Shown piece by piece: positions 1 to 64,000 of a DNA stretch of 64,000 nucleotides. This DNA is from a virus: IMG/VR virus record IMGVR_UViG_3300044971_004534, one strand, 5' to 3'. The position numbers were made by a program, and so were the translations under genes. Within the stretch, counting starts at the first letter, position 1, and the number at the start of each line of letters is the position of its first letter. The notes beneath the pieces were generated by a model. That model was given only the letters and a program-made list of their open reading frames with translations. It was not told the origin of the DNA and made no database searches.

Positions 1-16
1 GGCGGTTACCGCTGTC

Positions 17-217
17 ATGGCTCTATCTGATGTCATCAGTAGGGCTTCAATGAAGTCCTTTGGTGATCTCCTTACGGCTCCCGAACTGAAGGCTGTTCAT
101 CAGTCGATGATGATGATTCGCACAAAGGAATCAGACGATGTATTCAAGAAGTCGCTCCACCATGCCGTGCAGCGTTTGCTTGAGAACTTCACGCAATCTT
201 TGACAGACGAGAAATAA
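17..217 (+). CDS. hypothetical protein (66 aa)
   Basis: ORF track; stop TAA 215-217 is followed 1 nt later by the next ATG (219); part of a co-directional small-gene run. Confidence 0.45.
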   Translation: MALSDVISRASMKSFGDLLTAPELKAVHQSMMMIRTKESDDVFKKSLHHAVQRLLENFTQSLTDEK

Positions 218-218
218 A

Positions 219-506
219 ATGCCACGATTTGAAAAGGTCGGATACATCGGTGTCGATAGCGGTCAAGTCATGCTCATCGACCCCTGCTACATCAAGAAGG
301 ACTTTGAGAGTGAGTTTGGGGCAAAGCCTGACCTGAACTATGCGGGTGCTTGTGAAGTCACGCTTTCGCAGGATGGTTGCGGCAACTTTGGTGGCGATGG
401 CATGGCTTTCGCAACGCGCACCGCTTTCGGAGATGGCACATATCCCGTCTATGTGAAGCGCGATTCACACGGCGCTATCATTGAAATGAAAATCAAGTTC
501 GTATGA
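219..506 (+). CDS. hypothetical protein, DUF4241-like (tentative)
   Basis: ORF track; C-terminal FGDGTYPVYV resembles the GDGxYPVY signature I associate with DUF4241. Confidence 0.5.
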   Translation: MPRFEKVGYIGVDSGQVMLIDPCYIKKDFESEFGAKPDLNYAGACEVTLSQDGCGNFGGDGMAFATRTAFGDGTYPVYVKRDSHGAIIEMKIKFV

Positions 507-805
507 AAGCAGACATTGACAGGATCGCTGTCATCTCAACGGCGCACATCACGCCTGATGACAACGTTCTTTTCAAGAAAGTAACCACTTATCCGCTGAC
601 CACCTTCCATTACGAAGGTGGGATTATCCTGCCACTTCTTGCTACCGAAGTGCTTACAGCAAGACAGCGGACTGAAGTGCTTGATTGGGGTTTCAGTCAG
701 AGCGTAGTTGAGATCATTATGTGGGCGCATCACAACCGTTTTGCGGGTGTGCGTCTTGATCGTGATGGTCCGATTGTTTCTGAACTTGCCTCATACGATT
801 GGTAA
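503..805 (+). CDS. hypothetical protein (100 aa)
   Basis: ORF track; ATGA start/stop overlap with 219..506. Confidence 0.55.
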   Translation: MKADIDRIAVISTAHITPDDNVLFKKVTTYPLTTFHYEGGIILPLLATEVLTARQRTEVLDWGFSQSVVEIIMWAHHNRFAGVRLDRDGPIVSELASYDW

Positions 806-806
806 A

Positions 807-821
807 GCCTCGTTTTCCCCC
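807..821 (+). promoter_or_regulatory. intergenic motif copy (function unknown)
   Basis: gcctcgttttccccc; C-run end to ATG 842 = 21 nt. Confidence 0.8.
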
Positions 822-841
822 ACCGCACCGGGGTTTGAGCC

Positions 842-1090
842 ATGTCGCGGCGAAAGCAAGAAAAGGAAGCACAATGGCGTCTGAGATATGGCGATGCAGT
901 TGATTCGGATGCAACCATTGAATGCTCAGAGTGCGGCGAGGTGTTACTTGGTGATGGACCGATCATCGAAGTGGTCTGCCTTACCTGTTGGATGAGGCAA
1001 GACCCGCTTGAAGAACTACTTGAGATTGCAGAGGATAAGGATGAGCAGCAGCGAAGAACTACTCAACAAGATGGCAACTGCCCATCTTGA
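842..1090 (+). CDS. hypothetical protein, CxxC..CxxC zinc-ribbon-like
   Basis: ATG lies exactly 21 nt after the C-run of motif copy 807-821; CSECGEV...CLTC. Confidence 0.55.
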   Translation: MSRRKQEKEAQWRLRYGDAVDSDATIECSECGEVLLGDGPIIEVVCLTCWMRQDPLEELLEIAEDKDEQQRRTTQQDGNCPS

Positions 1091-1337
1091 GCCTCACATC
1101 AAGTCCGAGGTTTACGACTTCCTCAAGCGTGAGGAGCGCGAACTTTGCATCGACATTGATGATGCTGTAGAGTCTGCTCGTCAGGCACTCATTCCCATTG
1201 TGCATGAGGCGAAGGTGTCTTTTGAGGACTGTCACCTGATGCGGCTGCTTATCAAACAGGCAGTTCAGGAAGTCGGCTACGATGCAAGTGAGCCGTTTTT
1301 TGAACGAGAAGAATCGGGGTACTACAACGATGAATAG
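1041..1337 (+). CDS. hypothetical protein
   Basis: In-frame ATG with AAGG 4 nt upstream. Start uncertain (1008, 1041 or 1071); it overlaps the tail of 842..1090. Confidence 0.45.
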   Translation: MSSSEELLNKMATAHLEPHIKSEVYDFLKREERELCIDIDDAVESARQALIPIVHEAKVSFEDCHLMRLLIKQAVQEVGYDASEPFFEREESGYYNDE

Positions 1338-1527
1338 CGAAATCAGGAACCGGTTGAAGGAACTGATCGAAGGCGAAAGCAACTCAGAGATCAAGGAACT
1401 GTCTGCCATGCTGTTCTTCTCCATGACTTGCATGGAGTATGTGGGGCAAGTCGATCCTGAACTGCACAAGCGAGCCACCGCATTCGCAGCAGAGACTCAC
1501 GGGCTTGAAGGAGTTGACTTCTCCTGA
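1330..1527 (+). CDS. hypothetical protein (65 aa)
   Basis: Internal ATG of track ORF 1282..1527; 8-nt overlap with the stop of the previous gene. Confidence 0.5.
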   Translation: MNSEIRNRLKELIEGESNSEIKELSAMLFFSMTCMEYVGQVDPELHKRATAFAAETHGLEGVDFS

Positions 1528-1538
1528 CTTTTTCCCCC
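1524..1538 (+). promoter_or_regulatory. intergenic motif copy
   Basis: ctgactttttccccc; 21 nt to ATG 1559. Confidence 0.8.
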
Positions 1539-1558
1539 TTGCCGGGGGAGGTTGTGGC

Positions 1559-2086
1559 ATGGCACGGTACGGCTATCAAACGCCCGCGCAAAAGAAAATC
1601 CGCGCAAAGGCAAGTCGCATCCTCAGGAACAAGGTTCCTGATGGGTGGCGTTTGCGCTTGTCCTTCAAGCGTGCAGCAAACCCACGAATGTTCCGCAAGG
1701 GCTTGCCCATTGTCATAGACAAGTACGACAAGTACTGGGTGACTGCGACAAAGTACCTTGGACCAACAAAGTCGCACAAGGGGTATCCATACCTCAAGTT
1801 GTTCCTGTACCCAAACGGTGACCGTGTGTGGAGCCTGAGCAACTGGGCTGACCAAGGCACCGCATCTCATGTCAGCACTCAACTGGCACTGCTTGCTGCC
1901 ACCGAAATGGATCGTGTGTTTCAATGCCTTGAAGCACTCTACGCCATGTGCGACACCGACAATGGTGGAATGAACTTCCTGATTGGAGTAAGCAAGGTCA
2001 AGACTCTCTCTGACTGGGCAGACTCTTTTTCCCCCGCCAAGGAAGATGTTGCATCATGGACGACAACACCATCATCTCCGTCTTGA
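1559..2086 (+). CDS. hypothetical protein; N-terminus resembles that of 3995..4465
   Basis: ATG 21 nt after motif 1524-1538, preceded by GGGGGAGG. The track start at 1439 lies upstream of the motif and was rejected. KKIRAKASRILRNKVPDGW vs KRKVAKKLKGRLPKGW in 3995..4465. Confidence 0.55.
   Translation: MARYGYQTPAQKKIRAKASRILRNKVPDGWRLRLSFKRAANPRMFRKGLPIVIDKYDKYWVTATKYLGPTKSHKGYPYLKLFLYPNGDRVWSLSNWADQGTASHVSTQLALLAATEMDRVFQCLEALYAMCDTDNGGMNFLIGVSKVKTLSDWADSFSPAKEDVASWTTTPSSPS
2021..2035 (+). promoter_or_regulatory. intergenic motif copy (inside the 3' end of 1559..2086)
   Basis: gactctttttccccc; 21 nt to ATG 2056. Confidence 0.75.
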
Positions 2087-2766
2087 ATCAGAACGGCAGC
2101 GACTTTGCCAAGTCTCTCGTTGCTTCTCACGGCAAGTGGGGGCGTTGGACTCCCAAGCAGAGAGCGTGTGCTGAGGAGATCGTTCGTGTCACTCAGGCAC
2201 CGAAGCAGGAGGTTGCTTCTGCGGCACTGAAGGGCATTGTTGATCTGTTTGCCCGTCCGATTTCTCGCGGTATGAAGCGACCGAAGTTGTCCTTCATCTT
2301 GGATACAAAGAAGTTGACCATCAGCATGGCTCCTGCCATGAAGGGCAGCAGTCCTCACCCCAACGCAGGGTGCTTCTACGTCAAGTACGAAGGCTTGTAT
2401 TGCGGCAAGATCACTCCAAGTGGACTCTTTCAGGGTCGCCACGGGTTCGTTCCTCAGAACGTCATGGACTTCATGGAAGTGTTTGCCAAGGACCCCCTGA
2501 CGGTTGGCTCTGAGTACGGCAGAAAGAGCGGCTGCTGCTGCTTCTGCGGGATGGGTCTGAGCGATGGCAGGTCGCTCATCAAGGGCTACGGACCCGTCTG
2601 CGCCAATCATTGGGAACTTCCTTGGGGCGATGAGAAGGAGGAGAACATGAAGCGGTCTGAGCAGTCAGACATCGCTCCCGATGTCCCGATTATTCAACTC
2701 AGACAGGCTGCTCATGGGATGTCTGAGGGCTGCCGTGAAGATGTCGTAGACATTCATCCTGATTGA
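2056..2766 (+). CDS. hypothetical protein with DUF6011-like C-terminal Cys motif
   Basis: ATG 21 nt after motif 2021-2035; CCCFCGMGLSDGRSLIKGYGPVC resembles the CxxC...GxGPxC signature of DUF6011. Confidence 0.6.
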   Translation: MDDNTIISVLNQNGSDFAKSLVASHGKWGRWTPKQRACAEEIVRVTQAPKQEVASAALKGIVDLFARPISRGMKRPKLSFILDTKKLTISMAPAMKGSSPHPNAGCFYVKYEGLYCGKITPSGLFQGRHGFVPQNVMDFMEVFAKDPLTVGSEYGRKSGCCCFCGMGLSDGRSLIKGYGPVCANHWELPWGDEKEENMKRSEQSDIAPDVPIIQLRQAAHGMSEGCREDVVDIHPD

Positions 2767-2820
2767 AAGAATCTGATATACTCTGTCTTGACAGTTTCGA
2801 GACAGGGGCTAAACTGCCTA

Positions 2821-2838
2821 GCCGCCTCGTTTTCCCCC
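2821..2838 (+). promoter_or_regulatory. intergenic motif copy
   Basis: gccgcctcgttttccccc; 70 nt to ATG 2908; the 33 nt from 2821 are identical to those from 9451. Confidence 0.8.
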
Positions 2839-2907
2839 TTCCCCGGTGGGGTTAGGGCAGACGGCTTGAATGGCAAGCCTGAACAAAAGTCATAACAAAG
2901 GACGAAT

Positions 2908-3927
2908 ATGGCACACAACATCGTGACTGACGGCGCTCTCCGCGACCGGATGCTGATTGAGGGCGACAAGGGTTGGCACGGGCTGGGCGAGGATCGCAAG
3001 TCGATCTCCGCGAAGGATGTCCGTGAGGCGTTCCCGTGGGATTGGCAGATGGACGATCTCCTGCTGCCCAACGGCAACAAGGTGGACGGCTTCAAGGCTG
3101 TGACGAGCGAGGGCAACGCCGTGGGCGTTGTCGGTGACTCCTACACCATGATCGGCATTGACGATGTGGTGTCTCTCGCGGAGGACATCATCCTTCAGCA
3201 CGGCACGGGTCGCATCGTGTCGGCAGGTACGCTTCACGGTCGGCAGGACTTCTTCCTTGACCTTGAGTTGGGCAAGGAGTTCCGCAACGGCGATGATGTG
3301 AACAAGCCGTACATCGGTCTGTCCAACAACGCGGTCGGGTCGCGTCACTTCATCGGTGGAGCGCATATGCACCGCATCGTCTGTGCGAACACGCTCAACC
3401 TGATGATCGGTGAGGCAAAGACTTCTCCGCGCTGCCTCAAGGTGCGCCACACGAAGTCCGCTTTCAACCGCCTGTCGGAAGCGAAGCGCATCCTTGGTAT
3501 CGCTTGTGCGGCGTTCGACAAGGCTGACGCAGAGATGCAGGCGATGATCGCCAAGTCTCTGACCGATGCAGAGGTCGAAGCGTACTACAACACGATCATG
3601 CCCGTGCAGGCAGTCCCCGGACTCTCTGCGGGCGAGAACGCGGAGCAGTACGAGGCGAAGGTCGAGAAGATCGAACGCGCTAACCGCAAGACGGAGCGTG
3701 TCCGCGATGTGTGGTGGGACACGCTGAACACGGAGCGTCAGATTCTCAAGTCTGCGTCGCCCAACCTGTGGCTCGCTATGAACAGCGTGACCAAGTGGGC
3801 GCAGCACGACCGCTCTGTGCGCGGCGAGTCCGATGATCCGATGATGCGCCTGTGGAGCAATCGGTTCAGCGATGGGTTCGACCGGACGAACGAGGCTCAC
3901 GATATCGCGGTGGCGATGCTCAAGTGA
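2908..3927 (+). CDS. DUF932 / TIGR03299-like phage-plasmid protein
   Basis: 339 aa; N-terminal GWHGLG, GDSYTMIG, HGRQDFFLDLELG and IVCANTL blocks are typical of DUF932 as I recall it. Confidence 0.7.
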   Translation: MAHNIVTDGALRDRMLIEGDKGWHGLGEDRKSISAKDVREAFPWDWQMDDLLLPNGNKVDGFKAVTSEGNAVGVVGDSYTMIGIDDVVSLAEDIILQHGTGRIVSAGTLHGRQDFFLDLELGKEFRNGDDVNKPYIGLSNNAVGSRHFIGGAHMHRIVCANTLNLMIGEAKTSPRCLKVRHTKSAFNRLSEAKRILGIACAAFDKADAEMQAMIAKSLTDAEVEAYYNTIMPVQAVPGLSAGENAEQYEAKVEKIERANRKTERVRDVWWDTLNTERQILKSASPNLWLAMNSVTKWAQHDRSVRGESDDPMMRLWSNRFSDGFDRTNEAHDIAVAMLK

Positions 3928-3934
3928 CCGGGAT

Positions 3935-3969
3935 GGGGAGGGGCGCAAGCCCCTCCCCTCTCTCGTTTT
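3935..3969 (+). terminator. intrinsic-terminator-like hairpin merging into a motif copy
   Basis: GGGGAGGGGC-gcaa-GCCCCTCCCC (10 bp), then tctctcgtttt. Confidence 0.65.
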
Positions 3970-3974
3970 CCCCC
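3961..3974 (+). promoter_or_regulatory. intergenic motif copy
   Basis: tctcgttttccccc; 21 nt to ATG 3995. Confidence 0.8.
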
Positions 3975-3994
3975 TCAACCGGAGTGTTTGAGAT

Positions 3995-4465
3995 ATGTCG
4001 CTAGTCAACTATCGAACGATGACCCCATACGAGTGGACCCCGGAGCAGGCGCGTAATGGGAAGTTTGAGACTGCCAAGCGCAAGGTCGCCAAGAAGTTGA
4101 AGGGCAGGCTTCCAAAGGGATGGTCTTACAAGATCATCGCTCCATACAACCACGGCAAGGTGCGGTGGGAGATCAAGATGGATTATGGTCCGCACCCGTG
4201 GATCACGATTCGTTGGCGTCCGTGCATGGCTGAAAAGGATTCCGTGCTTCACTATTGGATGGAAGTGAATGAGTCCAATCAAGGTTGTCCTGAGTTTGAC
4301 CCTTTGAGTGGTGCAAATGCGGTCATGCGTGATCTGCCGATCATCCTTGATGTGGTGCAGGACATCTTTGACGGACTGAATCCTGATCCGCTCATGCAAC
4401 TCCACGCGATGGCAAAGAAGGCAACTGCCTCGTTTTCCCCCTCATCCGTGCAGGTTGAGGCATGA
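3995..4465 (+). CDS. hypothetical protein
   Basis: ATG 21 nt after motif 3961-3974; the 3' end reads through motif copy 4427-4441. Confidence 0.55.
   Translation: MSLVNYRTMTPYEWTPEQARNGKFETAKRKVAKKLKGRLPKGWSYKIIAPYNHGKVRWEIKMDYGPHPWITIRWRPCMAEKDSVLHYWMEVNESNQGCPEFDPLSGANAVMRDLPIILDVVQDIFDGLNPDPLMQLHAMAKKATASFSPSSVQVEA
4427..4441 (+). promoter_or_regulatory. intergenic motif copy (inside the 3' end of 3995..4465)
   Basis: gcctcgttttccccc; 21 nt to ATG 4462, which opens only a 58-codon ORF. Confidence 0.75.
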
Positions 4466-4506
4466 GGAGCCTTTATTCCAAGTCGATAAAGACGAGCAGG
4501 CTGAAG

Positions 4507-4520
4507 TCTCTTTTTCCCCC
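4507..4520 (+). promoter_or_regulatory. intergenic motif copy
   Basis: tctctttttccccc; 69 nt to ATG 4589. Confidence 0.75.
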
Positions 4521-4588
4521 TCCAACGGTACACCTGGTAACACCAACGAGTCCGGTTTTTTCAACCACAACGCAGAAAGGCAAGAACA

Positions 4589-4981
4589 ATGGCGTACAAG
4601 TGCGTGGCTCATCTGGGCGGCAACGAGGGCGAAGGTAGTCACAGTTGGGAGTTCGACCTTCCCACCGTGGAGGAGTGTCTGGATCAGTTGTTCTACAACA
4701 TGAACCACGAGGAAACGACTCCTCTCAATGCTCGTTCCATGTCCGTTGGCGATTGCGCCAGCGTGTCAAACATGAGCAAGCATGTCTCTCTTACCCGTCA
4801 CTTCATCTGCCTTTCGGTGGGTTGGTGCGAGGTGACGGAGCATGTCCTGCACAAGTGGATGCGGCATGACTGGAACCGCAGGATGCTGCACCCGCTTGTT
4901 GGCGTGACCGATCCTCTACTGGCACTGCTTCATGTGCAGAAGATGGATGCGGGATTCATGCGGATGGGCGAGAAGGTTTAG
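4589..4981 (+). CDS. hypothetical protein
   Basis: ORF track; CAGAAAGG SD block 6 nt upstream. Confidence 0.55.
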   Translation: MAYKCVAHLGGNEGEGSHSWEFDLPTVEECLDQLFYNMNHEETTPLNARSMSVGDCASVSNMSKHVSLTRHFICLSVGWCEVTEHVLHKWMRHDWNRRMLHPLVGVTDPLLALLHVQKMDAGFMRMGEKV

Positions 4982-4987
4982 TCAGTC

Positions 4988-5002
4988 GCCTCGTTTTCCC
5001 CC
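4988..5002 (+). promoter_or_regulatory. intergenic motif copy
   Basis: gcctcgttttccccc; 21 nt to ATG 5023. Confidence 0.8.
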
Positions 5003-5022
5003 TTAGATGGGGAGGTTGCAGC

Positions 5023-5508
5023 ATGGCTACACGAAGCATGATCGGAATGACCCTGACCAACGGCGAGATCAAGGCGATCTATTGCCATTGGGACGGGTAC
5101 ATCAGCAACAACGGCATGATTCTTTACAACTGCTACAACACGGTTGAGCAAGTTGAAGCCCTCATGTCTCTTGGCGACCTGTCAAGCCTCCGCGAAAAGT
5201 TGGGCGAGAAGCATGACATGACCGATCCTCTCAATAAGGTCGGAAGCGACAATGGATGGTGTACGGCTTTCGGGCGTGACCGTGGCGACGAGGGTTGTGA
5301 AGCGCGAATCCTCAAGGACAACCGGAAACTCAAGTCACTTGCCCAAAGTGTTTGGGCTGAATGGATTTACCTGTACGACTGCCACAACAAGGAGTGGCTT
5401 GTAAAGCCCACATCAGAAGGTCGTTACAGGAAGTTGTACGATGTTCTTCTTGAGGATGGGTTGATTGATCCCATTGATGAACTTCTAAATACGGCAAAGC
5501 AGGACTAA
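5023..5508 (+). CDS. hypothetical protein
   Basis: ATG 21 nt after motif 4988-5002, with GGGGAGG SD. Confidence 0.6.
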   Translation: MATRSMIGMTLTNGEIKAIYCHWDGYISNNGMILYNCYNTVEQVEALMSLGDLSSLREKLGEKHDMTDPLNKVGSDNGWCTAFGRDRGDEGCEARILKDNRKLKSLAQSVWAEWIYLYDCHNKEWLVKPTSEGRYRKLYDVLLEDGLIDPIDELLNTAKQD

Positions 5509-5514
5509 GCAACT

Positions 5515-5529
5515 CCCTCGTTTTCCCCC
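5515..5529 (+). promoter_or_regulatory. intergenic motif copy
   Basis: ccctcgttttccccc; 52 nt to ATG 5581. Confidence 0.8.
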
Positions 5530-5580
5530 TCCCCTGCCGGGTTTGGGGCAGCACAGGTCATCAACACAAAGGAACTCACT

Positions 5581-5961
5581 ATGGGCGCATGGGGATACAA
5601 GGCATTCGACAACGATCACGCTCTTGATTGGGCTGGCATCGTGATCGACGACGCTTTTTGGGGCAAGGTCAAGAAGGGTCTTGAAGGCAATAATCACGAT
5701 GAGATTCGTGCTGCTGCCGGAATCACCATCGCGGTTCTCTCCGGTTGCCGTGGAGTTACTCCCTACGGCTTCAACATCCTGAAGATTGCATACGATGCGC
5801 TGAAGCGTGTCTTGAATGACAGCGAGTGGCTTGATTCGTGGGACAACCCCGAAGCGGTCAGAAAAGAAATCAAGCAGCAGATGAATGATCTAGCAAAGAT
5901 CAACCCTGCTACGACTCTTTCCGAAGTTCTTGCCGAATGTGACACGGAACTGTCACAGTAA
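5581..5961 (+). CDS. DUF4259-like protein
   Basis: N-terminus MGAWGYKAFDNDHALDW matches the MGxWGxxxFDND signature of DUF4259. Confidence 0.65.
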   Translation: MGAWGYKAFDNDHALDWAGIVIDDAFWGKVKKGLEGNNHDEIRAAAGITIAVLSGCRGVTPYGFNILKIAYDALKRVLNDSEWLDSWDNPEAVRKEIKQQMNDLAKINPATTLSEVLAECDTELSQ

Positions 5962-5975
5962 ACGAAAGGAAACAC

Positions 5976-6332
5976 ATGAAGCCCAATGTCCCTGAGCGTC
6001 TTGCCATCGCTACCGTCCTGATCGGATGCGGGAGCCTCCGTGCTGCCCTCATCAAGATGAACGAGAAGGATCGCAAGTGGTGCAACTCTATCCGTACTCA
6101 CTTTGACAACATTCAGCAGTCCCTCACGGGTTCAGACATCTCCATGCGCGCTGCCGTCAATGCGTGGGACGAAGTGAAGCAGATTCTTGACGATGGTTTC
6201 AACGGAACCCCCTACAGCGCGGACGAGATTGACGATGTGATGTACCTGTTCGGTGCCGTGGACGAGACTTTCTACGCCATGCTTGACAAGGCTGGCGTTC
6301 CGTTTGAACCCGAAATCAATATGCAGGACTAA
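5976..6332 (+). CDS. hypothetical protein
   Basis: ORF track; GAAAGGA SD 6 nt upstream. Confidence 0.55.
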   Translation: MKPNVPERLAIATVLIGCGSLRAALIKMNEKDRKWCNSIRTHFDNIQQSLTGSDISMRAAVNAWDEVKQILDDGFNGTPYSADEIDDVMYLFGAVDETFYAMLDKAGVPFEPEINMQD

Positions 6333-6334
6333 CC

Positions 6335-6499
6335 ATGAACGACCCCTATTCCAACTTCCCGCTTCAGCAGAAGCAGATCACCTACTGCATGGCTTGCCCC
6401 GAAGGTAGGTATGTCGCCCATTCGTGGATCAGTCTTGGATGGGCAATCCTGCGGCACCGCATTTGGCACCTGTTCAAGCATGGCAGGTGGATGGACTGA
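6335..6499 (+). CDS. small hypothetical protein (54 aa, below track cutoff)
   Basis: Hand translation MNDPYSNFPLQQKQITYCMACPEGRY...; fills the gap between 6332 and motif copy 6496-6510. Confidence 0.35.
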   Translation: MNDPYSNFPLQQKQITYCMACPEGRYVAHSWISLGWAILRHRIWHLFKHGRWMD

Positions 6500-6510
6500 C
6501 TTTTTCCCCC
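6496..6510 (+). promoter_or_regulatory. intergenic motif copy
   Basis: ctgactttttccccc; 21 nt to ATG 6531. Confidence 0.8.
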
Positions 6511-6530
6511 TGCCCGAAAGGACTTGAGGC

Positions 6531-7118
6531 ATGGCACACCGCACCCGAAGATTCGTCATTGATTGCGAAACTAACGCCATCAACTTTGATGCTTGGCACA
6601 AGGGTGACTTCAGTTCCCTGAAGTCCGTTCATTGTCTTGTCGCCATTGACGCAGACACGAACAAGGTGTATCGGTTCCGTGAGGAGCGAGTCCGTGACGG
6701 CATCATTTGGATCTTCAACCAAGCGAACGAAGTCATCGCTCATTACGCGAAGTTCGATGTGCAGGTGATTGAGTCCTACATTGGGGCAAAGTTCCCCAAA
6801 GAAGTTGTCATCACCTGTACGCAGAAGATGGCAAAGGAACTGTTCCCCAACGGGTACCGTGAGGATCGGGTTCCCGAAGGTCAGCGTGGTCGGCACAAGT
6901 TGGAGACTTGGGGATTCCGTTTGGGCATCCACAAGGGTTTGTTCAACAAGAAGACCAATCCGTTCTCGCAGTATTCCGATGAAATGATGGAGTATTGCGT
7001 CCGTGACTGCACCGTGACTCTTGCGCTGCACCGATTCTTGTCGCGCCGCAAGCGTTGGGGCAAGTTGGCTTCAATCTTTGACTACTTCTCTCCCATTGAG
7101 GAGCCGCAAGTGGCGTAA
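6531..7118 (+). CDS. DEDD-family 3'-5' exonuclease (DnaQ / Pol-A exonuclease-domain-like)
   Basis: VIDCET (ExoI), HYAKFDVQVI (ExoII-like) and YCVRDC (ExoIII Yx3D); ATG 21 nt after motif 6496-6510. Confidence 0.7.
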   Translation: MAHRTRRFVIDCETNAINFDAWHKGDFSSLKSVHCLVAIDADTNKVYRFREERVRDGIIWIFNQANEVIAHYAKFDVQVIESYIGAKFPKEVVITCTQKMAKELFPNGYREDRVPEGQRGRHKLETWGFRLGIHKGLFNKKTNPFSQYSDEMMEYCVRDCTVTLALHRFLSRRKRWGKLASIFDYFSPIEEPQVA

Positions 7119-7129
7119 AGAAGGCAACT

Positions 7130-7144
7130 GCCTCGTTTTCCCCC
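7130..7144 (+). promoter_or_regulatory. intergenic motif copy
   Basis: gcctcgttttccccc; 34 nt to ATG 7178. Confidence 0.8.
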
Positions 7145-7177
7145 ACCGCCCACCGCTTTGAGGCAGAAAGGAAACTC

Positions 7178-7723
7178 ATGCCAAACTGGTGTCTGAACAA
7201 GGTTCGTATCAAGGCAAAGCCCGCAACTCTCGCAGCGATCAAGGAAACGCTGAAGGGCAAGGAGTATGTTCGCCCCTTCAACTTTGAGAAGCGAGAGGAT
7301 GGCGAACTCACCTGTGTGGACAGCATCTTCTGCTTCCACAGCATCATTCCGCAGCCTGACGAGATTCTCGACCCGGAAGATCCGCGCCGCAAGGCAAAGA
7401 TGTCATCTGCGGAGATTCTTGAGCGTCTGTCCAAGAAGGAAGAGAAGGGTATGCCAGAGTGGTGGAACTGGCGTGTCAACAACTGGGGCACGAAGTGGTC
7501 GGTGAACGGAGAGGACATCGGATTTGAGGAGAAGAAGGGTTCAATGATCTACTCCTTTGATACCGCATGGGCACCTCCTGAACCCGTGATCCAAAAACTG
7601 TCGGAGATGTTCCCCGATGCGAACATCCTGCTCTCGTTTTACGAGCCGGGGTGTATCGGTCGCGGAAGCGTCACCTACAAGGATGGCGAAATCATCAAGA
7701 CAACCGGAGTGGGCGTTGACTGA
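7178..7723 (+). CDS. DUF1281 / Api92-like protein (tentative)
   Basis: N-terminus MPNWCLNKV is the hallmark I associate with this family. Confidence 0.5.
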   Translation: MPNWCLNKVRIKAKPATLAAIKETLKGKEYVRPFNFEKREDGELTCVDSIFCFHSIIPQPDEILDPEDPRRKAKMSSAEILERLSKKEEKGMPEWWNWRVNNWGTKWSVNGEDIGFEEKKGSMIYSFDTAWAPPEPVIQKLSEMFPDANILLSFYEPGCIGRGSVTYKDGEIIKTTGVGVD

Positions 7724-7737
7724 CGACGGAATGGGGT

Positions 7738-7769
7738 GGCGGGATGAAATACTCCCGCCGCCTCGTTTT
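7738..7769 (+). terminator. terminator-like hairpin
   Basis: GGCGGGA-tgaaatac-TCCCGCC, then gcctcgtttt. Confidence 0.55.
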
Positions 7770-7774
7770 CCCCC
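7760..7774 (+). promoter_or_regulatory. intergenic motif copy
   Basis: gcctcgttttccccc; 21 nt to ATG 7795. Confidence 0.8.
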
Positions 7775-7794
7775 TGCCCGAAAGGACTTGGAGC

Positions 7795-8229
7795 ATGAGC
7801 AACTCAACCTACGAGCGCGAAACGGACATCATCCTCAACGGTATCTCCCTGAAGTCCGCACCGGGCTGGAAGATCGACCTGACCCTGAAGGTCAAGTACG
7901 AGTGGGTGCGTGGCGGCATCGGAGCCTACGAGTTCTGGGGAGCGCGTGGTGTGGACATCGGTGGCGGATGGGAGTGGGTGGAGTACGGCGTTGAAGGCAT
8001 CAAGGCTTCCAACGACAGCGGAACCGTACTGACCGCTACCAACAGCCAACAGTTCAACCCGGATTTCGTCAGCGGTGTTCTCTCTGACTACGGGATCAAC
8101 CTGTACGAATGGCTGAACGAGATCAACGACAGCGAGATCATCCAAGACATGATTATCGACAAGTGTCCTGATTGGACTGACCCCCGCTATGACGGGATGC
8201 CCGATGACAACTCACCTGATGGAGACTGA
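7795..8229 (+). CDS. hypothetical protein
   Basis: In-frame ATG exactly 21 nt after motif 7760-7774 (track start 7744 rejected). Confidence 0.55.
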   Translation: MSNSTYERETDIILNGISLKSAPGWKIDLTLKVKYEWVRGGIGAYEFWGARGVDIGGGWEWVEYGVEGIKASNDSGTVLTATNSQQFNPDFVSGVLSDYGINLYEWLNEINDSEIIQDMIIDKCPDWTDPRYDGMPDDNSPDGD

Positions 8230-8230
8230 T

Positions 8231-8431
8231 ATGGAACCCAAGTACCCAAACATCACCGTGCAACTGGTTGGACAGGACGGCAACGCTTTCGCCATTCTTG
8301 GTCGCGTTCAGAGGGAAATGAAGCGTGGCGGCGTTCCTCGCAACGAGATCGACAACTTCATGTCAGAGGCAACGAAGGGCAACTACGATGAACTTCTTGT
8401 CACCGTTATGAAGTGGGTGGAAGTGGAGTAA
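8231..8431 (+). CDS. hypothetical protein (66 aa)
   Basis: In-frame ATG 1 nt after the previous stop, with GGAGA SD. Confidence 0.55.
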   Translation: MEPKYPNITVQLVGQDGNAFAILGRVQREMKRGGVPRNEIDNFMSEATKGNYDELLVTVMKWVEVE

Positions 8432-8438
8432 GGCAACT

Positions 8439-8453
8439 GCCTCGTTTTCCCCC
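8439..8453 (+). promoter_or_regulatory. intergenic motif copy
   Basis: gcctcgttttccccc; 21 nt to GTG 8474. Confidence 0.8.
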
Positions 8454-8473
8454 ACCGAAGGAGGTGTTGCATC

Positions 8474-8872
8474 GTGGACGCAAAGCACCCGATCAGAAAC
8501 TTGGTATACGAACGCATGACAACTCTCGCATCGTGCACCGTAGGAACGATTGATGTCCTCAACGAGATGCTCCCATCTCTTGAGAATGACGAGATCGACC
8601 CAAACGCGATTGCGTTTCAGACGGATGAGTTCCGTGCGATGATGAAGGAGACCTACAGCGGTCAGCACATTGCTATGGTTCTGTATCCGAACGGACAGAC
8701 CATGCACCGCAGGTTCTACTGTTGGTATGTCAGCACCGAACACAACAAGAGCGGAAATGCGTGGATGATCCTCACCCACCGACATCCCGACTTGTTCACG
8801 AAGGGCAAGATCATGCGACCTGATGACTTCACAAAGAGCATGGCACTGCTTCAGACGATGGAAACCAAGTGA
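8474..8872 (+). CDS. hypothetical protein
   Basis: GTG start exactly 21 nt after motif 8439-8453, with GGAGG SD. Confidence 0.5.
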   Translation: MDAKHPIRNLVYERMTTLASCTVGTIDVLNEMLPSLENDEIDPNAIAFQTDEFRAMMKETYSGQHIAMVLYPNGQTMHRRFYCWYVSTEHNKSGNAWMILTHRHPDLFTKGKIMRPDDFTKSMALLQTMETK

Positions 8873-8881
8873 GGCACCGCA

Positions 8882-9187
8882 ATGAAGATCAAGAAGGCAA
8901 TCGCTGAACTCAAGCGTTTGGAGAAGGAGTTTGGAGGAGATCAGCACATCTGCTGCTTCTATGTGTGTCCAAACTTTGTAATCGACTCTGCAAGTCATCA
9001 AGACAAGTCCATTACCGCAGAAATCGCGGGAAAGATTCTGAAGGAAGTGATGGCAGAGGAGGAGCGCGAAGGACATATGTTCCGCGTGTTCTCCGATCTT
9101 GTCGATGCCTACATCGCTGATTACGACCCTGACCCCCTTGACGATCTCGTAGACGCAGCAAAGTCCAAGAAGAAAGGCAAGAAATGA
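8882..9187 (+). CDS. hypothetical protein
   Basis: ORF track; C-terminal DPLDDLVDAAKSKKK resembles the tail of the next gene. Confidence 0.5.
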   Translation: MKIKKAIAELKRLEKEFGGDQHICCFYVCPNFVIDSASHQDKSITAEIAGKILKEVMAEEEREGHMFRVFSDLVDAYIADYDPDPLDDLVDAAKSKKKGKK

Positions 9188-9447
9188 CGCATCCTGCAAA
9201 CAAGCAAACCGCTGATTTCCTCCTCAAGCAGCAGCGGCGTGTGTTCACCATCGACCTAACTGCCCTTGATGTCGCTGACCATCTTGGTTGCAGCGAGGAG
9301 CGCGCAGAGCGTGTCATTGAAGATATGTCTCACAACTGCGATGCTCTGTTTGACTACATCTGGAACCTTGTTGACGAGTGTGCAACGGGGATTCCTGAAG
9401 ATCCAATCGCTGACCTGATGGATGCGGCGAAGAAGGACGAGAAGTAA
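9184..9447 (+). CDS. hypothetical protein
   Basis: ATGA overlap with the previous gene; C-terminal DPIADLMDAAKKDEK. Confidence 0.5.
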   Translation: MTHPANKQTADFLLKQQRRVFTIDLTALDVADHLGCSEERAERVIEDMSHNCDALFDYIWNLVDECATGIPEDPIADLMDAAKKDEK

Positions 9448-9450
9448 GCA

Positions 9451-9468
9451 GCCGCCTCGTTTTCCCCC
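9451..9468 (+). promoter_or_regulatory. intergenic motif copy
   Basis: gccgcctcgttttccccc; 64 nt to ATG 9532. Confidence 0.8.
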
Positions 9469-9531
9469 TTCCCCGGTGGGGTTGCGGTGTTGCCCGCCGT
9501 GGGCAGCAGACGCAACAAGAAAGGACGAACG

Positions 9532-9960
9532 ATGACGATGACGAAGATCAGCCTCGATGTGAAGTCGAAGGGTGCTGCGGAGATCGTGAAGGAACTCCTC
9601 AACCTCCCCGAAGGCTTCACCTCCGGTCGCGTGGAAGTGGCGTTCAACTTCACCGCCGACAAGGGTGCGGACGAGACTTACACCGCCGTGCAGGAACTCT
9701 GCCCGTGGACGCTCGTGGCGGTTCTCATGTCCAAGATCAACGGGGTTACGCAGGATGCCGTGATCGACTGCATCCCCACGATCATGGAGATGAACGACAA
9801 GCAGCGCAAGGTGCTGCGCGAGTCGCTGAAGGAGTCCACCACGAAGCGGCTTGAGGAGATGGGCGCATTCGTGCAGAAGGTGCGCTCCGGCAAGACGCGC
9901 ATCGAAGTGGCGGGCGATGCCACCGTGACGGGGGATAACCTCCCGGTCGCAACCGCCTAA
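9532..9960 (+). CDS. hypothetical protein
   Basis: In-frame ATG with AAAGGA 7 nt upstream (track start 9487 rejected). Confidence 0.55.
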   Translation: MTMTKISLDVKSKGAAEIVKELLNLPEGFTSGRVEVAFNFTADKGADETYTAVQELCPWTLVAVLMSKINGVTQDAVIDCIPTIMEMNDKQRKVLRESLKESTTKRLEEMGAFVQKVRSGKTRIEVAGDATVTGDNLPVATA

Positions 9961-9975
9961 CAGACCCCCGGAACG

Positions 9976-10009
9976 GAGGGGAGGCAAGTAGTGCGCCTCC
10001 CCTCTTTTT
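9976..10009 (+). terminator. terminator-like hairpin
   Basis: GAGGGGAGGC-9 nt loop-GCCTCCCCTC, then ttttt. Confidence 0.65.
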
Positions 10010-10014
10010 CCCCC
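10001..10014 (+). promoter_or_regulatory. intergenic motif copy
   Basis: cctctttttccccc; 21 nt to ATG 10035. Confidence 0.8.
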
Positions 10015-10034
10015 TCAACCGGAGTATTTGCGGC

Positions 10035-10148
10035 ATGGACACAATCATCCTCATGCTCATCGGATCGAACCTTGCCTTGATTGGCTACCTGTGCCACAAG
10101 GACATGAAGGGCAAGCGCAGCAAGTCGCGCAGGAAGGCAACGGCGTGA
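10035..10148 (+). CDS. small membrane protein (37 aa, below track cutoff)
   Basis: ATG 21 nt after motif 10001-10014; MDTIILMLIGSNLALIGYLC followed by a basic tail. Confidence 0.35.
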   Translation: MDTIILMLIGSNLALIGYLCHKDMKGKRSKSRRKATA

Positions 10149-10456
10149 AGTCGAACCCTTACATTCAGATGCTTGAACCTCTCATCGGTGGAACGATCAC
10201 GAAGATCATCTACGATGAAAGCGACCCGCATGGTGATCCGTTCTGCGGCTTCATCGTGACGCGACCCGAAGCCGTGTATCAGGTGATTGCCTTGCGTGAT
10301 CCCGAAGGCAACGGAGCCGGGTTCGTGGAAGTGACGAAGGTAAGAACTTGGCTGAAGGACACTTGCGACAAGTGTGGCGGACTGATCAACGGGATTGACA
10401 AGTTCCCCGCAGTTGGTACAATGGGCGTACCGATCTGCACAGATTGCGACAACTAA
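10145..10456 (+). CDS. hypothetical protein
   Basis: GTGA overlap with the 10035 ORF; an alternative ATG exists at 10168; C-terminal CDKCGG...CTDC. Confidence 0.45.
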   Translation: MKSNPYIQMLEPLIGGTITKIIYDESDPHGDPFCGFIVTRPEAVYQVIALRDPEGNGAGFVEVTKVRTWLKDTCDKCGGLINGIDKFPAVGTMGVPICTDCDN

Positions 10457-10466
10457 TCCTTTCTGC

Positions 10467-10510
10467 GAAGGGAGTGCGTTCCGAAGTGAATGCGCTCCCT
10501 TCCTCTTTTT
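10467..10510 (+). terminator. terminator-like hairpin
   Basis: GAAGGGAGTGC...GCGCTCCCTTC (one G.U pair), then ctcttttt. Confidence 0.55.
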
Positions 10511-10515
10511 CCCCC
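10501..10515 (+). promoter_or_regulatory. intergenic motif copy
   Basis: tcctctttttccccc; 39 nt to ATG 10554. Confidence 0.8.
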
Positions 10516-10553
10516 TGTTCCCCGCCTCTTGGGTTGTCGAAAGGAGACAACGA

Positions 10554-10805
10554 ATGGGTTACAAGCAGATTGGTCGCCTCATCGTTTCGCAAGATGAGAG
10601 CGAGTGGATTGACATCAAGCGTCCGTGTGTCGTGACGGGTGAACCGTACAGCGTCAGCGTTCGCCGCACCGATTGGGATGCGTGGAAGGGCGGCAAGTTG
10701 GCGCAACTTGCGTTCCCTTACCTCTCCCGCGAGGATCGTGAGTTCATCATCAGCGGAACCAGCCCGCAAGGTTGGGAGGAGTTGTTTGGAGGTAACGATG
10801 AGTGA
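10554..10805 (+). CDS. hypothetical protein
   Basis: In-frame ATG with GAAAGGAG SD, 39 nt after motif 10501-10515. Confidence 0.55.
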   Translation: MGYKQIGRLIVSQDESEWIDIKRPCVVTGEPYSVSVRRTDWDAWKGGKLAQLAFPYLSREDREFIISGTSPQGWEELFGGNDE

Positions 10806-10938
10806 TCCATCGCTAGACCCCTCTGACGAGGACAACTACGACGGCGGCGAGTTCTTCTACGAGGAGCCGTCTGACGAGCCAATGTGGGAGCCAAACGAGT
10901 TCTACACCGATCCCATGTACGGGTCGGAAACTTTCTAA
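10798..10938 (+). CDS. small acidic protein (46 aa)
   Basis: ATG overlaps the previous stop by 8 nt; the product is D/E/P/Y-rich. Confidence 0.4.
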   Translation: MSDPSLDPSDEDNYDGGEFFYEEPSDEPMWEPNEFYTDPMYGSETF

Positions 10939-10952
10939 TCTTCTTGCGTCCT

Positions 10953-10994
10953 GCGGGGCGGGGTACTTCCTTTCCCCCGCCCCGCTATCTTTTT
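10953..10994 (+). terminator. terminator-like hairpin
   Basis: GCGGGGCGGGG-loop-CCCCGCCCCGC, then tatctttt. Confidence 0.6.
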
Positions 10995-10999
10995 CCCCC
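10986..10999 (+). promoter_or_regulatory. intergenic motif copy
   Basis: tatctttttccccc; 21 nt to ATG 11020. Confidence 0.8.
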
Positions 11000-11019
11000 T
11001 TTGCCGACAAACTTCTAGC

Positions 11020-11244
11020 ATGGACAAGAGAACTTCCCCCATCAACGGTCTGTACCTCCACGATGTCTACACCGATGCTGCCCGCATCAAGTCGTGCTTC
11101 CCGTGGGCTGATGTGAAGCCCGGAATGGAGATGGAGTGCTGGTCTACTCCGTTCAACTTCCCGTCGCCCACCGATTTCAACATCCTCATGCTGCGAGACA
11201 TGAACGGCGAACTGATCGCCACGAAGCGCGAGGAGGGTTACTAA
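11020..11244 (+). CDS. hypothetical protein
   Basis: ATG 21 nt after motif 10986-10999. Confidence 0.5.
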   Translation: MDKRTSPINGLYLHDVYTDAARIKSCFPWADVKPGMEMECWSTPFNFPSPTDFNILMLRDMNGELIATKREEGY

Positions 11245-11255
11245 ACCCTCTTTTT
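11233..11255 (+). terminator. terminator-like hairpin spanning the stop codon
   Basis: GAGGGTT-acta-AACCCTC, then ttttt. Confidence 0.55.
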
Positions 11256-11260
11256 CCCCC
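11246..11260 (+). promoter_or_regulatory. intergenic motif copy
   Basis: ccctctttttccccc; 39 nt to ATG 11299. Confidence 0.8.
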
Positions 11261-11298
11261 ACCGTGGTAGACTTTTGGGCAGAAAGGAACTTCCCCCA

Positions 11299-11487
11299 AT
11301 GGCTGAACTGCGAGTCACGATCAACCTGAACAACGACGCCTTCCATGTGGACGAGTTCAACGAGGTGTCCCGCGTCTTTGAGAGTCTTGCGCGCAAGGTG
11401 GCGCGAGGCGACATGAGGAACCACGCCATCATGGACTCCAACGGCAACACGGTCGGTTCGTTCACCGTGATTGACGAGGATGCGTGA
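11299..11487 (+). CDS. hypothetical protein (62 aa)
   Basis: ATG with AGAAAGGA SD, 39 nt after motif 11246-11260. Confidence 0.5.
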   Translation: MAELRVTINLNNDAFHVDEFNEVSRVFESLARKVARGDMRNHAIMDSNGNTVGSFTVIDEDA

Positions 11488-11708
11488 TGGAGTATCCCAA
11501 CAAGTGCATCAAGTGCGGAGAGGTTCACCAAGACCCCAACGCAGGACGATGGACGGAATGCAGGGAGTGCGAGGCTCGTAGCCCAAGAGTCATCACCCCT
11601 TCCTACTTCCATTTCGTGACGGGAATGACAGACGAACAACTGGAGGCAACCTATGAAGCCCAACGACAACTCGTCCTCAACCACAAGCGGAACAAAGTGC
11701 GGATGTGA
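11484..11708 (+). CDS. hypothetical zinc-ribbon protein
   Basis: ATGA overlap with the previous gene; CIKCGEV...CRECE. Confidence 0.5.
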   Translation: MMEYPNKCIKCGEVHQDPNAGRWTECRECEARSPRVITPSYFHFVTGMTDEQLEATYEAQRQLVLNHKRNKVRM

Positions 11709-11826
11709 CGGGTGTGACGGGTCATTCGATCCCGATGCCCTCACGGAGTGCAGGTACGACTATCCCGATGAATCGTGGGAGTGGTTCAAGTTCTGCCCCG
11801 ATTGCCTCAAGGCTGACGCATTCTAG
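11653..11826 (+). CDS. possible small Cys-rich protein (57 aa), overlapping alternate frame
   Basis: Hand translation ...KCGCDGCDGSFDPDALTECRYDYPDESWEWFKFCPDCLKADAF; GGAGG 6 nt upstream of the ATG; 56-nt overlap with 11484..11708. Confidence 0.3.
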   Translation: MKPNDNSSSTTSGTKCGCDGCDGSFDPDALTECRYDYPDESWEWFKFCPDCLKADAF

Positions 11827-11832
11827 GCAGCC

Positions 11833-11847
11833 GCCTCGTTTTCCCCC
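11833..11847 (+). promoter_or_regulatory. intergenic motif copy
   Basis: gcctcgttttccccc; 34 nt to ATG 11881. Confidence 0.8.
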
Positions 11848-11880
11848 TGCCTCGCACCGCTTGGGGCAGAAAGGAAACTC

Positions 11881-12198
11881 ATGCAGCCCAAGTATGTGAA
11901 CCTCACCGACAAGCCCGCTGACTACTCCGACAACAACGGTCACGGTCAGCCCACCCACCTCCAGTCGCGTAGCACCGGAAGGTGGATCAAGACTCCCGAT
12001 GGCTACTGCCGTCGTGACGATGGCATCATCTCCCACAAGTACCTCAAGAACGAGGAAGGCGAGTGGGAGTGGTTCCCCGTCCCGTCTACGGAGGAACTCA
12101 ACTTCATGGCGTTCGACTCCGTGTGCCAAACGCCGTGGGGCGACGATGTGGAACCCGATCACCCCAAGTCGTGGCTCCGCATCTTGGGAATGATCTGA
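11881..12198 (+). CDS. hypothetical protein
   Basis: ATG 34 nt after motif 11833-11847, with GGGGCAGAAAGGA block. Confidence 0.55.
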   Translation: MQPKYVNLTDKPADYSDNNGHGQPTHLQSRSTGRWIKTPDGYCRRDDGIISHKYLKNEEGEWEWFPVPSTEELNFMAFDSVCQTPWGDDVEPDHPKSWLRILGMI

Positions 12199-12249
12199 AC
12201 CCCCGGAAGGGATGGGGGAGTTGATGGCAACATCCTCCCCTGTCCTTCC

Positions 12250-12263
12250 TCTCGTTTTCCCCC
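12250..12263 (+). promoter_or_regulatory. intergenic motif copy
   Basis: tctcgttttccccc; 39 nt to ATG 12302. Confidence 0.8.
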
Positions 12264-12301
12264 AGTCGGGTAGTTTTTCGGGCAACAAGAAAGGTACTTC
12301 A

Positions 12302-12523
12302 ATGAACGACACCCTCCTCAGCATCTTCATGGCTTGCGACACGATCAAGGCGACCATCCTTGAGAACGCTCAACTCAAGGAGGAGAATGCTCAACTCCGT
12401 GAGCGCATCAAGGCGGCTGACGCTGCGCGTGATGAGGGATTCCGTTCTGCGGAGCGGTATCACGAGGAGATGGTGAAGTCCCTGCTCAGCGGGGAACTCA
12501 TCGTCAACAGGGGAGGAAACTAG
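12302..12523 (+). CDS. hypothetical coiled-coil protein
   Basis: In-frame ATG with AGAAAGG SD, 39 nt after motif 12250-12263. Confidence 0.5.
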   Translation: MNDTLLSIFMACDTIKATILENAQLKEENAQLRERIKAADAARDEGFRSAERYHEEMVKSLLSGELIVNRGGN

Positions 12524-12529
12524 GCAACC

Positions 12530-12544
12530 GCCTCGTTTTCCCCC
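12530..12544 (+). promoter_or_regulatory. intergenic motif copy
   Basis: gcctcgttttccccc; 52 nt to ATG 12596. Confidence 0.8.
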
Positions 12545-12595
12545 TTCCCCGCTCCCGTTAGGACACAGCCCCAAAGGGGCAGAAAGGATCGCAAG

Positions 12596-12958
12596 ATGAA
12601 GAAGATGCTCGTTATCAAGATGAACGGTCAGGTGGAGGAGCGCGAGAACACGGGTCTGGAGTCCCTCCAGTCGGGTGTCGGTGGCTGGATCGAAGGCATC
12701 GACTTGGGCAACGGCGCGATGATGTACTGCAACGAGGAGGGCAAGTGCAACGGTCTGCCCGCTAACCTCGTCGCTACGCGCCTCTACGAGAACGCATTCG
12801 GCAAGGGCATCGACATCGTCGTGGGCGATGTGGTCATCGTCGGCTACATCTCCCCCTCCGGTGAGAACGACGGCGAGGACTACGACTACCCCGCGTGGGT
12901 GTCGGACGCAGCACGCAAGGAAGCGGAAGCGTTCGCACCGCGCTGCACGGTGTCGTGA
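12596..12958 (+). CDS. DUF3846-like protein
   Basis: LQSGVGGWIEGIDL...YCNEEGKCNGLPAN...GDVVIVG matches my recollection of DUF3846. Confidence 0.6.
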   Translation: MKKMLVIKMNGQVEERENTGLESLQSGVGGWIEGIDLGNGAMMYCNEEGKCNGLPANLVATRLYENAFGKGIDIVVGDVVIVGYISPSGENDGEDYDYPAWVSDAARKEAEAFAPRCTVS

Positions 12959-12968
12959 ACAAGAGAAG

Positions 12969-13003
12969 GGGAGGGAGTCGAAAGGCTCCCTCCCTCTCTT
13001 TTT
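12969..13003 (+). terminator. terminator-like hairpin
   Basis: GGGAGGGAG-tcgaaagg-CTCCCTCCC, then tctcttttt. Confidence 0.6.
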
Positions 13004-13007
13004 CCCC
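12994..13007 (+). promoter_or_regulatory. intergenic motif copy (4-C variant)
   Basis: ctctctttttcccc; 40 nt to ATG 13047. Confidence 0.7.
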
Positions 13008-13046
13008 TCGCACCGCACTGCTTGGGGCAGAAAGGAAAGCAACAGA

Positions 13047-13217
13047 ATGGGTAAGGGAATGATTCGAATCGCCGTAGTGATCTGTGTGGCGTTCACCGTG
13101 TCTGCCGCCATCATGTGGGCATTCATCAACTGGCTAGACGCCAATCCCGTAGTGGTGGCTGGGTTCCTTGGAATGGGCTACGCAAGCAACCATTTCTTCA
13201 ACCCACCGCGCCGCTAG
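13047..13217 (+). CDS. small membrane protein (56 aa)
   Basis: In-frame ATG after GGGGCAGAAAGGA; two hydrophobic segments. Confidence 0.45.
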   Translation: MGKGMIRIAVVICVAFTVSAAIMWAFINWLDANPVVVAGFLGMGYASNHFFNPPRR

Positions 13218-13285
13218 CACCGAAGCACCGCACCGCGCACCGCTTTTCGCGGGGAAGGGAATCTAGGGGAACAAATCCTCTTTTT

Positions 13286-13299
13286 CCCCTCCCCGCCAA
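13286..13299 (+). promoter_or_regulatory. intergenic motif copy (4-C variant)
   Basis: tcctctttttcccc; 26 nt to ATG 13325. Confidence 0.7.
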
Positions 13300-13324
13300 G
13301 CCGTTGGAACAGAAAGGAACCCCC

Positions 13325-13552
13325 ATGAACGAAGAATGGTGGAAGAACACCAAGCCAGACCCGGTCAGGAGTGGCTACAGCGTGGTCGATACGGTCACGC
13401 TGGAGGAACGCGAACTCTCCGTACATGACGCAAACCACCGCTTGCAGCAGGAATGCAACTCCCTGCGGGCGAAACTGCGAAACATGGAGGAGCAGATCAA
13501 GAAGTTGCAGATCGAACGCGACCTGCTCATGCAGATCGTTCTCAAGAAGTAA
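13325..13552 (+). CDS. hypothetical coiled-coil protein
   Basis: In-frame ATG after CAGAAAGGA. Confidence 0.5.
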   Translation: MNEEWWKNTKPDPVRSGYSVVDTVTLEERELSVHDANHRLQQECNSLRAKLRNMEEQIKKLQIERDLLMQIVLKK

Positions 13553-13578
13553 GCCACATACGGCTCACTTCCACCTGT

Positions 13579-13593
13579 GGCTCGTTTTCCCCC
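13579..13593 (+). promoter_or_regulatory. intergenic motif copy
   Basis: ggctcgttttccccc; 40 nt to ATG 13633. Confidence 0.8.
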
Positions 13594-13632
13594 TCTCCCT
13601 CCCCTCTTGGGGAGCAGAAAGGAAGAAACGCC

Positions 13633-13791
13633 ATGAAGTCAGTCGTAGACATCGCTCGCAAGATCGCGTGGGAGACTCGCAGGGACGAGATCGCTGCGGG
13701 TCGTCGCGTCCGCTCCAAGACTTGGGGCAAGAAGTCGCGTGATCCCCGCAAGGCACGACGCGAAAGCAGGCGCGAACTCTCGCGTATGTAG
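13633..13791 (+). CDS. small basic protein (52 aa)
   Basis: In-frame ATG after GCAGAAAGGA, 40 nt after motif 13579-13593. Confidence 0.4.
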   Translation: MKSVVDIARKIAWETRRDEIAAGRRVRSKTWGKKSRDPRKARRESRRELSRM

Positions 13792-13808
13792 AGCGCGCCC
13801 AAGCAGCC

Positions 13809-13823
13809 GCCTCGTTTTCCCCC
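13809..13823 (+). promoter_or_regulatory. intergenic motif copy
   Basis: gcctcgttttccccc; 52 nt to ATG 13875. Confidence 0.8.
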
Positions 13824-13874
13824 TGCCCCGCTCCCGTTGGGTCAGCCCCAAAGGGGCAGAAAGGACGCTGCAAC

Positions 13875-14078
13875 ATGAAGAAGCAGCACGACGCGGGTTT
13901 CGGGTGCATGGGGGACACGGTGGAGGTGGAGGCGCGTGTGACCGGCAAGGGCGGGCGGTCGTGGACGAGCCTCGACCGCAAGGTGGAGGCGGAGGGGCAG
14001 AGCCTCGCCTACATGGGTCGCCTGTGGTTCTGCGGCAAGGTCTGGGAATGCCCGACCCCTGAAACCGCCCTCGCCTGA
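13875..14078 (+). CDS. hypothetical protein (67 aa)
   Basis: ORF track; 52-nt leader class. Confidence 0.45.
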   Translation: MKKQHDAGFGCMGDTVEVEARVTGKGGRSWTSLDRKVEAEGQSLAYMGRLWFCGKVWECPTPETALA

Positions 14079-14099
14079 AGCGGCGGAACCGTCCCCGAA

Positions 14100-14121
14100 G
14101 GGGAGCCGAAAGCGGCTCCCC
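14100..14121 (+). terminator. GC hairpin (weak T tract)
   Basis: GGGGAGCCG-aaag-CGGCTCCCC. Confidence 0.4.
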
Positions 14122-14147
14122 TTCCTCATTTGGTGAACTAGGCAGCC

Positions 14148-14162
14148 GTATCGTTTTCCCCC
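14148..14162 (+). promoter_or_regulatory. intergenic motif copy
   Basis: gtatcgttttccccc; 54 nt to ATG 14216. Confidence 0.8.
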
Positions 14163-14215
14163 TGCCTCGCTCCCGTTGTGGTGTAGCCCCAACGGGGCAG
14201 AAAGGATACGCAAGA

Positions 14216-14698
14216 ATGGACAAGCAGCAGAAGATGTCGGCTCTCGCGCAGATCATCGGGAGCAACCCGCAGAAGGCGGAGTTCGCGGCGAGCCTCCTGG
14301 GTGCGCTGGCGAAGGGCAACCCGACCCCCAAGCAGGCGGAGTGGATCGACCGCCTCATCAACGAGGAAGCGAACCCCGTCCCGTCGCTCACGCTCGCCCC
14401 GCTCGTGGAGGCGTTCCGCGCAGCGGCGCAGGCGGTCAAGTTCCCGAAGGTCGTCGTGGAGGCTGACGGCGTGGAGTGGACGCTCTCGTACACTCGCCCC
14501 GACTCCGACAAGGCGAAGCCCGAGAACAAGGACACGGTGGGCATCGCATCGGGCAAGTGGGGCGACCCCGCCGCGAAGTGGGCAGGGCGCATCCTCGCGG
14601 ATGGCACGGTGAAGTGGGGCAAGGACGCGACCCCCGCTCTCGCGGACGCCATCGCCGCCATCCCGACCGCTCCGCTCCCCCTCAAGACGCGGAAGTGA
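14216..14698 (+). CDS. hypothetical protein
   Basis: ORF track; 54-nt leader class. Confidence 0.5.
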   Translation: MDKQQKMSALAQIIGSNPQKAEFAASLLGALAKGNPTPKQAEWIDRLINEEANPVPSLTLAPLVEAFRAAAQAVKFPKVVVEADGVEWTLSYTRPDSDKAKPENKDTVGIASGKWGDPAAKWAGRILADGTVKWGKDATPALADAIAAIPTAPLPLKTRK

Positions 14699-14706
14699 AC
14701 AGCGGA

Positions 14707-14741
14707 GGGGCGGGAGTCGAAAGGCTCCCGCCCCTCGTTTT
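14707..14741 (+). terminator. terminator-like hairpin
   Basis: GGGGCGGGAG-tcgaaagg-CTCCCGCCCC, then tcgtttt. Confidence 0.6.
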
Positions 14742-14746
14742 CCCCC
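14732..14746 (+). promoter_or_regulatory. intergenic motif copy
   Basis: ccctcgttttccccc; 52 nt to ATG 14798. Confidence 0.8.
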
Positions 14747-14797
14747 TGCACCGCACCCGTTGTGGTGTAGCCCCAACGGGGCAGAAAGGATCGAACG

Positions 14798-15061
14798 ATG
14801 CCCAAGTGGATCGTCGGAACGCAGTACATGGAGAACTACGGCGACAGCGAGAAGCCGTACTGGAAGGCGAAGGGCGGCAGCGACTACGCCGTGGAAGCCG
14901 CAACCGCCGCCGATGCGGAGCGCGTGGTGCAGGAGAAGAAGTGCCACAAGACCGACTACTCCGAGGAGTACATCATCGGCACCACGATCCCCTACGAGCA
15001 GTTCGTGCAGGAGTGCCGCGACCACCCGTGGATGATCGAAGGGGTCGAAACAGTCGCCTAA
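14798..15061 (+). CDS. hypothetical protein
   Basis: ORF track; 52-nt leader class; last gene of the GC-rich array. Confidence 0.5.
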   Translation: MPKWIVGTQYMENYGDSEKPYWKAKGGSDYAVEAATAADAERVVQEKKCHKTDYSEEYIIGTTIPYEQFVQECRDHPWMIEGVETVA

Positions 15062-15093
15062 TCAACGGGAGCCACACGGCTCCCCATCCTTTC

Positions 15094-15134
15094 CGCCCTG
15101 TCCCCCTAAAGGAGGACGGGGCGTGTTTCTTTGC
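15094..15134 (+). terminator. terminator closing the GC-rich array
   Basis: CGCCCTGTCC-loop-GGACGGGGCG (one G.U pair), then tgtttctttgc; preceded by a second hairpin at 15067-15084. Confidence 0.55.
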
Positions 15135-15144
15135 ATAGGCAGAA

Positions 15145-15222
15145 AGCCGGTATGGAAGAAAGCAGCGAACAGAGACAGCCGGTATCGAAAGAGTTTGCAG
15201 AATCGGACAGCCGGTATGGAAG
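15145..15222 (+). repeat. 3 direct repeats (iteron-like), 32-bp period
   Basis: agccggtatggaag at 15145, agccggtatcgaaa at 15177, agccggtatggaag at 15209. Confidence 0.8.
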
Positions 15223-15258
15223 CATCCAAACCAACGGTCTGAATCCATCCAAACCAAC
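15223..15258 (+). repeat. 2 direct repeats, 23-bp period
   Basis: catccaaaccaac at 15223 and 15246. Confidence 0.7.
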
Positions 15259-15339
15259 TGGGCAGCATGGCAGGTAGCCAAAGGGTCGTACACTATACCC
15301 CCCACCCGGGGGTGCTTATATAGGGGTGATTTGGCTGGA

Positions 15340-15354
15340 GGGGGATACCTTAGC
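15340..15354 (+). promoter_or_regulatory. GGGGGATACCTTAGC box, copy 1
   Basis: Identical 15-mer at 15433; shorter copy at 16228. Confidence 0.45.
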
Positions 15355-15432
15355 CCCTCTTCTCTTTTTTGTAATAAATCCTGGTTTAAAAAATAGGGGC
15401 ATAAAAATATAAGATTTATGATTTTGAAAAAA

Positions 15433-15447
15433 GGGGGATACCTTAGC
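15433..15447 (+). promoter_or_regulatory. GGGGGATACCTTAGC box, copy 2
   Basis: 46 nt upstream of ATG 15494; preceded by TTTTGAAAAAA. Confidence 0.45.
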
Positions 15448-15493
15448 GGGAGTGTATGAATGGTAATATTTTATTTTTACGGGGGGTGTGTAA

Positions 15494-15856
15494 ATGCAGG
15501 AACAGACTGATGTTATACACAAGCAGCTTGTGGGTTACGGGATAGAGATAGGGCTTCTTATTTCAGGTTTCTTTGGGGCTTTGCTCCTTGTTTCGAAGAA
15601 CGCATCGCAGCGCATGGGGGCAACGGTTGCGTCGCTTCTTGCGGGAACTGCGTGTGCAAACTACCTGACGCCTGTGGTCCTGAACTTTCTTCCTGAATCC
15701 ATCAGGGCTCAAGGAAAGTACGCTGCTGCCTTCATGATGGGATTCATGGGGTTAAAGGGCTTGGAGCTGATGATAGACAAATTTGTTAAAAAGGAAGAGG
15801 AGGGCGGGAAGAAGAATCGTTCCCGTTCATCCACTAAGAGAAAGGGCAAGTCATGA
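15494..15856 (+). CDS. membrane protein with charged C-terminal tail (holin-like architecture)
   Basis: About 3 hydrophobic segments, then KKEEEGGKKNRSRSSTKRKGKS. Confidence 0.45.
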   Translation: MQEQTDVIHKQLVGYGIEIGLLISGFFGALLLVSKNASQRMGATVASLLAGTACANYLTPVVLNFLPESIRAQGKYAAAFMMGFMGLKGLELMIDKFVKKEEEGGKKNRSRSSTKRKGKS

Positions 15857-16179
15857 ACGTGATTTCTGTGATAAACGCTGTTGTCAACGGGGTAATGGCG
15901 CTTGGTTTTAGTGCATTTCTGGTGTTCCTGTTTGGAAGAGAGAATTCCCTTATTCATAAATTGGGTAATATGAATGTTATTTTCGTGAAGATCATCCTGA
16001 GCATGTGTGCTTCTGGGGCTCTTTACAATGCGTGCATACTCCACGAGCCAGCGCCTTCGGAGCTGTTGCTTAATGCGGGTGTTGCCGCGCTGTTTTGCTG
16101 GGCTTCCGTATTCCATTACATGCGATTCGTGAAGCCAATTAAGAAAAAAGCGGCAAAGAAAAAAAGACGCACAAAGTGA
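15853..16179 (+). CDS. membrane protein with basic tail
   Basis: ATGA overlap with the previous gene; about 3 hydrophobic segments, then KKKAAKKKRRTK. Confidence 0.45.
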   Translation: MNVISVINAVVNGVMALGFSAFLVFLFGRENSLIHKLGNMNVIFVKIILSMCASGALYNACILHEPAPSELLLNAGVAALFCWASVFHYMRFVKPIKKKAAKKKRRTK

Positions 16180-16227
16180 TTACTTAAACAAGGAATGCTA
16201 GCGCAGACAGTTCACTTTTTTGTAAAA

Positions 16228-16240
16228 AGGGATACCTTAG
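16228..16240 (+). promoter_or_regulatory. AGGGATACCTTAG box, copy 3
   Basis: 40 nt upstream of ATG 16281; preceded by TTTTTTGTAAAA. Confidence 0.4.
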
Positions 16241-16280
16241 TGAATTGGGGCAATAGTAAGATTTGGAGGAAGTATTACGC

Positions 16281-17102
16281 ATGCATACGATTATCAATAC
16301 GCTAAGGGGTCGCTTCGTGCACGGGAAGGACGAGAGCGAGTACTACGAATCAATCATAAAAAACGTCCATACGGGAATGGATCACACGTTCTGCTTTTCC
16401 GTATGCAACACTGAATTGCCAGAGATTCCTCCGGGAACAATTGTATTTTCTACATCTGACGAACACCACAGGCAGCCCATACCGAACCACTTGCAGGAAA
16501 ACGTTGGGATACTTTTGAAGACTTTTTTCCCCAAGGAAGGGGTGACTGACCATCGTGTGCTGCCGTTTCCTCTGGGTTATTTCACGGATTTTGGGGGCCA
16601 TGCGCTTACTCCTATTGCGGAGAGAGGTCTTGACTACTCGTTCTACGGTGCTCACAACGACAATGGTCGTGACAAGCTGCACGGATGGCTAAGGAAGCGA
16701 AAGGGGGACGGATGCAAGAAGGAGTGGGGTTTTTACGAAGGTTGGGGCAAGGGAAAGGGGATGTGGGACTACGGTTCGCTGCTGACGAAGACAAAGATCG
16801 CTCTTTGTCCTCCTGGATACGTGAGTCCTGAATGCGCAAGGCTTCCAGAAGCTGCTCGCTGCGGTTGCGTCCTTCTAGTCCCGAATGACTTGCCCACGCA
16901 TCTATGGTATTTCCAGGGGTTTCCTGGGATAAAGATTGAAGACTGGTCGAACCTGAAGATTGTTGACGAACTGCTTGCAGATCCTAAAAGGATGCAGGAC
17001 ATCAGCGACGAAACAGTGAAATGGTACAACAGGTGCATTGATCCAAAAGCCGTGGGTGCATGGCTTACGGAAAGGATCAAGGAAAGAATCCAAAAGGCAT
17101 AA
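16281..17102 (+). CDS. exostosin (GT47)-like glycosyltransferase (tentative)
   Basis: ATG after GGAGGA; LPFPLGY...SFYG...KIALCPPGYVSPECARLPEAARCGCVLLV resembles the exostosin C-terminal pattern. Confidence 0.45.
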   Translation: MHTIINTLRGRFVHGKDESEYYESIIKNVHTGMDHTFCFSVCNTELPEIPPGTIVFSTSDEHHRQPIPNHLQENVGILLKTFFPKEGVTDHRVLPFPLGYFTDFGGHALTPIAERGLDYSFYGAHNDNGRDKLHGWLRKRKGDGCKKEWGFYEGWGKGKGMWDYGSLLTKTKIALCPPGYVSPECARLPEAARCGCVLLVPNDLPTHLWYFQGFPGIKIEDWSNLKIVDELLADPKRMQDISDETVKWYNRCIDPKAVGAWLTERIKERIQKA

Positions 17103-17105
17103 ACT

Positions 17106-17591
17106 ATGCAGTACAAATTATCTAAAAGCGAATGGCTCAAAATAGGCGAACAAGCTGGATGGCTGAGGATCAGCGGGGAACAGGCAGTCCTGACGAAGCA
17201 GGGGAAATCAAATGTTGCTGGTGCGGTCTTTCAGGTGATGCGTAAACCCGAGATAGCAAAGAGGATCATTGAACTTTCTAAAATCTGGAATTCCAATTCA
17301 AGCGAGTTTAGCAAGAAGCTTCAAGATCTGGAGCAAGAGATCGTTGTTGACTATCATAATTTTTTGGACACAGGAGCATCAGAAGATTTGTTCATTGACC
17401 GAATCGAGTTACGGAGTATCATTGAAAAAATCATCTATAAAATGCTTGAAGTTGGCGACTTGGGAGTTCGGGAAGCAGGCGAACAAGCTGGATGGCTGAA
17501 GGAAGCCAAGTGCTGGAAGGGCTACAAAGCCGTTGGCATGAAGAAGAAAAAGGGCAAGACCGTTCCCAATTGCGTCCGCAAGGAGAGCTGA
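17106..17591 (+). CDS. hypothetical protein with long N-terminal leader module
   Basis: MQYKLSKSEWLKIGEQAGWL at the N-terminus; the GEQAGWL core is repeated near the C-terminus before the CWKGYK...PNCV tail. Confidence 0.6.
   Translation: MQYKLSKSEWLKIGEQAGWLRISGEQAVLTKQGKSNVAGAVFQVMRKPEIAKRIIELSKIWNSNSSEFSKKLQDLEQEIVVDYHNFLDTGASEDLFIDRIELRSIIEKIIYKMLEVGDLGVREAGEQAGWLKEAKCWKGYKAVGMKKKKGKTVPNCVRKES
17145..17166 (+). repeat. 22-nt perfect intragenic direct repeat (copy 1)
   Basis: ggcgaacaagctggatggctga; copy 2 at 17478-17499; both encode GEQAGWL. Confidence 0.85.
17478..17499 (+). repeat. 22-nt perfect intragenic direct repeat (copy 2)
   Basis: Identical to 17145-17166. Confidence 0.85.
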
Positions 17592-18437
17592 ATGGGTTGG
17601 CTCAAGGCGGCGCAGACAAGTGCATGGGGCCAGAACACGAGCAGGGGTGCAAGGGAAATCTACACCGCATTGCGTGAACGTGCCAATCCCCACAGGAGCA
17701 GCGCTGAGCTGAATAAAAAATGGGGGGAGGAAATAGTGAAGATACCGGGTTACGTGTCCCGTTGGTCCGGTGGCAGCTGGGCATACGTGGACTACGACCC
17801 CCAGAAGCGAAAGAACACCGACAGGATGAATCCACTTGCCCACAAGGGAATGGAGTGGAAGCTGTACTTTACCGTCAATCCAAAGGACGGGGGCGCGGAG
17901 AGCATGGGAAACACCCTTGAGGCGTTGAAAGACCTTCCGAGACAGCTGGAGGCAAACCTTGGTCCTCATGGCGTCGCCCTTCTCTACAAGATCCCTGGAA
18001 CCTGGAGTGGATTTTTGCGGGAGAACGACACAGTCGTGATGTATCACCCGTTCGAGCCTCGCAGCAGGTGGACGGACTTCATCTCTTCCGTTGTTCGTGG
18101 CTGGATGGGCAAATGGGGACTGGAGGAAGGGAAGCGTTCGTACAACGAGGGCTTTGACTGGCACGAGCAGACGGAGTACAGGGACGGAACGCAGGTGGAG
18201 CACAAGGAGATGACGGACAGGCTGGGATGGCTGAAGCCAGAGGGATTCATTGCCATGGGGCTGGAAAGGGGTGGTGGATCATTTGGCACTACATTGGCCC
18301 GCTTCATGGAACTTGTTGGCAAGAACCCTGATGACCCGCGCTGGAAGGGCTTGGTGAAGGGGGGAGAGATCAGTATGAAGGAAGCAGCAGACTGGCTTAT
18401 TGGGCACGGCAAAGAGGTAGCACAGGAACTGATGTGA
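17592..18437 (+). CDS. hypothetical protein with short leader (MGWLKAAQ)
   Basis: ATG directly follows the previous TGA. Confidence 0.6.
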   Translation: MGWLKAAQTSAWGQNTSRGAREIYTALRERANPHRSSAELNKKWGEEIVKIPGYVSRWSGGSWAYVDYDPQKRKNTDRMNPLAHKGMEWKLYFTVNPKDGGAESMGNTLEALKDLPRQLEANLGPHGVALLYKIPGTWSGFLRENDTVVMYHPFEPRSRWTDFISSVVRGWMGKWGLEEGKRSYNEGFDWHEQTEYRDGTQVEHKEMTDRLGWLKPEGFIAMGLERGGGSFGTTLARFMELVGKNPDDPRWKGLVKGGEISMKEAADWLIGHGKEVAQELM

Positions 18438-18460
18438 CGAACACCTGTTTTGTTTTTTGT

Positions 18461-18494
18461 ATCCCCCGAAAAATTATGGAGGGGGATTTTTATT
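18461..18494 (+). terminator. terminator
   Basis: ATCCCCC-13 nt loop-GGGGGAT, then ttttatt. Confidence 0.5.
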
Positions 18495-18662
18495 ATATTG
18501 TTCTGGTTGAAAAAACATCGACCTGTTGAGATGCCCCTAAAAAAATTTTTGGCGCGTTAATACTGGGTTACTGATGGAGGGGGCGGAAATTTTTATAATC
18601 ATCATAAGACCAAAAGGGAAAGACTATTAATCAAAGCAATATAATAAATAGGGAGACTCAAT

Positions 18663-19181
18663 ATGCAATACAAACTATCTAAAGAACAGTGGTTGGAGAT
18701 CGGGCAAAAGGCTGGTTGGTTCAAAATTGCACAGCAAGAAGAGAAAGGACGTGCATTCTTCGTCACTGCTTCAGAAGAAGAAATAAAAAAATATATAGAC
18801 AGCATAGAAGAGTCGTCTGCGCAGGATCTTGCCGACAACCTTGCGGGCGAAAGAGACATGATGAGGGAGAGTGCAAATGGGGCTCGTAGGGCTGCGATGT
18901 CAGCTGATGCAGGCGGAGACGCTGATGACTACAGATTCCAGCTCAAGTTAGAAAAGCAAAAAATTGAAGTTGCAGACAAGTTTGCAAAAGCACTGGCAAT
19001 GCTTACGGTAAGATTTCCGAATGTAAAAACTCCAGAACCAGCCAAGCTCATGGACATGGCAGATTCAATGGAGACACTTTCTCAAAAAGAACATGAGCAA
19101 TCCCGAAGCCAAAGCACCTTACAGGGAGATGCAGAAAAAAGACTGAGACTACCTGGCCTGGGAGCAAACACCCCAAGATAA
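18663..19181 (+). CDS. hypothetical protein with long leader module
   Basis: MQYKLSKEQWLEIGQKAGWFKIAQ. Confidence 0.6.
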   Translation: MQYKLSKEQWLEIGQKAGWFKIAQQEEKGRAFFVTASEEEIKKYIDSIEESSAQDLADNLAGERDMMRESANGARRAAMSADAGGDADDYRFQLKLEKQKIEVADKFAKALAMLTVRFPNVKTPEPAKLMDMADSMETLSQKEHEQSRSQSTLQGDAEKRLRLPGLGANTPR

Positions 19182-19199
19182 AAATTATAAGGAAAACAC

Positions 19200-19514
19200 A
19201 TGAACTGGTACAAAAGCGCAAGAAAAAGATACGGATCATTCCATTATGACTTTGACGGAATAGAGCTTATTAATCCCATTTGCTTTTGCTCTGGAACTGC
19301 AAATGTGGAATTTTCAATAGAAAGAGATCCAGGTGACAGATATGAGCCTCCGACCACAGATGTTGATCTCAATGTGACAGTTGAGTCACTTTACTGCACA
19401 GACGCAGAGGGTGAAGAAATTCCAGTCACGAATGAAATGGTTAGGGAGGTTGAGGCCATACTCAGAGATGAAGAACATTTGCGAGAAAAAGCCTTTGACC
19501 ACGAATTTGATTAA
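19200..19514 (+). CDS. hypothetical protein with short leader (MNWYKSARK)
   Basis: ORF track. Confidence 0.6.
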   Translation: MNWYKSARKRYGSFHYDFDGIELINPICFCSGTANVEFSIERDPGDRYEPPTTDVDLNVTVESLYCTDAEGEEIPVTNEMVREVEAILRDEEHLREKAFDHEFD

Positions 19515-19601
19515 TTTGAAATAATTTTTAAAAATTACAGAACATTTTAAATTCATAATCGTACAAATGATGACATCATTTATCACAGGAGATTATGTCC
19601 A

Positions 19602-21059
19602 ATGAAAATACTACTCGCAATTTTAGTAAGTGCTCTTATCGTAAACGGTTCTGAATTTAAGAAAAATACAACAAACAAGAACGTCGTAACCGCCACGGAA
19701 ACCCAGGTGAATACGGCGTTTGTCGGTTTTAATGACGGCGTTTCTCTGGAGGACAAACAGAGGACTATTGCATCTCTTGGGAACATGATTGAGTCTGCAC
19801 ATTATTATGAAAATATCCCCAATTTGGCACTTGTCGTTGTTTCGAGTAACTTTATAACTAACATAGCAGACGTGTCAAGTGCACTTGAAGGAAATGAGAC
19901 TGTTTCATTCTTTGAAATGGACAGAAGATTTACCGCAACATACAGCGAAGTGATTCCAAACGATGCCGGATTCTCACAATGCTGGGGTCACAGAAATACC
20001 GGAGCTTCTGGTGGACTGGTAAACTTTGATATGAATACAACAAATGCATGGTCTATTACTCAAGGACAGCCAACGGTAAAAATACTTGTCTTTGAGACAG
20101 GAATACAGCAAGATCATCCAGATATAAATCAACTGCCAGGAAGAGACTTCACAACAGGTGCAGTGAACGGAGTAAGCGGCGGTGGACCAAGCAACTCTTG
20201 TGACAATCACGGGACTGCCGTTGCAGGATGCATTACAGGCATTATCAACAATTCAATAGGAACCGTGGGAACTGCACCAAATTGCAAAGTCATTTCCGCA
20301 AAAGTTGGCACAGCAATCACTCCATGCAATGGGTCGTGGCAGGGGCAAACATCATGGACTGTAAATGCTATTAACTGGGCAATCGGCAATGGAGTAAGGG
20401 TAACAAACAACAGCAATGATTACGGCACAGCTTCTACGGCAATGTCAAATGCATATTCTGCCGCAAAAAATGCTGGAATAGTTAATTTTGCAAGTTCTGG
20501 AAATTCTGGAAACACTTCTATTGGTTTCCCAGCAAGTGCTTCTGCGGTGAACGCAGTTGGTGCAAGCAGCAGAAACGGACAGAAAGCTTCTTTTTCGTCA
20601 TACGGCACAAAGCTCGCTTTTGTTGCTGCTGGCCAATCGGTTTACACCACAGACAGGACGGGATCAAATGGATACTCTTCAGGTGACTATTCACTTATTG
20701 ACGGAACTTCTTTTTCTTCCCCATATGCCGCTGGTGTCGCAGCACTTATCATTTCAGTGAACCCATCACTTTCTGCAGCACAGGTTGAGTCCATTATGCA
20801 AACAACATGCAAGGACATGGGAGCAGTAGGATTTGACACTCTTACTGGATGGGGAATGCTGAATGCAGAAGCTGCCGTGCTTCTTGCTCGCCCTGTTCCA
20901 TGCCCAGCAGATTTAAATGGAGACAGGTCTGTCAATGGAAGCGATCTTGGTCAATTGTTGTCTTCATGGGGTTCATCTGGATCTGACCTTACTGGAGATT
21001 CAGTCGTCAATGGCGAAGATTTAGGCGTTCTTCTTTCTGCATGGGGGCCTTGTCCGTAA
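19602..21059 (+). CDS. secreted S8 subtilisin-like protease with I9-like propeptide and C-terminal dockerin-like repeats
   Basis: Signal peptide; HGTAVAG (His), SSGNSG (Asn) and GTSFSSP (Ser) boxes. The Asp box reads VFETGI (Glu in place of Asp). 2x DLxGDxxVNGxDLGxLLSxWG. Confidence 0.85.
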   Translation: MKILLAILVSALIVNGSEFKKNTTNKNVVTATETQVNTAFVGFNDGVSLEDKQRTIASLGNMIESAHYYENIPNLALVVVSSNFITNIADVSSALEGNETVSFFEMDRRFTATYSEVIPNDAGFSQCWGHRNTGASGGLVNFDMNTTNAWSITQGQPTVKILVFETGIQQDHPDINQLPGRDFTTGAVNGVSGGGPSNSCDNHGTAVAGCITGIINNSIGTVGTAPNCKVISAKVGTAITPCNGSWQGQTSWTVNAINWAIGNGVRVTNNSNDYGTASTAMSNAYSAAKNAGIVNFASSGNSGNTSIGFPASASAVNAVGASSRNGQKASFSSYGTKLAFVAAGQSVYTTDRTGSNGYSSGDYSLIDGTSFSSPYAAGVAALIISVNPSLSAAQVESIMQTTCKDMGAVGFDTLTGWGMLNAEAAVLLARPVPCPADLNGDRSVNGSDLGQLLSSWGSSGSDLTGDSVVNGEDLGVLLSAWGPCP

Positions 21060-21068
21060 GGTTGCTGT

Positions 21069-21587
21069 ATGAAAGAACATCCGTATACTCCATTTGATGA
21101 TTTTTTTGCAGAGTTTAGATGGTATCAGAAAAGAGGGATAGCTCCTGATATATCAAAAAGTCAGCTTAAAAAAATATGGAATGAATCTCCTGTAGTATTG
21201 CTTGAACCAAAGAATTTTGATTCATTCAGAAACTTCTCTCCATATCGTGAAAAGCTGAATGGCACAATGGAGAACAGAATAAGAAAACTGCTTGAGATAT
21301 CTGCAACGGAAGATAGAGATGAAGTGTTTGACACCAAGTGGGAATTGAAAAGAAAAAAGAATCCACAAAAATACATTATCAATTTAGCTCAACTTGTGTG
21401 GAACAAAGATGGATACGATCCAGTAAATGTAGTGGACATAAATGGTAAAAGACAATTTATCACAGGTGGCAGAACTCGTGCAGCAATCGGAAAAGCACTG
21501 GGAGTTCCCGTGCTGACTCGCATTGTTTGCCTGGAACATAAGGGAAAATGGTCTAAGCGAGCTCGTGAGCTTATGAATGGAAAATGA
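21069..21587 (+). CDS. hypothetical protein (possible ParB/Srx-like fold)
   Basis: VVDINGKRQFITGGRTRAAIGKALGVPV weakly resembles the ParB N-terminal GxxRxxA box. Confidence 0.4.
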   Translation: MKEHPYTPFDDFFAEFRWYQKRGIAPDISKSQLKKIWNESPVVLLEPKNFDSFRNFSPYREKLNGTMENRIRKLLEISATEDRDEVFDTKWELKRKKNPQKYIINLAQLVWNKDGYDPVNVVDINGKRQFITGGRTRAAIGKALGVPVLTRIVCLEHKGKWSKRARELMNGK

Positions 21588-21640
21588 CGCGTTGCAGGTA
21601 ATCATCTGTTAGCGTTGAATATATTTCAATGGAGAATTAT

Positions 21641-22096
21641 ATGCAATATAAATTATCAAAGTCAGAGTGGGAATCTATAGGCGTCAATGCTGGGTGGATG
21701 AAAATTGCTGGACCTGGCGGAAGATTTCAGGCTTCCATGAGTGCAGCAGAGCAAAAGTTGTGGGCAAGCCTAAATCAGCAACAAAAAAATAATTATGCAA
21801 CATTGGATGCTGCCAATAGAGCAAGGGTTGCAGCACTGCCATTGCAGCAAGCACAACAATACCTGAACAGCATAATGCCACCAGCTGGAGGTAAAGTCCC
21901 AACAGCTTCATTTGATAATGAAATAAAGACGGCTCTTAAATTAAATGACAAAACTGATGAAAAAACACCAGAGCAGTATAAGGAAGAGTTTATAGAAAGA
22001 ATGAAGTCCATCGGGATGACAGATGAAGAAATCGAGCGTGCACTAAAATCTGGATATTTAGAAAGAATCATGAAAGGCAGAAAGAATAAAGAATGA
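21641..22096 (+). CDS. hypothetical protein with long leader module
   Basis: MQYKLSKSEWESIGVNAGWMKIAG (track start 21629 adds MENY). Confidence 0.6.
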   Translation: MQYKLSKSEWESIGVNAGWMKIAGPGGRFQASMSAAEQKLWASLNQQQKNNYATLDAANRARVAALPLQQAQQYLNSIMPPAGGKVPTASFDNEIKTALKLNDKTDEKTPEQYKEEFIERMKSIGMTDEEIERALKSGYLERIMKGRKNKE

Positions 22097-22860
22097 ACTG
22101 GTATAAGCTGGCTCAAAATAGGTCTTTTTCTTGGGCCAATGTAGAGGGTATTTTATACACACCAGAGGCCATGAGAGACTTGAAAGATTTTAAGAAGTCT
22201 CAGGAAGGAAGAAGTGCTAAGGAAATTAGCATGCTTATTAAAGACGTTATTGATAGAAGACAAATTAATTTACGGAATGTAGAATCCAGGTCTGCTGCAA
22301 ATCCTTACATTCCAAACGGACCAAAAGAAAAAATAAAGATTCACGTATTTGAGCCAAGAGGTGTTGGACTCGCTGAAGGTCCCGGAAAGGCTTACAGAAT
22401 AGGAGCACAACTATGTTCTTTAGGAGGAGAAACTTCAGAATCATCAGACAAATACATTCGAGAGCAAGAATTTGAAAGAACTGGACGTAAATTTTTAATT
22501 ATCAAGAGAGTATTTGAAAATCATGATGAAGATTATTTGCCATGGATTAGTCTATATAATTCTTCTCACGTAGATGATTGTCCAAAATACACATTTCAAA
22601 TTCAAAGAAAAGAAAACCAAGAAAAAATAGTAGATCTCAATCCTCAAAACCCTTTTGACTGGTTAGTAAATTCTGTAAAGATGATACGCGATAGAAATAT
22701 TGAAGGCATCAGCATTCATAAAAGAATGCTTGAAGGAAAATCAGAAGAAGAAATTTTTAGTATTTTAGAATTTATGACAAAAAATCAGGCTAGATTCCCA
22801 TCTAATATATTAAAAGATATAGGCAGGTGGATCGAGGAATACGTGGACAGAACAGGGTAA
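22093..22860 (+). CDS. hypothetical protein with short leader (MNWYKLAQN)
   Basis: ATGA overlap with the previous gene. Confidence 0.6.
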   Translation: MNWYKLAQNRSFSWANVEGILYTPEAMRDLKDFKKSQEGRSAKEISMLIKDVIDRRQINLRNVESRSAANPYIPNGPKEKIKIHVFEPRGVGLAEGPGKAYRIGAQLCSLGGETSESSDKYIREQEFERTGRKFLIIKRVFENHDEDYLPWISLYNSSHVDDCPKYTFQIQRKENQEKIVDLNPQNPFDWLVNSVKMIRDRNIEGISIHKRMLEGKSEEEIFSILEFMTKNQARFPSNILKDIGRWIEEYVDRTG

Positions 22861-22880
22861 TACATCTTTGGAAAACACAC

Positions 22881-23336
22881 ATGAACTATTCTGAATTTTA
22901 TGGAACTGGAGATGACGCAAAAAGGCTTAAGCTTATTCTTATGTCTTACGATGAAGAGTATGCACGTCAAATGAAAACATATCCAGAGCAAAAAAATGCT
23001 TTAACAACTCAGTTTAAGTCATATTCAAATCTAGTTATTAATCAACTTAATAGCTACACAGAATCAGGAGAAAGCGCTCCAAGTGGAGTCAGAATGCTTG
23101 GAATTGTTTTCAAAAAGAATTTAAATGTTGCCGCTAAGTACGAGCTTATTAATCCTGTAGAATTTTCTACATATACTGACGCAGCAAAATCTTTCTATGT
23201 CAGTCAAAACTTAGACGTAAGTGAATACTTTGATAATTCAGAAAATTCAACAGAACTGTTTAATAGAATTAATACTAGTCAGGATAATCCTACAGGTATA
23301 ACATACTTAGATTCATCAGGTTCATTAGTGAGGTAA
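22881..23336 (+). CDS. hypothetical protein
   Basis: First in-frame ATG after the upstream stop (track start 22827 overlaps the previous gene). Confidence 0.5.
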   Translation: MNYSEFYGTGDDAKRLKLILMSYDEEYARQMKTYPEQKNALTTQFKSYSNLVINQLNSYTESGESAPSGVRMLGIVFKKNLNVAAKYELINPVEFSTYTDAAKSFYVSQNLDVSEYFDNSENSTELFNRINTSQDNPTGITYLDSSGSLVR

Positions 23337-23341
23337 TAAAG

Positions 23342-23620
23342 ATGTCTTTTAGAGAAAAAATCGGATTTGAAAAACAAGGCGACCAATGGGTTCGCACCCA
23401 GGCAGCGCTAAACGCTGCTGCTCCTAAAGCTATAAGTAGAATTGAAAAACTTATATATTCTGCTGATACTGCTGCAGGTATTGGAGACATGAACGGAGCT
23501 GCGTTTCATGCGAATTGGGCCAGAATTGTCATACAGAGTGCACTAGACAATGGTTTTATTACTCAAAATCAGCACTCAACATACATGTCTCAAATTAACG
23601 CTATTTCTCCGCCAGAATAA
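23342..23620 (+). CDS. hypothetical protein
   Basis: ORF track; followed by a 16-bp perfect hairpin. Confidence 0.55.
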   Translation: MSFREKIGFEKQGDQWVRTQAALNAAAPKAISRIEKLIYSADTAAGIGDMNGAAFHANWARIVIQSALDNGFITQNQHSTYMSQINAISPPE

Positions 23621-23633
23621 TAGAGATATTAGA

Positions 23634-23670
23634 TACAACAAAGGGGAGCTTTTGGCTCCCCTTTGTTGTA
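23634..23670. terminator. bidirectional terminator between convergent genes
   Basis: 16-bp perfect stem TACAACAAAGGGGAGC / GCTCCCCTTTGTTGTA. Confidence 0.75.
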
Positions 23671-23689
23671 TTATAAAATGTAAAAATAA

Positions 23690-24328
23690 TTATTTACGCT
23701 TACGTTGACTAAAGCTGCAAAGACCTGCAATACCAATAAGAGATACTGCTCCTGGTGCAGGAATTGCGTTTACTCCAAAGCCACAGTAGTCAATAAAGTT
23801 TCCCTGAGTAGATCCGCCTGTGGCGCTAACTGCCTGAAATGCGAATCTTGTCAGATTTCCTATACTAACTATAGATCCTGAATGAAATTGCCAAGCAGTT
23901 TCATCTGCAGTAAAGTTGCCCTGATACAGAACAGTGTCATCTCCGTTGCCATACAGCTGATCTGCGCCAAGATCAATTATTGAAAGCTGCATGACATCAA
24001 CTCCGTATCTGCCTCTGTGAGCAAAATGCCAATTAATTGTATTGAAATCTCCTAAGCCATTGACGTGCTGATACAAAGTAGAATCGTAGTTTGCATTGAG
24101 TTCAGCGAATGAACTTCCCTCATATGCAGGCACTCCAAGAAATCCATCTGACCAAATCTCCAAATTGTTGTCTGGTGCTGTGGTTGCCCAGTTCAAAGTT
24201 GGGTCAGAACCAGAAAAGAAACCATAACCCCAGGTCTGAAAATCTTCAAAACCACCGTTTACAAGATCTGCCATACAACTTGTAGAAATAACTAAAGTAG
24301 ACAAAAATGCACAAGCGTATTTAACCAT
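23690..24328 (-). CDS. secreted PEP-CTERM-anchored protein
   Basis: Signal peptide; NGGFE start of the mature domain; C-terminal IPAPGAVSLIGIAGLCSFSQRKRK (Pxx-P / TM / basic). Confidence 0.7.
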   Translation of the reverse strand: MVKYACAFLSTLVISTSCMADLVNGGFEDFQTWGYGFFSGSDPTLNWATTAPDNNLEIWSDGFLGVPAYEGSSFAELNANYDSTLYQHVNGLGDFNTINWHFAHRGRYGVDVMQLSIIDLGADQLYGNGDDTVLYQGNFTADETAWQFHSGSIVSIGNLTRFAFQAVSATGGSTQGNFIDYCGFGVNAIPAPGAVSLIGIAGLCSFSQRKRK

Positions 24329-24369
24329 TTAATAAACCCTCCTTATTAAAATTGGTAATGGTGTAAAAA

Positions 24370-25164
24370 TTATATTCTTTTACGATTATGAAAAAATTGA
24401 CTAAAAGCAACTACAGTAAAAGCTCCAGGTGATGGAACGGACGGTGGCACATAGTATCCACCAGTGTCTATACCATAGTACTCTCCAAATCCATAGTTAG
24501 TTCCAAGAGCAAGTGTAGTGCTATAGACATCAAATGGCAGCAAACTAGGAGTAAAAAAGGCTGCGTATGGATCTGCAAATCCTGTTTGAGCTGCCAAAGA
24601 GGTAACCGGGGCTAAATTAATATCTGTCGCCAAAGCTGCCTGCACAATTTGCTTTGTCAATTTATTTTGCTCATTAGTAACAACAAGTGGAGCTTCAACT
24701 GGCTTATCTCCACCAATTTTATTTTCTTTGGGAAATCTAGCAAGTTCATCTGAGATCTGATAGCCACGAGTCTGTTCTTTGTTGTCAATTTTGAATGGTT
24801 TCTGCCAGTGCCCTTGATAAGGTTGGCCAAACAAAGCGGAATTTGACTGCTTATTACTATTATTGTCTTTTTGTTCTTGATTTTTTGGAGCGTCTGCTTT
24901 CCCAATATCAGAAGCTGCAGTTATGGCAGAATTCATGCCATTAATCGCTGACATAAGAGACTGTACTCCACGTTCACCAAGCAATGTGATTGCAGAAGTA
25001 CATACGATGGTCATAACGTAAACTTTTTTCTCTAAGCTTTTAACCTTAGATTTTGCTTCTTCACACATTCTGGCACATGAAGAGCATCCCCCAGAAATGC
25101 TCTCAACATGCGAGTGTGAAACTGGCGTAGGCGCAGGCTGCTGAATGTCTTTTTTAATCCCCAT
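24370..25164 (-). CDS. PEP-CTERM-like protein
   Basis: C-terminal VPSPGAFTVVAFSQFFHNRKRI; internal hydrophobic segment VYVMTIVCTSAITLL. Confidence 0.55.
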   Translation of the reverse strand: MGIKKDIQQPAPTPVSHSHVESISGGCSSCARMCEEAKSKVKSLEKKVYVMTIVCTSAITLLGERGVQSLMSAINGMNSAITAASDIGKADAPKNQEQKDNNSNKQSNSALFGQPYQGHWQKPFKIDNKEQTRGYQISDELARFPKENKIGGDKPVEAPLVVTNEQNKLTKQIVQAALATDINLAPVTSLAAQTGFADPYAAFFTPSLLPFDVYSTTLALGTNYGFGEYYGIDTGGYYVPPSVPSPGAFTVVAFSQFFHNRKRI

Positions 25165-25322
25165 TTGTACCCCCCGATACTTTGAAGTTGCGAATATACT
25201 TAATTTAAAAATACGATATATTATTTCATTTTCCTTTTGTAATAAGCACTCATCTTATTTGATAATAGTCAGAAAGGTAATGGATTTATTTTTAGTAATA
25301 TTTTATGTATTTAAAGTATTTT

Positions 25323-28004
25323 ATGAATATAGAAAAAACTGCACAACTTAATTGGTTTCGAGGAATAAGGGATCGCATTCGTGGCAACAAGCCAGATGAA
25401 AGCGGTCAAGAATTGTCATTTAATGAACAAGAACTGCGTGGGCTTGAAGAAATAGAAAGAAGAAAGACTGAAGAAGAAAGAAAAAGAGTTGATAAGCTGG
25501 TCCAAGAATCAAAAGAAAGAGCTGAAAGCTTTGGTAGACCTGACAATATTCCCGGAAAATTTGAATTAAGTAGATCTAGTATTCAAAATATATTGTCTAT
25601 GGACAGAGATACTTTATGGCATAAGCTTTGTGCATCTTTTGAGAATTGTTCTCCTTATGTTTCTGAAACTACGGCACAAAGGGGAAGAATAATAAGATAT
25701 CTTGTAGACACTAGGCAAGGCGATTATCGAGGTGGCTGGGGAAGTGTGCTTAGGAGCATAGATTTTCTACTGCAAGGATTAGAATTAGATATACGTAATG
25801 CAGGCAATAATAGTAAAGCGGCAATATCTCATAATAATATGCAAGAAATTTTTACCAATAGAGATTGGCTCATGGCAAATAAAGATGGAATTCAACGAGC
25901 CTATGCACAAGCATCTCCAGACTCTATTAATAAAGAAGTTTTAAATAAATTTTTAACAAATAAACAATCGTATTATGCTCGACGTGATGCAGCTATAGAA
26001 GTATGGGCATCATTTTTAAAAAATAAATATCAATATTACTATGGAAATACATTAAGTGATCAGTATTTTTATAATATTCATCTGTATGCGGATAGGTTAT
26101 GGGAAGATTTTAAATTATATTTTCGATTGATGTCAGGTAATCTATTCCACAACATAGGCATTCAATTAGGTAAAAAATACTTACCAGAAGATATGCAATC
26201 AATTTCTGATGGTGTTCATGCAATAGATGTAAGTATGTTCGACATAGCAAAGCCAGCTAATTTAATGCAATCACGCAGTAATGCAAGGGGTGAAAATGAT
26301 ATCTTTTATAATTGGACCGTGAATAAATGGAAAGAATTTGTAGAAGATACACATTTAATGCTAAGCGTCTTTGGATTTAATTTAAAAGGTGTGTCAAATA
26401 TTAATAATATAAATGGAGAAAATTTATATTACAATATGATGCAAAAAATAATTATGATAGAAAATATTGTTAATAGAGATCCTTTTATAAGTCATATTTT
26501 TAATAACAGTAGATTAGATTTAGGAGATAGCTATTATATATATGCACAAATTAAAGACAAAATGAGTGCTGATCATAATCCAAATAGAGAAGAATATTTA
26601 GTTTCTATATTAAATCAAATTTATGTTAATCAGCATGGAGGGTACTCAAGAGCAATATCTGAAGCTTCAGATGAAAGTTTGAGATCGGCGGCAGATAGGG
26701 TGCCATTTGCAGTAGAACATATTTTATTGCATTTAGAATTTGGTGAAAATATGTATAATGTTATTAATAATTTTGACCAATATCAATCTGCTCTAAATTC
26801 ATACAGAGAAAAACAGCATTCAGCATTAAAAAAAGTAAGAAACGTTCTAGCCAATCCTGATTTAACACAGATGTCTCCCGAAGAGGCAAGACAGTATTTT
26901 GTAGAAAAACTTAATAGACTAGCGAATAGGGAGTTTGAAGGTAGCAATATCGAAAAGGCAAAGCAAGAGCAAATTCTTGATTCTCCATTTGAGCACACAT
27001 CAGTGATAAGACCGTCTACCTTTCCTGGTCAAGCAGCATTTAATAGCAACTCCTTGCCTGAATTGCAAGGAACTCCAATTTCTTTTAATATAGCAATTTA
27101 TCCAAAAAAGAAAGAAAATGACCCGGAAAACTTTGCACAAGTTCTTGCTCCAGGTGGGCACGCACAAGATGGACTAAACTTTCATCATCAGAATATTCCG
27201 TCATTAGAAAATAAGAAATATTATAGTCATATACTTGGCTGGATAGGTGGATGGGTTGACGTAGTAGGCTCGAACATGTATATAGCAGAAATTCAAAGCG
27301 ACGTTATGCAACATACGTCTTACATGAAAGATCCAGAAAAGTCAAAAACAAAATTGAACGAAGAACTTAAAAAGCAAATGCAAGAATTGCAAAAAGAAAA
27401 AGACAATCTTGCTAAACAATCTACAGAAGGTATAGAAAAATTCTATGATAAAAGAATTGAAGAGTTAGAAAAAAAGAGAGATAGCGCAAATAATGAGGCA
27501 ATGAAGCAGCAAATGGATACTGCAATAAAAAAATTAACAGAACAAAAAAACGCTAAAGAAGATCCGTGGGTTAAACTAAGAAAAAAAATAAAAGACATAG
27601 AAAATGTTATTGTTGAAATTAAAAATCAAATTCAAGAGCTTATTGATTATGAAAGAAACACTAACGATCAATGGAGAAAAAGGCCGCAGTTTGCTGATGT
27701 AAAGTCAAAAATAGAAAATAGATTTTCTGAATATGTCGATGTTTTTTATAATGAAGCAATTTACTATTGTGCTCAACTCAAAATTAAAGGTTTATGGATA
27801 GTGCATTCAGATCTTTTAGCTGCAGTCTGGCGACATTTTGCAACGGCTGATACCGTAGAAATGTATAAGAAAATATACGACAAACGAGCGATGGAGATGG
27901 GAGCAGAAAAGAAGGGCAACTGGTGGCACTTAGATCTTACCAAGAAAATGCCTAAGTATGCAAGCACAAATTGGTATCAAAGGACTAAAAATGGGATGGT
28001 ATAA
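25323..28004 (+). CDS. giant hypothetical protein A (paralogue of B)
   Basis: About 890 aa; N-terminus MNIEKTAQLNWFRG; C-terminal ~340 aa align block by block with 27991..31086. Confidence 0.7.
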   Translation: MNIEKTAQLNWFRGIRDRIRGNKPDESGQELSFNEQELRGLEEIERRKTEEERKRVDKLVQESKERAESFGRPDNIPGKFELSRSSIQNILSMDRDTLWHKLCASFENCSPYVSETTAQRGRIIRYLVDTRQGDYRGGWGSVLRSIDFLLQGLELDIRNAGNNSKAAISHNNMQEIFTNRDWLMANKDGIQRAYAQASPDSINKEVLNKFLTNKQSYYARRDAAIEVWASFLKNKYQYYYGNTLSDQYFYNIHLYADRLWEDFKLYFRLMSGNLFHNIGIQLGKKYLPEDMQSISDGVHAIDVSMFDIAKPANLMQSRSNARGENDIFYNWTVNKWKEFVEDTHLMLSVFGFNLKGVSNINNINGENLYYNMMQKIIMIENIVNRDPFISHIFNNSRLDLGDSYYIYAQIKDKMSADHNPNREEYLVSILNQIYVNQHGGYSRAISEASDESLRSAADRVPFAVEHILLHLEFGENMYNVINNFDQYQSALNSYREKQHSALKKVRNVLANPDLTQMSPEEARQYFVEKLNRLANREFEGSNIEKAKQEQILDSPFEHTSVIRPSTFPGQAAFNSNSLPELQGTPISFNIAIYPKKKENDPENFAQVLAPGGHAQDGLNFHHQNIPSLENKKYYSHILGWIGGWVDVVGSNMYIAEIQSDVMQHTSYMKDPEKSKTKLNEELKKQMQELQKEKDNLAKQSTEGIEKFYDKRIEELEKKRDSANNEAMKQQMDTAIKKLTEQKNAKEDPWVKLRKKIKDIENVIVEIKNQIQELIDYERNTNDQWRKRPQFADVKSKIENRFSEYVDVFYNEAIYYCAQLKIKGLWIVHSDLLAAVWRHFATADTVEMYKKIYDKRAMEMGAEKKGNWWHLDLTKKMPKYASTNWYQRTKNGMV

Positions 28005-31000
28005 GTTTGCACAACTTCATGCAATGAAGTGCTCTCCAGTAAACTTGAAAAAGTTACTGCAATTTGCACACACTCCAGGACAGGCTTATTTGTTCGAGAT
28101 GGGCGAAGAACATTCTGCTATGCAAAAACACATAGAAAGACTTGGCGGAAAAAGATATAAAATTCAATTTTTACTCAACACGTTTGATGCAATGCTTACC
28201 GATCTAGATAACACAAAATTAGATTTTGAAGTAGATCAAGATAGGATTGCAAATCGCATAGATTCCGACTATGTAGAAGAATCATATGGTTATATTTTTG
28301 ATGAAGATGACACTAAGTTTTGGGAAAACATAGATGGCATAAATGATCAAGTTTTAGAATTTATTGAAGAATCTTGGGATGTTTCTGAAGATGACTTTGA
28401 GAGTCGCTTATTTCATTATCCAGTAAGTAGTCGTGAACCAAATAATTCAAAAGAACTCGTTAGTCTCAAAGACATTTCAGAAGAACTGTCTAGTTTTGCG
28501 TATTTTGGAGATATGATTTCTTGCATAGGCAATTTGAAACATGATAAATATGTAGCTCGTGATATCATGAGAGAAATAGCGGATATAGATATTGATTTAA
28601 GGTCAATGGGAGAATCAGCAACCGGCATTCATGTTCATACGTGGGCTAAAAATAAAGGCATTGATCTGACGCTTGCTGTGGTTCAAAAAGCAGCAGGTGG
28701 AGAACAAAATGTTGAGATCGCAAAATACGATCCAGATTCAGCAAAACAAATAGCACAAAAAGCTTACTCTAATGTTGCAAATTCTTGGGTTGACAGTATA
28801 GAAAAATTACCACATTCTAAAACAGATTTAGAAGAAGCAATTGAAGAAGCATTCAGAGATCAGGTAAAAGAATCATGGTGGGAGTCTAACAAACAACGCT
28901 TTATGGAAGATGCAGTTGATAATGAAATTGAAAGTACTGCGGATTCATTTAATTATGATGATAGAAGATGGGCTAAAAACACATTGCCCGCAGAATCAGT
29001 AGACCCAAACGTCAGACATCATGTAAGTAAAACTTTTACGGAAGCATTAAAGGAGCACAGCTGGCTAGATAGAGACGAAGATTCTGGTCATGTACAGGTT
29101 GAAGCTAGTAGCTATTTTGCAAACTTAGGAGTTAAAGATTGGAGTAAAATAGCGGATGATATACAGGAAATGGCGGATGACCACGCAATGACTGGTTACG
29201 AAGATTATGTAAAAGAAATAAGATCATATACATCTATGATTAATTGGATTGTAGCAAGTGATCCAGACTTGTCTGCAATCTTTTCTGATGAAGACGCAGA
29301 CCCGACAACACTTACGCAGACTGCTACGGATTTGGGGCAAATAGTTAAAACTTCATATGAGGTTATATCTCTTATGCCTCAGGACGATGCAAGACGCATG
29401 GAGCAAAGCATAACTGCAGAAAATCCAGAGATTGAAGACTGGATTAAAGCCTTAAGAGAAAGAGAAGAAGTAGAAAGACAGGCGAGAGAAACTCAAGCTG
29501 CCATGCTTGCGGAAGAAGAGGCAAGAAAAGCTATACAAAGATCAAATAGAGAAAGAATTGAAAAAGAAGTTTCTGAAGAGTCTAAAAAAATTAATGATCC
29601 AAATATCGGCTCAAGGTCTTTCACAGAAGAGCAAAAGCAGCAGGCAAAAACTCAAAACATTATTGGTAAACCATTTGAGCACATGTCAACATTGCGGGTT
29701 GATCAAAAATACCCTGGAGTGAGCGCCTTTGTGTTAAAGCCAGTACCTATGGAAAGTGAAGTTCCTTATAAGACTTTCCATATTGCTATATATCCAAAAA
29801 AGGAGCAAAGCGATCCGACAAGACTGCATGATGTCTTTGATAGAAGTGCGGGTTTAAATTTTCATGGATTTAGTTTTCCTGAACATGTGAATGAAAATTA
29901 TTACGATCTTATTGGATGGGTTGGCGGCACTATTGACCTTTATAATAAGATAATGTACGTCACAGAAATACAAAGTGATGTAATGCAAAATACCCCTCGC
30001 ATGAAAGATGTTTCCAAGAGCATTGTTGCTTTGAACGAGGGAAAAAATAGCTTATTAGCTGAAGCTGAAAAAATAAAAACATATATTACCACAAATGATA
30101 TCAATGCATATTATGACAAGAGAATACAAGATTTAAAATTAAAAATTCAATCCATGAGTGACAGTCCTGCTGCAATGCAAATGCAGCAAGCTGTTTTAAA
30201 ATTAGAAGAGTTAAAGAATAAGGGTGTAGACCCTTTTGAAAAAGAAAGACAAAAACTACACGATATTGACAATAAACTTAAAGAGATTAATAGGCAAATA
30301 AATGATATAGAAGAATTTGATAAGAAACCTTCTGCCAAACTAAATAAACCTCATCTTTCAGAATTAAGATCTCGAATAGAAAATAGATTTACTGATTGGG
30401 TAGATACCTTCTATAATGAAATATTTATGTATTGTTCTCGCTTAGGAATAAAACATTTATATATAGCAGCTTCTTCTTATTTGTATCTAACATGGAGACA
30501 GTATGCCAAGGCATCTACACTAGAATTGTATAAAAAGATATATGATACAAAGGCTGAGAAGTACGGAATGCGTAAAGTACATTATAAGGGTGTCACGTAT
30601 TGGCATTTAGATCTATCAGAAAACATGCCAAAGTTTGCGAGCAAAGAAAGGTTACAAATGTCTAAAAATAATTGGTATAGGCAAATTAAAACTGCAATGG
30701 ATTTTAGCAGTATTTACATTGATGATATAAAAAGAAAATTTTCTAATGGAGAGATTACGGAAGAGCAAATGCAAGCGCAGATACGTGAAAGATATATGGA
30801 ACACACACAAGATCCAACTACTCGTGACCCAAAACTGTTTATTATAGAAGCAAAAACTTTCTTTGATACGATTAAGCATATTGAAGGCAGAGAAAGGGGT
30901 GGAGAAGATTCTGAGTTTTCAAAAGCTCAATTTATGAGGGAAGCATTGGGTCAGTTTTTAGAATTTAATGGTAAGAAATATACAGACAGAGACGGCAAGC

Positions 31001-31086
31001 TAGAAGAGCCATTTAAATCAATACTTCAAAGATTGCTTATACAGAAATTTAATTACGACATGGATTTAGATGAAATGGTAGAGTGA
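27991..31086 (+). CDS. giant hypothetical protein B (paralogue of A plus ~140-aa extension)
   Basis: In-frame MGWYKFAQL start overlapping the stop of A by 14 nt; contains an internal NNWYRQIK. Confidence 0.7.
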   Translation: MGWYKFAQLHAMKCSPVNLKKLLQFAHTPGQAYLFEMGEEHSAMQKHIERLGGKRYKIQFLLNTFDAMLTDLDNTKLDFEVDQDRIANRIDSDYVEESYGYIFDEDDTKFWENIDGINDQVLEFIEESWDVSEDDFESRLFHYPVSSREPNNSKELVSLKDISEELSSFAYFGDMISCIGNLKHDKYVARDIMREIADIDIDLRSMGESATGIHVHTWAKNKGIDLTLAVVQKAAGGEQNVEIAKYDPDSAKQIAQKAYSNVANSWVDSIEKLPHSKTDLEEAIEEAFRDQVKESWWESNKQRFMEDAVDNEIESTADSFNYDDRRWAKNTLPAESVDPNVRHHVSKTFTEALKEHSWLDRDEDSGHVQVEASSYFANLGVKDWSKIADDIQEMADDHAMTGYEDYVKEIRSYTSMINWIVASDPDLSAIFSDEDADPTTLTQTATDLGQIVKTSYEVISLMPQDDARRMEQSITAENPEIEDWIKALREREEVERQARETQAAMLAEEEARKAIQRSNRERIEKEVSEESKKINDPNIGSRSFTEEQKQQAKTQNIIGKPFEHMSTLRVDQKYPGVSAFVLKPVPMESEVPYKTFHIAIYPKKEQSDPTRLHDVFDRSAGLNFHGFSFPEHVNENYYDLIGWVGGTIDLYNKIMYVTEIQSDVMQNTPRMKDVSKSIVALNEGKNSLLAEAEKIKTYITTNDINAYYDKRIQDLKLKIQSMSDSPAAMQMQQAVLKLEELKNKGVDPFEKERQKLHDIDNKLKEINRQINDIEEFDKKPSAKLNKPHLSELRSRIENRFTDWVDTFYNEIFMYCSRLGIKHLYIAASSYLYLTWRQYAKASTLELYKKIYDTKAEKYGMRKVHYKGVTYWHLDLSENMPKFASKERLQMSKNNWYRQIKTAMDFSSIYIDDIKRKFSNGEITEEQMQAQIRERYMEHTQDPTTRDPKLFIIEAKTFFDTIKHIEGRERGGEDSEFSKAQFMREALGQFLEFNGKKYTDRDGKLEEPFKSILQRLLIQKFNYDMDLDEMVE

Positions 31087-31130
31087 TTTCTACGACAAAT
31101 AAGTAAAAGCTCTATCATAGGAGAACTTAC

Positions 31131-31274
31131 ATGGGAAAAAATGTTAGAAATAATTACAGCGACAATGGCATGACTAGAAGAAACTGGAAGGCAAAAATGA
31201 TGAAGAAAAAGCATGACCGAATAAGAAATCTTGAAGGCTGCAATGCAAGAAAGCAAGCCGAAAACCCTCAGTAA
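31131..31274 (+). CDS. small basic protein (47 aa, below track cutoff)
   Basis: AGGAGA SD; hand translation MGKNVRNNYSDNGMTRRNWKAKMMKKK...; followed by a terminator. Confidence 0.4.
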   Translation: MGKNVRNNYSDNGMTRRNWKAKMMKKKHDRIRNLEGCNARKQAENPQ

Positions 31275-31286
31275 TGAGGGTTTTTT
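31261..31286 (+). terminator. terminator
   Basis: AAAACCCTCA-gtaa-TGAGGGTTTT, then tt. Confidence 0.7.
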
Positions 31287-31309
31287 AATTAAAGCTTGTA
31301 ATATATTAC

Positions 31310-31762
31310 ATGTTTAAAGTAAATGATATTAAAATATCAAAATATGACTGGATCAATATCGGCATACATGCTGGTTGGATCAAGACATCTCATATGGGGC
31401 ACGCTCCAAATGTCTACGATATGACTGCGCATATGTTGCATTACAGAAGCTTGTACGAAGAACACATCAGTCCTGTTATAAAAAAATTGGCAGTTCATTT
31501 GCAAAAAGGTCTTTTTAATAAAGAAATGGCTTTGGCTTCTTTTGAAAGAATTGCTCATAAAGGAATAGAAATGTATATTAAGGAGCATGGTGAAATAGAC
31601 GTGACTCCAATGATTGTAAGATCTATAGCTGAAAACTTATTAGACAACTACATGGAAGAGATAACAGATGAGCTTTTGACTATAAGTGACGAAAATATTG
31701 TGTCGAAAAATAAGGATGAGAAGAAAAAAGCTCCCAATAAACGCAGAGACCGTAATCCATAG
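31310..31762 (+). CDS. hypothetical protein with leader variant
   Basis: MFKVNDIKISKYDWINIGIHAGWIKTS. Confidence 0.6.
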   Translation: MFKVNDIKISKYDWINIGIHAGWIKTSHMGHAPNVYDMTAHMLHYRSLYEEHISPVIKKLAVHLQKGLFNKEMALASFERIAHKGIEMYIKEHGEIDVTPMIVRSIAENLLDNYMEEITDELLTISDENIVSKNKDEKKKAPNKRRDRNP

Positions 31763-32030
31763 CAGATACGGTCAACCTAGATACATAACAAGAGTTTCTA
31801 AAAAAGAATACCTCATACGTGGGGTGTCTAGTTTTATTAGAATGGGATACTCTGATGACTTAAAAGCTGAGTATGAATTTGTGGACTTTGACGGCGGACC
31901 TTTCCTTCAGGTTGGCGACATACTGCTTATGAATGTGCAGTATCAAGAAAATAAAAAAATAGTATCGCTTAAGCCAAGTGATAGCCCTCAAGAAGGCGAT
32001 ATGACTGCTGTACTTGTGGAGGTAGAATGA
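31686..32030 (+). CDS. hypothetical protein (start uncertain)
   Basis: ORF track; overlaps the previous gene by up to 77 nt, and no clean start lies downstream of 31762. Confidence 0.35.
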   Translation: MTKILCRKIRMRRKKLPINAETVIHSRYGQPRYITRVSKKEYLIRGVSSFIRMGYSDDLKAEYEFVDFDGGPFLQVGDILLMNVQYQENKKIVSLKPSDSPQEGDMTAVLVEVE

Positions 32031-32329
32031 AAAATTACAATTTTTTTGATCAGTTTACTGATGAAGAAGTGACTGATTGGCTAAAAGATCAATTCTATCG
32101 TATCTCTGAAGATGTTTGGATGGCTAGCTGGATAGTTGGACTAGAGCGTAAGTTATGGGACTTAGTCCACAGTTCAGATGATCACTTAGGTCACATAGAC
32201 AGGGCGCTGATACTTCAGGCAAGTGAGAAAATTGGGGGGTGGATAAAATGGGACAACTTAAACCAGGGTCCAGTCTTCATTACAAAAGAAAAATGGCTGC
32301 TTGAGTGTATGTCTCACGATAAGGATTAA
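32027..32329 (+). CDS. hypothetical protein
   Basis: ATGA overlap with the previous gene. Confidence 0.55.
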   Translation: MKNYNFFDQFTDEEVTDWLKDQFYRISEDVWMASWIVGLERKLWDLVHSSDDHLGHIDRALILQASEKIGGWIKWDNLNQGPVFITKEKWLLECMSHDKD

Positions 32330-32332
32330 AAA

Positions 32333-32734
32333 ATGGACATTAGCATAGAAAAAGAGATTGTGCTGCGATCTTGGTCATTATTTTATGAAAAAGAACCAGA
32401 GACTACAGATGTAGGTTTTGAAATGTCATGTGATAATGGATGGAAAGATATTATTATGACAGCATGTATAGAAATGCATCACTATAATATTAGAAAACAA
32501 GCACATGATCTTGCTTATACCCCAGTTAGAATTGAACAGATTAAAGAAAAGTTTGGATCATTAAGGATATACACTACTGGTGGAGACAATTGGACAAACG
32601 GAGTTATAGACATGGCTGAATCAATGTCTAAACTAGTTTGTGAAGTTAGTGGAGATAGGGGGCATCACTGTAGAAAAGGTTCTAATTTAAAAACTTTAAG
32701 TAAAAAAATTGCTGACCAACACGGCTATACTTAA
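32333..32734 (+). CDS. hypothetical protein (IKEKFGSLRIY-type phage family)
   Basis: EQIKEKFGSLRIY...CEVSGDRGH block recurs in phage proteins as I recall; function unknown. Confidence 0.55.
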   Translation: MDISIEKEIVLRSWSLFYEKEPETTDVGFEMSCDNGWKDIIMTACIEMHHYNIRKQAHDLAYTPVRIEQIKEKFGSLRIYTTGGDNWTNGVIDMAESMSKLVCEVSGDRGHHCRKGSNLKTLSKKIADQHGYT

Positions 32735-32804
32735 TGTTAACAGAAGGATGTGGAATAGCATTTTAGTATAAAAATATACAGCTATTTACATTAAAGGATA
32801 AAAT

Positions 32805-33341
32805 ATGAACAAATTTTCATGGACATTAAATGACACCGGATGGAGTATACAAAAGGTGGCTCAAGCTCCAACTGCAGAGCAAATGCAAGAAGTGGTAAGA
32901 AAGGCTAAGGATCAGAAAGAACAAGAAGCAAGCAAGGCTATGCAGGCAGTAACAGGAAAACCCCTAGCTTCAACGCTAGAGGGTCAGCGGCAACAAATGG
33001 CCAACATTGGCCAGGATGCAGCAATCAACATGGCAAATAAAGCCGGTTTAAAGGGCTCAAATGTAAAAGATATGATTGGCAACACTATATCTAGCCATCC
33101 TGGGTTCAGTGCTGTGATGAGTGCATTGAGTCCAAGCAGAGAACAAGCTATAAGTCAATTGTCAGATCCAGCTTGGCGTAAAAGCACTTTGCAAAATCTA
33201 CAAGCCAAGTTGGACAAGAGGATGGGTAATCCAAAAGCAGATCAACAAGTTATATCAATTTTGAAGTCACATATTGACCTAATTAATGCTGTTGAATCTG
33301 GAAAAATGACACCTGAACAGGCTTACGCTCAAGGTAAATAA
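32805..33341 (+). CDS. hypothetical protein
   Basis: ORF track; N-terminus MNKFSWTLNDTGWSIQKVAQ is weakly leader-like. Confidence 0.55.
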   Translation: MNKFSWTLNDTGWSIQKVAQAPTAEQMQEVVRKAKDQKEQEASKAMQAVTGKPLASTLEGQRQQMANIGQDAAINMANKAGLKGSNVKDMIGNTISSHPGFSAVMSALSPSREQAISQLSDPAWRKSTLQNLQAKLDKRMGNPKADQQVISILKSHIDLINAVESGKMTPEQAYAQGK

Positions 33342-33369
33342 ATCAAAACTGCACGCAAAGTACATTAAA

Positions 33370-33486
33370 ATGATTTATATTAAAACAGCTAAATGGTCTG
33401 AAAAGTACAAAAGATCTATCAATTGTTCAAGGCCAAAAGGCTTTAGTCAAAAAGCTCATTGTGCTGGAAGAAAAAAGAAAAAGTAG
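33370..33486 (+). CDS. small basic Cys protein (38 aa, below track cutoff)
   Basis: Hand translation MIYIKTAKWSEKYKRSINCSRPKGFSQKAHCAGRKKKK; followed by a 17-bp hairpin. Confidence 0.45.
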   Translation: MIYIKTAKWSEKYKRSINCSRPKGFSQKAHCAGRKKKK

Positions 33487-33488
33487 CA

Positions 33489-33527
33489 AATAGATAAGGG
33501 GCAGGTAAGACCTGCCCCTTATCTATT
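33489..33527. terminator. bidirectional terminator between convergent genes
   Basis: 17-bp stem AATAGATAAGGGGCAGG / CCTGCCCCTTATCTATT. Confidence 0.75.
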
Positions 33528-33542
33528 TATGTAATATAAAAA

Positions 33543-33710
33543 TTAGTTGCCAGCAACGGTGTTGACTAACTTGCCAACCCATGTGCCAATAAGACCAACA
33601 CCCTTGACGGTGAATGGAAGTACGGCGAGGAAAAGTACCCAGTGAACTGGGCTCTTCCAGCAGAAACCGCCCATGATTGGGCACTTTGAGCACTGATTAG
33701 ATGAATCCAT
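33543..33710 (-). CDS. small membrane protein (55 aa, below track cutoff)
   Basis: Hand translation MDSSNQCSKCPIMGGFCWKSPVHWVLFLAVLPFTVKG...; lies directly downstream of the OMP gene. Confidence 0.4.
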   Translation of the reverse strand: MDSSNQCSKCPIMGGFCWKSPVHWVLFLAVLPFTVKGVGLIGTWVGKLVNTVAGN

Positions 33711-33729
33711 AATATTGTTCTCCTTTCAA

Positions 33730-34497
33730 TTAGAACTTGACTGAACCACCAAAGCGAACGATAAGATCAAGCGGCGAACCCGTGTATTGAGCGAATGGGA
33801 CATCAACTCCGAAGTTGAGGTCTGCATTGGGGCAAACGCTCCAGTTGAGTGCTGGACCGATTGTGCTCAAGCTGTCTCCGCTATCAAGATACCAGAAATT
33901 ATAATTAACTGCCAAATCAAGCTTATCAACAAGCTCATAAGCAAGATCTGCATTAACATTCATGATGTCTTCTGTAGTAAAGCCGCCAAAAACTGGGATA
34001 TAGTCACCATTAGTGTTAAATTCCCAATTCATGCCAGCACCCCAGGTCAACTTGTCAACAAAGGTAGTTCCCTCTGTGGCAAGGCCAAGGACTACGTTTA
34101 CGCTGTTACCACCGTAGCCAGCAGAGCTGGTTGGGAGCTTAACATCAACCGACAGGTCAGCCTTATCCATAAAGCTCAGGGGCTTGTGGACGAACGTCCA
34201 ATCTGCGCCCAAGTCAAGCATGCCTGCACCGGTGACTCCGTCAGTATAAACTGGCAAGGTCAGGTGGGTAGTAAGATCCTTAATTGGGGTCTGCCAGTTA
34301 AGCTGCTGAACAAACTGGGTAACGTTGCCAGTGTCCAGGTTGTAGAAATTGATCTTTTCATCAAAGCTAAAGTCGTTTAGCTTGAAGAAAGATGCAAATC
34401 CACTGTCGTTTGTCGCAACAGCAGGCTGAGCTGTCTGAGCCAAGGCTGAGACACTAAGTACTGATGCTCCGACGATTCCAATGATCGTTTCCTTCAT
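33730..34497 (-). CDS. secreted outer-membrane beta-barrel (porin-like) protein
   Basis: Signal peptide ...SALAQTAQ; alternating-hydrophobicity strands; C-terminal ...GGSVKF with terminal Phe. Confidence 0.6.
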   Translation of the reverse strand: MKETIIGIVGASVLSVSALAQTAQPAVATNDSGFASFFKLNDFSFDEKINFYNLDTGNVTQFVQQLNWQTPIKDLTTHLTLPVYTDGVTGAGMLDLGADWTFVHKPLSFMDKADLSVDVKLPTSSAGYGGNSVNVVLGLATEGTTFVDKLTWGAGMNWEFNTNGDYIPVFGGFTTEDIMNVNADLAYELVDKLDLAVNYNFWYLDSGDSLSTIGPALNWSVCPNADLNFGVDVPFAQYTGSPLDLIVRFGGSVKF

Positions 34498-34694
34498 AAA
34501 GTCTCCTTTTTCAAAAGGTGTGAACTATTCTTTTCGGCAAAAACGAGGAACTTCCTCTGCCTACCCCTATCTATATCCTTGCAGAGGGACGGGACTGTAA
34601 GAAATTAAAATTAAAAAATTGTATAACCATATTGTTACTCATTAAAAAGGTAAAGAGTATTTTTTAAGTAAATATATGTTATATAGGGATATTT

Positions 34695-35312
34695 ATGGCT
34701 AATTCAAAAACACTTTATATCATGAGAGGACTGCCTGGCAGTGGCAAAAGTGCCGTTGCAGAAGTTTTAGCTCCAGGAAACGTATATGCTGCTGACGACT
34801 TTCCTGGTTTGTATGGAAAAGATATGAGCTTTAATCCATCTCTGCTAGGAAAGGCGCATGCAGCAACGCAAAGCAAAGTAATTGAGGCTATGGATCGCGG
34901 TGAGCCCAAGATAGCATTGGCCAATACCAACACCCAACACTGGGAGATGGCTCCTTATGTGAAAGCAGCACAAGAAAAAGGCTATTATGTAACTTTTGTG
35001 CATGTTGAGGGAACGGTTGCACCTACTGGAAGTAGTACAAAAAACATTCATGGAGTACCAGATGAAGCTCTTTCAAGAATGAAGGCTCGTTTTGAGCCAT
35101 TTGACCCAGCTAGGCGTCTTGAAGAAAGATCTCCGATGCCACCCAAGAAAGAAAGTCAGGAACATATGAGTTGGTACAAAGAAGCTAAGAAGAAAAAAGA
35201 ATATAATCCTAACCCATGGGCTGTTTGCACAGAATCTGTTGGTAGAGAAGATAAGAAGAAGTATGAAAGTTGCGTAATGCAGGTAAAAAAGAAACAGGGT
35301 AAAAAGAAATGA
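34695..35312 (+). CDS. P-loop kinase (AAA_33 / polynucleotide-kinase-like) fused to a basic Cys tail
   Basis: GLPGSGKS Walker A; the C-terminal part starts with an internal MSWYKEAKKKK, then NPWAVCTESVG...CVMQVKKK. Confidence 0.6.
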   Translation: MANSKTLYIMRGLPGSGKSAVAEVLAPGNVYAADDFPGLYGKDMSFNPSLLGKAHAATQSKVIEAMDRGEPKIALANTNTQHWEMAPYVKAAQEKGYYVTFVHVEGTVAPTGSSTKNIHGVPDEALSRMKARFEPFDPARRLEERSPMPPKKESQEHMSWYKEAKKKKEYNPNPWAVCTESVGREDKKKYESCVMQVKKKQGKKK

Positions 35313-35524
35313 AAAAGAACTTATTTAAGTTAGCTTCAGAGCAAGCGCATGGCATGACAAAAGAAAAAATAAAGCAAATTGTTCTTTTAGCACACGTTTT
35401 AGACAAACATATAGATGATGTTCCAGTTGAAGGATGGGTTCTTGAACACATCACAACGGCCCATGATGACCTGCTGGAAGTTGCTAGCTATTTTAGACAA
35501 CTAGCTGATTCTAAAAAGTCCTAA
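35309..35524 (+). CDS. hypothetical protein
   Basis: ATGA overlap with the previous gene. Confidence 0.5.
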   Translation: MKKNLFKLASEQAHGMTKEKIKQIVLLAHVLDKHIDDVPVEGWVLEHITTAHDDLLEVASYFRQLADSKKS

Positions 35525-35534
35525 TAAAAAAAGT

Positions 35535-35600
35535 CCCACCCTCAAGGGGTGAGGGTGGGGGCTCTGGGAACTTGCGCTCAACCTTACGGGAGCGCGCAAG
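35535..35600 (+). terminator. two tandem GC-rich hairpins (terminator or small structured RNA)
   Basis: CCCACCCTCA-agggg-TGAGGGTGGG and CTTGCGC...GCGCAAG, followed by a T-rich tract. Confidence 0.45.
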
Positions 35601-35699
35601 TGATGTGTTGTTTATATTTTTACTAATACTTTTTACATAATACCTTTGAGGTTTTTTGTATATTTGTTTGTAATCAATATTGTTATTTAGGAGAAAACT

Positions 35700-36689
35700 A
35701 TGGCAAAAAATATACCGTCCTTAATTAGCTGGAACAAGCTTGCAGAGAACATTGTAAAAAGAGAAGATTTAATCAAAACAGCTGCAAAAAAAGAAAAAGA
35801 TTCAGACTACGACGATAAGGGCAACAAAAAAATTGTTACAGACTCTGGCGGAAGAGAATTTGGGCCCAGAAAAGGACTTGAAGGACCATTTAAAGCCACA
35901 AGTGGACATAAAGGCGTATATTACTATGATCCAAAAGAAGGCAAGTACTATTGTCCATATACGGACATGTATCTTGAAGAGAAGCCAGGATCAGAGACTG
36001 TCAAGGAATCATCAGCAATATACGACGTAATCTGCAGAGATGGATCGATCAATAAAACCGTGTCAGTCATAGCAGAATCTGCATCTGAAGCTTTTAGCAA
36101 GGCTGCATCTATGTCAGATAAATACAACATTAATTGGAATAATTCAAATGTCGAAGTTGAAGCATCGTTCGAACCTTGGACAGAGATATTAAAAATTGCT
36201 AGGCACAGACATGAAAAAATGTCACTAGAAGCAGCTGTTGAAAAACTAGTGGATTCACATCTTTCGAAAGAAAACTCAGATCTACCAGAAGATGAAGATT
36301 CTAATAAGCTTTCGGTATACCTTGGCCAAGTCCACGTTATGCTCGATGTTATGGAGCGAGTCACTGGGCATGAGGTTGAAAGAGAGCAGTTGCTTAATGC
36401 AATTGCTAAAGAAGCTGCAAAGCGCAACGTGGATTTAGAGATTGGAGGACATCCAGAGGAAGCTTATCTTTTGCTTGACAAGCCAGTGATGGAGGAAATG
36501 AAGACTGCCGCAAAAAAGAAAAAATCTAAAGCAGGCAAAAATAAGCCGACCAATCCATCTTTGTGGGCAAGAGCTAAAGCAGCTGCAAAGGCAAAGTTTG
36601 ACGTATATCCTAGTGCATATGCAAACGGCTGGGCTGTTCAGTGGTATAAAAAGCGCGGTGGAGGATGGCGAAAGGGTAAAAAGAAGTAA
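35700..36689 (+). CDS. hypothetical protein with PSAYANGWAVQWYKKRGG basic tail
   Basis: AGGAGA SD; N-terminus ...LISWNKLAEN is leader-like. Confidence 0.6.
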   Translation: MAKNIPSLISWNKLAENIVKREDLIKTAAKKEKDSDYDDKGNKKIVTDSGGREFGPRKGLEGPFKATSGHKGVYYYDPKEGKYYCPYTDMYLEEKPGSETVKESSAIYDVICRDGSINKTVSVIAESASEAFSKAASMSDKYNINWNNSNVEVEASFEPWTEILKIARHRHEKMSLEAAVEKLVDSHLSKENSDLPEDEDSNKLSVYLGQVHVMLDVMERVTGHEVEREQLLNAIAKEAAKRNVDLEIGGHPEEAYLLLDKPVMEEMKTAAKKKKSKAGKNKPTNPSLWARAKAAAKAKFDVYPSAYANGWAVQWYKKRGGGWRKGKKK

Positions 36690-37462
36690 TGTCTAGAGAT
36701 AGACAAATATTTTCGCTAGCACAGTTGTTGACAGAATCAAATGGAGGTTTTGTTAGTCAATTTGACCGCACAATATCTTATTTGCAAAATAAAAATAAGA
36801 TACTTTTTGTTACCACCTCTAATAGATTTCAGATGAAAAAAGTGCCAATTGACATTCCTAAATCAACAAAAATAGCTTTAGCTATGGCTTCTAAATTGGA
36901 TGAAAAAGTTACGATTGTTGATGCCGCAAAATTGAAAATTGACATATGCGAAGGAAATGTATCGAGAATGGACGGCAACAGCTGTGGTACAAAAGAAAGT
37001 TTACTAAAAGACAAAGAAAAAAATCCATCAGGCTATCATAGATGCTGGGCGTCTTTAAATAACCCAAATGATGAACTTTGGAAAATAACAAAACCACTTT
37101 TTGAAAGTGATGCTGTTGTTTTTTTTGGATCTATAAGATGGGGTCAGGCTAATAGTATATATCAGAAGGTAATTGAAAGATTATCTTGGATTGAAAACAG
37201 ACATTCAAACTTGGGTGAAGAAAATGTTGTTGCAAAAATAGATGCTGGATGTATATTTACTGGTCATAATTTTAATGGCAATAATGCAATTGAATTACAA
37301 AAGAAAAATATGGAGTTTTTTGGATTTAATACGCCAGATGACTTGTTTTGGAACTGGCAATGGACTGAAGATGAGACAGATGAAAGTCAAAAAGGATATA
37401 AAGAAGATGCAAAAGATTTCAACAGAATTATAAAACTTACCATTAAGGGCAAAGAAACATGA
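36689..37462 (+). CDS. flavodoxin-like fold / NADPH-dependent FMN reductase-like protein (tentative)
   Basis: KILFVTTSNR...CEGN...C...DAVVFFGSIRWGQ pattern. Confidence 0.45.
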   Translation: MSRDRQIFSLAQLLTESNGGFVSQFDRTISYLQNKNKILFVTTSNRFQMKKVPIDIPKSTKIALAMASKLDEKVTIVDAAKLKIDICEGNVSRMDGNSCGTKESLLKDKEKNPSGYHRCWASLNNPNDELWKITKPLFESDAVVFFGSIRWGQANSIYQKVIERLSWIENRHSNLGEENVVAKIDAGCIFTGHNFNGNNAIELQKKNMEFFGFNTPDDLFWNWQWTEDETDESQKGYKEDAKDFNRIIKLTIKGKET

Positions 37463-37737
37463 ATGGATGGACTCATAAAAATAACAAAATAAGCAAGGTT
37501 TATCACACGAGGAACTGGGGCTCTAGCTCTAGTTTTTTTTATTTTATATCTAAATTGTCAGAACTTTGCAATCACCATCCTTCTATTGAGATAAAATATG
37601 ATTCTGTAAAAATAGAACTTGGCAGTCACGAATTAGGTAAGGTGACAAAAATTGATACAGAAATGGCAAAATACATTGATCAGTATTTTGAAAAGCATAA
37701 AGAAAGTTTGGGCAAAAATGAAAAAGAGAAAGAATAA
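37459..37737 (+). CDS. pterin-4a-carbinolamine dehydratase-like protein
   Basis: W...F...F...LSELCNHHPSIEIKYDSVKIELGSHE matches the PCD/DCoH core HHPxxxxxYxxVxxxLxTH-like. Confidence 0.6.
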   Translation: MNGWTHKNNKISKVYHTRNWGSSSSFFYFISKLSELCNHHPSIEIKYDSVKIELGSHELGKVTKIDTEMAKYIDQYFEKHKESLGKNEKEKE

Positions 37738-37981
37738 AAACAAAAAAGGAAGACAGGCAGAAAACTATATTTACATACCTGCGCTAGACGATAATGGATG
37801 CGTTATTAAGTTGTTATTAACAGAAAGAGAGTATGCAGCAGCAGTAAAGCGTGCTTCTTCCAATCCTGAAGATACTTTTGGAGATGTTATAGCTTTTCAA
37901 GTTATAAACAACCAGATAAGTCAATTAATTGGTACAGTTGAACAGAATAATTTTAATCAATCTGGACAGTCAATAGGATAG
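37718..37981 (+). CDS. hypothetical protein
   Basis: In-frame ATG (MKKRKNKNKKG); 20-nt overlap with the previous gene. Confidence 0.45.
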   Translation: MKKRKNKNKKGRQAENYIYIPALDDNGCVIKLLLTEREYAAAVKRASSNPEDTFGDVIAFQVINNQISQLIGTVEQNNFNQSGQSIG

Positions 37982-38169
37982 TCTTCTACGTAAGGATCTG
38001 GTGGCATGTCGTCGTAACCTAAAAGATCATCAGCAGTTTCAAAGTATCGCATTTGCTTAATATAAAAAAAGCTTCTTTTTGCAGAATTAAAATCAGCCCA
38101 ACAACCAGATGGTATTGAGCTGATTTTTTGATTAAAACAATAAGACCTAAAACCGTTAGACCATATCAT
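37957..38169 (-). CDS. hypothetical protein
   Basis: ORF track; its 3' end overlaps the convergent gene by 25 nt. Confidence 0.45.
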   Translation of the reverse strand: MIWSNGFRSYCFNQKISSIPSGCWADFNSAKRSFFYIKQMRYFETADDLLGYDDMPPDPYVEDYPIDCPD

Positions 38170-38489
38170 TAGTTTTGTGTGGTGCCTGTTCCACTTGGCT
38201 TGTCTGCAATCCCATCTCCATCTCTATCTTTTTCGTCTTTGATTAAACCGTCGTCACATATCATGGGCTTTCTGATAAACTCACGATATGCCCACATGAA
38301 GGCAATAATGACAACAGGAAAGTACCAAAGAGTCCAGCCATAAGATGGCTTCGCAGAACCCTCCTGAGCAATCTGGTCTTTCAACTGCATCATCACAACA
38401 TTGTCACTAGTGTTGTCAGGAACAATAGTGGGTGTAGTATCACACGCTGTCAAGACGAGAATGATTATGCATAAATATATGTATTTCAT
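38169..38489 (-). CDS. lipoprotein with additional TM segment (u-spanin-like architecture)
   Basis: AAGGAG SD; MKYIYLCIIILVLTAC lipobox; later WTLWYFPVVIIAFMWAY. Confidence 0.5.
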   Translation of the reverse strand: MKYIYLCIIILVLTACDTTPTIVPDNTSDNVVMMQLKDQIAQEGSAKPSYGWTLWYFPVVIIAFMWAYREFIRKPMICDDGLIKDEKDRDGDGIADKPSGTGTTQN

Positions 38490-38499
38490 GTGATACTCC

Positions 38500-38949
38500 T
38501 TATGATTTATTATTAGCTGCTGCAGATCCAAAGTAGAATCCGACTATGCTTAAGAGAACTTCTCTGTTTTCTGATGTCCAAAAGAATCCATTAATTTCTA
38601 CGAATGCTTTCCTTCCAGTTGCTGGAATTAATCCAAATAATCCCTCTGGGTTTTTAACGTCTACTTCAACAAATGTTGGTACTCCAAAGAAAGGAAGTAT
38701 GAACGGAGCAGCGAATGCTCCAAACAGTACGGTGAGAACTATGACTTGACGCACAGCTCTTCCGGCGTCTATGGATACTCTTTGAGCAGCCTTGTCTTGA
38801 TTTTCTGTAGTTTGTTTATTTGCAGTGATCAAACGTTCGAACATTTCTTTTTGATCTTGGCTTTTTTGTGCCATGAATCGGAAAAGAAACCCGGTCGCTC
38901 CGCCACCGATCATACTAATTAATTCTGGTGAAATCATATTGTACCTCAA
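38500..38949 (-). CDS. membrane protein
   Basis: ORF track; 2-3 hydrophobic segments. Confidence 0.5.
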   Translation of the reverse strand: MRYNMISPELISMIGGGATGFLFRFMAQKSQDQKEMFERLITANKQTTENQDKAAQRVSIDAGRAVRQVIVLTVLFGAFAAPFILPFFGVPTFVEVDVKNPEGLFGLIPATGRKAFVEINGFFWTSENREVLLSIVGFYFGSAAANNKS

Positions 38950-39063
38950 TTCTTTCTGACATTCATGTTGTGATCACAAACATCAATTTTTGCTATCCAT
39001 ATATTATTTTGCCACAAAAGAAGTTTATCCTGCTAGGAGATAGGATGACATATTTTGATTAAA

Positions 39064-42000
39064 TTAAATGTTTTTAACAAAATTATACCATCTATTGTAG
39101 CTTGCTCTCTTTCTTCGTGGGCTAAGTCCTCCAATAAGCTTCTTTCCAAACTCTATTTCTGTTTTTGATTGTTCTGCATCAAGGGCCTTAAGCCTTATTT
39201 CTCTTTCTCTTATTTCATTCAATATTTTAATTCTAAGTTCGGATCTAGAATGACCATCCAAAACGTATTGATTTTCAATATCTCTAAGTTTTGATATTTC
39301 CTCAGCAATAGCTAGTTTTTGCTGCAATATGTCATAAAGTCTTTCATCTTCTTCCGTGTCAAGAAGCATATAGTTTACATGATTGTCAGTTAAACTGTTA
39401 ATCCTATAAAATCTACCTTTTGCCTGAGTATCGGAAACTGGAGTCTGAGGCAAATCATTAAAGATTACAAAATCTGCAGTATTTTCTAAACTTAAGCCTG
39501 TACCTCCAGCACTGAAAGAAATGATTATGGCCGCATATTGAGATTGGTCGTAATTTTTCATAAACTCGTCAACATGCATCATTCTATGAGATGGGTTTTC
39601 TTCACCATGCAAAAAGTATACATACTTATTTTTAAATGGCGAATTTTCCGGGAATTGCTTTAATGCATTTTCAATCATTTGCTTCATTGCCTGTCCAGCT
39701 TCGATATTGTCTGTAAAAATACCAACTCTTTTACCACTCATTAACTTTTCTATGGCCTGCCTTGCGCTCAATGGAGCTTTTGCTCTTGCAAGAGATCTTC
39801 TGATAATGCCATAGGCAACAAGTGGATGCTCTAAAGTTCCTCGCATCATTGCTGATTCAAATTCTGCATTTCTAATTTCCATAAAAGAAGAAAGAACATT
39901 TGGGTCATTACTGACAGAATCTTTCACAATTTGTTTTGGAAGCGCTGGCCTAGACGGATCAGAGTCGCGCATGTCTTCTACAATGTCATGCTTAGATCTT
40001 TGCATGTATATCTTAGACTGAACAATAGCGTCACGAATAGCTGTTCCGGTAGATGCTGAGCCTCCACTTGATACAGCAGATGCGAGCTGTGTTACGAAAG
40101 AACCATAATCCAGATCTCCAAGTGGACTATTTATTGCGCGCAATTGATTATATAAATCTTGCTCTTTATTGGCAACGATAGTAGCAGAAGCACCCCAAAC
40201 ATTGCTTGCACCATTTGTGACTATTTGTGTATTAAATGTAGTGAAGTTTGCTTCGTGTTCATCATCCAGCGTTTCGGCTTTATCATCTGGGTCTCCATTT
40301 TTTACAGTGTGTACTTCGTCAAGTATAACTACATCTAACACACCCAGTTTAGAAAGTGCATTGAAATATGCTGTGAGTATGTTTCTTTTTCCCTCTTCTC
40401 CGTACTGTAGTGCTCCAGACCTACCGCCCTTAGTCCCTTCAAGTTCTAATTTTTTTGATTCAAGATTTGATTTTTCTTCAACTGAAATATTCGGGTCTTG
40501 CAATTTATACATAATTTCATCAAGAGTGCTTGTTTTTTGTAGTCTCTCTTCCTGCCTTGCTATAAAGGACTGGTAAAAATTAACTTTGGAATCAACAGCA
40601 TCTCTTATCAAGGAACGAACTTTTTGCATTGCATCTGCCACATTTGTCAAATTCTTGGGATTTTCAAATGCAACCTTAACAACCTCAACCGCTGTTGATT
40701 TTGCTAAGCTTTCTGCATCTTTATCAATTTCTTTTTCTTTGAACCAAGACGAATCTCGGCTATTAAGGTACAAGCTTGGGTGTTTAGAGCTAATCTTAAC
40801 ATTGGTGTTTAAATAAGCTTGAACTGCATCCTTAATAGCTTTATTTTTATCCAGTCCCATATTATTAGCATTAATTACATTACTAATAGAAGCAAACATA
40901 TCTTGTACAATTTGTTCAGCATAGGAAAGAGATCTATTCATAATCATTTGATAAGCTGAAGATATGCTTTGTCTTCTTGCAATCAAGCTTCTTAGAATTT
41001 GCGGTCTTGGAGGTATGGCAAATTTTTCGTAGTTCAAAACACACCACTTCCAGTTGGGAACTGGTATTTTAGCATTTTGATTTTCATCAAATATTTTTGT
41101 GGGATGATCAAACTGCTTTAAATATTCAAATAACTCATCACCAGTCCATATCTGTTCTGGAGAAACTCCAGTATAATATTCTATTTCTTTTTTAAACTGC
41201 GGAACAACAGCAGACTTTGTTAAAACAACTGCCTTCATGTCTTTGTTCAACTTCTTTGCATCTGTTTTAAGTCTTAGGTGACCCGCAACAATAGCTTGAA
41301 GAGTTTTGCCAACTCCCGTTTCATCCCCAAGTATCGCATGAGTTCTTGAATATAAAAACTTTATGCCTTCAATTTGTTTTGGATATATTTGCACATTGTC
41401 TATATTAGCTTGCGGATTACGAGAAAGAGCCTTTTTCTGCAACCCACTGTTGGCTACTGCTTTTACTGCTTGTTCAAAATCCCCTTCAGATTTATAGCCA
41501 TCGCCATCAATAATGCCTTCAAATCTTGCAGTTTTTGGATCAACGTAAGACTTTTTGCGAGGATCGTAAAAAAGTCCACTATTGAAGTCTTTGAATACAA
41601 GAGCAACAAGTTTGTCAACTTTAACACCTCTAGTTCCGCAAATAGTAATGAATCTTTGGAAATCGCTTGGATCTCCTCTTACATACCAACCTTTCGCCGT
41701 AGCCTGTATGTCTGTTGTTTTATGTATGCGGCACAATCTTTTTCTTGGGATAGACCTGCCTCCTTCATCAAAAAGCTCTCTTGAGTAATTGGGATCGTCT
41801 GTAACTCCTGTAAATGCAAATGTTAAGCACTCAACGATATCTAACTGCCTTGGATACGGCACATTGACAATATTTGGGATGCTAATTCTGTACATCCAAT
41901 TTTTATTGGTTTCTTCAAAAATAGATTTAGCTTCTACCTCTGCAAAATTTCTTATGTCTGTAGACTCTTTAATATTTAAAAGATGGGAATCTGCATTGTC

Positions 42001-42669
42001 AACAGTGTCTATATCCCATCCATTTTCTACTAATTCTTGCAAAAGATGACTGTACTGCTCCGAAGTAATTACCTCAACAACATTAGTTGGCTTAGTAAGT
42101 CTGTCTCTCACTGTAGAAACAATTCCTACTTCCGTAAAAATTCTTAATAAGTCCATATTGTCAGTTGCAATTTTGGGTGCAATTATAAGATTTTTCCAGT
42201 TTTTGTCATCGTTTTTATTTAAAAATTCAAATTTATCAAATTTTTTAGATTTAGGAGCTGCTTTCTTTTTTCCAGGTTTCTTTGTTTTTTGCACCGAAGG
42301 TGACAGATTTGCTGGAGTAATTGTGGAAGATGGCTCAACTGCAGTAGCCTCTGAAACTGGCTGTGAAACAGCTGATATAAACTCGTCTTGAATTTCACCT
42401 TTTCCAAACTTACTAGCATGTTCTATTAATAACTGCATGTCTCCAGGCCGAGCAGCTGGAGGTAAACCTAAAAATAAAGACAGGTCAAGGGCGTTGATGG
42501 TCCTAAGTGATTTATTTGATATGTCTTTTAATCTCTTAATTTTTTTGTCATCTAGACCCATGTTTTTAAGGTCAGATTCAGGTCTACTCAACAAATCTTT
42601 AGTAAATGTTATGATGTTTCTTCCAGACTGAAGTGTCTGAGAGGTTTTAATAATATCAAAAAGTCTCAA
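39064..42669 (-). CDS. SNF2-family helicase / ATPase (1201 aa)
   Basis: GDETGVGKT (motif I), VILDEVHTVKN (II), GGTGLSLENTADFVIFNDLP...QAKGRFYRI (V/VI). Confidence 0.85.
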   Translation of the reverse strand: MRLFDIIKTSQTLQSGRNIITFTKDLLSRPESDLKNMGLDDKKIKRLKDISNKSLRTINALDLSLFLGLPPAARPGDMQLLIEHASKFGKGEIQDEFISAVSQPVSEATAVEPSSTITPANLSPSVQKTKKPGKKKAAPKSKKFDKFEFLNKNDDKNWKNLIIAPKIATDNMDLLRIFTEVGIVSTVRDRLTKPTNVVEVITSEQYSHLLQELVENGWDIDTVDNADSHLLNIKESTDIRNFAEVEAKSIFEETNKNWMYRISIPNIVNVPYPRQLDIVECLTFAFTGVTDDPNYSRELFDEGGRSIPRKRLCRIHKTTDIQATAKGWYVRGDPSDFQRFITICGTRGVKVDKLVALVFKDFNSGLFYDPRKKSYVDPKTARFEGIIDGDGYKSEGDFEQAVKAVANSGLQKKALSRNPQANIDNVQIYPKQIEGIKFLYSRTHAILGDETGVGKTLQAIVAGHLRLKTDAKKLNKDMKAVVLTKSAVVPQFKKEIEYYTGVSPEQIWTGDELFEYLKQFDHPTKIFDENQNAKIPVPNWKWCVLNYEKFAIPPRPQILRSLIARRQSISSAYQMIMNRSLSYAEQIVQDMFASISNVINANNMGLDKNKAIKDAVQAYLNTNVKISSKHPSLYLNSRDSSWFKEKEIDKDAESLAKSTAVEVVKVAFENPKNLTNVADAMQKVRSLIRDAVDSKVNFYQSFIARQEERLQKTSTLDEIMYKLQDPNISVEEKSNLESKKLELEGTKGGRSGALQYGEEGKRNILTAYFNALSKLGVLDVVILDEVHTVKNGDPDDKAETLDDEHEANFTTFNTQIVTNGASNVWGASATIVANKEQDLYNQLRAINSPLGDLDYGSFVTQLASAVSSGGSASTGTAIRDAIVQSKIYMQRSKHDIVEDMRDSDPSRPALPKQIVKDSVSNDPNVLSSFMEIRNAEFESAMMRGTLEHPLVAYGIIRRSLARAKAPLSARQAIEKLMSGKRVGIFTDNIEAGQAMKQMIENALKQFPENSPFKNKYVYFLHGEENPSHRMMHVDEFMKNYDQSQYAAIIISFSAGGTGLSLENTADFVIFNDLPQTPVSDTQAKGRFYRINSLTDNHVNYMLLDTEEDERLYDILQQKLAIAEEISKLRDIENQYVLDGHSRSELRIKILNEIREREIRLKALDAEQSKTEIEFGKKLIGGLSPRRKRASYNRWYNFVKNI

Positions 42670-42738
42670 AGGGATCTCCTTGCTAGCATAGTATAAATTA
42701 CTACTTATTTTTTTTGTTTCTACCTTGGAGTCTTACTC

Positions 42739-43920
42739 ATGGCAATTATAAAAACAAGTTCTACAACTGGTAAAAAAACCGTCATACTAAACGACCAAGA
42801 ATGGGTCGCTCAAGGGATTATTAACGGATGGTTCACTAATGATGAATTAAAAGAAATCACATCATTTGCATCCTCATTAGCAACTGATGCAAGAATCAAA
42901 GATCAACTATTGACAAAAATAGCATATATAGATGACTACACTCAGGCAGAACAAATGCGTAGATCAGAAGCTGCTCGCAAAGGAGCAGAAACAAGGCGCA
43001 GGAATAGAGCTGCCCAGCAAGCTCCAGCAGCAGCTCCAGCAGTAGCTCCAGTAGCAGCTCCAGTAGTAGCCCCAGCGGTAGCAGCGCAAATAAGAGATCC
43101 ACGCACTGGAATGATAGTGAGACAGACTCCAGAACAGATGATTGGAAGTATGCAAAGAAACAGGTTTGGAGATGCTGCCAGAGCAAACTATCAAAGATTG
43201 CAAAGCATGCCACCAGCTCAAAGAGAAGCTTTTATGAGTCAATTGCAGCAAACTCCACAAGGTAGACAGGCATTGACTCAAATAGCTCAATTTGAAAAAA
43301 ATGTTGCACCAGGAATGTCTGGATTTGTTCAGAGAATTGACCCAAAAACAGGAAAACCTATATCTCAATTAGCAGGCTTAGGACAGGATGTAGCTGCAAA
43401 AACAAGAGCTATTGGACAAGCAGTAAAGGGTACGCCGGGGCAAATTGCCAGAGTTGCTCCTCAGACGGCGCAAAACCTGAGCACGTTGGGAAGAGGGGTA
43501 CAGACTGTTGGTTCAGGAGCTGCAAATGTTGGAAGAATGGGGCTTCAGGGACTTGGGGCTGGTCCTCAAATAATGGGGGGTGTTGGCATTGGTGGTTTGC
43601 TAATGGGTGCGGGCGGCGCATATTTAGGAGCAAAAGGATACCAATATCTAAGAGACAGATCTATAAATAATCAAGTTATTAATAAGGAATTTTTAACTAA
43701 CCCACAAAAAGTTAATTCAGCTCTTGTAGCTAGCTCTCAGCTTAAATCTTTACAGGGAGCGAAGGGTGCTACAAATGCTATAGATGACGCCATTGAAAGA
43801 TTAAATGCAACAGTACTTGCAGCAATCAATAAAATGAATGAGCAGTCACCGCTTGCTCAACAAGTGGTTCAACAAACGCTGCAAGGCATGCAGCAACAAA
43901 GACCTCAACAACAGGCTTAA
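42739..43920 (+). CDS. hypothetical protein with (A-P-x-x)n linker and Gly-rich TM
   Basis: ORF track; ILNDQEWVAQGIINGWF is a leader variant. Confidence 0.6.
   Translation: MAIIKTSSTTGKKTVILNDQEWVAQGIINGWFTNDELKEITSFASSLATDARIKDQLLTKIAYIDDYTQAEQMRRSEAARKGAETRRRNRAAQQAPAAAPAVAPVAAPVVAPAVAAQIRDPRTGMIVRQTPEQMIGSMQRNRFGDAARANYQRLQSMPPAQREAFMSQLQQTPQGRQALTQIAQFEKNVAPGMSGFVQRIDPKTGKPISQLAGLGQDVAAKTRAIGQAVKGTPGQIARVAPQTAQNLSTLGRGVQTVGSGAANVGRMGLQGLGAGPQIMGGVGIGGLLMGAGGAYLGAKGYQYLRDRSINNQVINKEFLTNPQKVNSALVASSQLKSLQGAKGATNAIDDAIERLNATVLAAINKMNEQSPLAQQVVQQTLQGMQQQRPQQQA
43021..43080 (+). repeat. in-frame 12-nt tandem repeat x5 (A-P-x-x)
   Basis: gctccagcagca gctccagcagta gctccagtagca gctccagtagta gccccagcggta. 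Confidence 0.85.
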
Positions 43921-43938
43921 TATTTTACAGGCATAAAT

Positions 43939-44502
43939 ATGGAAAACAAAAAATTTAAACTTACAAAAGAAGCTTGGCAAAATGCCGGTGTTAAAAAGGG
44001 CTATTTTAAAAGTGCAGAAGAAAAAGATAGACTGCAAAAAGAAGCATTTGCTCCGTTAGTGACAGGGCTACTGGGGGGAGTTGCTGGTATGGCTGGCAAT
44101 TATCTTTATGATAAATATAAGTCTGGAGACTGGAAAGAAAGACTTTTTGGCTACGGAATACCTCAAGAAAAGATTAATCAAATAAAGCAAGTTTTACAGC
44201 AGTCTGAGGCTACGTTTGCAAATATAGCTGGAATGTCTCCACAGGTTGATGAGGCAATCAAGAATTTTAAAGAGCAGACCCAAGCTTCTTTGCAAAGAGC
44301 AGAAGCTGAAAATGCAGCTGCAGGAAAGGGCAATGCTCAATTGGCCGCAGATCAACTCGCCAAGCAGCAACAGCAAGGCCAAGCTCAGTCAGGACAAACT
44401 CCACAGCAGGGAGCACAGCCTGGTCAAGCTCAGCAGGGGGCTCAATCTGAGCAGGGGCAGCAGACAGGAAAGCCGCCTGAACTATTGGAAAAACCAGAAT
44501 AA
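43939..44502 (+). CDS. hypothetical membrane protein, Q-rich C-terminus
   Basis: FKLTKEAWQNAGVKKGYFKSA is a leader variant. Confidence 0.6.
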   Translation: MENKKFKLTKEAWQNAGVKKGYFKSAEEKDRLQKEAFAPLVTGLLGGVAGMAGNYLYDKYKSGDWKERLFGYGIPQEKINQIKQVLQQSEATFANIAGMSPQVDEAIKNFKEQTQASLQRAEAENAAAGKGNAQLAADQLAKQQQQGQAQSGQTPQQGAQPGQAQQGAQSEQGQQTGKPPELLEKPE

Positions 44503-44523
44503 ATAATTATTAAATTAAAAGCT

Positions 44524-44555
44524 AAAGACTACTTCCATCCAGTGGAGTAGTCTTT
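44524..44555. terminator. hairpin between convergent genes
   Basis: AAAGACTACT-12 nt loop-AGTAGTCTTT; overlaps the last codons of 44529..44927. Confidence 0.45.
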
Positions 44556-44927
44556 TTCTTCTACAATCAAACTGCCTAGTTCTTTGTTTATGAGTTTCTT
44601 TTTTTCAGATCTTTCAGCGTTGTAAAAATACACATTTCTTGCAAGAGAAATAAACTCTTCATCAAACTGTTTGTTAAATTCTTTTTTCCTAATTGCCTCT
44701 TCTATGTCCCACAATGTTTGATTGACTTCCATCATAGACAGTATGCATTGCTCTATGATTGCTTGATCAAATCTAGTAGAAGCCACAGACATTAATTTTT
44801 CAAACTCTTTGTTTACATTTAATAGCTTAACTGGATCTGAGAATTTAATAGACTTAATTTTTAATATTGATATTTTATCAAAAAGTTCACCGAATGAAAC
44901 TGGTATCATTAAAGCATTGTCTTCCAT
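44529..44927 (-). CDS. DUF6165-like protein (tentative)
   Basis: SFGELFDKISILKIK N-terminal block; lies next to a glycosyltransferase-like gene. Confidence 0.45.
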   Translation of the reverse strand: MEDNALMIPVSFGELFDKISILKIKSIKFSDPVKLLNVNKEFEKLMSVASTRFDQAIIEQCILSMMEVNQTLWDIEEAIRKKEFNKQFDEEFISLARNVYFYNAERSEKKKLINKELGSLIVEEKDYSTGWK

Positions 44928-45628
44928 GGCAGTCTTTCCTTTGAAATCTTATATCCAATATATCCACATTTTTTTCTTACTTCATCATATCGAAAAAGTT
45001 TGTCTGATTTTAAATTAAGATGTTCACATAAGTTTTTTATACTACTTTCCATCAGGTGTATCTCTTCAGCATTTTCTAATGCAGAACAAAGATGAAATAA
45101 ATTTATCGACTTATCATTCCTAATTTGTTTTAAAGATGTTTTTGGCTCAAGAACAAATCCTTTATCTGGATCATCATGAATAAATGCATATGCTCCATAT
45201 GCTCCAAGTTTTTCTAGCACTTTTTTTTCTTCTTCAAGATCTCTTTGTATGTAAAAACTTTTATAACGATTTTCATAAGGGACTTTTGCAATTTCATAGA
45301 TCACTTCATCAAATTTTTTATATTTTTTAAATATTTTATTATAATTATTTATAGCGGTACTACCGGCAAAAATAACTCGTGAATGTAGATTTGCTGCTAC
45401 TTTGGTGCAATAATCATATGCACCTACCCGTGATGCATTTATTGGAATAACTGTAATCGCAGGGTTATCCCGATACATCCATTTAACAAGATTGGTATAT
45501 ATTTTTGGGATATAAACATAAACTTTATCTACTGCATGCTGATTAGCATAATATCTACAAAGCCCATTACATATGATAGCGTCTCCTAAACCTTGAGGAT
45601 GCAGAATGCTTATACGTTCTTTTTTCAT
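44909..45628 (-). CDS. GT9 (heptosyltransferase)-like glycosyltransferase (tentative)
   Basis: ILHPQGLGDAIIC N-terminal block and C-terminal ...IHLMESS pattern. Confidence 0.4.
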   Translation of the reverse strand: MKKERISILHPQGLGDAIICNGLCRYYANQHAVDKVYVYIPKIYTNLVKWMYRDNPAITVIPINASRVGAYDYCTKVAANLHSRVIFAGSTAINNYNKIFKKYKKFDEVIYEIAKVPYENRYKSFYIQRDLEEEKKVLEKLGAYGAYAFIHDDPDKGFVLEPKTSLKQIRNDKSINLFHLCSALENAEEIHLMESSIKNLCEHLNLKSDKLFRYDEVRKKCGYIGYKISKERLPWKTML

Positions 45629-45689
45629 AGGTATTTTAGTAATTGAATTGTATAAAAGTACTACTGTTATTTACAAAATGGAACAAAAT

Positions 45690-46454
45690 ATGACCTGGTA
45701 TAAATTATCACAGCAATTCTCTGGCAGTACGTATACGGTTGTAGAAGGGGATAGTCTATCTGGCATAGCAAAAAAAATGCTGCATGATATTAATCGATGG
45801 CCAGAAATACAAAAACTTAATAATATTGATGACCCAAATAAGATACAGCCTGGTCAAGTTATAAAATTACCAGAAAAAAAAATACAGACAGATCAAGATA
45901 ATAAAAAAACAAAAATTCAGAATACAGCAAATAATGTTGACGTTTTTGAAGAGCTAAAAAAAGAAATCTCAAGTGGAGAGGGCAACTACTACTCATACAA
46001 TAGGGGGGTAGCTGGCGATACTCCAAAACCAAAAATAGATATTACCAAATTAACAGTGGGACAGATTATTAAAATGCAAAATACTAGTGGTTCAGACAAA
46101 AAAAAGCTTCTTTTTGCTGTTGGAAAATATCAAATGACACCAGCTACACTTGCAGAATCAATAAGGCATCCTAAAGTTGGAGTAAGCTTAAATGATTTAT
46201 TTACTCCAGATGTACAAGAAAAACTATTTATGTATTTACTATATAAAAGAGCCAACTTAATGGCCTATATAGAAGGTAGAAGTGACAACATAGATGCTGC
46301 CGTCAATGACTTGGCCGCTGAATTTGCGTCTTTACCAACAACTTCCGGCAAAGGCAGATACGATAAAGACAAGGCAGGAAATATGGCAAGTGGTGGACTT
46401 GCTAGAGTAGAAAGAATAAAGTCAATACTTTTAAATATAAAAAATAATCGTTAA
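45690..46454 (+). CDS. LysM-domain peptidoglycan hydrolase-like protein
   Basis: MTWYKLSQQ leader; LysM YTVVEGDSLSGIAKK...IQPGQVIKLP; GKYQMTPATL resembles the G(R/A)YQ box of lytic transglycosylases/lysozymes. Confidence 0.6.
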   Translation: MTWYKLSQQFSGSTYTVVEGDSLSGIAKKMLHDINRWPEIQKLNNIDDPNKIQPGQVIKLPEKKIQTDQDNKKTKIQNTANNVDVFEELKKEISSGEGNYYSYNRGVAGDTPKPKIDITKLTVGQIIKMQNTSGSDKKKLLFAVGKYQMTPATLAESIRHPKVGVSLNDLFTPDVQEKLFMYLLYKRANLMAYIEGRSDNIDAAVNDLAAEFASLPTTSGKGRYDKDKAGNMASGGLARVERIKSILLNIKNNR

Positions 46455-46458
46455 TTAT

Positions 46459-47640
46459 ATGAGTAACAATATACAAAGAAGCGATTATTCGTTATATGAT
46501 TTTACCATTTGCACTCTTGCTTGCACAAAACAAAAAAAATATGCTGATCGCCTAAAAGACTATATAGATTTTTATGGTTTTAGATTCAATAATAAATCTT
46601 TAAAAATAAAATTTGTTTTTTTAGTGGAAGATGAAATCAGACCAGATTTTCTTCATAAAGAACATATTTGGTATAACTGCCCTGGACTTCCAATGTCTAT
46701 GAGATGGGCAAAGTACTTGAAAGATGAACATGTTGATTCTAAATGGATTATGCAAGTAGATGATGATTCAAGCACAGATATAGATAAAACAGTAGAAATT
46801 CTAAATCAGTACTATGATCATCAAGATAGCATGCTGTTAATGGGTGGGAGAAATACCGACTTAGAGCTTGGTCAACAAAACATATTAAAATCAATGAAAA
46901 TTGAAAATATATTTTTTGAATCAAACGATATCAGTAAATTTGAAGGCATTCCCTATTTTGTTCACGCATGGGAGCCTTCAATAATCTCTTACAGTGGTAT
47001 GCACAAAATGAAAAAATGGGATCGCTTGAATGAGTATTTTTCTTTATGCAAAAACATAAGACCTACATTTGGAGATCAAACTCCTTACGTAATTGCAAAG
47101 CTGTCAAAGATTCCCATAGTAGAAGCTTCTTTTTTATGCCCTTTTAATTGGGCTAATATGTATAGTGCAATAAATAAACAAGGTAGATATTCTCACATAC
47201 ATTATGTTACAGACAAGTGGAATTTTTTTACTAACTTTAAAATAGCTATGAAAAATAATTTGACTTTTGAAAATGAAAAAGAAACAAAAAAATATTTATC
47301 AAATCACATAAAAAGTAATGCTATTTTAGACAAAAACATAAGGTCAATACGTGATGAGCAAAAACATATTTTAGACAAAGACGTAAAATTAAAGCTAACA
47401 AACAAGATAAATAGCAAAAATGTTATGATAGTAAATATCATGAGAAATGGATCTATTGTTGTGGACAATAAGGACATGATTTGGCAACATAATGGAAAAG
47501 ATAGGTTGTCTATATTTAATAAAAAAACTAAGATAAAAGTTGGAGAGATTTTAAAAAACGCACATACAAAAGAATATTTTGCGACTCTTGACATGAACGG
47601 AAAAACTAGCGCTACAGCATGGGTAGGCAAAGAAGTTTGA
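46459..47640 (+). CDS. hypothetical protein, possible GT-A glycosyltransferase
   Basis: WIMQVDDDSS is a DxD-like box; sits in the glycan gene neighbourhood. Confidence 0.4.
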   Translation: MSNNIQRSDYSLYDFTICTLACTKQKKYADRLKDYIDFYGFRFNNKSLKIKFVFLVEDEIRPDFLHKEHIWYNCPGLPMSMRWAKYLKDEHVDSKWIMQVDDDSSTDIDKTVEILNQYYDHQDSMLLMGGRNTDLELGQQNILKSMKIENIFFESNDISKFEGIPYFVHAWEPSIISYSGMHKMKKWDRLNEYFSLCKNIRPTFGDQTPYVIAKLSKIPIVEASFLCPFNWANMYSAINKQGRYSHIHYVTDKWNFFTNFKIAMKNNLTFENEKETKKYLSNHIKSNAILDKNIRSIRDEQKHILDKDVKLKLTNKINSKNVMIVNIMRNGSIVVDNKDMIWQHNGKDRLSIFNKKTKIKVGEILKNAHTKEYFATLDMNGKTSATAWVGKEV

Positions 47641-47653
47641 AAGGAAATTATAC

Positions 47654-48748
47654 GTGTATGATTATGTAATCGTTGGATCTGGAATATTCGGAGCTGTTTG
47701 TGCAAGAGAGCTAACAGATAGTGGTAAAAAATGTCTTGTAATAGACAAGAGGAATCATATTGGCGGAAACTGTTATACTGAAAATTATAATGGCATAAAT
47801 GTTCACAAATATGGTCCACATATTTTTCATACCAATAGTGATTATGTTTGGAATTATGTAGGCAAATATTGTGCATTTCATAAATACTCTCATCGTGTCA
47901 AGGTTATTTACAAAGATAATATTTATTCTTTTCCAATAAATCTAATGACTCTTTATCAAGTGTGGGGGGTCAAAAGTCCACATGAAGCAGAAGAAAAATT
48001 AAAGTCTATTAGAAAAAATATAAAAAACCCAAAAAACATGGAAGAATGGGCTGTTTCTCAAATAGGAGAAGAACTTTATACTATATTTATACGTGATTAT
48101 ACAAAAAAACAGTGGGGAAAAGATCCTTCAGAATTACCAGCTGGCATCTTAAAAAGATTGCCAATTAGAATGAATTTTAATGATGATTATTTTGAAGACA
48201 AATATTGCGGTATACCTGTTGGGGGATACACTGGTATATTTGAAAAAATGCTTGACGGTATAGAAGTGCATTTGTCAACTGATTATTTTTCAGATAAAAA
48301 TACATTTGCAAGACTAGGTTCAAAAATAATATATACAGGGGGATTAGATGAATTTTTTGATTATGATCTTGGGAAACTTGAATGGAGAAGTTTAAAATTT
48401 GATCATTTACATCTAAATGTCAAAGACTTTCAAGGATGCTCAATTGTAAATTATCCAGAAATAAACATTCCGTATACACGTATTTGTGAGCACAAACATT
48501 TTGAAAATGGCAATCAAAGCCATACTGTAATAACAAAAGAATATCCAGACGCATGGGAAGTGGGAAAAGAAAAATACTATCCAGTAAATGATGAAAAAAA
48601 TAATATACTTTCAAAAAAGTACAAAAACAGAATAGACAACAGTAAATACATATTAGGTGGAAGGCTTGCAGACTATATGTATTATGATATGCATCAAGTT
48701 TTTGCATCAGCACTTGCTGCAGTAAAATCGGAGTTAAACAATGCATAA
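47654..48748 (+). CDS. glf: UDP-galactopyranose mutase
   Basis: GTG start; MYDYVIVGSGIFGAVCA...IDKRNHIGGNCYT...GPHIFHT is near-identical in pattern to Glf. Confidence 0.85.
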   Translation: MYDYVIVGSGIFGAVCARELTDSGKKCLVIDKRNHIGGNCYTENYNGINVHKYGPHIFHTNSDYVWNYVGKYCAFHKYSHRVKVIYKDNIYSFPINLMTLYQVWGVKSPHEAEEKLKSIRKNIKNPKNMEEWAVSQIGEELYTIFIRDYTKKQWGKDPSELPAGILKRLPIRMNFNDDYFEDKYCGIPVGGYTGIFEKMLDGIEVHLSTDYFSDKNTFARLGSKIIYTGGLDEFFDYDLGKLEWRSLKFDHLHLNVKDFQGCSIVNYPEINIPYTRICEHKHFENGNQSHTVITKEYPDAWEVGKEKYYPVNDEKNNILSKKYKNRIDNSKYILGGRLADYMYYDMHQVFASALAAVKSELNNA

Positions 48749-49436
48749 GCCACTTTTTTTGTTTATGTATCACAAAAATGATGTTGTCACAAGAAGTACT
48801 TACAATCAATTAGAAAAAACTGAAAGTAGACATAGCATAGTTCCTATCTGTGAATACAATTCTTATTTGCCAAATACATATAATTGTTCCACAGAGCCAT
48901 GGCAATTTCATCATCATGAAACATGGGTGCGCGCTGATAGTCTAATATATAAATATGTGCTTGAAAAAGCAAGATACGTAAGAAAGCATAGTGCTGTAGT
49001 TATATTAGAATGGGACGTTTGGTGGAATCCGGTCTCCACAGAATGGATTAATAGGACGCTTGCAGACGCTGATATGGCAGGTCCTGAAATAATGACCCAG
49101 CAGAGAGATCCAGGATGGGGATGGTTTAACGAGTCTTGTAATAATATGATAAAAAAGTATATGTTAGGTATAAGGCCATTTTCAGTCATTATTTGTAGAC
49201 CAGAAATATTAGTAAAAGCATCAAAATTTATTAGAGATAATAAATTTATGCATAATGTAAAAAATTGCGAAGTAAGATTTGCTACCGCTTTTAATGCTGT
49301 ACAGGGCAAAATAGGATTGCTGCCAGATAAATACGCAAAAACAATAAAATGGCATGAGTGGGATTTGAATTGTGGCAAGCAAGATGTTATTATACATCCA
49401 GTAAAAACAGAATCGCAACTATTGCGCGTAAGATAA
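48741..49436 (+). CDS. hypothetical protein
   Basis: 8-nt overlap with glf. Confidence 0.5.
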   Translation: MHKPLFLFMYHKNDVVTRSTYNQLEKTESRHSIVPICEYNSYLPNTYNCSTEPWQFHHHETWVRADSLIYKYVLEKARYVRKHSAVVILEWDVWWNPVSTEWINRTLADADMAGPEIMTQQRDPGWGWFNESCNNMIKKYMLGIRPFSVIICRPEILVKASKFIRDNKFMHNVKNCEVRFATAFNAVQGKIGLLPDKYAKTIKWHEWDLNCGKQDVIIHPVKTESQLLRVR

Positions 49437-49501
49437 TATTTATATTAAAAGAAAAAACTAAAAATTGTAGAAATAATAAAAATGCTAACAGGTACATAAT
49501 T

Positions 49502-49792
49502 ATGATAAAAATAGAGTCTAATTATTTCAAAAAACAAGCAAATGTCCAGATGTCTATTGTTCACTTTGAGCAAGATGCAGACGGGTGGCACTATGTTGAT
49601 GAGTCTTATGTTGATCCAAGTAGAAATGAAGAGGATCAGATAAATTCTTTTATAGAAAATAGTATTAGCAAAAGCATGAACCTTAAAGAAGCTGGACAAA
49701 ATATTTTTGTTTCAGATCAAGATATGTTCAAATTAAAAAATAGTAATAAAAAATTCACAATTAAAAATGGAAAGGTAACCGTACATGTCTAG
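49502..49792 (+). CDS. hypothetical protein
   Basis: In-frame ATG after the end of 48741..49436 (track start 49358 overlaps that gene). Confidence 0.45.
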   Translation: MIKIESNYFKKQANVQMSIVHFEQDADGWHYVDESYVDPSRNEEDQINSFIENSISKSMNLKEAGQNIFVSDQDMFKLKNSNKKFTIKNGKVTVHV

Positions 49793-50720
49793 CTCAAATA
49801 TTCCAGTTGAAGTGATTGAAGATGCAAGATCGTTGGCAGAACGCAACGGCACGACTATTGGTATTTGGGAAGCACAGCCAAATAAGGGAAACAGAGGCTT
49901 TGTTGTGATGCCTACAGAAAACATGCATAAGTTTACTGAAAGAATAGAGATAAAAGGTTTTACTACAAATCCCACCGGTGAAGAGATTATTCCTAATCCT
50001 ATAACAACTATTGATCCACCCGTCAAATACAGAAGAGGTACTGATCTTTATAGAAGGCAAAGATCTGGGTGGAGAAAGCAACCAAAAACTGAACAAGAAA
50101 TTGGAGTAAGAAATATTGAATTAACAGCTCCAGATTTGAGGCTTGTGGCTAAAGTAAAAATGAATAAAAACGAGTGGGTTAAAATTGGAGAGTCTCAAGG
50201 TTGGATTAAGTCTAAAGATGATCCGGCAAATATGAAAGTGGCTCTCCCTGTTCTTCCCTTGCTAGGAGTTGCTGCTAATTTAGCTTCTCCTTTTATTATA
50301 AATTGGATGATGAGCTCTGGAGAGCAACCATCGCAAGATCCACAGCAGTTTCAGGGACAGATGCAACAAATGAGTCAAGAAGTGAAACAGCAAGCAGATC
50401 AAGTGTTAAAGCCGACGATACAGGCGATACAGCAGCAGGCTGCTAGATTAAATGCATACTGTGCTAATGATACTCAGTCTCCACCATGCCCACCAGATGG
50501 AGAAGTAAAAGATATAAATAAATTCAAACAAAAATTAACTCAAATACAGCAAAAAATGAAAAGCACACAATTTAGCAACGATCCAATGTATGTGTGTCAG
50601 CTATATAGAGAAGCACTTGAATTAAATTCTTGTGCTGCATCTGTTATTGGCATGATTAATGAAGTTAAAAATAATATGCAGAATATGGAATTTAATCCTG
50701 CAGCGAATTTAAGACTGTGA
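49785..50720 (+). CDS. hypothetical protein with internal Met + leader module at codon 126
   Basis: Internal ATG at 50160 opens MNKNEWVKIGESQGWIKSKDD. Confidence 0.55.
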   Translation: MSSSNIPVEVIEDARSLAERNGTTIGIWEAQPNKGNRGFVVMPTENMHKFTERIEIKGFTTNPTGEEIIPNPITTIDPPVKYRRGTDLYRRQRSGWRKQPKTEQEIGVRNIELTAPDLRLVAKVKMNKNEWVKIGESQGWIKSKDDPANMKVALPVLPLLGVAANLASPFIINWMMSSGEQPSQDPQQFQGQMQQMSQEVKQQADQVLKPTIQAIQQQAARLNAYCANDTQSPPCPPDGEVKDINKFKQKLTQIQQKMKSTQFSNDPMYVCQLYREALELNSCAASVIGMINEVKNNMQNMEFNPAANLRL

Positions 50721-50729
50721 AATTATCTC

Positions 50730-52214
50730 ATGATTAAGAAGAGCATATCTGAAGAATTTTTGAGAAGCCAAGATCCAAGGCTACTTTCTCCTCTTATGTC
50801 TGGAGACAGCAAGTCTTATGCTACTGTAATGATGTATAAATCTTTAGATCAAATGGACGCAAGCGCAGAGATGAAACAAGCTTTAAGTAAGATTGTAGAA
50901 GATGCAAAAGTTAAATTTCCTGATTTTTCCTTTAATCAAGTCCCTTATTATTGGCTCATCAAAGCTTCTAAAGCAAAATATGCTGCTATTAATATACGCA
51001 GCTTTGATGGTAAAACAATTCCAATATTAATAATTCGCCAACATAAAGATAAGGGAGTTGTAATTGGTTATGATTATGTCAACTTAAATAGTGGTCAATT
51101 AGTGTATGCAAGATCTGCTGAATTAATCCAGCCAGTTACCGAAGCATTGCATGGCATGAAGTCGGAAAGTTTAAGTACACTAATTAAGCTCAATAGGGCT
51201 ACTCAGTTTCTTATTAGAGACAAAGAGTCTTGGGCTAGGAATGAAAGGCTTGCTGCTTATGAAAGGGGAGATGTTTCCAATCTTATCCCAGCCATATCTA
51301 TGTTGCAAAAGTGTGAAGAGATATTGACACTACGCATAGAGAGATTGAAAAACATAGTCATTTATTATCAAAATCAAAGTAACACAATTACCTCAGAAGG
51401 ACCACCATCTGTTTTTGAAGATGTGGCTAAGCTTATTGATGAAGAAATTCAGACAAAAGGCTCAAAGTTTATTAAAACAGAACAAGACGCAATACATGCA
51501 TTAGTCATGAGATACTTAGGTAAGTCTGGTGAATTTGAACAAAAAATAAAGTCTGGATCACTTTCAAATATCTTGCCAGATCCATCTGGAAAGCAAAGAC
51601 ACAATGTTAAAGATATACTAGAAGTTGCTTTTAAAATTGTTAAAGAAATTGATGCAGAGGCTGCAAGAAAAAGAGAATCTAGAAAAACATACACTAAAGA
51701 AAGAACTGAAGCTATAGAAAAACCTCAAGAGTTACCAGATACAGAATCTCACCCAATTTTTAAACAGATTACTGCTCCAATAACTGAGGAAAGTTTTAAA
51801 GATATTCTACCTGGAAACATCAAAGGATTTCAACATGCAGGCATGTGGATAGGTGAAAAATATGCAGTAGAGATTAATGAAACAAACTTAAAATTAAATG
51901 CCATGAATAAGATGCTATCAGCTGTTCAGTCAATAATAAAAGTTTTACAGTTAAAGAGAGATACGAAAAAACTTTCAGTAAGTAATTTTAGCAAACAAGA
52001 TCTTAGTGAACTAAGAGACGCTCTCGCTGCATGCATGACTCTTGTAAATTCTTATAAGCAAAGTGTGGTAACAAAAGAAAACAAACTTAATAAGAATATA
52101 GTTCATTCCATATTTGGAGATGCTGCAATGGACTTTTTTGTAGCAAGGTATATTGCAGTAATGATCAAATATATAGAGATGGTGTTCGTTAAATCATATA
52201 AAGAGGCAACATGA
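50730..52214 (+). CDS. hypothetical protein (494 aa)
   Basis: ORF track. Confidence 0.55.
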   Translation: MIKKSISEEFLRSQDPRLLSPLMSGDSKSYATVMMYKSLDQMDASAEMKQALSKIVEDAKVKFPDFSFNQVPYYWLIKASKAKYAAINIRSFDGKTIPILIIRQHKDKGVVIGYDYVNLNSGQLVYARSAELIQPVTEALHGMKSESLSTLIKLNRATQFLIRDKESWARNERLAAYERGDVSNLIPAISMLQKCEEILTLRIERLKNIVIYYQNQSNTITSEGPPSVFEDVAKLIDEEIQTKGSKFIKTEQDAIHALVMRYLGKSGEFEQKIKSGSLSNILPDPSGKQRHNVKDILEVAFKIVKEIDAEAARKRESRKTYTKERTEAIEKPQELPDTESHPIFKQITAPITEESFKDILPGNIKGFQHAGMWIGEKYAVEINETNLKLNAMNKMLSAVQSIIKVLQLKRDTKKLSVSNFSKQDLSELRDALAACMTLVNSYKQSVVTKENKLNKNIVHSIFGDAAMDFFVARYIAVMIKYIEMVFVKSYKEAT

Positions 52215-52675
52215 ATAATTGGTATAAAATTTCGCAAGCAAAAGGAGCTCCTCCCCCGCCGCCACCACCCCCGCCACCGCCGCCCGGAGTACCTCCGCCA
52301 CCTCCTGGAGGTGCTGCTCCTGCCGGTCCTTCTGAGCAGCGCGTAGGAACAGTTTCAGGAGTAGACGCAGAAGAAGTTAATGAGATTAAAAAAGATGATA
52401 AAAAATTGCTTAAAAAATTAAATAAGCATTTTAAAAACGCTATCGATTCTGGTCACGATATTGAATTGTCTGCAATTATGGCAATTATGGCAAATGGATC
52501 TACGTTAAGTCCTGGGCAGCTAGATATAGCAGAAACATTTGACCCTGATTTCCCCGAACAAGATCCTCCCTTCATAAGGTCAATCATAGGAATTCATTTG
52601 GGGACTAAGGCGCCAGGTCAGGCTACTCCTGATGGAGCCACAGGAGCTCCACCACCGCCTCCTCCAGGTCTATAA
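52211..52675 (+). CDS. poly-proline protein with short leader (MNNWYKISQ)
   Basis: 12 consecutive Pro codons at 52250-52285, then GVPPPPPGG; C-terminal GAPPPPPPGL. Confidence 0.55.
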   Translation: MNNWYKISQAKGAPPPPPPPPPPPPGVPPPPPGGAAPAGPSEQRVGTVSGVDAEEVNEIKKDDKKLLKKLNKHFKNAIDSGHDIELSAIMAIMANGSTLSPGQLDIAETFDPDFPEQDPPFIRSIIGIHLGTKAPGQATPDGATGAPPPPPPGL

Positions 52676-52676
52676 A

Positions 52677-53309
52677 ATGGAAAAGTATCCATTTAGTTTA
52701 CCAGAACTTAAGTATGAATACAGTTTTCTCGAGCCGGAAATATCTCGAGAGACTATGAAGTTGCACCATAGTAAGCATCACAAGTCTTATGTTGAAAAAC
52801 TTAATGAATTTGTTAATGGTAACGATTTTTTAATGGAATTACCCATAGACCAATTAATAAGTAAAAAAACTTTAGATGAACTTGATGATGATTTAGCTCA
52901 AAAGATTAGAGACTTTGGTGGTGGTCACATGAACCATATCATGTACTTTAATATGTTTGAAGGCGGTCATAAAAAAGTAGGAAAAATGCTAGAATCTCTT
53001 ATTAAGAGAGACTTTGGAGATTTTAAAACTTTTGAAAAAGAGTTTAAGCAAAAATCTCAAGACCACTTTGGATCTGGATGGTGCTGGCTTATTTTAAACA
53101 AACATGGTCTTAAAATAAAGACAACAACCAATCAAGACAGTCCATTAAATACAGAAGTATGCAAAGTCATCATGGGTGTAGATCTGTGGGAGCACAGTTA
53201 CTATGTTGATTTTAGAAATAGAAAAAAGGAATATATAGACAAAATTTGGGAAAAGATAAATTGGAGAGACCTAGATAACATAATTTTGGAGGCAGAATAT
53301 GTCAAATGA
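52677..53309 (+). CDS. sodA/B-like: Fe/Mn superoxide dismutase
   Basis: PFSLPELKYEYSFLEP, HHSKHHKSYV and DLWEHSYYVDFRNRKKEYIDKIWEKINW. Confidence 0.85.
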   Translation: MEKYPFSLPELKYEYSFLEPEISRETMKLHHSKHHKSYVEKLNEFVNGNDFLMELPIDQLISKKTLDELDDDLAQKIRDFGGGHMNHIMYFNMFEGGHKKVGKMLESLIKRDFGDFKTFEKEFKQKSQDHFGSGWCWLILNKHGLKIKTTTNQDSPLNTEVCKVIMGVDLWEHSYYVDFRNRKKEYIDKIWEKINWRDLDNIILEAEYVK

Positions 53310-53592
53310 AGATGATGCACAAAACTGGTACTTAAGATCTTTGCAGAATATTGCTGACAGCATAGGTCAAGCAAGAATGACAAAATCTGCTTCTCTCAAA
53401 AAAGCTATATCTGAATCATTTGATGTTTCTATATCAACTGATCAAGCAAAAGATATGATGAAACTTATGTCTGAAAATTACAAATCAAAAGACAGAGTAA
53501 GTTACATGTCTTCTAAGCTTGTAGAAATTCTTAAGATAGAAGAATCAGATTGCAAAAAAATTGCATCGTTTTTATCTAACTTCAAGAAGTAA
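53299..53592 (+). CDS. hypothetical protein (QNWYLRSLQ near N-terminus)
   Basis: ORF track. Confidence 0.5.
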   Translation: MSNEDDAQNWYLRSLQNIADSIGQARMTKSASLKKAISESFDVSISTDQAKDMMKLMSENYKSKDRVSYMSSKLVEILKIEESDCKKIASFLSNFKK

Positions 53593-54580
53593 GTTTAGTC
53601 ACAAAAAAATAGGGAAATTGAATTAGACTTAACAACCTTAGGTCAACATTTGGCAATATTTCTTTGCCACAGTTAAAACATGGATCATCGCTATCATTAA
53701 AGGGGTGTCCAGGATACCCACCCTCTCCACCTACAGCATATAATATTGGATTGTATGTTTTAAATTCATATACAGTAGGTGTCGTAGTAATGTCTAATCT
53801 ATCAAAATTTGTAAAGTACATAGGATAATTGCTTATGTCAGTTGGCAATATATTAGCCACTGAAGAGTATCCGCTGTCTGATCCCTCAAACTCTCTAACT
53901 TTTCTGATGCTACCATCTATATTGGCGTTTATTCCCTCTTTGCAAGAAATGATAAGAATAAAAGAAAGAGACGACCATGGATGTTTCATTCCCTCAAATG
54001 TATTTTGTTGAGTAAGTATTAATCCACTATTGTAGCGTATTCTTCCGTCGCTTCCTACTTCATTTGGGTCGGGGGATAGCGAATAAACATTTTCGTCAAG
54101 ATATGTTATTGGGTTTACTTTACTTCCATCAACCAAGTAATACTTAACTCCTCCATATCTACGAAGCCAATATCCTTTAAGCTTTGAAGTACCGTCTAAA
54201 TTGTCATTAAAATACTTACTGTTAACTGCTAATTTAAGGCTAAAGCTGTCATCTACCAAATGTATTCTAGCACCACTGTAATAGTCTAAATCAATCGTAA
54301 ACTGCCAGTCTGCAATATTTATAAGATTGGGACTAGTACTATTTGGAAAACTTAAATCTCTTTTTATCAGAGATGATGAGCATCCATTGTGTATAAAGTT
54401 ATCTAAATAGCCTCTTCTAGAATTAATGCTTACTTTTGAATTAGATAGAGATATTCCAGTATCATAACCGTTTCCGTCACATATATTTCTTTCTGCTGAA
54501 GTTATACCACTGTTAGAGCCAGCTATATTCAGCACGGACTTATGTATTTCTGAAACTTTTTTGTTAGTTAAATTTGGCAT
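53582..54580 (-). CDS. putative tail-fibre / structural protein
   Basis: N-terminal module shared with 54584..55849 (…DGxGxxxxISLSNSxVSI…). Confidence 0.45.
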   Translation of the reverse strand: MPNLTNKKVSEIHKSVLNIAGSNSGITSAERNICDGNGYDTGISLSNSKVSINSRRGYLDNFIHNGCSSSLIKRDLSFPNSTSPNLINIADWQFTIDLDYYSGARIHLVDDSFSLKLAVNSKYFNDNLDGTSKLKGYWLRRYGGVKYYLVDGSKVNPITYLDENVYSLSPDPNEVGSDGRIRYNSGLILTQQNTFEGMKHPWSSLSFILIISCKEGINANIDGSIRKVREFEGSDSGYSSVANILPTDISNYPMYFTNFDRLDITTTPTVYEFKTYNPILYAVGGEGGYPGHPFNDSDDPCFNCGKEILPNVDLRLLSLIQFPYFFVTKLTS

Positions 54581-54583
54581 ATG

Positions 54584-55849
54584 TTAATAGGCAAAAACTT
54601 CTTCTATAGATGTGTTATACAAAACAATATAATTGTTTATTGAATTAAATGTAGATAGTCCTGCAGTTATGATTTTTTCATTATAAATACTTTGACTATT
54701 TGTATTGATAAATCTAACGTTTAATTTAAAGTTACTTACAGTATCGTGTACTGTGCTAATTTTACAATTAAATACATTTGTTTCTAAAGAATTAGAGGCT
54801 TCTTGATAAGGAACATTTGATATATCAATATTGATATAAAAAGTTTTTACTTCAGCTGAAGAGGATGTATATTTTATTATGATGTGATCTTTAATGTTTT
54901 CTTTAATCGTATATGTATCATTAGAGTCGTTAATTGAAAGCAAAAAAGGAGATATAGATGAAGAACCAAAAATTCCATCATTTATGAATCCTCCATTTGA
55001 GCTTATACTCACTTCACTGTTGGAAAGACTTATAAGAGAATTATTACCAGCCCCATCTTGCAATTGTTCAAGTGCGGTATCAAGTCCCGAACCATTATTG
55101 TTCAAGTATAATAAGTCTCTGTACGACCCCCCAGGAGATGCTTTAGACAAGGGAACTGCAGACTTAGAAGATTTTCCCAGCCTTACGTAGTCTCCGTACA
55201 AGTTAGTTGAGTCCTCACATAAAGATTTTAGTCTTGTAAGGTCTGGTTGTCCACCAGATTTAAAAAAGTCTTCGCTTTCTAATGAAACAAAAAACTCTCC
55301 ACCTAGTCCTATATTTTCACTAAAAAACTCTACCTTAATAACAGAAACACTTTTATTTGTTTGTTTAAAATAAGAGGTCAGGCCATTAATCACATATCCA
55401 TCTGAAGATGTAAAAACAACATTAGAGTCTACTCCTGCGTTGCTATATAGTATTTTGGTTACTGCATAAATTGGTGATGAAGAGAATTTATCAACAAAAG
55501 AAGGGGGCAACAAGTTTACGGTTAACTCGTAATCTTCAGATACATATGGATCAGAATAATATGTAATTAAAGCAACTTCAGCTGGATTGCCAATACGAAT
55601 TGTATGATAGCCAGACCATGAAGATCTAATAAGATCAAATTTATAACATGCAGAATTAAACCTGTACGATGTAAGTTCTCCTCCGTTAAAATTTATATCA
55701 ATACTGTGTTTGGAACACTTGATATTCGTATTATTGCCAAGTCCATCAGTAACAAACTCCATAGTGGCTGAAAGGCCATTATAGAGATCTCCTATTACTA
55801 GGATATCACCATATGATTCTGATGGAGTTTTACCTTTTAATCCGCTCAT
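54584..55849 (-). CDS. putative tail-fibre / structural protein with internally duplicated module
   Basis: SYGDILV...DGLGNNTNI at the N-terminus and SYRDLLY...DGAGNNSLISLSNSEVSI mid-protein. Confidence 0.45.
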   Translation of the reverse strand: MSGLKGKTPSESYGDILVIGDLYNGLSATMEFVTDGLGNNTNIKCSKHSIDINFNGGELTSYRFNSACYKFDLIRSSWSGYHTIRIGNPAEVALITYYSDPYVSEDYELTVNLLPPSFVDKFSSSPIYAVTKILYSNAGVDSNVVFTSSDGYVINGLTSYFKQTNKSVSVIKVEFFSENIGLGGEFFVSLESEDFFKSGGQPDLTRLKSLCEDSTNLYGDYVRLGKSSKSAVPLSKASPGGSYRDLLYLNNNGSGLDTALEQLQDGAGNNSLISLSNSEVSISSNGGFINDGIFGSSSISPFLLSINDSNDTYTIKENIKDHIIIKYTSSSAEVKTFYINIDISNVPYQEASNSLETNVFNCKISTVHDTVSNFKLNVRFINTNSQSIYNEKIITAGLSTFNSINNYIVLYNTSIEEVFAY

Positions 55850-56283
55850 ACATTCATTTCTGAACCAACAAACGATATGTTGCTGATGTCATTGACTCTG
55901 ATAAAATCTTCTGCCGGATTAAAAACTCCAGAAAAACCTAAATACAAGATTGTTTTCCATTCATGATTGATTAAAGAATCATCTGGACTAGAAGTAAGCA
56001 CCTGTTTTAAAAGAGCAAAGTGTTTAGGTATAGATGTGCAAGCTATTTTGGCTTTAGGCTTTATTCTAACTTTCACTGTATATTTAGACTTTGGATTTTC
56101 TTTGTATAGCTTAATAAAACCTGTTTTTTTAATTTGGTCTTCTGCTTGTTTAAAAAACTTATTTACGTTTCCAGATTCGGCATCAAAAGAGACGAAATAG
56201 ACCTTGTCCTGGTCTCTAGAAATGGTTCTACCAAGAGCATCTTTCACTATTTGCTTTGTTTGCTTATCATTTTGAGGTTCCAT
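55846..56283 (-). CDS. hypothetical protein
   Basis: ATGA-type overlap with the downstream gene. Confidence 0.5.
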   Translation of the reverse strand: MEPQNDKQTKQIVKDALGRTISRDQDKVYFVSFDAESGNVNKFFKQAEDQIKKTGFIKLYKENPKSKYTVKVRIKPKAKIACTSIPKHFALLKQVLTSSPDDSLINHEWKTILYLGFSGVFNPAEDFIRVNDISNISFVGSEMNV

Positions 56284-56328
56284 ATGGATATTTACCCAAT
56301 ACGTACTCTGTAACCTTTTGGAGGCATT

Positions 56329-57174
56329 ATGAATTCATCGACTAATAAATATGAAAGAAAAGTACTAGATCATGGTCTAGTTAGACTGGTAGATACCATG
56401 CCAAACGCAAGCGGAGACAGTCCGTTTGAGACTGCTGTTGTACAGATGGCTAGAGTAAGTTATGGAAGCGGCACAAAGTCTTTTAGAGAAGATCTTGGCC
56501 TGGTCAAGTATTTATTAGAAAACGACCATACCAGTCCTTTTGAGGGAGTAACACTTAAATTTCACATTAAGATGCCAATATTTGTTGCAAGACAGTGGAT
56601 TAGGCATCGAACTGCAAGTGTAAATGAGTATTCGGCTAGATATTCTGTTGTTGAAGATGTTTTTTACATTCCAGATCCAACCAGATTGACCACTCAAAGC
56701 TTATCCAATAAGCAAAGTTCTTCTGACACCATGATTGAAAATGCGGAGCAGGTATCTGCAAAAATTGCCGCACATTCAAAAGAATGCTATGAGCTTTACG
56801 AAAGTTTACTTTCTCAAGGACTATCAAGAGAACTTGCAAGAATGGTTATACCTGTAAACGTGTATACAGAAATGTATTGGGTAATGAATTTGCACAATTT
56901 GCTTAAGTTTTTGAGACTAAGAATGGATCATCACGCTCAGTATGAAATTCGTGTATTTGCAGACGCAATTTTTGATATTGTAAATGAAATAGCGCCCAAC
57001 ATTATGGAAGTATGGAAGTCTTCTCAACTAGAATCTGTAAGATTTACTGGGGAAGAACTAGAGGTTATTAAAAGCATAATTTCTGTTGGGTGTGAACCAG
57101 CGATTCCAGAATCATGGAGCAAAAGAAGAAAAGACGCTTTTACTGAAAAACTAAGCGTTTTTAGTCAAGAGTAG
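56329..57174 (+). CDS. thyX: flavin-dependent thymidylate synthase
   Basis: RHRTASVNEYSARY is the ThyX signature RHRxxSxxxxSxR. Confidence 0.9.
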   Translation: MNSSTNKYERKVLDHGLVRLVDTMPNASGDSPFETAVVQMARVSYGSGTKSFREDLGLVKYLLENDHTSPFEGVTLKFHIKMPIFVARQWIRHRTASVNEYSARYSVVEDVFYIPDPTRLTTQSLSNKQSSSDTMIENAEQVSAKIAAHSKECYELYESLLSQGLSRELARMVIPVNVYTEMYWVMNLHNLLKFLRLRMDHHAQYEIRVFADAIFDIVNEIAPNIMEVWKSSQLESVRFTGEELEVIKSIISVGCEPAIPESWSKRRKDAFTEKLSVFSQE

Positions 57175-57217
57175 GATTTTTCTACAACTTGGCATAATAT
57201 ACCGGGAGAGGTATACT

Positions 57218-57553
57218 ATGTTCAATATAAATTCAGATGACAAAATGGACTTGCTACAAGAATCTGAAAAGATAGTTGATCAAATTACTGCAGCATGGCT
57301 TAATCCTAAAAAATCTATATCAGGAGATGCTGCTAGAATATGGGACGCCATGCAATCTTGGAATATAGACCAAGACGGCAAACTGATGAAAAAAGAAAAC
57401 AGAGGATACTTTATATCTTTGGTTGCCATGTTTTTGAATGTTGAAAAAGAAACTATAAAAATGTGCTTGAGCACCATTTCCAAAACAAACCGTAAAGGGT
57501 CTAAGTGGGAAAAAGTTGTCTCAAAGTTTTCGAAACCATCTTCCCAAATATAG
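57218..57553 (+). CDS. hypothetical protein
   Basis: ORF track. Confidence 0.5.
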   Translation: MFNINSDDKMDLLQESEKIVDQITAAWLNPKKSISGDAARIWDAMQSWNIDQDGKLMKKENRGYFISLVAMFLNVEKETIKMCLSTISKTNRKGSKWEKVVSKFSKPSSQI

Positions 57554-57762
57554 TTCAAAAGAGGGAAGTAATCTTTTACGGTGGCCTAGATAAAAAAGGC
57601 TATAATGTAAGCCACAAGCTTTACACACTAAAGATTAATCATCAATTCGTTCTTGATGAAGAACTAATTTACCTTCAAATAGTTGACTTAAAAACAATAA
57701 AAGGTTTTGATCCTATCGTTGACTATTTGGATAACTACCGATACTTTCTGGATATATATTAG
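57505..57762 (+). CDS. hypothetical protein (weak)
   Basis: ORF track; 49-nt overlap with the previous gene and no better start. Confidence 0.3.
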   Translation: MGKSCLKVFETIFPNIVQKREVIFYGGLDKKGYNVSHKLYTLKINHQFVLDEELIYLQIVDLKTIKGFDPIVDYLDNYRYFLDIY

Positions 57763-57763
57763 T

Positions 57764-58078
57764 ATGTTAGAACAATTTATTCTCTCCACTATAGGTGGTA
57801 TTGGAATGGCTACTCTAATTGTAGAAAAGGGCGATGACTTTCCAATTAAACCTTTTAAAAACATCGCTCACACAATAGTTAAAAAGTTGCTAGGCGACTC
57901 ATGGGCAAAGGTATTTGAATGCACTGTATGCATGTCTTTTTGGACGGCATTGCTATGTGAAGCTTTTTTGTTTATGTTTTCAAAGACTTTCACATGGCCA
58001 GTAAGCGGGTTTGCTGCTGCAGGTATTTCATTTTATCTAATTGATTTTTTGAACACCATAGACAATAGAAAAGGATGA
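57764..58078 (+). CDS. DUF1360-like membrane protein (tentative)
   Basis: In-frame ATG; ...CTVCMSFWTALL... between hydrophobic segments. Confidence 0.45.
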   Translation: MLEQFILSTIGGIGMATLIVEKGDDFPIKPFKNIAHTIVKKLLGDSWAKVFECTVCMSFWTALLCEAFLFMFSKTFTWPVSGFAAAGISFYLIDFLNTIDNRKG

Positions 58079-58908
58079 ACAACATGAAGAAAATTAAGAA
58101 AGAAAAAGTAAAAAAGCACAAGATAAAGCAAGATCCCGAGCTGTGGAAAAAACTTGATGATCTAAGAAATGCTGTTAAAGATTTTCACAACAGTGAGCCA
58201 TATAAGAGAGTAAGAGCTCAGCTAGCAGAGCTCAATTACCCAATAGTTATTAAGTTAGCTGATTTACTTCATCATAAGTATCCAGAAACTGATAGAGATG
58301 ATCTTCAGGGCTTTGGAAGCATAGGTCTTCTAGATGCCATAGATAAATTTGATCCATACAAAGATATTCAATTTGAAACATTTGCAACTTATCGCATATT
58401 TGGATCTATGTACGATGAAATGAGAAAACTTGATTGGGTTCCCAGATTAACTCGCCAGCGGCATTCTAAGGTTGAAAAAATACGTGACAAATTTATTGCA
58501 GAAAATGGAAGAGTGCCAACTAATGAGGAAATGATGGACATGGTTTCAGGAAGTTCTGTAACAGAAAAACAAAAAACTATAGACGACAGTATAATCAAGA
58601 TGTCCTACTCTATTAATAAGTTGCCGTTTGAAGATGAAGAAGATGATTTTTCTAGCATGCATGTTGATAAAAAACCTTGTCAAATAAAAGAGCTAGAAAG
58701 AAAAGAATTTTTTGCTAATAAAATTGCACCAGGATTAAACGATCTTGAAACAAGATTTGTGTACTTAGTGTATTACGAAGGAAGATCTTTAAAAGAGGCT
58801 GCACAAATACTACAAATTAAAGAAAGTAGAAGTTCTTCTGTTCACGAAGCTGCTCTGAAAAAGCTAAAGGAAATTTTTAAGGAAAAAGATGAATTGATTG
58901 TGAGATAA
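58075..58908 (+). CDS. sigma-70 family sigma factor (group 3/FliA-like size)
   Basis: Region 2 DLQGFGSIGLLDAIDKFDPYKDIQFETFATYRIFGSMYDEMR; region 4 HTH SLKEAAQILQIKESRSSSVHEAALKKL. Confidence 0.8.
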   Translation: MNNMKKIKKEKVKKHKIKQDPELWKKLDDLRNAVKDFHNSEPYKRVRAQLAELNYPIVIKLADLLHHKYPETDRDDLQGFGSIGLLDAIDKFDPYKDIQFETFATYRIFGSMYDEMRKLDWVPRLTRQRHSKVEKIRDKFIAENGRVPTNEEMMDMVSGSSVTEKQKTIDDSIIKMSYSINKLPFEDEEDDFSSMHVDKKPCQIKELERKEFFANKIAPGLNDLETRFVYLVYYEGRSLKEAAQILQIKESRSSSVHEAALKKLKEIFKEKDELIVR

Positions 58909-58910
58909 GT

Positions 58911-59486
58911 ATGGATTCTAGAATTTGCCTAGTTCTTAATAAACACTGGAAGCCTGTCAGCTTTTGTTCTGCATATCATGGAATTTCCAAGATGATGAAT
59001 GAAAGAGCTCTGATGATTGCCATGCCAGATTTCAGGCTTATAGACGGAAAAGAATGGATGGATATGGCAACTGATGACAGCAATGATGGCATTCTCACAA
59101 CAAGAGGATATCTTCCTGCTCCAGAAGTGATAGTCGCTAAATTTTTTGAAAAAGTGTTTTATAGACATCCATCATGTAATAGGAAGAACTTACTAAAAAG
59201 AGATGGGCTACGCTGTCAATACACGGGAAGACTACTTGAAAGACATGATGCTACCATAGATCATTTGCTGCCACGATCTCGTGGAGGAAAAACAGAATGG
59301 AATAATTGTGTTGTGACCAGTTTTAATTTTAATAATAAAAAAGGAGCTAGAACTCCAGAAGAAATTAATCACAAGCCAATATGCAATCCTTCAAAGCCAG
59401 TATGGGGACTTATTGATTATCTTCCAGAAAACATAGTCATTCCAGAGTCTTGGAAGCACTTTATAAAATTAAGAAATCATGAATAA
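58911..59486 (+). CDS. HNH endonuclease
   Basis: C..Y.G...DHLLPRSRGGKTEWNNCVVTSFNFNNKK. Confidence 0.75.
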   Translation: MDSRICLVLNKHWKPVSFCSAYHGISKMMNERALMIAMPDFRLIDGKEWMDMATDDSNDGILTTRGYLPAPEVIVAKFFEKVFYRHPSCNRKNLLKRDGLRCQYTGRLLERHDATIDHLLPRSRGGKTEWNNCVVTSFNFNNKKGARTPEEINHKPICNPSKPVWGLIDYLPENIVIPESWKHFIKLRNHE

Positions 59487-60117
59487 TAACTTGATTTCAA
59501 GATGGAAAGATAGACTTCAAGGTCATCCATGTTTTGTTGTTGGGAATAGTCCAACACTAAATCATGTAGATATAAACTCTATTAAGAATTTTTTCTCCAT
59601 AGGAATTAATAGAGCTTTTTTTAAATTTGATCCAACTATACTTTTTTGGCAAGACAAAGAATTATGGATGTCTGAAAAAAATAAATTGCTTTCGTCAAAA
59701 AGTATTAGAGTTTGTCATCCTAAGGGTGATCCCTTAAAAAGATTTCATCATTTTGATATAAAAGGTTCAGGATTTAAAAGAGCTGAAAAACCATCTGTTT
59801 TGCATGGAAGAGGAAGTTCTGGACCTCTTGCGGTTCAATTTGCTCATGCGCTAGGGTGCGCCCCTATATTTTTACTAGGCATGGATTGTAAAACCGATGG
59901 TATAAATACAGATTTTTTTGGAGTAAATAAAACTTGGAAACCTCATACTATTTCTTTATGTCAACATGGCTTAGATTGGATACTGTCAGAATATGGAAGA
60001 GAAGAAGTAATAAATATAAGTGGCTCACCTCAAGAAGTAAGTACTATTGCCGACAAATTTAGAATACAAGCAAAAGGTTTAGAATTTTATAAAAAGCTTC
60101 TTTTAGGTCAGAATTGA
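59479..60117 (+). CDS. DUF115 / MptE-like (glycosyltransferase-associated) protein (tentative)
   Basis: CFVVGNSPTL...IGINRA...PIFLLGMDCK pattern. Confidence 0.4.
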   Translation: MNNNLISRWKDRLQGHPCFVVGNSPTLNHVDINSIKNFFSIGINRAFFKFDPTILFWQDKELWMSEKNKLLSSKSIRVCHPKGDPLKRFHHFDIKGSGFKRAEKPSVLHGRGSSGPLAVQFAHALGCAPIFLLGMDCKTDGINTDFFGVNKTWKPHTISLCQHGLDWILSEYGREEVINISGSPQEVSTIADKFRIQAKGLEFYKKLLLGQN

Positions 60118-60179
60118 CGTAGTAGGAAGTATCAAGTGTTCGTTGTAATTGTTAGAACAAATATCACAAGGAGAAGTAT

Positions 60180-62729
60180 ATGACCAAAATTGCACCAACT
60201 GTCTCAGAGACAGACATTGTAAGCGTTGTTAGTGAAATTAAGCAGGTAGTTTATACCTATGATGAGGCTATAGAAGCTAGCTCTAAATATTTTAATGGAG
60301 ATGAGCTTGCTGCTAAAGTGTTTGTAGACAAGTATGCCTTAAGAAATCAGAATCAGCAGATCGTTGAAAAAGATCCTGATGACATGCACAGAAGAATTGC
60401 AAGAGAATTCGCAAGAATAGAAAAAAGCAAATTCAAGAATCCGCTAACTGAAGATTTTATATATGAAACTTTAAAGAACTTTAGTAGAATTGTTGCTCAG
60501 GGGTCTCCAATGTATGGCATTGGCAATAAGCATCAATTTATATCTTTGAGCAACTGCTATGTTGTTGCCTCTCCCTTGGATGCTTACGGTTCAATCATGG
60601 AGGCTGATGAAAACTTAGTCCAAATTAGTAAGCGTCGCGGTGGTGTAGGAATTGACATATCTCATCTAAGACCTGCTGGAGCTCCAACAAAGAATGCAGC
60701 AAGAACAAGCACTGGCGTTGTCTCATTTGCAGAGCGTTATTCTAACTCTATTAGAGAAGTTGGGCAAGCAGGCCGTCGTGGTGCTCTCATGATTACTCTT
60801 GACGTGCACCATCCAGACATCTTAGAGTTCGCAAAGGTTAAAAGAGATTTATCAAAAGTAACTGGAGCAAATATATCTATTCGTCTCACAGATGAGTTTT
60901 TAAAGGCTGTTGACGCAGATCAAGATTATGAACAGCGTTGGCCAGTTGATTCAAAAAATCCATCTATTTCAAAGAAAATTAATGCAAGATCTGTTTGGCA
61001 GGTAATTGTTGAAAATGCCCATCACATGGCTGAGCCTGGACTGCTTTTTTGGGACAACATAATTAATGAAAGTCCAGCAGACTGCTATGCGGAGCTTGGG
61101 TTTAAGACTATAAGTACAAATCCATGTTCTGAGATTCCACTATCGGCTTTTGATAGTTGCAGACTTATGTTATTAAATGCATTTGGCTATGTTGAGAAGC
61201 CATTTACAAAACAAGCTACATTTAACTTTGATAAATTCAATGCTGATGCCGAAGTTTGTCAAAGACTAATGGATGATTTGGTAGACTTAGAAGTCGAGTG
61301 CATTGAAAGAATTCTTTCTAAGATCACAAGTGATCCCGAGAATAGCGAAGTTAAGGCAAGAGAAGTTAAGCTGTGGAATAATATTAAAATTGCTGCTATT
61401 AATGGTCGCAGAACCGGTACAGGAGCGACTGCTATTGGAGATGCTCTAGCAGCACTGGGGCTTGCTTACACAAGTGAAAAAGGCATAGAAATGACAGAAA
61501 AGATTTACAAAAATCTTAAGCTTTCTGCCTATAGAAGCAGTGTAAATATGGCAAAAGAAATTGGAGCATTCCCAATATGGAATCCTGATCTTGAAAAGAA
61601 CAATCCATTCTTGAATAGAATTAAAGATGAAGATCCAAAGCTTTATCAAGATATGCAAAAGTATGGTCGTAGAAATATTGCGTTACTAACTACTGCGCCA
61701 GCAGGATCAGTTTCCATACTAACCCAAACATCAAGCGGGATAGAGCCTCAATTTATGATTGAACCCTATGTCCGTCGCAAGAAGGGCAATCCTGGAGATA
61801 GTGGTTTTAGAAGTGACTTTGTAGATCAAAATGGTGATCACTGGATGGAATTTAAAGTTTATCCACCAAAGGTTAAAATGTGGATGGAAGTCACTGGAGA
61901 AAGCGATCTAAACAAGAGTCCATGGAAGGGCTCAACTGCTCCTGAACTTGACTGGAGAAAGCGCGTATATCTCCAATCTGCAGCGCAGAAGCATCTTGAC
62001 CACGCCATATCAAGTACACTGAACCTTCCAAATGATGTGTCTGTAGAGTCAGTGGATGAAATCTACAGAACTGCATGGAAGAGCGGATGTAAGGGCATTA
62101 CAATCTATCGTGACGGTTGCAGAACGGGTGTTCTTGTGGCAGAAACAAAGAAGAAAGACAATAATGATGAGATCGTTATCACAAAAGCACCAAAGCGACC
62201 AGAAACACTGGAGTGTGATGTTCATCACTGCTCTGTCAAGAATAGTCCATATTTCGTGATCGTAGGTAAACTAAAAGGGAAACCATATGAAGTTTTTGCA
62301 AGTATGAATCATATTTCTGAAAATGAAGATGATATGCTTATTACCAAGAATTTCAATGATGGAACTTTGACAAAAGAAGCCAGAGGGCACTATCGTGCAG
62401 ATCTACAGGATAAGCACGGCAATAAGATGACAATAAAGAAAATTGGAGATAAGCTCTCTGAAGAAGAAGCTGGTCTTACCAGAATGATATCAACTGCGCT
62501 AAGGCATGGAGCTGATGTTCAATTTATTGTTCATCAATTAGAAAAGGTTGAGGGATCTATGCATGGGTTTTCAAAGAGTGTATCTCGTGCTTTGAAAAAA
62601 TATATTGCAGATGGTACAGAAGTTTCTGGTGAAACATGTGGAAATTGCAAGACTCAGGAAAAAGCAGCGCTCGTAAGGCAAGAAGGCTGCATAACCTGCA
62701 AGTCTTGTGGATGGTCAAAGTGCGGATAA
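60180..62729 (+). CDS. nrdJ: class II (adenosylcobalamin-dependent) ribonucleotide reductase
   Basis: AAGGAGA SD; ...TNPCSEIPL... active-site loop; C-terminal CGNCK...CITCKSCGWSKCG. Confidence 0.9.
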   Translation: MTKIAPTVSETDIVSVVSEIKQVVYTYDEAIEASSKYFNGDELAAKVFVDKYALRNQNQQIVEKDPDDMHRRIAREFARIEKSKFKNPLTEDFIYETLKNFSRIVAQGSPMYGIGNKHQFISLSNCYVVASPLDAYGSIMEADENLVQISKRRGGVGIDISHLRPAGAPTKNAARTSTGVVSFAERYSNSIREVGQAGRRGALMITLDVHHPDILEFAKVKRDLSKVTGANISIRLTDEFLKAVDADQDYEQRWPVDSKNPSISKKINARSVWQVIVENAHHMAEPGLLFWDNIINESPADCYAELGFKTISTNPCSEIPLSAFDSCRLMLLNAFGYVEKPFTKQATFNFDKFNADAEVCQRLMDDLVDLEVECIERILSKITSDPENSEVKAREVKLWNNIKIAAINGRRTGTGATAIGDALAALGLAYTSEKGIEMTEKIYKNLKLSAYRSSVNMAKEIGAFPIWNPDLEKNNPFLNRIKDEDPKLYQDMQKYGRRNIALLTTAPAGSVSILTQTSSGIEPQFMIEPYVRRKKGNPGDSGFRSDFVDQNGDHWMEFKVYPPKVKMWMEVTGESDLNKSPWKGSTAPELDWRKRVYLQSAAQKHLDHAISSTLNLPNDVSVESVDEIYRTAWKSGCKGITIYRDGCRTGVLVAETKKKDNNDEIVITKAPKRPETLECDVHHCSVKNSPYFVIVGKLKGKPYEVFASMNHISENEDDMLITKNFNDGTLTKEARGHYRADLQDKHGNKMTIKKIGDKLSEEEAGLTRMISTALRHGADVQFIVHQLEKVEGSMHGFSKSVSRALKKYIADGTEVSGETCGNCKTQEKAALVRQEGCITCKSCGWSKCG

Positions 62730-62741
62730 GAAAGGAACAAT

Positions 62742-63215
62742 ATGGAAATAAAGTTTCAAACACTTAATAGCGATGCTAGGTCATTAAAAAAAGCAAACCA
62801 CAATGATTCTGGATGGGATCTTACTGCATCTTCTGAGCCTGTATTTGAAATTAGGACAATAGCAGGCAAGGACTATGTTGTAAATGTTATATACGATACT
62901 GGTGTAAGAGTGGAGTTTCCAGAAGGATACTGCGGCTTTGTATATCCAAGATCTAGCATTAAAAAATATGACTTATTTTTATCAAATTCAGTCGGTGTTA
63001 TAGATGAGGGATATAGAGGTTCAATTCAGGTTGCATTTAGACCTGTTGTAACAACTGAGGCAAAAGACGTAAACTCATTGAATCTTTATAAGAAAGGTGA
63101 TAGAATCGCTCAGCTCGTAATTACTAGAAGAGAAGATGTCCAAATGGTAGATGGTATTGTGGATACAAATACCGTCAGATCTACAGGAGGATTTGGATCT
63201 TCTGGAATTACATGA
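62742..63215 (+). CDS. dut: dUTP diphosphatase
   Basis: NDSGWDL, GVIDEGYRGSIQV and C-terminal RSTGGFGSSG. Confidence 0.9.
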   Translation: MEIKFQTLNSDARSLKKANHNDSGWDLTASSEPVFEIRTIAGKDYVVNVIYDTGVRVEFPEGYCGFVYPRSSIKKYDLFLSNSVGVIDEGYRGSIQVAFRPVVTTEAKDVNSLNLYKKGDRIAQLVITRREDVQMVDGIVDTNTVRSTGGFGSSGIT

Positions 63216-64000
63216 GTTTAAAATCCAACAACATAATTTATGTGTACAATTCTGGCGATGAAGACAGTGTAAAACTGGCTGAAGAGTTTGCCTATATGAG
63301 ACAAGTACCGACCTCCAACATGTTGGGGGTCGATACTTTTACTACAAGTATACTTGAAAGTAGAGCGCAATTTGTAGATCAAATATTAAATCCACTTAAA
63401 GAAAAAATCGAATCACTTGGTGGCTTTGGCGAATTGGTTCAAGGCTGTGTTTTAGGGTATAGAATACCTGCGGGTTATAATTCAGAATATGGAGTTATAT
63501 CATCATGTTCTGCAGTATCTGCGATGTTTTTGTCTGATGGTGTTCCAATTTATAATCCAGCTTATAGACAGAACACAAAAACATCTAAAATGTATGATTT
63601 TAAAGTATTTCCAACTTGTCAGCAAGATATGCCAAACTTCAATCTAATGAAGAAAAAAATATCAGATTTTGCTCTTTTCAGAAATGGCATTACAGTAGAT
63701 GGGTCTTTCTATTTTGACAGATGGAGTTTAAAGGAAGATTTTGCATATGATGTATATGCTGCTGAATTACAAGATTTTGAAGAAAAGTTTATATCTAAAT
63801 ATGTTTCAAAATACTTTGTTACTTCAGAGCCAATAGATGACTTGAGGAGTGATTTTGGATTTGCCAATAATGATTCTTTCTTTTGGTCTGCAGGTTTGCA
63901 AAATTTAACGCAAAGCTATTTTAGAAACAACAACAGAGCAAATAGAGTTTTCTTTTTTAATGCAGATGAAGATTCTTTTGTAAGTTTTAGATCTAATAAT
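63212..64000 (+). CDS. hypothetical protein, 3'-truncated by the window edge
   Basis: ATGA overlap with dut; I read frame 2 open to position 64000 by hand (not in the track because it has no stop). Confidence 0.5.
   Translation, partial: MSLKSNNIIYVYNSGDEDSVKLAEEFAYMRQVPTSNMLGVDTFTTSILESRAQFVDQILNPLKEKIESLGGFGELVQGCVLGYRIPAGYNSEYGVISSCSAVSAMFLSDGVPIYNPAYRQNTKTSKMYDFKVFPTCQQDMPNFNLMKKKISDFALFRNGITVDGSFYFDRWSLKEDFAYDVYAAELQDFEEKFISKYVSKYFVTSEPIDDLRSDFGFANNDSFFWSAGLQNLTQSYFRNNNRANRVFFFNADEDSFVSFRSNN

Follow-up and report, generated by a model that had tools for sequence, protein, structure and literature searches.

What is the function of a short asymmetric block that recurs in one orientation between the small genes of a phage, and why does it stand at a few preferred distances from their start codons? 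The block, TTTTCCCCC, was noticed in the genome of an uncultivated giant freshwater phage, of which a 64-kb stretch of DNA (the window) was analysed together with flanking sequence of the same contig. An earlier note had considered a stoperator-like repressor site, a promoter for a dedicated RNA polymerase (RNAP) or sigma factor and an RNA-level anti-SD or processing element to fit equally well. These readings do not come out equal: the evidence favours a promoter, RNA processing stays in contention, and the stoperator and anti-SD readings find no support.

Counted over the whole window, TTTTCCCCC occurs in 25 exact copies, all on the plus strand between 813 and 14746, and the variant TTTTCCCCT contributes two further plus-strand copies (at 13000 and 13282), which together recover the 27 strand-locked copies first reported. 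The control proposed at the time, dinucleotide shuffling, gave a chance expectation of 0.73 copies of TTTTCCCCC and a maximum of 4. A search for the bipartite pattern TTTTCCCCC-N13-TTGNGGC with up to three mismatches returned 26 distinct units (1.75 expected by chance), again only on the plus strand, within 813-14766. Elsewhere in 15-64 kb the only 8-mer matches are at 16525 (plus) and 48121 (minus), and both lack the remainder of the unit. Within the window the copies are indeed confined to the extent originally given, 807-14746. However, the array continues upstream, with seven more copies in the adjoining 7 kb and one at window position -9731 (at least eight in total), making about 35 units ahead of small GC-rich genes. 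The surrounding region is as follows.

1-15100, plus strand: GC-rich module of co-directional small genes, extending beyond the left end of the window by at least 9.7 kb.

The module has a GC content of 50-60% and a GC3 of 0.70, as against 32-44% and 0.29 in the rest of the window. Every module intergenic gap of at least 30 nt carries a unit, except two gaps adjoining tRNA genes, and module genes that lack one are coupled to the preceding gene by a gap of at most 17 nt or by an overlap. As had been claimed, the final codons of the preceding gene are in some cases part of a unit. Module genes avoid the codons AGA, TTA and AAA, which are used heavily in the rest of the genome and are those read by the phage's own tRNAs. 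This avoidance fits early expression, and the module is probably an early or host-takeover gene set.

A rigid 36-bp unit contains the TTTTCCCCC motif as its upstream half; it is composed of cCTCg-TTTTCCCCC (-34 to -21), an N13 spacer with zero indels, TTGnGGC (-7 to -1) and then a purine. This purine, 20 nt past the C-run and here numbered +1, is present in 34 of 35 copies, with a pyrimidine at -1 in 33 of 35. Such a pyrimidine/purine step is where RNAPs usually start. An ATG or GTG lies exactly at +1 in 17 of the 35 units, where by our estimate about one would be expected by chance; the other +1 purines are the first base of AGAAAGGA, a Shine-Dalgarno (SD) sequence, or lie 1-4 nt before a 5' hairpin which is followed by an SD. 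These three forms account for the "quantised" start-codon distances that had drawn attention to the motif. All 11 members of the 21-nt class were reproduced, likewise TTG at -7 to -5, C at -1 and the longer classes, although it is the +1 purine past the C-run, not the distance to the ATG, that is invariant. The purine-rich SD-like run described in the spacer of the 21-nt class was also seen (at -14 to -9) and is mainly limited to units whose ATG abuts. The units of the window, with +1 predicted from sequence, and two neighbouring elements are:

807-842, plus strand: unit; +1 at A of ATG 842, predicted leaderless; gene 842-1090.
1524-1559, plus strand: unit, CTGACT variant, overlapping the upstream ORF end; +1 at A of ATG 1559; gene 1559-2086.
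2021-2056, plus strand: unit inside the 3' end of gene 1559-2086; +1 at A of ATG 2056; gene 2056-2766 (DUF6011).
2788-2815, plus strand: TTGACA-16-TAAACT, a canonical promoter-like site of sigma-70 type, a little 5' of unit 2824.
2824-2859, plus strand: unit; +1 at 2859; 49-nt leader with hairpin 2863-2879; gene 2908-3927 (DUF932).
3935-3958, plus strand: GC-rich terminator-like hairpin, one example, directly 5' of the next unit.
3960-3995, plus strand: unit; +1 at A of ATG 3995; gene 3995-4465.
4427-4462, plus strand: unit; +1 at A of ATG 4462; gene 4462-4638.
4506-4541, plus strand: degenerate copy, possibly weak or inactive; upstream block (at 4512) intact, CTGGTAA downstream, +1 is C; next gene 4589-4981.
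4988-5023, plus strand: unit; +1 at A of ATG 5023; gene 5023-5508.
5515-5550, plus strand: unit; +1 at 5550; 31-nt leader; gene 5581-5961.
6496-6531, plus strand: unit; +1 at A of ATG 6531; gene 6531-7118 (3'-5' exonuclease-like).
7130-7165, plus strand: unit; +1 at A of AGAAAGGA; 13-nt leader; gene 7178-7723 (DUF1281_C).
7760-7795, plus strand: unit; +1 at A of ATG 7795; gene 7795-8229.
8439-8474, plus strand: unit; +1 at G of GTG 8474; gene 8474-8872.
9454-9489, plus strand: unit; +1 at G 9489; 43-nt leader opening with hairpin 9489-9507; gene 9532-9960.
10000-10035, plus strand: unit; +1 at A of ATG 10035; ORF 10035-10148.
10501-10536, plus strand: unit, its TTTTT serving as the T-tract of the preceding hairpin 10467-10502; +1 is G; 18-nt leader with AAAGGAG; gene 10554-10805.
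10985-11020, plus strand: unit; +1 at A of ATG 11020; gene 11020-11244.
11246-11281, plus strand: unit; +1 at A of AGAAAGGA; 18-nt leader; gene 11299-11487.
11833-11868, plus strand: unit; +1 at A of AGAAAGGA; 13-nt leader; gene 11881-12198.
12249-12284, plus strand: unit; 18-nt leader to ATG 12302, implying a start there and not the longer ORF from 12212.
12530-12565, plus strand: unit; 31-nt leader, 5' hairpin 12568-12580 (GCCCCAAAGGGGC) then AGAAAGGA; gene 12596-12958 (DUF3846).
12994-13029, plus strand: unit, TTTTCCCCT variant, hairpin 12968-12995 before it; 18-nt leader; gene 13047-13217.
13276-13311, plus strand: unit, TTTTCCCCT variant; 14-nt leader; gene 13325-13552.
13579-13614, plus strand: unit; +1 is G; 19-nt leader; gene 13633-13791.
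13809-13844, plus strand: unit; 31-nt leader, 5' hairpin 13845-13857; gene 13875-14078.
14148-14183, plus strand: unit; +1 is G; 33-nt leader, 5' hairpin 14186-14198; gene 14216-14698.
14732-14767, plus strand: last unit; +1 is G; 31-nt leader, 5' hairpin 14770-14782; gene 14798-15061.

Strong hairpins precede 9 of 34 units in this array (1.7 expected), with 9/29 and 10/23 in two further counts (1.2-1.7 expected overall). In those cases where the unit's TTTT doubles as the T-tract of the hairpin, a terminated upstream RNA could not hold the whole unit, which argues for a function at the DNA level. Leader hairpins start 1-4 nt past +1 and differ in stem sequence (z = -3 to -6).

The DUF932 gene (39-89% identity) led to eight related phage lineages; a search of 185,579 species genomes yielded no relatives. 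All eight lineages possess the same small-gene module and a strand-locked unit of common geometry. However, only the 89% relative retains TTTTCCCCC, and the other seven use another unit sequence (CGTAAAGTTCCCCC..CTAGGGC/ATG; CAGAAAATCCCCC..GCTAGAGy/ATG; CCCGAATCCCGAAAAC..TTAGGGC/ATG; TTTCATCGG..ATAAACTAATC; AGTTTTCAGC..GATAAACTA; AAAATGCATAAT). The +1 purine is found in 10/11, 28/29, 23/23, 19/20, 24/25, 19/19 and 30/32 of the relatives' units, many of which abut an ATG. In every phage the leader class is kept across orthologs while the unit is swapped for the local version: the leader is 0 nt in all members of six ortholog groups and 39-59 nt in every case for DUF932. The register is thus under selection. 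In two lineages the proximal block is the canonical -10 hexamer TAAACT, at -12 to -7 from the A of the ATG, a position known as the signature of leaderless promoters (PMC12340547). These L106/L109-type units combine it with a box at -29 to -18, whereas the window-type, L132, L108 and L105 units have no -10 hexamer. The window-type unit, with no -10-like hexamer at -12 to -7, thus matches no characterised promoter class. It is also unlike the canonical TTGACA/TATACT promoters present upstream of the window on the same contig; the site at 2788-2815 illustrates how host-type promoters look in this genome. Close to the module on its upstream side, a host-type extended -10, TGTATACT, precedes an ATG by 7 nt, and its placement and that of TAAACT indicate that transcription from the ATG is also used here with recognisable promoters.

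One gene of the window was tested as a reader of the units.

58075-58908, plus strand: phage sigma-70-family factor with regions 2 and 4.

Its DNA-reading helices are the same in phages with unrelated units, and the factor was rejected as the specificity determinant. No RNAP motifs or Pfam hits were seen in the 64-kb window or the next 10 kb, and the search found no polymerase or factor able to read the units; no multisubunit RNAP motif was seen in the window, no single-subunit RNAP gene in the 84 kb inspected, and no MotA or AsiA homologue was identified.

The span from -35 to +1, the pyrimidine/purine end, the invariant 13-bp spacer and the register kept in relatives favour the dedicated promoter among the functions first proposed. 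We therefore regard it as likely, from sequence evidence, that the units are phage-specific promoters which, through a phage-encoded reader, would produce leaderless or short-leader mRNAs from a probably early module. The block cCTCG-TTTTCCCCC at -34 to -21 would be the recognition element, placed by the spacer at a constant distance from a start-proximal TTGnGGC (-7 to -1), and we infer that transcription begins at the purine that follows. In half of the units this purine would be the A or G of the start codon, giving a leaderless mRNA; the others would yield a 13-19 nt leader starting with the SD AGAAAGGA or a 31-49 nt leader, usually opening with a stem-loop 0-4 nt from its 5' end. Since roughly one unit in four is joined through the shared TTTT to a GC-rich hairpin on its upstream side, the array may act as a series of terminator/promoter cassettes, with 1-3 small genes under each. 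The reader would be a phage-encoded specificity factor and not the host housekeeping holoenzyme, perhaps a dedicated RNAP or a factor retargeting host RNAP, and its specificity would have diversified among related phages. Against the promoter reading stand the mismatch of the window-type unit with characterised promoter classes, the negative search for a reader in the window and the next 10 kb, the constant helices of the sigma factor, and the SD-like run at -14 to -9, which would be useless on a leaderless transcript. Our explanation of this run is that it serves read-through transcripts, although a start site further upstream would also fit.

A site made of two blocks over about 36 nt, cleaved at one set position, might instead act as a signal for RNA processing. 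In that case a phage-specific endoribonuclease would cleave a long primary transcript, begun at left-end host-type promoters, at every unit's pyrimidine/purine step, freeing leaderless or short-leader monocistronic mRNAs, with a nuclease specificity that diverges among relatives as the two blocks do. This would explain the RNA 5' end fixed relative to the ATG, SD or 5' hairpin, the host-type promoters upstream of the array, and the failure to find a dedicated polymerase in the window and the next 10 kb. However, the units show no conserved RNA structure or covariation: their folding energy (-6.7 kcal/mol) is close to that of shuffled sequence (-5.2 kcal/mol), an Rfam search of them returned nothing, and the L108 inverted repeat is broken without compensation. 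Moreover, hairpin and T-tract terminators overlap the T-run in several copies, so that upstream RNA would end inside the unit, and two lineages carry a canonical -10 hexamer exactly at -12 to -7. We consider processing unlikely. Somewhat less probable still is an operator, where a phage repressor or regulator would bind the asymmetric block to block or modulate module transcription. Stoperators are likewise asymmetric, numerous, lineage-specific and placed in short gaps, in one orientation that follows transcription (PMC9283540, PMC6550527), but a roadblock needs neither an invariant spacer between two blocks nor an exact start-codon or leader register; the sites here lie in one module and not genome-wide, and signs of a temperate lifestyle are absent, as are relatives among the species genomes searched. 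A regulator might also recognise a promoter's upstream block, and to that extent the operator and the preferred reading overlap.

That the repeats are recombination linkers mediating cassette shuffling without a regulatory role, as proposed for PeSLs, seems very improbable. They do lie between many small, fast-evolving genes that are present in some relatives and not in others, and a few stretches between genes are repeated nearly letter for letter (GGCAGAAAGGAAACTCATG at 7162-7180 and 11865-11883), but recombination requires no +1 register, +1 purine or conservation of ortholog leader class. PeSL shuffling itself overlies promoter function (PMC2839356, PMC4122927), which makes a linker an added role and not a rival. 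We give least credence to a translation-level signal, either like the start-associated sequences (SAS) of Cluster K mycobacteriophages or with the C-run masking the SD as an anti-SD switch. The start-codon register is fixed in half of the copies, with the SD-like run in the spacer; however, the conserved blocks exclude the SD, the other units stand 13-49 nt from the ATG with the real SD downstream, and the register is exact where an SD tolerates a few nt of variation. The run is entirely absent from L106 leaderless-class units, and the pairing once suggested between the C-run and a downstream G-run is possible in 15 of 35 units, no better than the 15.2 obtained with spacers permuted among units.

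Among known systems, the promoters of the T7, T3, SP6 and K11 RNAPs form families of many near-identical, strand-locked, phage-private copies with a fixed start point, whose sequence is assumed to co-evolve with the reader. The units share these properties (the start point by inference), but a T7-type promoter is a single uninterrupted stretch of some 23 bp (-17 to +6) that starts with G, whereas a unit here has two blocks between -35 and -1, on either side of a free spacer. In T4 middle promoters a MotA box near -30 is combined with a sigma-70 -10 element through sigma appropriation. The phage box in place of the -35 plus a proximal element is a shared design, and L106/L109-type units are very similar; the window-type, L132, L108 and L105 units differ in having no such hexamer. 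The early promoters of phiKZ/AR9-type phages are read by a virion-packaged RNAP (PMC8244752, PMC5312081, PMC7598289) and resemble this array in comprising about 30 consensus copies in a jumbo phage, independent of host sigma. However, the phiKZ consensus is AT-rich and includes an extended -10-like box, and leaderless transcripts were not found (PMC8244752), whereas the consensus here is C-rich and half of the units abut an ATG. The stoperators of Cluster A mycobacteriophages are single 13-bp genome-wide sites bound by the immunity repressor with no start-codon register (PMC9283540, PMC6550527), and the likeness noted at the outset is superficial, the units being bipartite, limited to one module and locked to the +1 purine. 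SAS/ESAS of Cluster K mycobacteriophages are also asymmetric one-orientation repeats at a near-fixed distance from the starts of non-structural genes, but they contain the SD, lie 3-7 bp from the start and are conserved across subclusters (PMC3203893), unlike the units, whose sequence changes between relatives. In Deinococcus-Thermus a -10 element adjacent to the ORF gives leaderless mRNA (PMC12340547), a comparable case of a promoter element so close to the ATG, and at so constant a distance, that the transcript starts at the start codon, and in halovirus HF2 intergenic repeats carry promoters (PMC8707807), again a virus with repeated intergenic promoters; both use the general host machinery and consensus, in contrast to private, lineage-divergent units. 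The PeSLs (promoter-early stem-loops) of T4-like phages (PMC2839356, PMC4122927) are, as the units here would be, composites of terminator hairpin and early promoter. They too recur in a single orientation amid small, variable ORFs without known function, within plastic genome regions of large lytic phages. Their promoters match the early consensus of host sigma-70 and hence look alike across phages, whereas the units are not sigma-70-like and differ between close relatives, carry a hairpin in only 26-43% of cases and would make half of their transcripts leaderless.

The repeat before the module genes is real and highly non-random. The earlier note had counted 27 copies, and this count stands as 25 copies of TTTTCCCCC (all on the + strand, 813-14746; 0.73 expected from dinucleotide-preserving shuffles of the window) plus two of TTTTCCCCT. 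Its statement that copies cease at about 15 kb also held, with nothing comparable on either strand of 15-64 kb although genes there lie on both strands, and no repeated motif was found in this AT-rich part. Reading upstream of the window in the same phage adds seven units within 7 kb and one at window position -9731, for 35 in all. Each unit consists of an upstream block (cCTCg-TTTTCCCCC at -34 to -21), a spacer of exactly 13 bases that is unconstrained in sequence and a downstream block (TTGnGGC at -7 to -1); the base that follows, +1, is a purine in 34 of the 35 units and is preceded by a pyrimidine in 33. A search with the bipartite pattern gave 26 separate units within 813-14766, each on the + strand, against 1.75 expected; the copy at 4512 has lost its downstream block. 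The window sequence is identical base for base in five independent assemblies and corresponds to positions 14345-78344 of the 280,008-bp contig JBFDDZ010001906.1. Contigs of this phage from independent assemblies have a common starting point or start no more than ~400 bp apart, 17-31 kb ahead of the DUF932 gene (JBFDDZ010001906.1 and JBFDKX010000006.1; Ga0209358_10000021 and ERZ27247887 k141_698292), and these shared starts could reflect a physical end of the genome or a terminal repeat near the module.

The distances to the start codon, previously described as quantised, do fall into real classes, which are explained by three forms of the sequence after the invariant purine. In 17 of the 35 units the start codon's A or G is itself this purine (predicted leaderless); in the second form it is the A of AGAAAGGA, with a leader of 13-19 nt that opens with a Shine-Dalgarno (SD) sequence; and in the third it lies 0-4 nt ahead of a small GC hairpin or begins a longer leader (31-49 nt), ending CA/GAAAGG. 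An SD-like run at -14 to -9 is present in ATG-abutting units and mostly missing from those with long leaders, and we read it as provision for translating read-through transcripts. All gaps of at least 30 nt between module genes hold a unit, except two that adjoin tRNA genes; units without a gap to occupy sit within the last codons of the upstream gene, and module genes lacking a unit overlap or almost touch the preceding gene. The array can therefore be described as ~32-34 transcription-unit-like blocks of one to three genes. Gene starts in metagenomic phage genomes of this kind can also be corrected from the fixed register, as with 12302 in place of 12212.

The module differs from the rest of the window in composition. 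GC content is 51-60% in the first ~16 kb and 32-44% thereafter, and GC3 is 0.70 in the module (1-15100) versus 0.29 in the AT-rich remainder (16000-64000). Among Arg, Leu and Lys codons, respectively, AGA, TTA and AAA account for 6%, 0% and 5% in module genes, compared with 60%, 29% and 67% in the rest of the window. The phage carries its own tRNA genes, in the module and next to it (1214-8637 of L134, a locus reaching upstream of the window), for Arg(tct), Leu(taa), Leu(caa), Lys(ttt) and Met, together with one for a tmRNA; this codon avoidance and tRNA set suggest that the module is suited to the host tRNA pool and the rest to a phage-supplemented pool. The genome is a clear example of two codon "dialects", a host-like module and an AT-rich remainder using phage-tRNA codons. 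From this codon pattern we infer an early role for the module and its putative promoter class. The tmRNA (1730-2087 of L134, ~7.7 kb upstream of window position 1; Rfam RF00023, 85.9 bits) carries the tag ANESLMAVAA, and the tRNAs and tmRNA were the only matches in an Rfam search.

Relatives were traced through graded homologues of the module's DUF932 protein (2908-3927), and the DNA around eight lineages was compared. All eight carry the same module of co-directional small genes, with UvdE, WD40-like, DUF4116, DUF6915, DUF4241, DUF5983, DUF6011, DUF932, DUF1281_C and DUF3846 as common families. A strand-locked repeat stands in the same places in every lineage, with no minus-strand copies, and its sequence is lineage-specific.

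Units at the loci of relatives, with DUF932 protein identity and copy number
L135: identity 89%, unit CT-TTTTCCCCC-N13-TTGnGGC/A, 32 copies
L132: identity 80%, unit CGTAAAG-TTCCCCC-ATAAGACGAAAGC-CTAGGGC/ATG, 11 copies
L108: identity 75%, unit CAGAAAATCCCCC-nn-GCATCGGAGATGCTAGAGy/ATG, 29 copies
L105, L138 and L139: identity 71%, unit CCCGAAtCCCGAAAAC-tGGAacGGGG-TTAGGGC/A, 23 copies
L106 and L140: identity 57-58%, unit cTTTCATCGG-n3-AATAAACTAATC, 20 copies
L109: identity 59%, unit AGTTTTCAGC-n5-GATAAACTA, 25 copies
L110: identity 39%, unit AAAATGCATAAT, 19 copies

The units fall into the specificity groups TTTTCCCCC, GTTCCCCC, AAAATCCCCC, CCCGAAAAC, TTTCATCGG/AGTTTTCAGC and ATGCATAAT. In each lineage, almost every copy has a purine where +1 would be, and many copies abut an ATG. 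Eleven ortholog groups have an upstream unit in at least three phages, and leader class is conserved within each: across all the phages the leader is 0 nt in six of them and 39-59 nt in DUF932. The unit before these orthologs is the local version in each phage while the leader class is unchanged, indicating that the register between unit and start codon is under selection and that units are replaced in concert within each genome. Such concerted replacement points to a trans-acting reader that would have changed its specificity. In one relative, L108, a tandem (GTACCC)n tract lies directly after the last unit at the end of the contig (19649-19720). No near-identical DNA was found among INPHARED phages, and no relatives or prophage copies among 185,579 GTDB species genomes; the element is classed as viral in IMG/VR. 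There the exact 14-mer CCTCGTTTTCCCCC gave single chance matches only, and a locus with five TTTCCCCC copies (L088) proved unrelated, these being reverse-complemented SD-ATG sites.

Given their footprint from -35 to +1, rigid spacing, pyrimidine/purine step and place before every gene block, we regard it as probable that the units are phage-private promoters, often terminator/promoter cassettes, from which a probably early module is expressed as leaderless or short-leader mRNAs. In two lineages (L106, L109) the proximal block is TAAACT at exactly -12 to -7 from the A of the ATG, and a -10 element at that distance is a known signature of leaderless-mRNA promoters (PMC12340547). This arrangement, the ATG or GTG at the invariant purine in 17 of 35 units and the register kept among orthologs lead us to infer that transcripts would begin with the start codon's own A or G. 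As promoters, the units would give a large set of predicted leaderless mRNAs in a phage of a probably GC-rich host. The unit has no TTGACA/TATAAT geometry, with position -11 mostly G, and the module holds no excess of sigma-70-like sites (5 versus 6.3 expected). Canonical TTGACA-N17-TATACT promoters occur further left, before the tRNA/tmRNA region, suggesting that the host consensus is ordinary and that the TTTTCCCCC unit belongs to another class. Sigma-54 geometry and in-frame stop codons in the proximal block, both judged by eye, do not fit all copies.

The main rival to promoters is RNA processing at the same pyrimidine/purine junction, which we hold to be improbable. Of 34 units, 9 have a strong GC-rich stem immediately 5' of them (1.7 expected), as do 9 of 29 and 10 of 23 units in relatives; most units have no such hairpin. 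The T-tract of several upstream hairpins is the unit's own TTTT, and an upstream RNA terminated there cannot hold the whole unit, which makes reading as DNA more likely than reading as RNA. The units show no fold of their own (mean -6.7 versus -5.2 kcal/mol for shuffles). Hairpins in leaders open 1-4 nt past the predicted +1 (z = -3 to -6), with stems that vary in sequence while pairing is kept (GCCCC/GGGGC, GCGGC/GCCGC, GCGAG/CTCGC, GCGGGG/TCCCGC). The proposal that the C-run acts as an anti-SD element appeals to its complementarity with downstream bases. Pairing of this kind is found in 15 of the 35 units, no different from a control that exchanges spacers between units, and the idea is therefore unsupported. 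Of the options raised earlier, a dedicated promoter is favoured as the best explanation, while neither anti-SD pairing nor a stoperator is supported.

Recognisable host-type promoters also occur close to the units. Two near-consensus sigma-70-type promoters lie inside the module (2788-2815, TTGACA-16-TAAACT; 10395-10422, TTGACA-16-TACAAT with TG); the former is directly upstream of the unit before the DUF932 gene, which would then have two promoters. A fast-evolving gene of 88 aa, the last before the UvdE-led units, has a host-type extended -10 (TGTATACT or TATACT) 7 nt ahead of its ATG, in what appears to be a leaderless arrangement on a recognisable promoter.

Extended -10 sites before the 88-aa gene
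L134 (same phage, upstream of the window), 3340-3373
L132, ~1620-1648
L135, ~670-699

Several candidates for the reader of the unit were considered. The window encodes one sigma-70-family protein (58075-58908, regions 2 and 4), and its ortholog on a 162-kb contig with CCCGAAAAC-type units lies 55 kb from DUF932, as in the window. Region 2 (FETFATYRIFGSMYDEMRKLDWVPRLTRQR) is identical in both phages and the region 4.2 helix nearly so (IKESRSSSVHEAALKKL versus IKESRSSSMHDSVLKKL). With DNA-reading regions almost unchanged in a phage with different units, this factor cannot explain the change of unit and was rejected as its reader; more likely, its targets are promoters of a conserved class in other parts of the genome. 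Relatives keep it in a syntenic position (37-88% identity), and it lies among nucleotide-metabolism genes (ThyX, HNH, RNR, dUTPase, Fe/Mn SOD). Neither a catalytic RNA polymerase (RNAP) motif or Pfam RNAP domain nor T7-RNAP motifs or a corresponding Pfam match were found in the window and the next 10 kb of the 280-kb genome, and no frame of the window contains a DxDGD motif. Two large open reading frames (25305-28004 and 27958-31086) were rejected as RNAP, as they lack the catalytic DxDGD motif and match nothing in PDB, Pfam or PHROG. They are adjacent paralogs of 899 and 1042 aa with long coiled-coil-like stretches and a shared C-terminal module (..FHIAIYPKK..GLNFH..EIQSDVMQ..). The 88-aa gene that immediately precedes the first UvdE unit is driven by its predicted host-type promoter, an arrangement shared by the L132 ortholog, and its protein is 81% identical in a same-motif relative and 41% in different-motif relatives. 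However, several other module genes diverge just as fast, and it was not retained as a specificity factor. Pfam searches of the seven genes upstream of the array gave no usable matches. They included an AT-hook protein of 223 aa (L134 232-903; window ~-9550 to -8880), with ~7 tandem RGPGRPK-like repeats and a winged-helix-looking C-terminal domain. A TTTTCCCCC unit and a canonical TTGACA-N17-TATGAT promoter both stand before its gene, and the protein could be a coat of AT-rich DNA.

A wider proposal, which we put forward tentatively and with some doubt, is that this uncultivated freshwater jumbo-phage clade possesses an undescribed promoter-recognition system, read by a dedicated polymerase or a small factor retargeting host RNAP, with at least seven mutually different specificities among phages 57-89% identical in protein. 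Such a reader would recognise the -35 to -21 block together with the start-proximal block, launching dozens of leaderless mRNAs. If true, the phages would hold a natural set of orthogonal promoter/reader pairs, perhaps acting as a barrier between co-infecting relatives; orthogonal polymerase/promoter pairs of comparable kind are synthetic-biology tools. If the units are promoters, they form a natural series of at least seven private specificities with one geometry, which could help find the reading protein. Should this prove an undescribed polymerase or retargeting factor, the finding could be raised beyond a variant of known promoters.

The promoters of T7, T3 and SP6 are contiguous ~23-bp sites (-17 to +6) read by a single-subunit RNAP; they resemble the units as private promoters that diverge between lineages, but differ in architecture. 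T4 middle promoters (MotA box plus -10 element) are like the L106- and L109-type units and unlike the window type. The ~30 early promoters of phiKZ, read by the virion RNAP, are rich in AT, and none of their transcripts is leaderless (PMC8244752). Early promoters of the phiKZ/AR9 multisubunit RNAP type have an AT-rich consensus and accompany split beta/beta' genes with the DFDGD motif, whereas the unit consensus is C-rich. The stoperators of Cluster A mycobacteriophages (PMC9283540) and start-associated sequences (PMC3203893) have asymmetry and orientation in common with the units. However, a stoperator is a single asymmetric ~13-bp site, while the unit is bipartite (-34 to -21 and -7 to -1, with an invariant 13-bp spacer); moreover, stoperators are genome-wide, in both transcription directions with orientation tracking transcription, whereas units are absent from 15-64 kb. 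The suggested stoperator reading fails on both architecture and distribution. Stoperators are bound by the immunity repressor of a temperate phage; Pfam scans of the window found no repressor or integrase. The start-associated sequences of Cluster K include the SD within a repeat 3-7 bp from the start codon, while the conserved blocks of the unit contain none, the SD here lying either inside the variable spacer or 3' of the unit. The PeSL cassettes of T4-like phages use the host sigma-70 early consensus, which the units do not; nevertheless, as a terminator hairpin and early promoter placed between small variable ORFs (PMC2839356, PMC4122927), they are the closest concept to the units described here.

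Follow-up and report, generated by a model that had tools for sequence, protein, structure and literature searches.

A non-coding element with hairpins, phased direct repeats and a clade-wide core at the GC break of a phage DNA sequence

The window, as the whole 64,000-nt stretch of phage DNA analysed here is called, contains a 432-nt interval (15062-15493) that is its largest clearly gene-free one, in agreement with the first-pass annotation of the same DNA. A nominal gap of 916 nt (12959-13874) was discounted because small genes are called there in public assemblies of identical sequence. Upstream of the interval extends an arm of about 32 kb with about 60 small genes, every convincing one on the + strand, among which the families DUF932, DUF6011, DUF3846, DUF4259 and DUF1281_C were found. 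All five are often found in the leading regions of plasmids or the early regions of phages. Downstream, the holin-like gene (with a G-run Shine-Dalgarno sequence at 15481-15486) and a gene for a 108-aa membrane protein are followed by a 279-aa protein, paralogues with a common N-terminus and a subtilase, and farther on by an SNF2 helicase, an endolysin-like protein, a thymidylate synthase, a sigma factor (gene at 58075-58908), a ribonucleotide reductase and a dUTPase. The immediate neighbours of the element are small membrane proteins and ORFs without matches. The features of the locus are the following:

14705-14736, + strand: terminator hairpin after a 160-aa ORF, with a perfect 12-bp stem (-33.8 kcal/mol, z = -5.3)
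14798-15061, + strand: 87-aa ORF, last gene of the high-GC rightward arm (third-codon-position GC, GC3, 0.91)
15067-15084, + strand: hairpin 1 (GGGAGCC/GGCUCCC), from folding and repeat comparison
15094-15133, + strand: intrinsic terminator, a hairpin (15094-15123) with a U-rich tail, from folding; it ends the upstream arm
15145-15222, + strand: three 14-mers AGCCGGTAT(G/C)GAA(G/A), starting at 15145, 15177 and 15209 with an exact 32-bp period
15212-15258, + strand: two 23-nt repeats (units 15212-15234 and 15235-15257), each with (C)ATCCAAACCA(AC)
15296-15313, + strand: C6/G5 inverted repeat TACCCCCCACCCGGGGGT, start of the conserved core
15317-15326, + strand: TATATAGGGG, with ATAGG at 15320-15324 invariant in the alignment
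15339-15354, + strand: box 1, AGGGGGATACCTTAGC, the best-conserved motif, of which GGGGGATACCTT is invariant in seven lineages
15360-15431, + strand: AT-rich spacer with conserved T(G/T)TAAT (15370-15375) and A6-N-G4 (15388-15399)
15432-15447, + strand: box 2, 59 nt 5' of the start codon at 15494, left cassette junction
15494-15856, + strand: holin-like membrane protein (phrog_2359 holin, E = 5e-9), first gene past the GC break
15853-16179, + strand: 108-aa predicted membrane protein, in the same cassette as the holin-like gene
16226-16241, + strand: box 3, degenerate copy AAAGGGATACCTTAGT, 52 nt 5' of the ATG at 16281, right cassette junction

The window derives from an uncultured, probably freshwater, large phage, as judged from the size of related contigs (up to 162 and 200 kb), the lack of a similar cultured phage and the occurrence in many public samples. 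Specifically, no cultured relative was obtained by DNA search or by searches with two large proteins, and PDB sequence searches with four large ORFs as queries returned no match. The exact proteins of this phage are present in many public samples, and one gene of the clade is indexed in 159 blocks of a public assembly collection. Concerning the host, a holin homologue (56% identical) was found in a river Bacteroidota MAG only; the strong Shine-Dalgarno sequences speak against inferring a host from this match.

Searching with the holin-like protein led to 41 related loci, and this search together with DNA pattern searches recovered seven lineages that carry the element: the window, L044, L042/L001, L119, L124, L004/L125 and L126. 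The closest relative is L044, which is collinear with the window from 2273 to 15453 at 70-80% identity. Sharing by related genomes, a check proposed in the first-pass annotation, was thereby confirmed for a non-coding core of about 150 bp (15296-15447), found at the same GC break in all seven lineages. The genes on either side of the core are largely different between lineages, and the 6-kb flanks of L125, L126 and L119 have a tblastx coverage near zero against the window. Since the core is invariant while such flanks have next to no similarity to the window, the deeply conserved part of the interval is 15296-15447 and not the 14-mers. The layout originally described holds for its repeats, which are real, but it barely mentions the C6/G5 repeat, the ATAGG motif and the GGGATACCTT boxes, which are what the clade has kept.

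The compositional break itself was confirmed, with a GC content of 0.66 at 14-15 kb, 0.48 at 15-16 kb and 0.30-0.40 beyond 21 kb. GC3 is 0.57 where the window begins, increases to 0.93 in the genes that immediately precede the element, falls to 0.56 just after it and reaches 0.2-0.3 by 21 kb; GC also climbs toward the element in L044, L042 and L124. The element is placed exactly on the compositional and modular seam, as its proposed location between two modules implied, and the seam recurs in relatives, the GC drop being found at the same element in every related lineage. An assembly chimera as the cause of the break is ruled out by this recurrence in independent lineages and samples.

Both hairpins reported at the beginning of the interval were recovered at 15067-15084 and 15094-15123, the second running into a T-tract (GUGUUUCUUUG). 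They fold jointly at -38 kcal/mol (z = -4.3), a value matched by none of 200 shuffles, and at 15094-15133 the second has the hallmark of an intrinsic (rho-independent) terminator, a stable, GC-rich stem-loop that passes straight into a U-rich tract on the transcribed strand. The hairpin at 15094-15123 is kept in L044 at 26 of 30 positions, the L044 stem being longer and compensated. A repeat unit slightly longer than hairpin 1 is 79% identical to the hairpin at 14711-14729; the hairpin of the 87-aa gene thus resembles the one preceding it, and also a hairpin family trailed by TTTTTCCCCC that is repeated throughout the upstream arm and includes the hairpin at 14705-14736. The two strong hairpins, the second with its U-tract, terminate the rightward arm of about 32 kb. 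The identity of the region as a structured RNA, tRNA or tmRNA was ruled out, given no Rfam match at the gathering threshold or at E <= 1, no hit in the tRNA/tmRNA search and an insignificant fold of the region (z = -0.9).

The core presents the same order of motifs throughout, namely TACCCCCCACC(1-2 nt)GGGGGT, ATAGG, GGGGGATACCTT, an AT-rich stretch and, except in one of the seven lineages, a further GGGATACCTT box. Alignment resolved four blocks that are invariant in all seven: ACCCCCCACC..GGGG, ATAGG, GGGGGATACCTT and a run of A residues with a run of G residues after it. The inverted repeat that contributes the first block occurs as a single copy per contig, has an unexceptional folding energy (z = -0.36) and, in L042 and L119 alone, precedes a T-run. 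Between boxes 1 and 2, some 140 nt away from the 14-mers, the AT-rich spacer could serve as a -10 region or as an unwinding element. TTGTAAT was found intergenic, on the gene strand and upstream of genes in 5 of its 17 copies, and this recurrence suggests a -10-type element at 15370-15375.

The boxes reported in the first-pass annotation were verified as exact copies (15339 and 15432), but it had missed a third one, which is degenerate, starts at 16226 and precedes the gene with the ATG at 16281. Without mismatch, the 12-nt GGGATACCTT occurs in the 64 kb only at 15342, 15435 and 16229, always on the + strand and always intergenic, and in clade contigs of 75-84 kb its A-tract form is likewise confined to this locus, with one occurrence per contig. 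This confinement rules out a genome-wide promoter class. Relatives carry 2-8 copies, among them four boxes at 24-bp spacing in L004/L125, whereas L126 has seven, carried by a 59-bp tandem unit in the DNA between two genes. Gene-proximal boxes lie 35-59 nt from the ATG, most of them with an A-tract on the 5' side, and an A/T-rich hexamer is present 17-18 nt past GGGATA in most of them, boxes 1 and 2 of the window being misfits. For box 1 the nearest -10-like hexamer lies about 30 nt off, against 23 nt in most of the other boxes, and box 2 of the window fits poorly. Because this distance is not constant, the box is not a simple -35 element, and it was downgraded to a generic protein-binding site.

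Boxes 2 and 3 also delimit a cassette. Positions 12799-13176 of L044 align to 15093-15453 of the window and positions 13155-13275 to 16224-16342. The box is where these alignments overlap, so that the holin-like and 108-aa genes form an insertion/deletion bounded by boxes 2 and 3. Additionally, 14755-15092 of the window (the 87-aa gene and hairpin 1) has no counterpart in L044. The suggestion that the interval is a recombination seam is directly supported by these insertion/deletion junctions between relatives, recombination at the box itself being inferred from one such event. The box is accordingly a directional, locus-specific motif, intergenic and upstream of genes, which marks the crossover of cassette insertion/deletion.

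Concerning the repeats upstream of the core, the three 14-mers with a strict 32-bp period were borne out at 15145, 15177 and 15209, and so were the two copies of CATCCAAACCAAC at 15223 and 15246, 23 bp apart. A phased triple 14-mer with at most two mismatches was obtained in none of 2000 shuffles of the 432-nt region. As 32 bp correspond to about three helical turns, the copies would lie on one face of the helix. The region is non-coding: the 32-bp period shifts the reading frame and the differences from L044 have no third-codon-position bias, which together with 1-nt indels of the core in L004 and L126 led us to reject a small ORF or repeated peptide. The five nucleotides shared by the 14-mer core (GGTAT) and the reverse complement of the box (ATACC) are not kept in the L044 copies and were attributed to chance. 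Scans of sequence collections with the plain 14-mers gave mostly chance matches. The TCCAAACC 23-mers are identical in L044 at 35 of 36 positions, and at the equivalent place L042 and L119 have the motif as a single palindrome, (GG)TTTGGA-N4-TCCAAA(CC).

That the 14-mers have no function, being decaying remnants of a tandem duplication (32/64 bp) in a spacer prone to slippage, is a doubtful reading that nevertheless deserves weight. They were found only in the window and L044 and are missing from five of the seven lineages that carry the element, so that by the refuting condition set in the first-pass annotation, absence of the repeats from relatives, they cannot be its essential part. Unrelated tandem repeats take their position elsewhere, in L126 (GCAGCCATGCAG)n and in L004 both (GGCA)12 and (GCGCCCTCGCCCT)6. 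Moreover, the first and third units belong to a longer repeat of 29 nt, whose copies are spaced 64 bp apart. On the other hand, the 14-mers are identical between the window and L044 at 36 of 42 positions (86%) and the spacers at 21 of 36 (58%; Fisher p = 0.0067), a footprint drawn from one pair of lineages that are about 75% identical overall. The 32-bp period is kept exactly in L044, and eight near-identical strains differ by SNPs only, with the copy number unchanged. From these comparisons the 14-mers look like lineage-specific, selected candidate binding sites within a repeat-prone spacer.

Taking these data together, we tentatively favour, at somewhat short of an even chance, the interpretation of the interval as a transcription-unit boundary and control region, consisting of terminator, operator and promoter, in a gene-shuffling, hyperplastic part of the phage. 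Transcription of the accessory arm would stop at 15094-15133. A dedicated, sequence-specific DNA-binding protein would recognise the box as its operator or activator site, the boxes would flank or overlap the promoter(s) of the next block, and the protein would control those promoter(s), with which the holin-like gene, the 279-aa gene and the paralogous family begin. The 14-mers and the TCCAAACC repeats may be lineage-specific upstream sites for a second factor. Boxes and terminator hairpins are also short sequences common to otherwise unrelated cassettes, and as such they would serve as recombination points. In favour of this interpretation are the terminators, the uniformly + strand upstream genes, the invariant core, the placement of the boxes and their arrays, the cassette junction in the box, the footprint in L044, the lack of a structured RNA and the presence of a phage sigma factor; against it, the spacing between box and -10-like hexamer is inconstant, and the genes 3' of the core also vary between lineages. 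A genome end, a packaging site or an origin would equally take the form of an invariant non-coding island amid hypervariable flanks.

The GC3 sawtooth is the most unusual aspect of the locus. It may reflect either a positional process at the element or the newest high-GC acquisitions lying beside it. Rather unlikely, in our estimation, is that DNA breaks or genes enter at a fixed site marked by the core, be it a genome end, the edge of terminally redundant DNA or a favoured point for the insertion of new genes, with the sawtooth as the evolutionary footprint of that site. Two mechanisms could then be responsible: GC-biased gene conversion concentrated beside the site, or an age gradient, in which the newest high-GC genes would lie nearest and older ones would have drifted toward the low GC of the phage.

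An origin of replication is unlikely. According to this explanation the GGGATACCTT boxes, and here also the 14-mers, would be the iterons of an initiator and 15360-15431 the unwinding element, perhaps with priming by a transcript from the adjacent promoter. Priming of this kind, by a transcript from an adjacent promoter, is used at T4 and T7 origins. The direct repeats do have the same orientation and a single locus per genome, the arrays of relatives have 24-33-bp spacing beside AT-rich DNA, and the core is kept though its flanks vary. Such an origin has at least three helically phased direct repeats, which the 14-mers provide, with their binding being predicted; the same 14-mers, however, are absent from most lineages. 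At the element GC skew increases stepwise, from about 0.04 to about 0.18, amid genes that are co-oriented on both sides. The skew analysis proposed in the first-pass annotation thus found the cumulative slope rising at 15 kb, but without a change of sign, skew being positive upstream and downstream alike, and with the step confounded by the change in GC3. Moreover, no Pfam or PHROGs match to a Rep/initiator, primase or helicase was found among the ORFs adjoining the element, and the single DnaA-box-like 9-mer lies inside the next ORF and is by estimate at chance level.

We consider it decidedly unlikely that the element is a packaging signal or a physical DNA end, whether a pac/cos site, the inner boundary of a long terminal repeat or an injection stop like Repeat Region 3 of T5; the high-GC arm could then be terminally redundant, or the first or last DNA to enter. 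Pointing this way are the conserved untranslated repeats beside poorly conserved small ORFs, as in the T5 iss region (10.1101/866236), the sharp shift of GC3 and skew at the element in several lineages, and the early or anti-defence-type families DUF932, DUF6011, DUF3846 and DUF1281_C of the arm. Nevertheless, the element is crossed by the eight contigs examined in detail from independent assemblies (of 23 that carry the gene) and by further metagenome contigs, and contig ends cluster 1.7-2.9 kb downstream of it. This speaks against the physical genome end raised in the first-pass annotation, as a weak test, since assemblies collapse terminal repeats. One contig of 83.9 kb stops 393 nt past the core, and neither core nor box recurs at its opposite end; paired DnaA boxes are absent, and no terminase was recognised among the about 60 window ORFs tested, many of which are without any match. 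Many distant holin-carrying contigs start near the gene, and this was considered as a sign of a terminus; it was dropped because those contigs start inside unrelated upstream genes or have tRNA/tmRNA arrays ahead of the gene, and the clade contigs span the element.

Least favoured is an RNA leader, a very unlikely arrangement in which transcription would start just past the C6/G5 repeat and the boxes, in a long 5' leader, would be Shine-Dalgarno-like ribosome docking sites or 5' stabiliser sites instead of DNA sites. Local genes do use G-run Shine-Dalgarno sequences, the boxes start with GGGGG, and a likeness exists between the box, AAAGGGATACC-TTAG, and the actual ribosome-binding region, AAAGGAATACC-ATG, that the holin homologue has in the distant relatives L011, L027 and L028. 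However, nine further invariant positions (ATACCTTAG) exceed what pairing with the anti-Shine-Dalgarno sequence needs, arrays of 4-7 copies are unlike known stabilisers, and conserved RNA structure was not found. Finally, a partition site, also put forward initially, was not substantiated, as the flanking ORFs include no recognised gene of the ParA/ParB or ParM/ParR type.

This clade of large phages, probably of freshwater, is widespread in public runs and metagenomes, and its genes are almost all unannotated. A core that stays invariant amid gene turnover offers an entry to the transcription programme of the clade, its regulator, its origin or its DNA ends. If the GC3 cliff is positional, it could show how DNA ends or gene-acquisition hotspots shape the base composition of phages; if the locus is a plain promoter/operator region, as the terminator-operator-promoter interpretation would have it, the result is a useful, ordinary annotation.

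Comparison with known systems gives likenesses of different kinds. Terminase recognition sites with repeated binding sites for the small subunit include the R sites of lambda cosB, SPP1 pacL/pacR and the P1 pac hexamers. Like them, the element has several short repeats at a module boundary, within some 100-300 bp of non-coding sequence, but here terminase genes were not found nearby and contigs read through. Iteron-type origins, such as lambda ori and oriR of the plasmids RK2, pSC101 and P1, consist of helically phased 12-20-bp direct repeats beside AT-rich DNA. Phased direct repeats at a single locus, with AT-rich DNA in the vicinity, are common to both; the element differs in that no initiator gene was recognised beside or across it, host-factor sites were not recognised apart from the chance-level 9-mer in the next ORF, skew keeps its sign, and the 14-mers are not clade-wide. 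Repeat Region 3 of T5, the injection stop signal, measures 1.2 kb, lies in a proven 10-kb terminal repeat and has eight paired DnaA boxes (10.1101/866236). Strongly conserved, untranslated direct and inverted repeats beside a poorly conserved block of small ORFs are found in both, whereas paired DnaA boxes are absent here and a terminal repeat is proven in T5 only. The promoter-early stem-loops (PeSLs) of T4-type phages are composite terminator/promoter motifs (PMC2839356, PMC4122927). In both systems short conserved regulatory motifs are repeated between the small ORFs of hyperplastic regions, and insertion/deletion junctions fall inside the motif, the boxes here bounding the holin cassette (one clear case). 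The repeated terminator hairpin family of the upstream arm and the hypervariable flanks add to the likeness. Unlike T4 PeSLs, which consist of a sigma-70 early promoter plus stem-loop and are spread across many hyperplastic regions, the box occurs at one locus, forms arrays in relatives and has no fixed distance to the -10 hexamer, and it has no sequence similarity to them. The element is thus neither a member of the PeSL family nor homologous to it, and yet by analogy it may work like a PeSL.

Around the element, the non-coding interval at the compositional break, GC3 follows an extreme sawtooth within one genome (window positions 1-25000), a pattern also listed for contigs L137, L044, L042 and L124. 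It rises from 0.57 at position 219 to 0.93 at 14216-14698, and past the element it falls to 0.56 at 15494 and then declines to 0.19-0.34 beyond 19 kb. GC is 47-59% throughout the 25 kb upstream, and its climb toward the element is seen again in other lineages. The features discussed below are as follows:

3935-3958, 9976-10004, 12969-12994, 14097-14124, 14705-14736 and 15067-15084, GC-rich terminator hairpins of one family
15494-15856 (+), holin-like gene, the first after the GC break
17100-18440, zone of repeated contig ends
17106, 17592, 18663, 19200, 21629 and 27958, genes with a shared N-terminal motif
18438-18662, intergenic region with a box-like terminator
19602-21059, subtilase gene
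58075-58908, sigma factor gene

In distant relatives (L006, L008, L014, L016, L022 and L027), the holin-like gene is preceded, directly or within ~1.5 kb, by an array of up to 12 tRNA genes, and four of them additionally carry a permuted tmRNA, after which come a terminator hairpin, a T-run and TATACATA. In near-identical strains (L129-L134), public contigs end repeatedly 1.7-2.9 kb downstream of this gene, where a 50-aa ORF takes the place of a 161-aa paralogue in some strains; this zone is a strain-variable, assembly-breaking spot.

The box is the 12-nt directional motif of the element. In the terminator of the intergenic region at 18438-18662, the stem GTATCCCCC...GGGGGAT is an inverted repeat of the box's first half, and one more copy of TGGAGGGGG lies in the same region. 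Among relatives, the box forms arrays of seven tandem copies in L126 (7258-7450) and four in L004 (5826-5912), with the unit GGGGATACCTT(A/G)(G/C)TGT(T/A)(C/T)CAC(C); an inverted pair, GATAC-N6-GTATC, occurs within some units, and TGTTCACC within some.

Many otherwise unrelated proteins, in the window and downstream of the boxes in L119, L124 and L126, open with a common N-terminal motif (MQYKLSK(S/E)EW..IG..AGW(L/F/M)KIA, MNW(Y/W)K.A(Q/R) or MGW(L/Y)K.AQ), which possibly serves as a signal for targeting or packaging. The subtilase gene sits among the genes bearing it. The phage also encodes a sigma factor (phrog_351 match, E = 8e-21), adjoined by an HNH endonuclease and nucleotide-metabolism genes.

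Concerning the upstream arm, the ~32 kb of small rightward genes ending at the element's terminators, the hairpins of the listed family (GGGAG..CGAAAG..CTCCC) lie 3' of these genes and are often followed by TTTTTCCCCC. Families characteristic of plasmid leading regions or of phage early regions are abundant in the arm (2056-12958 and L137), namely DUF932, DUF6011, DUF3846, DUF4259, DUF1281_C, DUF5983, DUF6915 and UvdE, and all genes of these leading- or early-type families point toward the element.

Follow-up and report, generated by a model that had tools for sequence, protein, structure and literature searches.

Why should a large share of the genes of one virus begin with the same few residues? 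In the stretch of DNA analysed here (64,000 nucleotides of an uncultivated huge bacteriophage, hereafter the window), about one third of the genes carry at their start the peptide MNWYKxAQ or a longer version of it. A first-pass annotation had counted at least 18 otherwise unrelated proteins with this leader, and all the peptides that it quoted were recovered at their positions. We retain about 15 robust tagged proteins, and about 19 at most when variants are included. The proteins are indeed unrelated beyond the leader, except that those at 25305 and 27991 are paralogues and those at 42739 and 43939 belong to one group of low-complexity proteins.

A shared peptide in two nested forms

The sharing of the peptide is real and far above chance. 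In the 46 genes of the 16.2-54 kb region, a loose version of the motif occurs 11 times compared to 0.48 expected from composition-preserving shuffles, with a maximum of 3 in any of 2000 shuffles. Within the first 30 residues of the same genes, 8 copies are found compared to 0.05 expected, which contradicts an origin by chance from AT-rich composition. No copy was found outside this cluster, either in the 29 genes of 1-16.2 kb or in the 11 genes of 54-64 kb, so that 26 kb of flanking DNA are motif-free. At each degenerate position of the tag both synonymous codons are found, and the codon of residue x is free. Replacements are conservative (Y/L/M/F, N/G/S/T, A/S), and the swaps of Y to L/M/F and of N to G/S/T change codon positions 1 and 2. 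Codon bias within the tag is mild (AAC 56% compared to 24% in gene bodies, GCA 70% compared to 36%). Since synonymous codons vary at every degenerate position, conservation resides in the peptide and not in the DNA: the tag peptide itself is under selection.

The short form is M-N-W-Y-K-x-A-Q and the long form, of about 24-25 residues, M-x-Y-K-L-S-K-x-E-W-x-x-I-G-x-x-A-G-W-φ-K-x-A. They share a core, [N/G/S]-W-[Y/L/M/I/F]-K-x-[A/S]-[Q/K], which either stands alone after the initiator Met or closes a module of about 25 residues with the pattern K-[L/I]-S-K-x-[E/D/Q]-W-x-x-[I/V/M]-G-x-x-[A/S]-G-W-φ-K. The short form is the commoner and is equally conserved; Trp is residue 3 in about 90% of cases. 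Lysines are frequent in the long module, in which two Trp and two Gly are invariant; its AlphaFold2 model has a short helix at residues 7-16, predicted with confidence (pLDDT 87-90 across the first 20 residues). The description as an N-terminal leader does not hold for every copy: the long module also occurs internally, at C-termini or twice in one protein, and tag copies are also seen at domain junctions. Zn-ribbon or basic Cys mini-modules frequently adjoin the long module. No conserved residue follows the tag, and a T4-type (L/I)xE site is absent from it. Tagged genes are packed in tightly coupled tandem arrays. The copies of the window are given below, those marked as new being additions to the first-pass annotation.

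17106..17177, plus strand: long-form tag MQYKLSKSEWLKIGEQAGWLRISG, N-terminus of a 161-aa ORF (17106-17591); matches the long-form profile A4
17478..17510, plus strand, new: partial internal copy GEQAGWLKEAK in the same ORF, directly before the C-terminal CWKGY..VPNCV mini-module; this junction recurs in P0009, P0012 and P0014
17592..17615, plus strand: short tag MGWLKAAQ, 281-aa ORF (17592-18437); orthologue L013:1922 (46% identity) starts MNWYKCAQ
18663..18734, plus strand: long-form tag MQYKLSKEQWLEIGQKAGWFKIAQ, 172-aa ORF (18663-19181)
19200..19223, plus strand: short tag MNWYKSAR, 104-aa ORF (19200-19514); orthologue L001:1906 also has MNWYKSAR
21641..21712, plus strand: long-form tag MQYKLSKSEWESIGVNAGWMKIAG, ORF 21629/21641-22096; relatives P0001, P0011 and P0022
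22093..22116, plus strand: short tag MNWYKLAQ, 255-aa ORF (22093-22860); orthologue L001:5036 starts MNWYKFAQ
25323..25373, plus strand: variant MNIEKTAQLNWFRGIRD, N-terminus of an 899-aa giant protein; apparently a degenerate tag with a second NWFR copy after it; L001:8357 keeps it as MDTEKTAQLNWFRKLRD
27969..27989, plus strand, new: NWYQRTK close to the end of the 899-aa protein, four residues ahead of the stop; aligns on reading with NNWYRQIK of its paralogue
27991..28014, plus strand: short tag MGWYKFAQ, 1031-aa giant protein (27991-31086) whose start overlaps the end of the preceding 899-aa paralogue; orthologue L001:11106 starts MQWYKFAQ
30667..30690, plus strand, new: internal NNWYRQIK in the 1031-aa protein, at the junction of a conserved C-terminal domain and an extension of about 130 aa
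31331..31390, plus strand: long-form tag KISKYDWINIGIHAGWIKTS near the N-terminus of a 150-aa ORF (31310-31762); orthologue L001:14577
32805..32864, plus strand: probable divergent long-form variant MNKFSWTLNDTGWSIQKVAQ, 178-aa ORF; N-terminus kept in L001 (MIKFAWTLKESGWSIEKLAQ) despite only 39% protein identity
35169..35189, plus strand, new: internal SWYKEAK in an AAA_33 kinase (ORF 34695-35312), just before a C-terminal NPNPWAVC..C mini-module; conserved in L001
35727..35750, plus strand: weak variant SWNKLAEN, ten residues into a 329-aa ORF (35700-36689); NWNKLVSE in L001; weakest member
39067..39096, minus strand, new: NRWYNFVKNI, C-terminus of a 1201-aa SNF2 helicase (39064-42669); an L180 SNF2-family protein of 1196 aa, its counterpart by syntenic position only, ends in a canonical tag (..SSWYKLAHMSEIYF)
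42739..42843, plus strand: extended long form MAIIKTSSTTGKKTVILNDQEWVAQGIINGWFTND, low-complexity protein of 393 aa whose hydrophobic stretches are rich in glycine; P0072 (MKIIKTASGKKKIKISKSEWKSIGRKAGW) is arranged alike
43939..44019, plus strand: long-form variant MENKKFKLTKEAWQNAGVKKGYFKSAE, 187-aa Q-rich protein
45690..45713, plus strand: short tag MTWYKLSQ, LysM-domain protein (45690-46454); the L180 counterpart has MIISKNGWYKKAQ
50148..50216, plus strand, new: long-form copy AKVKMNKNEWVKIGESQGWIKSK within ORF 49785-50720, if the listed start holds; translation may instead begin at the Met at 50160; the counterpart in L180 opens with MQGETMKVRMSKSEWLKIGESQGWM
52211..52237, plus strand: short tag MNNWYKISQ, 154-aa poly-proline protein; the L180 counterpart starts MKNWYKTSQ
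53320..53343, plus strand: variant QNWYLRSL, eight residues into a 97-aa ORF (53299-53592); L180 keeps NWY (..DKNWYSRCL)

Most of the weak variants are thus backed by orthologues, SWNKLAEN at 35727 remaining weak.

Distribution and portability of the tag

The exact MNWYKxAQ coding pattern occurs in 11 stretches of 596 Gb of cellular genomes, for about 17 expected by chance on our own estimate, and 8 of the 11 are out of frame or in tiny ORFs. By comparison, 36 stretches were found in IMG/VR contigs of up to 548 kb, often several per contig, and at least 120 in metagenomes. A profile scan detected the long form (profile A4) in 1,980 clusters among 1.84 billion representative proteins; no long form was found in 50,697 GenBank phage records. 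The tag is therefore confined to viruses, cellular genomes being at chance level. The carrier phages come from lakes, sediments and sea water and range from 24 to 50% GC with near-identical tags; on our best reading they form an uncultivated clade of large and huge bacteriophages. The peptide had been put forward as having no described function, and we found no match to it in Pfam, NCBIfam, PHROGs annotation, the PDB or full-text literature.

Both forms are portable: they are gained, lost, duplicated and relocated between the N-terminus, domain junctions and the C-terminus. The tag may be present or absent among orthologues and among paralogues of one genome. For instance, one genome holds a tagged (L001:2223) and an untagged (L001:2759) paralogue, and the start of window ORF 21069 resembles the untagged copy (MKEHPY.. 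compared to MREHPY..). AAA_33 kinases and 2-hydroxyacid dehydrogenases likewise exist in tagged and untagged versions, and the related kinases L005:2837 and L028:3864 bear the tag at the N-terminus, unlike the internal copy at 35169. The GWLK and NWYK cores are interchangeable, since the orthologue of the MGWLKAAQ protein (17592) starts with MNWYKCAQ.

Cargo and comparison with known systems

The tag is preferentially borne by host-modifying and counter-defence enzymes, including anti-CBASS and anti-Thoeris-like ones. A set of 137 tagged proteins contains at least 10 GNAT, 6 ART-PolyVal, 4 AAA_33, 3 matches of 2H/Acb1/2'-5' ligase type, 3 phage lysozymes, 2 SLT and 2 cREC, whereas 135 untagged neighbours contain at most one member of each family (Fisher p = 0.005 for GNAT, 1e-5 pooled). 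Tad6 and Zeta_toxin appear in a first set of tagged proteins, and further bearers are small basic proteins, peptidoglycan hydrolases, a C39-like peptidase and low-complexity proteins with hydrophobic glycine-rich stretches. The untagged neighbours are sigma factors, LAGLIDADG endonucleases, methylases and sugar enzymes; more generally replication, nucleotide-metabolism, transcription and selfish (homing) endonuclease genes lack the tag. The tiny proteins P0009 and P0041, which consist only of the tag and a lysine-rich mini-module, resemble small basic internal proteins.

The first-pass annotation had compared the tag to the capsid-targeting sequence (CTS) of T4 internal proteins. This ten-residue N-terminal sequence packages the T4 internal proteins and Alt, a diverse, fast-evolving counter-defence set, and can be transferred to foreign proteins (PMC3012670, PMC9024508). 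As in IPI, IPII and IPIII, a short N-terminal peptide is the sole feature common to otherwise unrelated proteins, and the cargo lends the analogy further weight, although it may be no more than an analogy: ADP-ribosyltransferases, GNATs, anti-CBASS and anti-Thoeris-like enzymes, kinases and lysozymes make up an arsenal such as T4 and P1 package by way of N-terminal signals (PMC3012670, PMC9024508). The tag has no similarity to the CTS (MKTYQEFIAE) and no conserved Glu or (L/I)xE protease site; it has dozens of carriers per genome region compared to a handful in T4, and it comes in two nested forms with internal and C-terminal copies, on proteins that may be packaged. In phage P1, a signal longer than 9 residues and not exceeding 30 sends DarB, a large methyltransferase/helicase-type anti-restriction enzyme, into the head for injection, its N-terminal 30 residues being sufficient for encapsidation (PMC9024508). 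The long form has a comparable length (about 25 residues) and an SNF2 helicase bears the tag here, but the P1 Dar proteins share no consensus (PMC9024508), whereas ours is very strong over thousands of proteins from many phages. Phage ART, ParB, SNF2 and peptidase effectors have been predicted to be packaged and injected early in infection (PMC5512222). The cargo resembles that of such polyvalent proteins and MuF-fused toxins (ART-PolyVal, SNF2, lysozyme/SLT, peptidases, methylases, ParB-like; Iyer et al. 2017, PMC5512222), and a ParB-like motif can be read in P0062 and P0134. In those systems the domains lie in one giant polypeptide or are fused to a MuF/portal handle, whereas effectors here are usually separate small proteins with the same 8- or 25-residue tag.

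Possible readers of the tag

We tentatively favour a portable docking tag with a phage-encoded reader, most likely used to load effectors into the virion for co-injection. Since the tag is confined to one viral group, a phage-encoded partner is favoured over a host one. Such a conserved partner would most likely lie in the assembling head, as scaffold, core or inner capsid surface, and the tagged proteins would enter the virion and be injected together with the DNA when the next cell is infected. Several observations weigh against virion loading, in addition to the lack of similarity to the T4 CTS. Neither in the window nor beside the tagged arrays of related loci (about 0.5 Mb) did we recognise a head-morphogenesis gene. 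Certain cargo proteins would be unusual in a virion, such as glucose-6-phosphate dehydrogenase, 2-hydroxyacid dehydrogenase and proteins with a transmembrane-like segment immediately after the tag (L010:5325, L027:2056). Packaging about one third of the accessory genes, including proteins of about 1000 aa, would make a very large load. Known homologues of some of the cargo, namely T4 Acb1 and Tad proteins, are made after infection and are not known to be packaged, and the enrichment in effectors fits another role of the tag on early host-takeover proteins equally well.

It is possible, though doubtful, that the tag docks proteins to a phage-encoded hub outside the virion (compartment, condensate, factory, membrane platform or multi-enzyme "effector complex"), as a short linear motif of which the long module would be a higher-affinity version. 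Portability, virus specificity and selective cargo fit this equally; docking motifs that raise avidity typically occur, as here, in internal, duplicated and C-terminal copies, and metabolic enzymes and membrane proteins suit an intracellular destination better than a capsid. However, no compartment-type gene was recognised among the part of the window's gene products that was scanned, the conserved unknown at 50730 (the sole one tested) is limited to a narrow sub-clade, and the tag is missing from replication and transcription proteins, which a replication compartment would be expected to house.

Recruitment of a host quality-control factor, the tag being a chaperone handle or degron that sets the folding or lifetime of potentially toxic effectors, appears unlikely. 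Trigger factor, SecB and DnaK prefer octamers with aromatic and basic residues, ClpX has an N-motif-1 of the pattern polar-φ-φ-basic-φ, and a cut in front of the Trp would leave an N-degron. N-W-Y-K-L/I/F would fit the ClpX motif and the trigger factor/SecB preference, Trp is residue 3 in about 90% of cases, and toxin-like cargo (ART, Zeta_toxin) needs a dose limit. Yet the motif of a universal factor would be expected in hosts and other phages, whereas the short form is at chance in the cellular genomes and the long form is absent from the GenBank phage records; near-identical tags span the whole GC range of phages with presumably different hosts, and internal and C-terminal copies conflict with a free-N-terminus signal.

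We give a similarly low, slightly smaller weight to the long module being a small functional domain (nucleic-acid or membrane binding, oligomerisation) and the short form its minimal remnant, with no sorting role. The lysine-rich composition, the invariant Trp and Gly, the predicted helix, the repetition within proteins and the association with Zn-ribbon or basic Cys mini-modules agree with it. Eight residues are however too few for an autonomous domain, and this form is the commoner and equally conserved; cargo enzymes have their own complete folds, untagged orthologues exist, and no similarity to any solved structure or family was found.

A processing or export leader, either of double-glycine type, processed by a C39-like peptidase, or recognised as substrate by the S8 protease (19602), is very improbable. 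Double-glycine leaders follow the consensus LSxxELxxIxGG (e.g. the pediocin leader, MKKIEKLTEKEMANIIGG), which LSKSEWLKIG of the long form superficially resembles; like Nif11 and NHLP leaders and the cargo-loading peptides of encapsulins and microcompartments, they join one conserved peptide and many cargoes to one reading machine. A C39-like peptidase is itself tagged, and the tagged cluster of the window, like that of L001, also contains the S8 protease gene (69% identity between the two). The cargoes of those systems are short peptides or a few dedicated cell enzymes, whereas those here are large viral enzymes, cytoplasmic and of up to about 1200 aa; the short form has neither Gly-Gly site nor helix, and no double-glycine leader model matched. 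The export signal entertained by the first-pass annotation has little likelihood, as the tag lacks the hydrophobic core that Sec or Tat would require, and the phage's exported proteins carry classical Sec signal or lipoprotein peptides. The link that it suggested with the S8 protease found no evidence in the window and L001. On reading, this enzyme has a signal-like N-terminus and dockerin-like repeats; since these point to secretion, it would not meet cytoplasmic substrates.

Conservation at the nucleic-acid level (promoter, translation-initiation enhancer or recombination site at the start codon) or an AT-rich artefact has the least probability of all. The TATAAA-like string within TGG-TAT-AAA, the mild codon bias and the tandem arrays speak for it, but it is already contradicted by the free variation of codons, including first and second positions, by copies inside and at the ends of ORFs, by the shuffles (0.05-0.5 copies compared to 8-11 observed) and by the GC range of the carriers.

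The docking tag stays our preferred, if tentative, reading. Because the peptide is found only in viruses and mainly on host-disarming enzymes, we read it as an address label, one that seems to be undescribed.

Copies of the tag and composition of the genome

The distribution of the N-terminal tag among the genes of the window was analyzed. Two forms were considered: a short form, MNWYKxAQ, and a long form of about 25 residues which ends in the short-form core. The first-pass annotation had claimed that one N-terminal peptide heads several otherwise unrelated proteins of a single phage; this was confirmed for about 15-19 proteins between 17 and 53 kb of the window, and all the peptides it quoted are present.

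Copies of the tag in the window (start positions; "added" marks copies beyond the first-pass list)
17592, 19200, 22093, 27991, 45690, 52211: short form at the gene start, six genes
17106, 18663, 21641, 31331: long form, four genes
42739, 43939: divergent long forms, the former of an extended type beginning IIKT-S-GKK, as in P0072, a tag-bearing protein from the profile searches
25323, 32805, 53320: variants, the tag region being kept in orthologues otherwise only 39-50% identical
35727: weak variant
17478: partial internal copy (added)
35169: SWYKEAK (added)
50148: long form, N-terminal in the counterpart from the related locus L180 (added)
27969, 30667, 39067 (minus strand): NWY-type copies near C-termini (added)

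The SNF2-family counterpart in L180 terminates in a canonical SSWYKLAH, and related contigs contain tandem arrays of 3-7 tagged genes. The comparison with chance suggested in the first-pass annotation was made by shuffling residues gene by gene over the 46 genes at 16.2-54 kb (2000 trials). The loose motif was observed 11 times in this region for 0.48 expected (maximum 3 in 2000 shuffles), and 8 times within the first 30 residues for 0.05 expected; the 40 genes flanking the region on both sides contain no copy. The leader is clearly far more frequent than in composition-preserving shuffles. The genes of two giant paralogues (899 and 1031-1042 aa) at 25305-28004 and 27958-31086 overlap, by 47 nt or, with 27991 as the start of the second, by 14 nt; the proteins have a common C-terminal domain of about 380 aa (..IAEIQSDVMQ.., ..RIENRF..) without family match.

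The window belongs to the large genome of an uncultivated bacteriophage; its sequence recurs across many samples, on contigs that reach 280 kb, and the phage is present in at least 37 sample blocks. Among its products are a sigma-70-type factor, an SNF2 helicase, a LysM protein, an S8 protease and an AAA_33 kinase; ThyX, a class-II-like ribonucleotide reductase, a dUTPase, an HNH endonuclease and an Fe/Mn superoxide dismutase are added by reading the translations and by the precomputed Pfam annotation available for identical contigs. Megablast of the 17-41 kb region against GenBank phages found no close phage, and tblastn with the long consensus over 50,697 GenBank phage records found no cultured carrier; the nearest phage proteins to the SNF2 helicase share only 22-24% identity with it. 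The GC content, about 55% over 1-16 kb, falls abruptly to about 35-45% at ~16000-17100, exactly where the tagged genes start. An assembly chimera was rejected as the cause of this jump: since four independent assemblies have the junction in identical form, the two-compartment composition of the genome is real.

In the 55%-GC module (800-14800, plus strand) an intergenic element, GCCTCGTTTTCCCCC-N~17-TTG(A/G)GGCA, occurs at least 20 times, just upstream of, or touching, the ATG of nearly every small gene. This element is probably a phage-specific promoter or regulatory cassette, and none of the genes of the module is tagged. Upstream of tagged operons, a candidate GTATAAA-type promoter gave 13 matches for 5.7 expected, only three of them intergenic. 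A sugar-metabolism block at 44529-49436, recognized from translations and partial annotation, comprises ORFs resembling glycosyltransferases and, at 47654, one resembling UDP-galactopyranose mutase; the block is flanked by tagged genes and missing from the syntenic L180. Three minus-strand genes, at 23690-24328, 33730-34497 and 38169-38489, read as envelope-type proteins from their sequence only: among them are one with a PEP-CTERM-like C-terminus, one outer-membrane beta-barrel-like protein with a signal peptide and one lipoprotein with an LTAC lipobox.

Anatomy, portability and viral restriction of the peptide

The tag is conserved as a peptide. Its codons vary freely (TAT/TAC, AAA/AAG, AAT/AAC, CAA/CAG and all four GCN are in use, the x codon being free), and its substitutions (Y/L/M/F/I, N/G/S/T, A/S, K/R) are conservative at the amino-acid level yet require changes at first or second codon positions. 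With the shuffles, this codon analysis leads us to reject a DNA-level or compositional origin, and a nucleic-acid or chance origin is essentially excluded. The short form consists of Met, N (88%, else S/G/Q), an invariant W, Y (94%), K (97%), x, A (88%, else S) and a last position that is Q in 76% of cases and otherwise K/S/R/N/G, with no conservation beyond; these percentages overstate invariance because the set was partly gathered by exact pattern. The long form reads M-x-Y/I-K-L/I-S-K-x-E/Q/D-W-x-x-I/V/M-G-x-x-A-G-W-φ-K-x-A, with W10, G14, G18 and W19 invariant. Orthologues exchange MGWLKAAQ and MNWYKCAQ, which shows that the NWYK short form and the GW-φ-K end of the long one represent a single element. 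The tag is followed by polar residues or directly by the first strand of an enzyme fold: in enzymes it abuts the fold, as in MNWYKKAQNKKTLYIMRG.. compared to the untagged MANSKTLYIMRG.., and in the G6PD protein as in MNWYKWAQPQKNNSDAFVFFGASGDL.

Tagged and untagged versions of the same protein exist. The related locus L001 contains, in one genome, two paralogues of the window gene at 21069, one tagged (2223) and the other not (2759), and both versions are found among AAA_33 kinases and 2-hydroxyacid dehydrogenases. The leader described in the first-pass annotation proved mostly, but not strictly, N-terminal: a census of the strict motif over about 1.1 Mb of related loci gave 286 N-terminal copies, about 20 truly internal ones at domain junctions, and 3 at C-termini. 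In seven related loci (L016:611-4315, minus strand, L077, L082, L096, L153, L176 and L179) large proteins have a second, internal NWYKKAQ at a domain boundary, followed in three of them by the same C-terminal domain of about 75 aa (NWYKKAQINGGKVKYGPDGSFF); they look like fusions of formerly separate tagged genes.

The exact coding pattern of MNWYKxAQ was then scanned in three collections. IMG/VR contains 36 stretches on about 27 contigs, several of 296-548 kb; all are at ORF starts, often 2-3 within a few kb. In 596 Gb of cellular genomes only 11 stretches were found, for about 17 expected by chance on our own estimate; 8 are spurious, and the other three, which are good, come from small contigs (3.6 and 19 kb) that were binned into MAGs and that we take to be phage. 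Metagenomes gave more than 120 stretches among the matches listed, and 494 kb of metagenome loci contain 304 motif copies, 246 of them directly after Met, and 192 distinct tagged ORFs of median length 139 aa. A profile search, as proposed in the first-pass annotation, was run with the long form over 1.84 billion representative proteins and retrieved 1,980 clusters at E<=0.001. The carrier contigs have scattered gene families in common, and their GC content ranges from 24 to 50%. Carriers with complete or nearly complete genomes include NCBI JBFDDZ010001906.1 (280 kb, the phage of the window itself), JGI Ga0620605_0000062 (370 kb), IMGVR_UViG_3300037247_001786 (461 kb) and MDTD01002963.1 (488 kb).

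Functions of the tagged proteins

To characterize the cargo, two sets of tagged proteins were compared with 135 untagged neighbours from the same loci. The first set (88 proteins) includes GNAT (3), 2-hydroxyacid dehydrogenase (2), cREC_REC (2), AAA_33 (2), DUF5661 (2), G6PD, the Thoeris inhibitor Tad6, ART-PolyVal (L009:6985), LysM, SLT, methyltransferase, PolyA_pol and Zeta_toxin. An independent set of 137 proteins contains at least 10 GNAT, 6 ART-PolyVal, 4 AAA_33, 3 phage lysozymes, 2 SLT, 3 DUF5661, 2 cREC_REC, 3 HTH, one C39-like peptidase and one DnaJ, as well as 2H-SAK, Acb1 and 2'-5' RNA ligase (3 each, overlapping families that probably represent the same proteins). The untagged neighbours include LAGLIDADG (3), sigma-70 (3), DNA methylases, sugar enzymes, a resolvase, transposases and NUDIX. 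No more than one of them was counted for each of GNAT, ART-PolyVal and AAA_33, these control counts being upper bounds among the top 25 families listed. Tagged and untagged proteins differ in Fisher tests, both for GNAT (p = 0.005) and for the effector-type families taken together (p = 1e-5). Counter-defence and host-modifying families (GNAT, ART-PolyVal, Acb1/2H, Tad6, AAA_33, cREC, lysozymes) are thus enriched over untagged neighbours. Many tagged cargoes have no assigned function, and a few are metabolic enzymes.

Carriers of the long form are mostly ORFans, and many are proteins of 40-80 aa in which the module is joined to a Zn ribbon or to a lysine-rich mini-module with two Cys. Long forms also head G/A/P/Q-rich proteins with hydrophobic glycine-rich stretches, both in the window and directly downstream of it, in locus L055. 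The L055 run lies on the minus strand at 15402-19117, about 5-9 kb past the 3' end of the window; one protein has a long (TPNP)n repeat, several have hydrophobic glycine-rich stretches, and three begin with long-form variants (MIKISQTQWLASGIRKGY, ..IKMSSREWLQVGLDKGLF and MIKLSSADWLKIGIENNW). Three distinct C-terminal mini-modules rich in lysine, at 17511-17588, 35190-35309 and 36540-36686, come after tag copies or close tagged proteins: CWKGYKAVGMKKKKGKTVPNCV, which matches PHROGs 9737, 4359 and 727; NPNPWAVCTESVG..KYESCV; and the DUF5872-like PSAYANGWAVQWYKKRGGGW. In metagenomes, mini-modules and tags form Lego-like tiny proteins.

Possible destinations of the tagged proteins

Selection on a tiny portable peptide, its restriction to one viral group and the bias of its cargo argue together for a docking tag, which would be read by a phage-encoded partner. 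Loading of the tagged effectors into the virion, followed by injection with the DNA, is tentatively ranked first, by analogy and at somewhat less than an even chance, because the cargo resembles known or predicted head-carried, injected phage proteins. [quoted passage not shown] The last combine 2-15 disparate effector domains per polypeptide (Iyer et al. 2017), whereas the tagged proteins, most of them small, have one tag and one effector drawn from an overlapping domain repertoire. Pairs of tagged and untagged paralogues recall T4 Alt, which is packaged, and ModA and ModB, which are not.

The T4 CTS is both needed and enough to bring a protein into the scaffolding core, is cut off after assembly, and has an N-terminal consensus of about 10 residues, MKTYQEFIAE. 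The likeness to it drawn in the first-pass annotation stands for a portable N-terminal peptide common to diverse, defence-related cargo; it does not extend to the sequence, which has nothing in common with this consensus beyond Met, nor to the (L/I)-x-E site of the prohead protease, the tag having no conserved Glu in or after it and variable residues past A-Q. The tag also differs in scale, in occurring as two nested forms, and in its tolerance of positions inside proteins and at C-termini. By the sequence and protease-site criteria it falls outside the T4-type CTS family. It would belong among shared targeting peptides, and the earlier statement that it has no described function is borne out: neither tag nor module matches a curated family or structure in Pfam, NCBIfam, PHROGs or PDB sequence searches, and literature searches by motif strings and by concepts returned nothing.

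Neither a head gene nor a protease site nor a partner turned up in the window proteins and tagged-gene neighbours examined: PHROGs gave nothing on ten window proteins of no assigned function, and Pfam found no capsid, portal or terminase among 54 large neighbours of tagged genes. The product of 50730-52214 was considered as a receptor. It has a constant length of 494 aa, 37-91% identity in 30 metagenomic relatives and a confident predicted model (pLDDT 79.6) of long helical bundles and a beta domain, to which Foldseek found no similar fold in PDB or BFVD; only two IMG/VR contigs contain this protein, which so cannot be a general tag receptor. Part of the cargo (G6PD, a dehydrogenase, transmembrane-type proteins) is awkward for a capsid. 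A hub outside the virion is the next destination to be considered, although a rather unlikely one; a partner other than the head would mean a new kind of viral sorting system.

Recruitment of a host chaperone or protease is improbable. The tag fits the polar-φ-φ-basic-φ pattern of a ClpX N-motif, but functional-looking copies are also internal and C-terminal, the motif is at chance level in cellular genomes, and an N-degron needs a free N-terminal L/F/W/Y whereas Met-Asn precedes the Trp of the tag. A small autonomous domain ranks just after and is about as improbable; in its favour, AlphaFold2 on a 30-residue alignment gave a confident predicted helix at 7-16 (pLDDT 87-90 across the first 20 residues), and the long module is doubled in about 25 of the 150 best representative proteins, two of these having it at the C-terminal end. 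A processing or export leader is very improbable. Compared to double-glycine leaders (LSxxELxxIxGG) the long form matches only LSxxEφxxIG and the short form has no Gly; no double-glycine leader model in NCBIfam or Pfam matches the tag, no ABC exporter was recognized among the window gene products scanned, and the single C39-like peptidase match is itself tagged cargo. Neither does the tag fit the layout of Sec, Tat and lipoprotein signals, in which a positively charged n-region precedes a hydrophobic h-region (with an RR motif or lipobox in addition). The export signal envisaged in the first-pass annotation is made unlikely by a tag that runs straight into polar residues or an enzyme fold, signal-like peptides being found on other window proteins (19602, and 23690, 33730 and 38169 on the minus strand). 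The same annotation had pointed to the subtilisin-type S8 protease at 19602-21059 as a possible tag protease; its signal-like N-terminus and two dockerin-like repeats argue against action on cytoplasmic tags, and we rejected it. This protease is 69% identical in L001, at another position inside the tagged cluster, and is more conserved than its neighbours.

In its broadest form, the docking interpretation would describe a clade of huge phages with its own protein-sorting system: an 8-residue address with a 25-residue high-affinity version, which roughly one in three accessory proteins would bear and a dedicated phage receptor would read. This receptor would gather the arsenal of counter-defence and host-modifying enzymes in the virion, for co-injection, or in a new intracellular compartment. 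Such a system is conceivable, though doubtful. If real, the tag would give bacterial viruses their first clade-wide sorting signal defined by sequence, and it would be a ready marker for finding hundreds of new anti-defence effectors. To our knowledge, such effector delivery has so far been described for no more than a few proteins of T4 and P1; a sorting signal would show how very large phages organise or deliver dozens of effectors. "Guilt by tag" would then make candidate counter-defence or host-takeover factors, mostly ORFans, of about 2,000 long-form clusters and many short-form proteins, the minimal 8-residue tag might load foreign proteins into phage particles, and a widespread environmental phage group without cultured member would have its marker. 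Whatever the mechanism, a strictly virus-specific peptide under strong selection represents unexplained biology.
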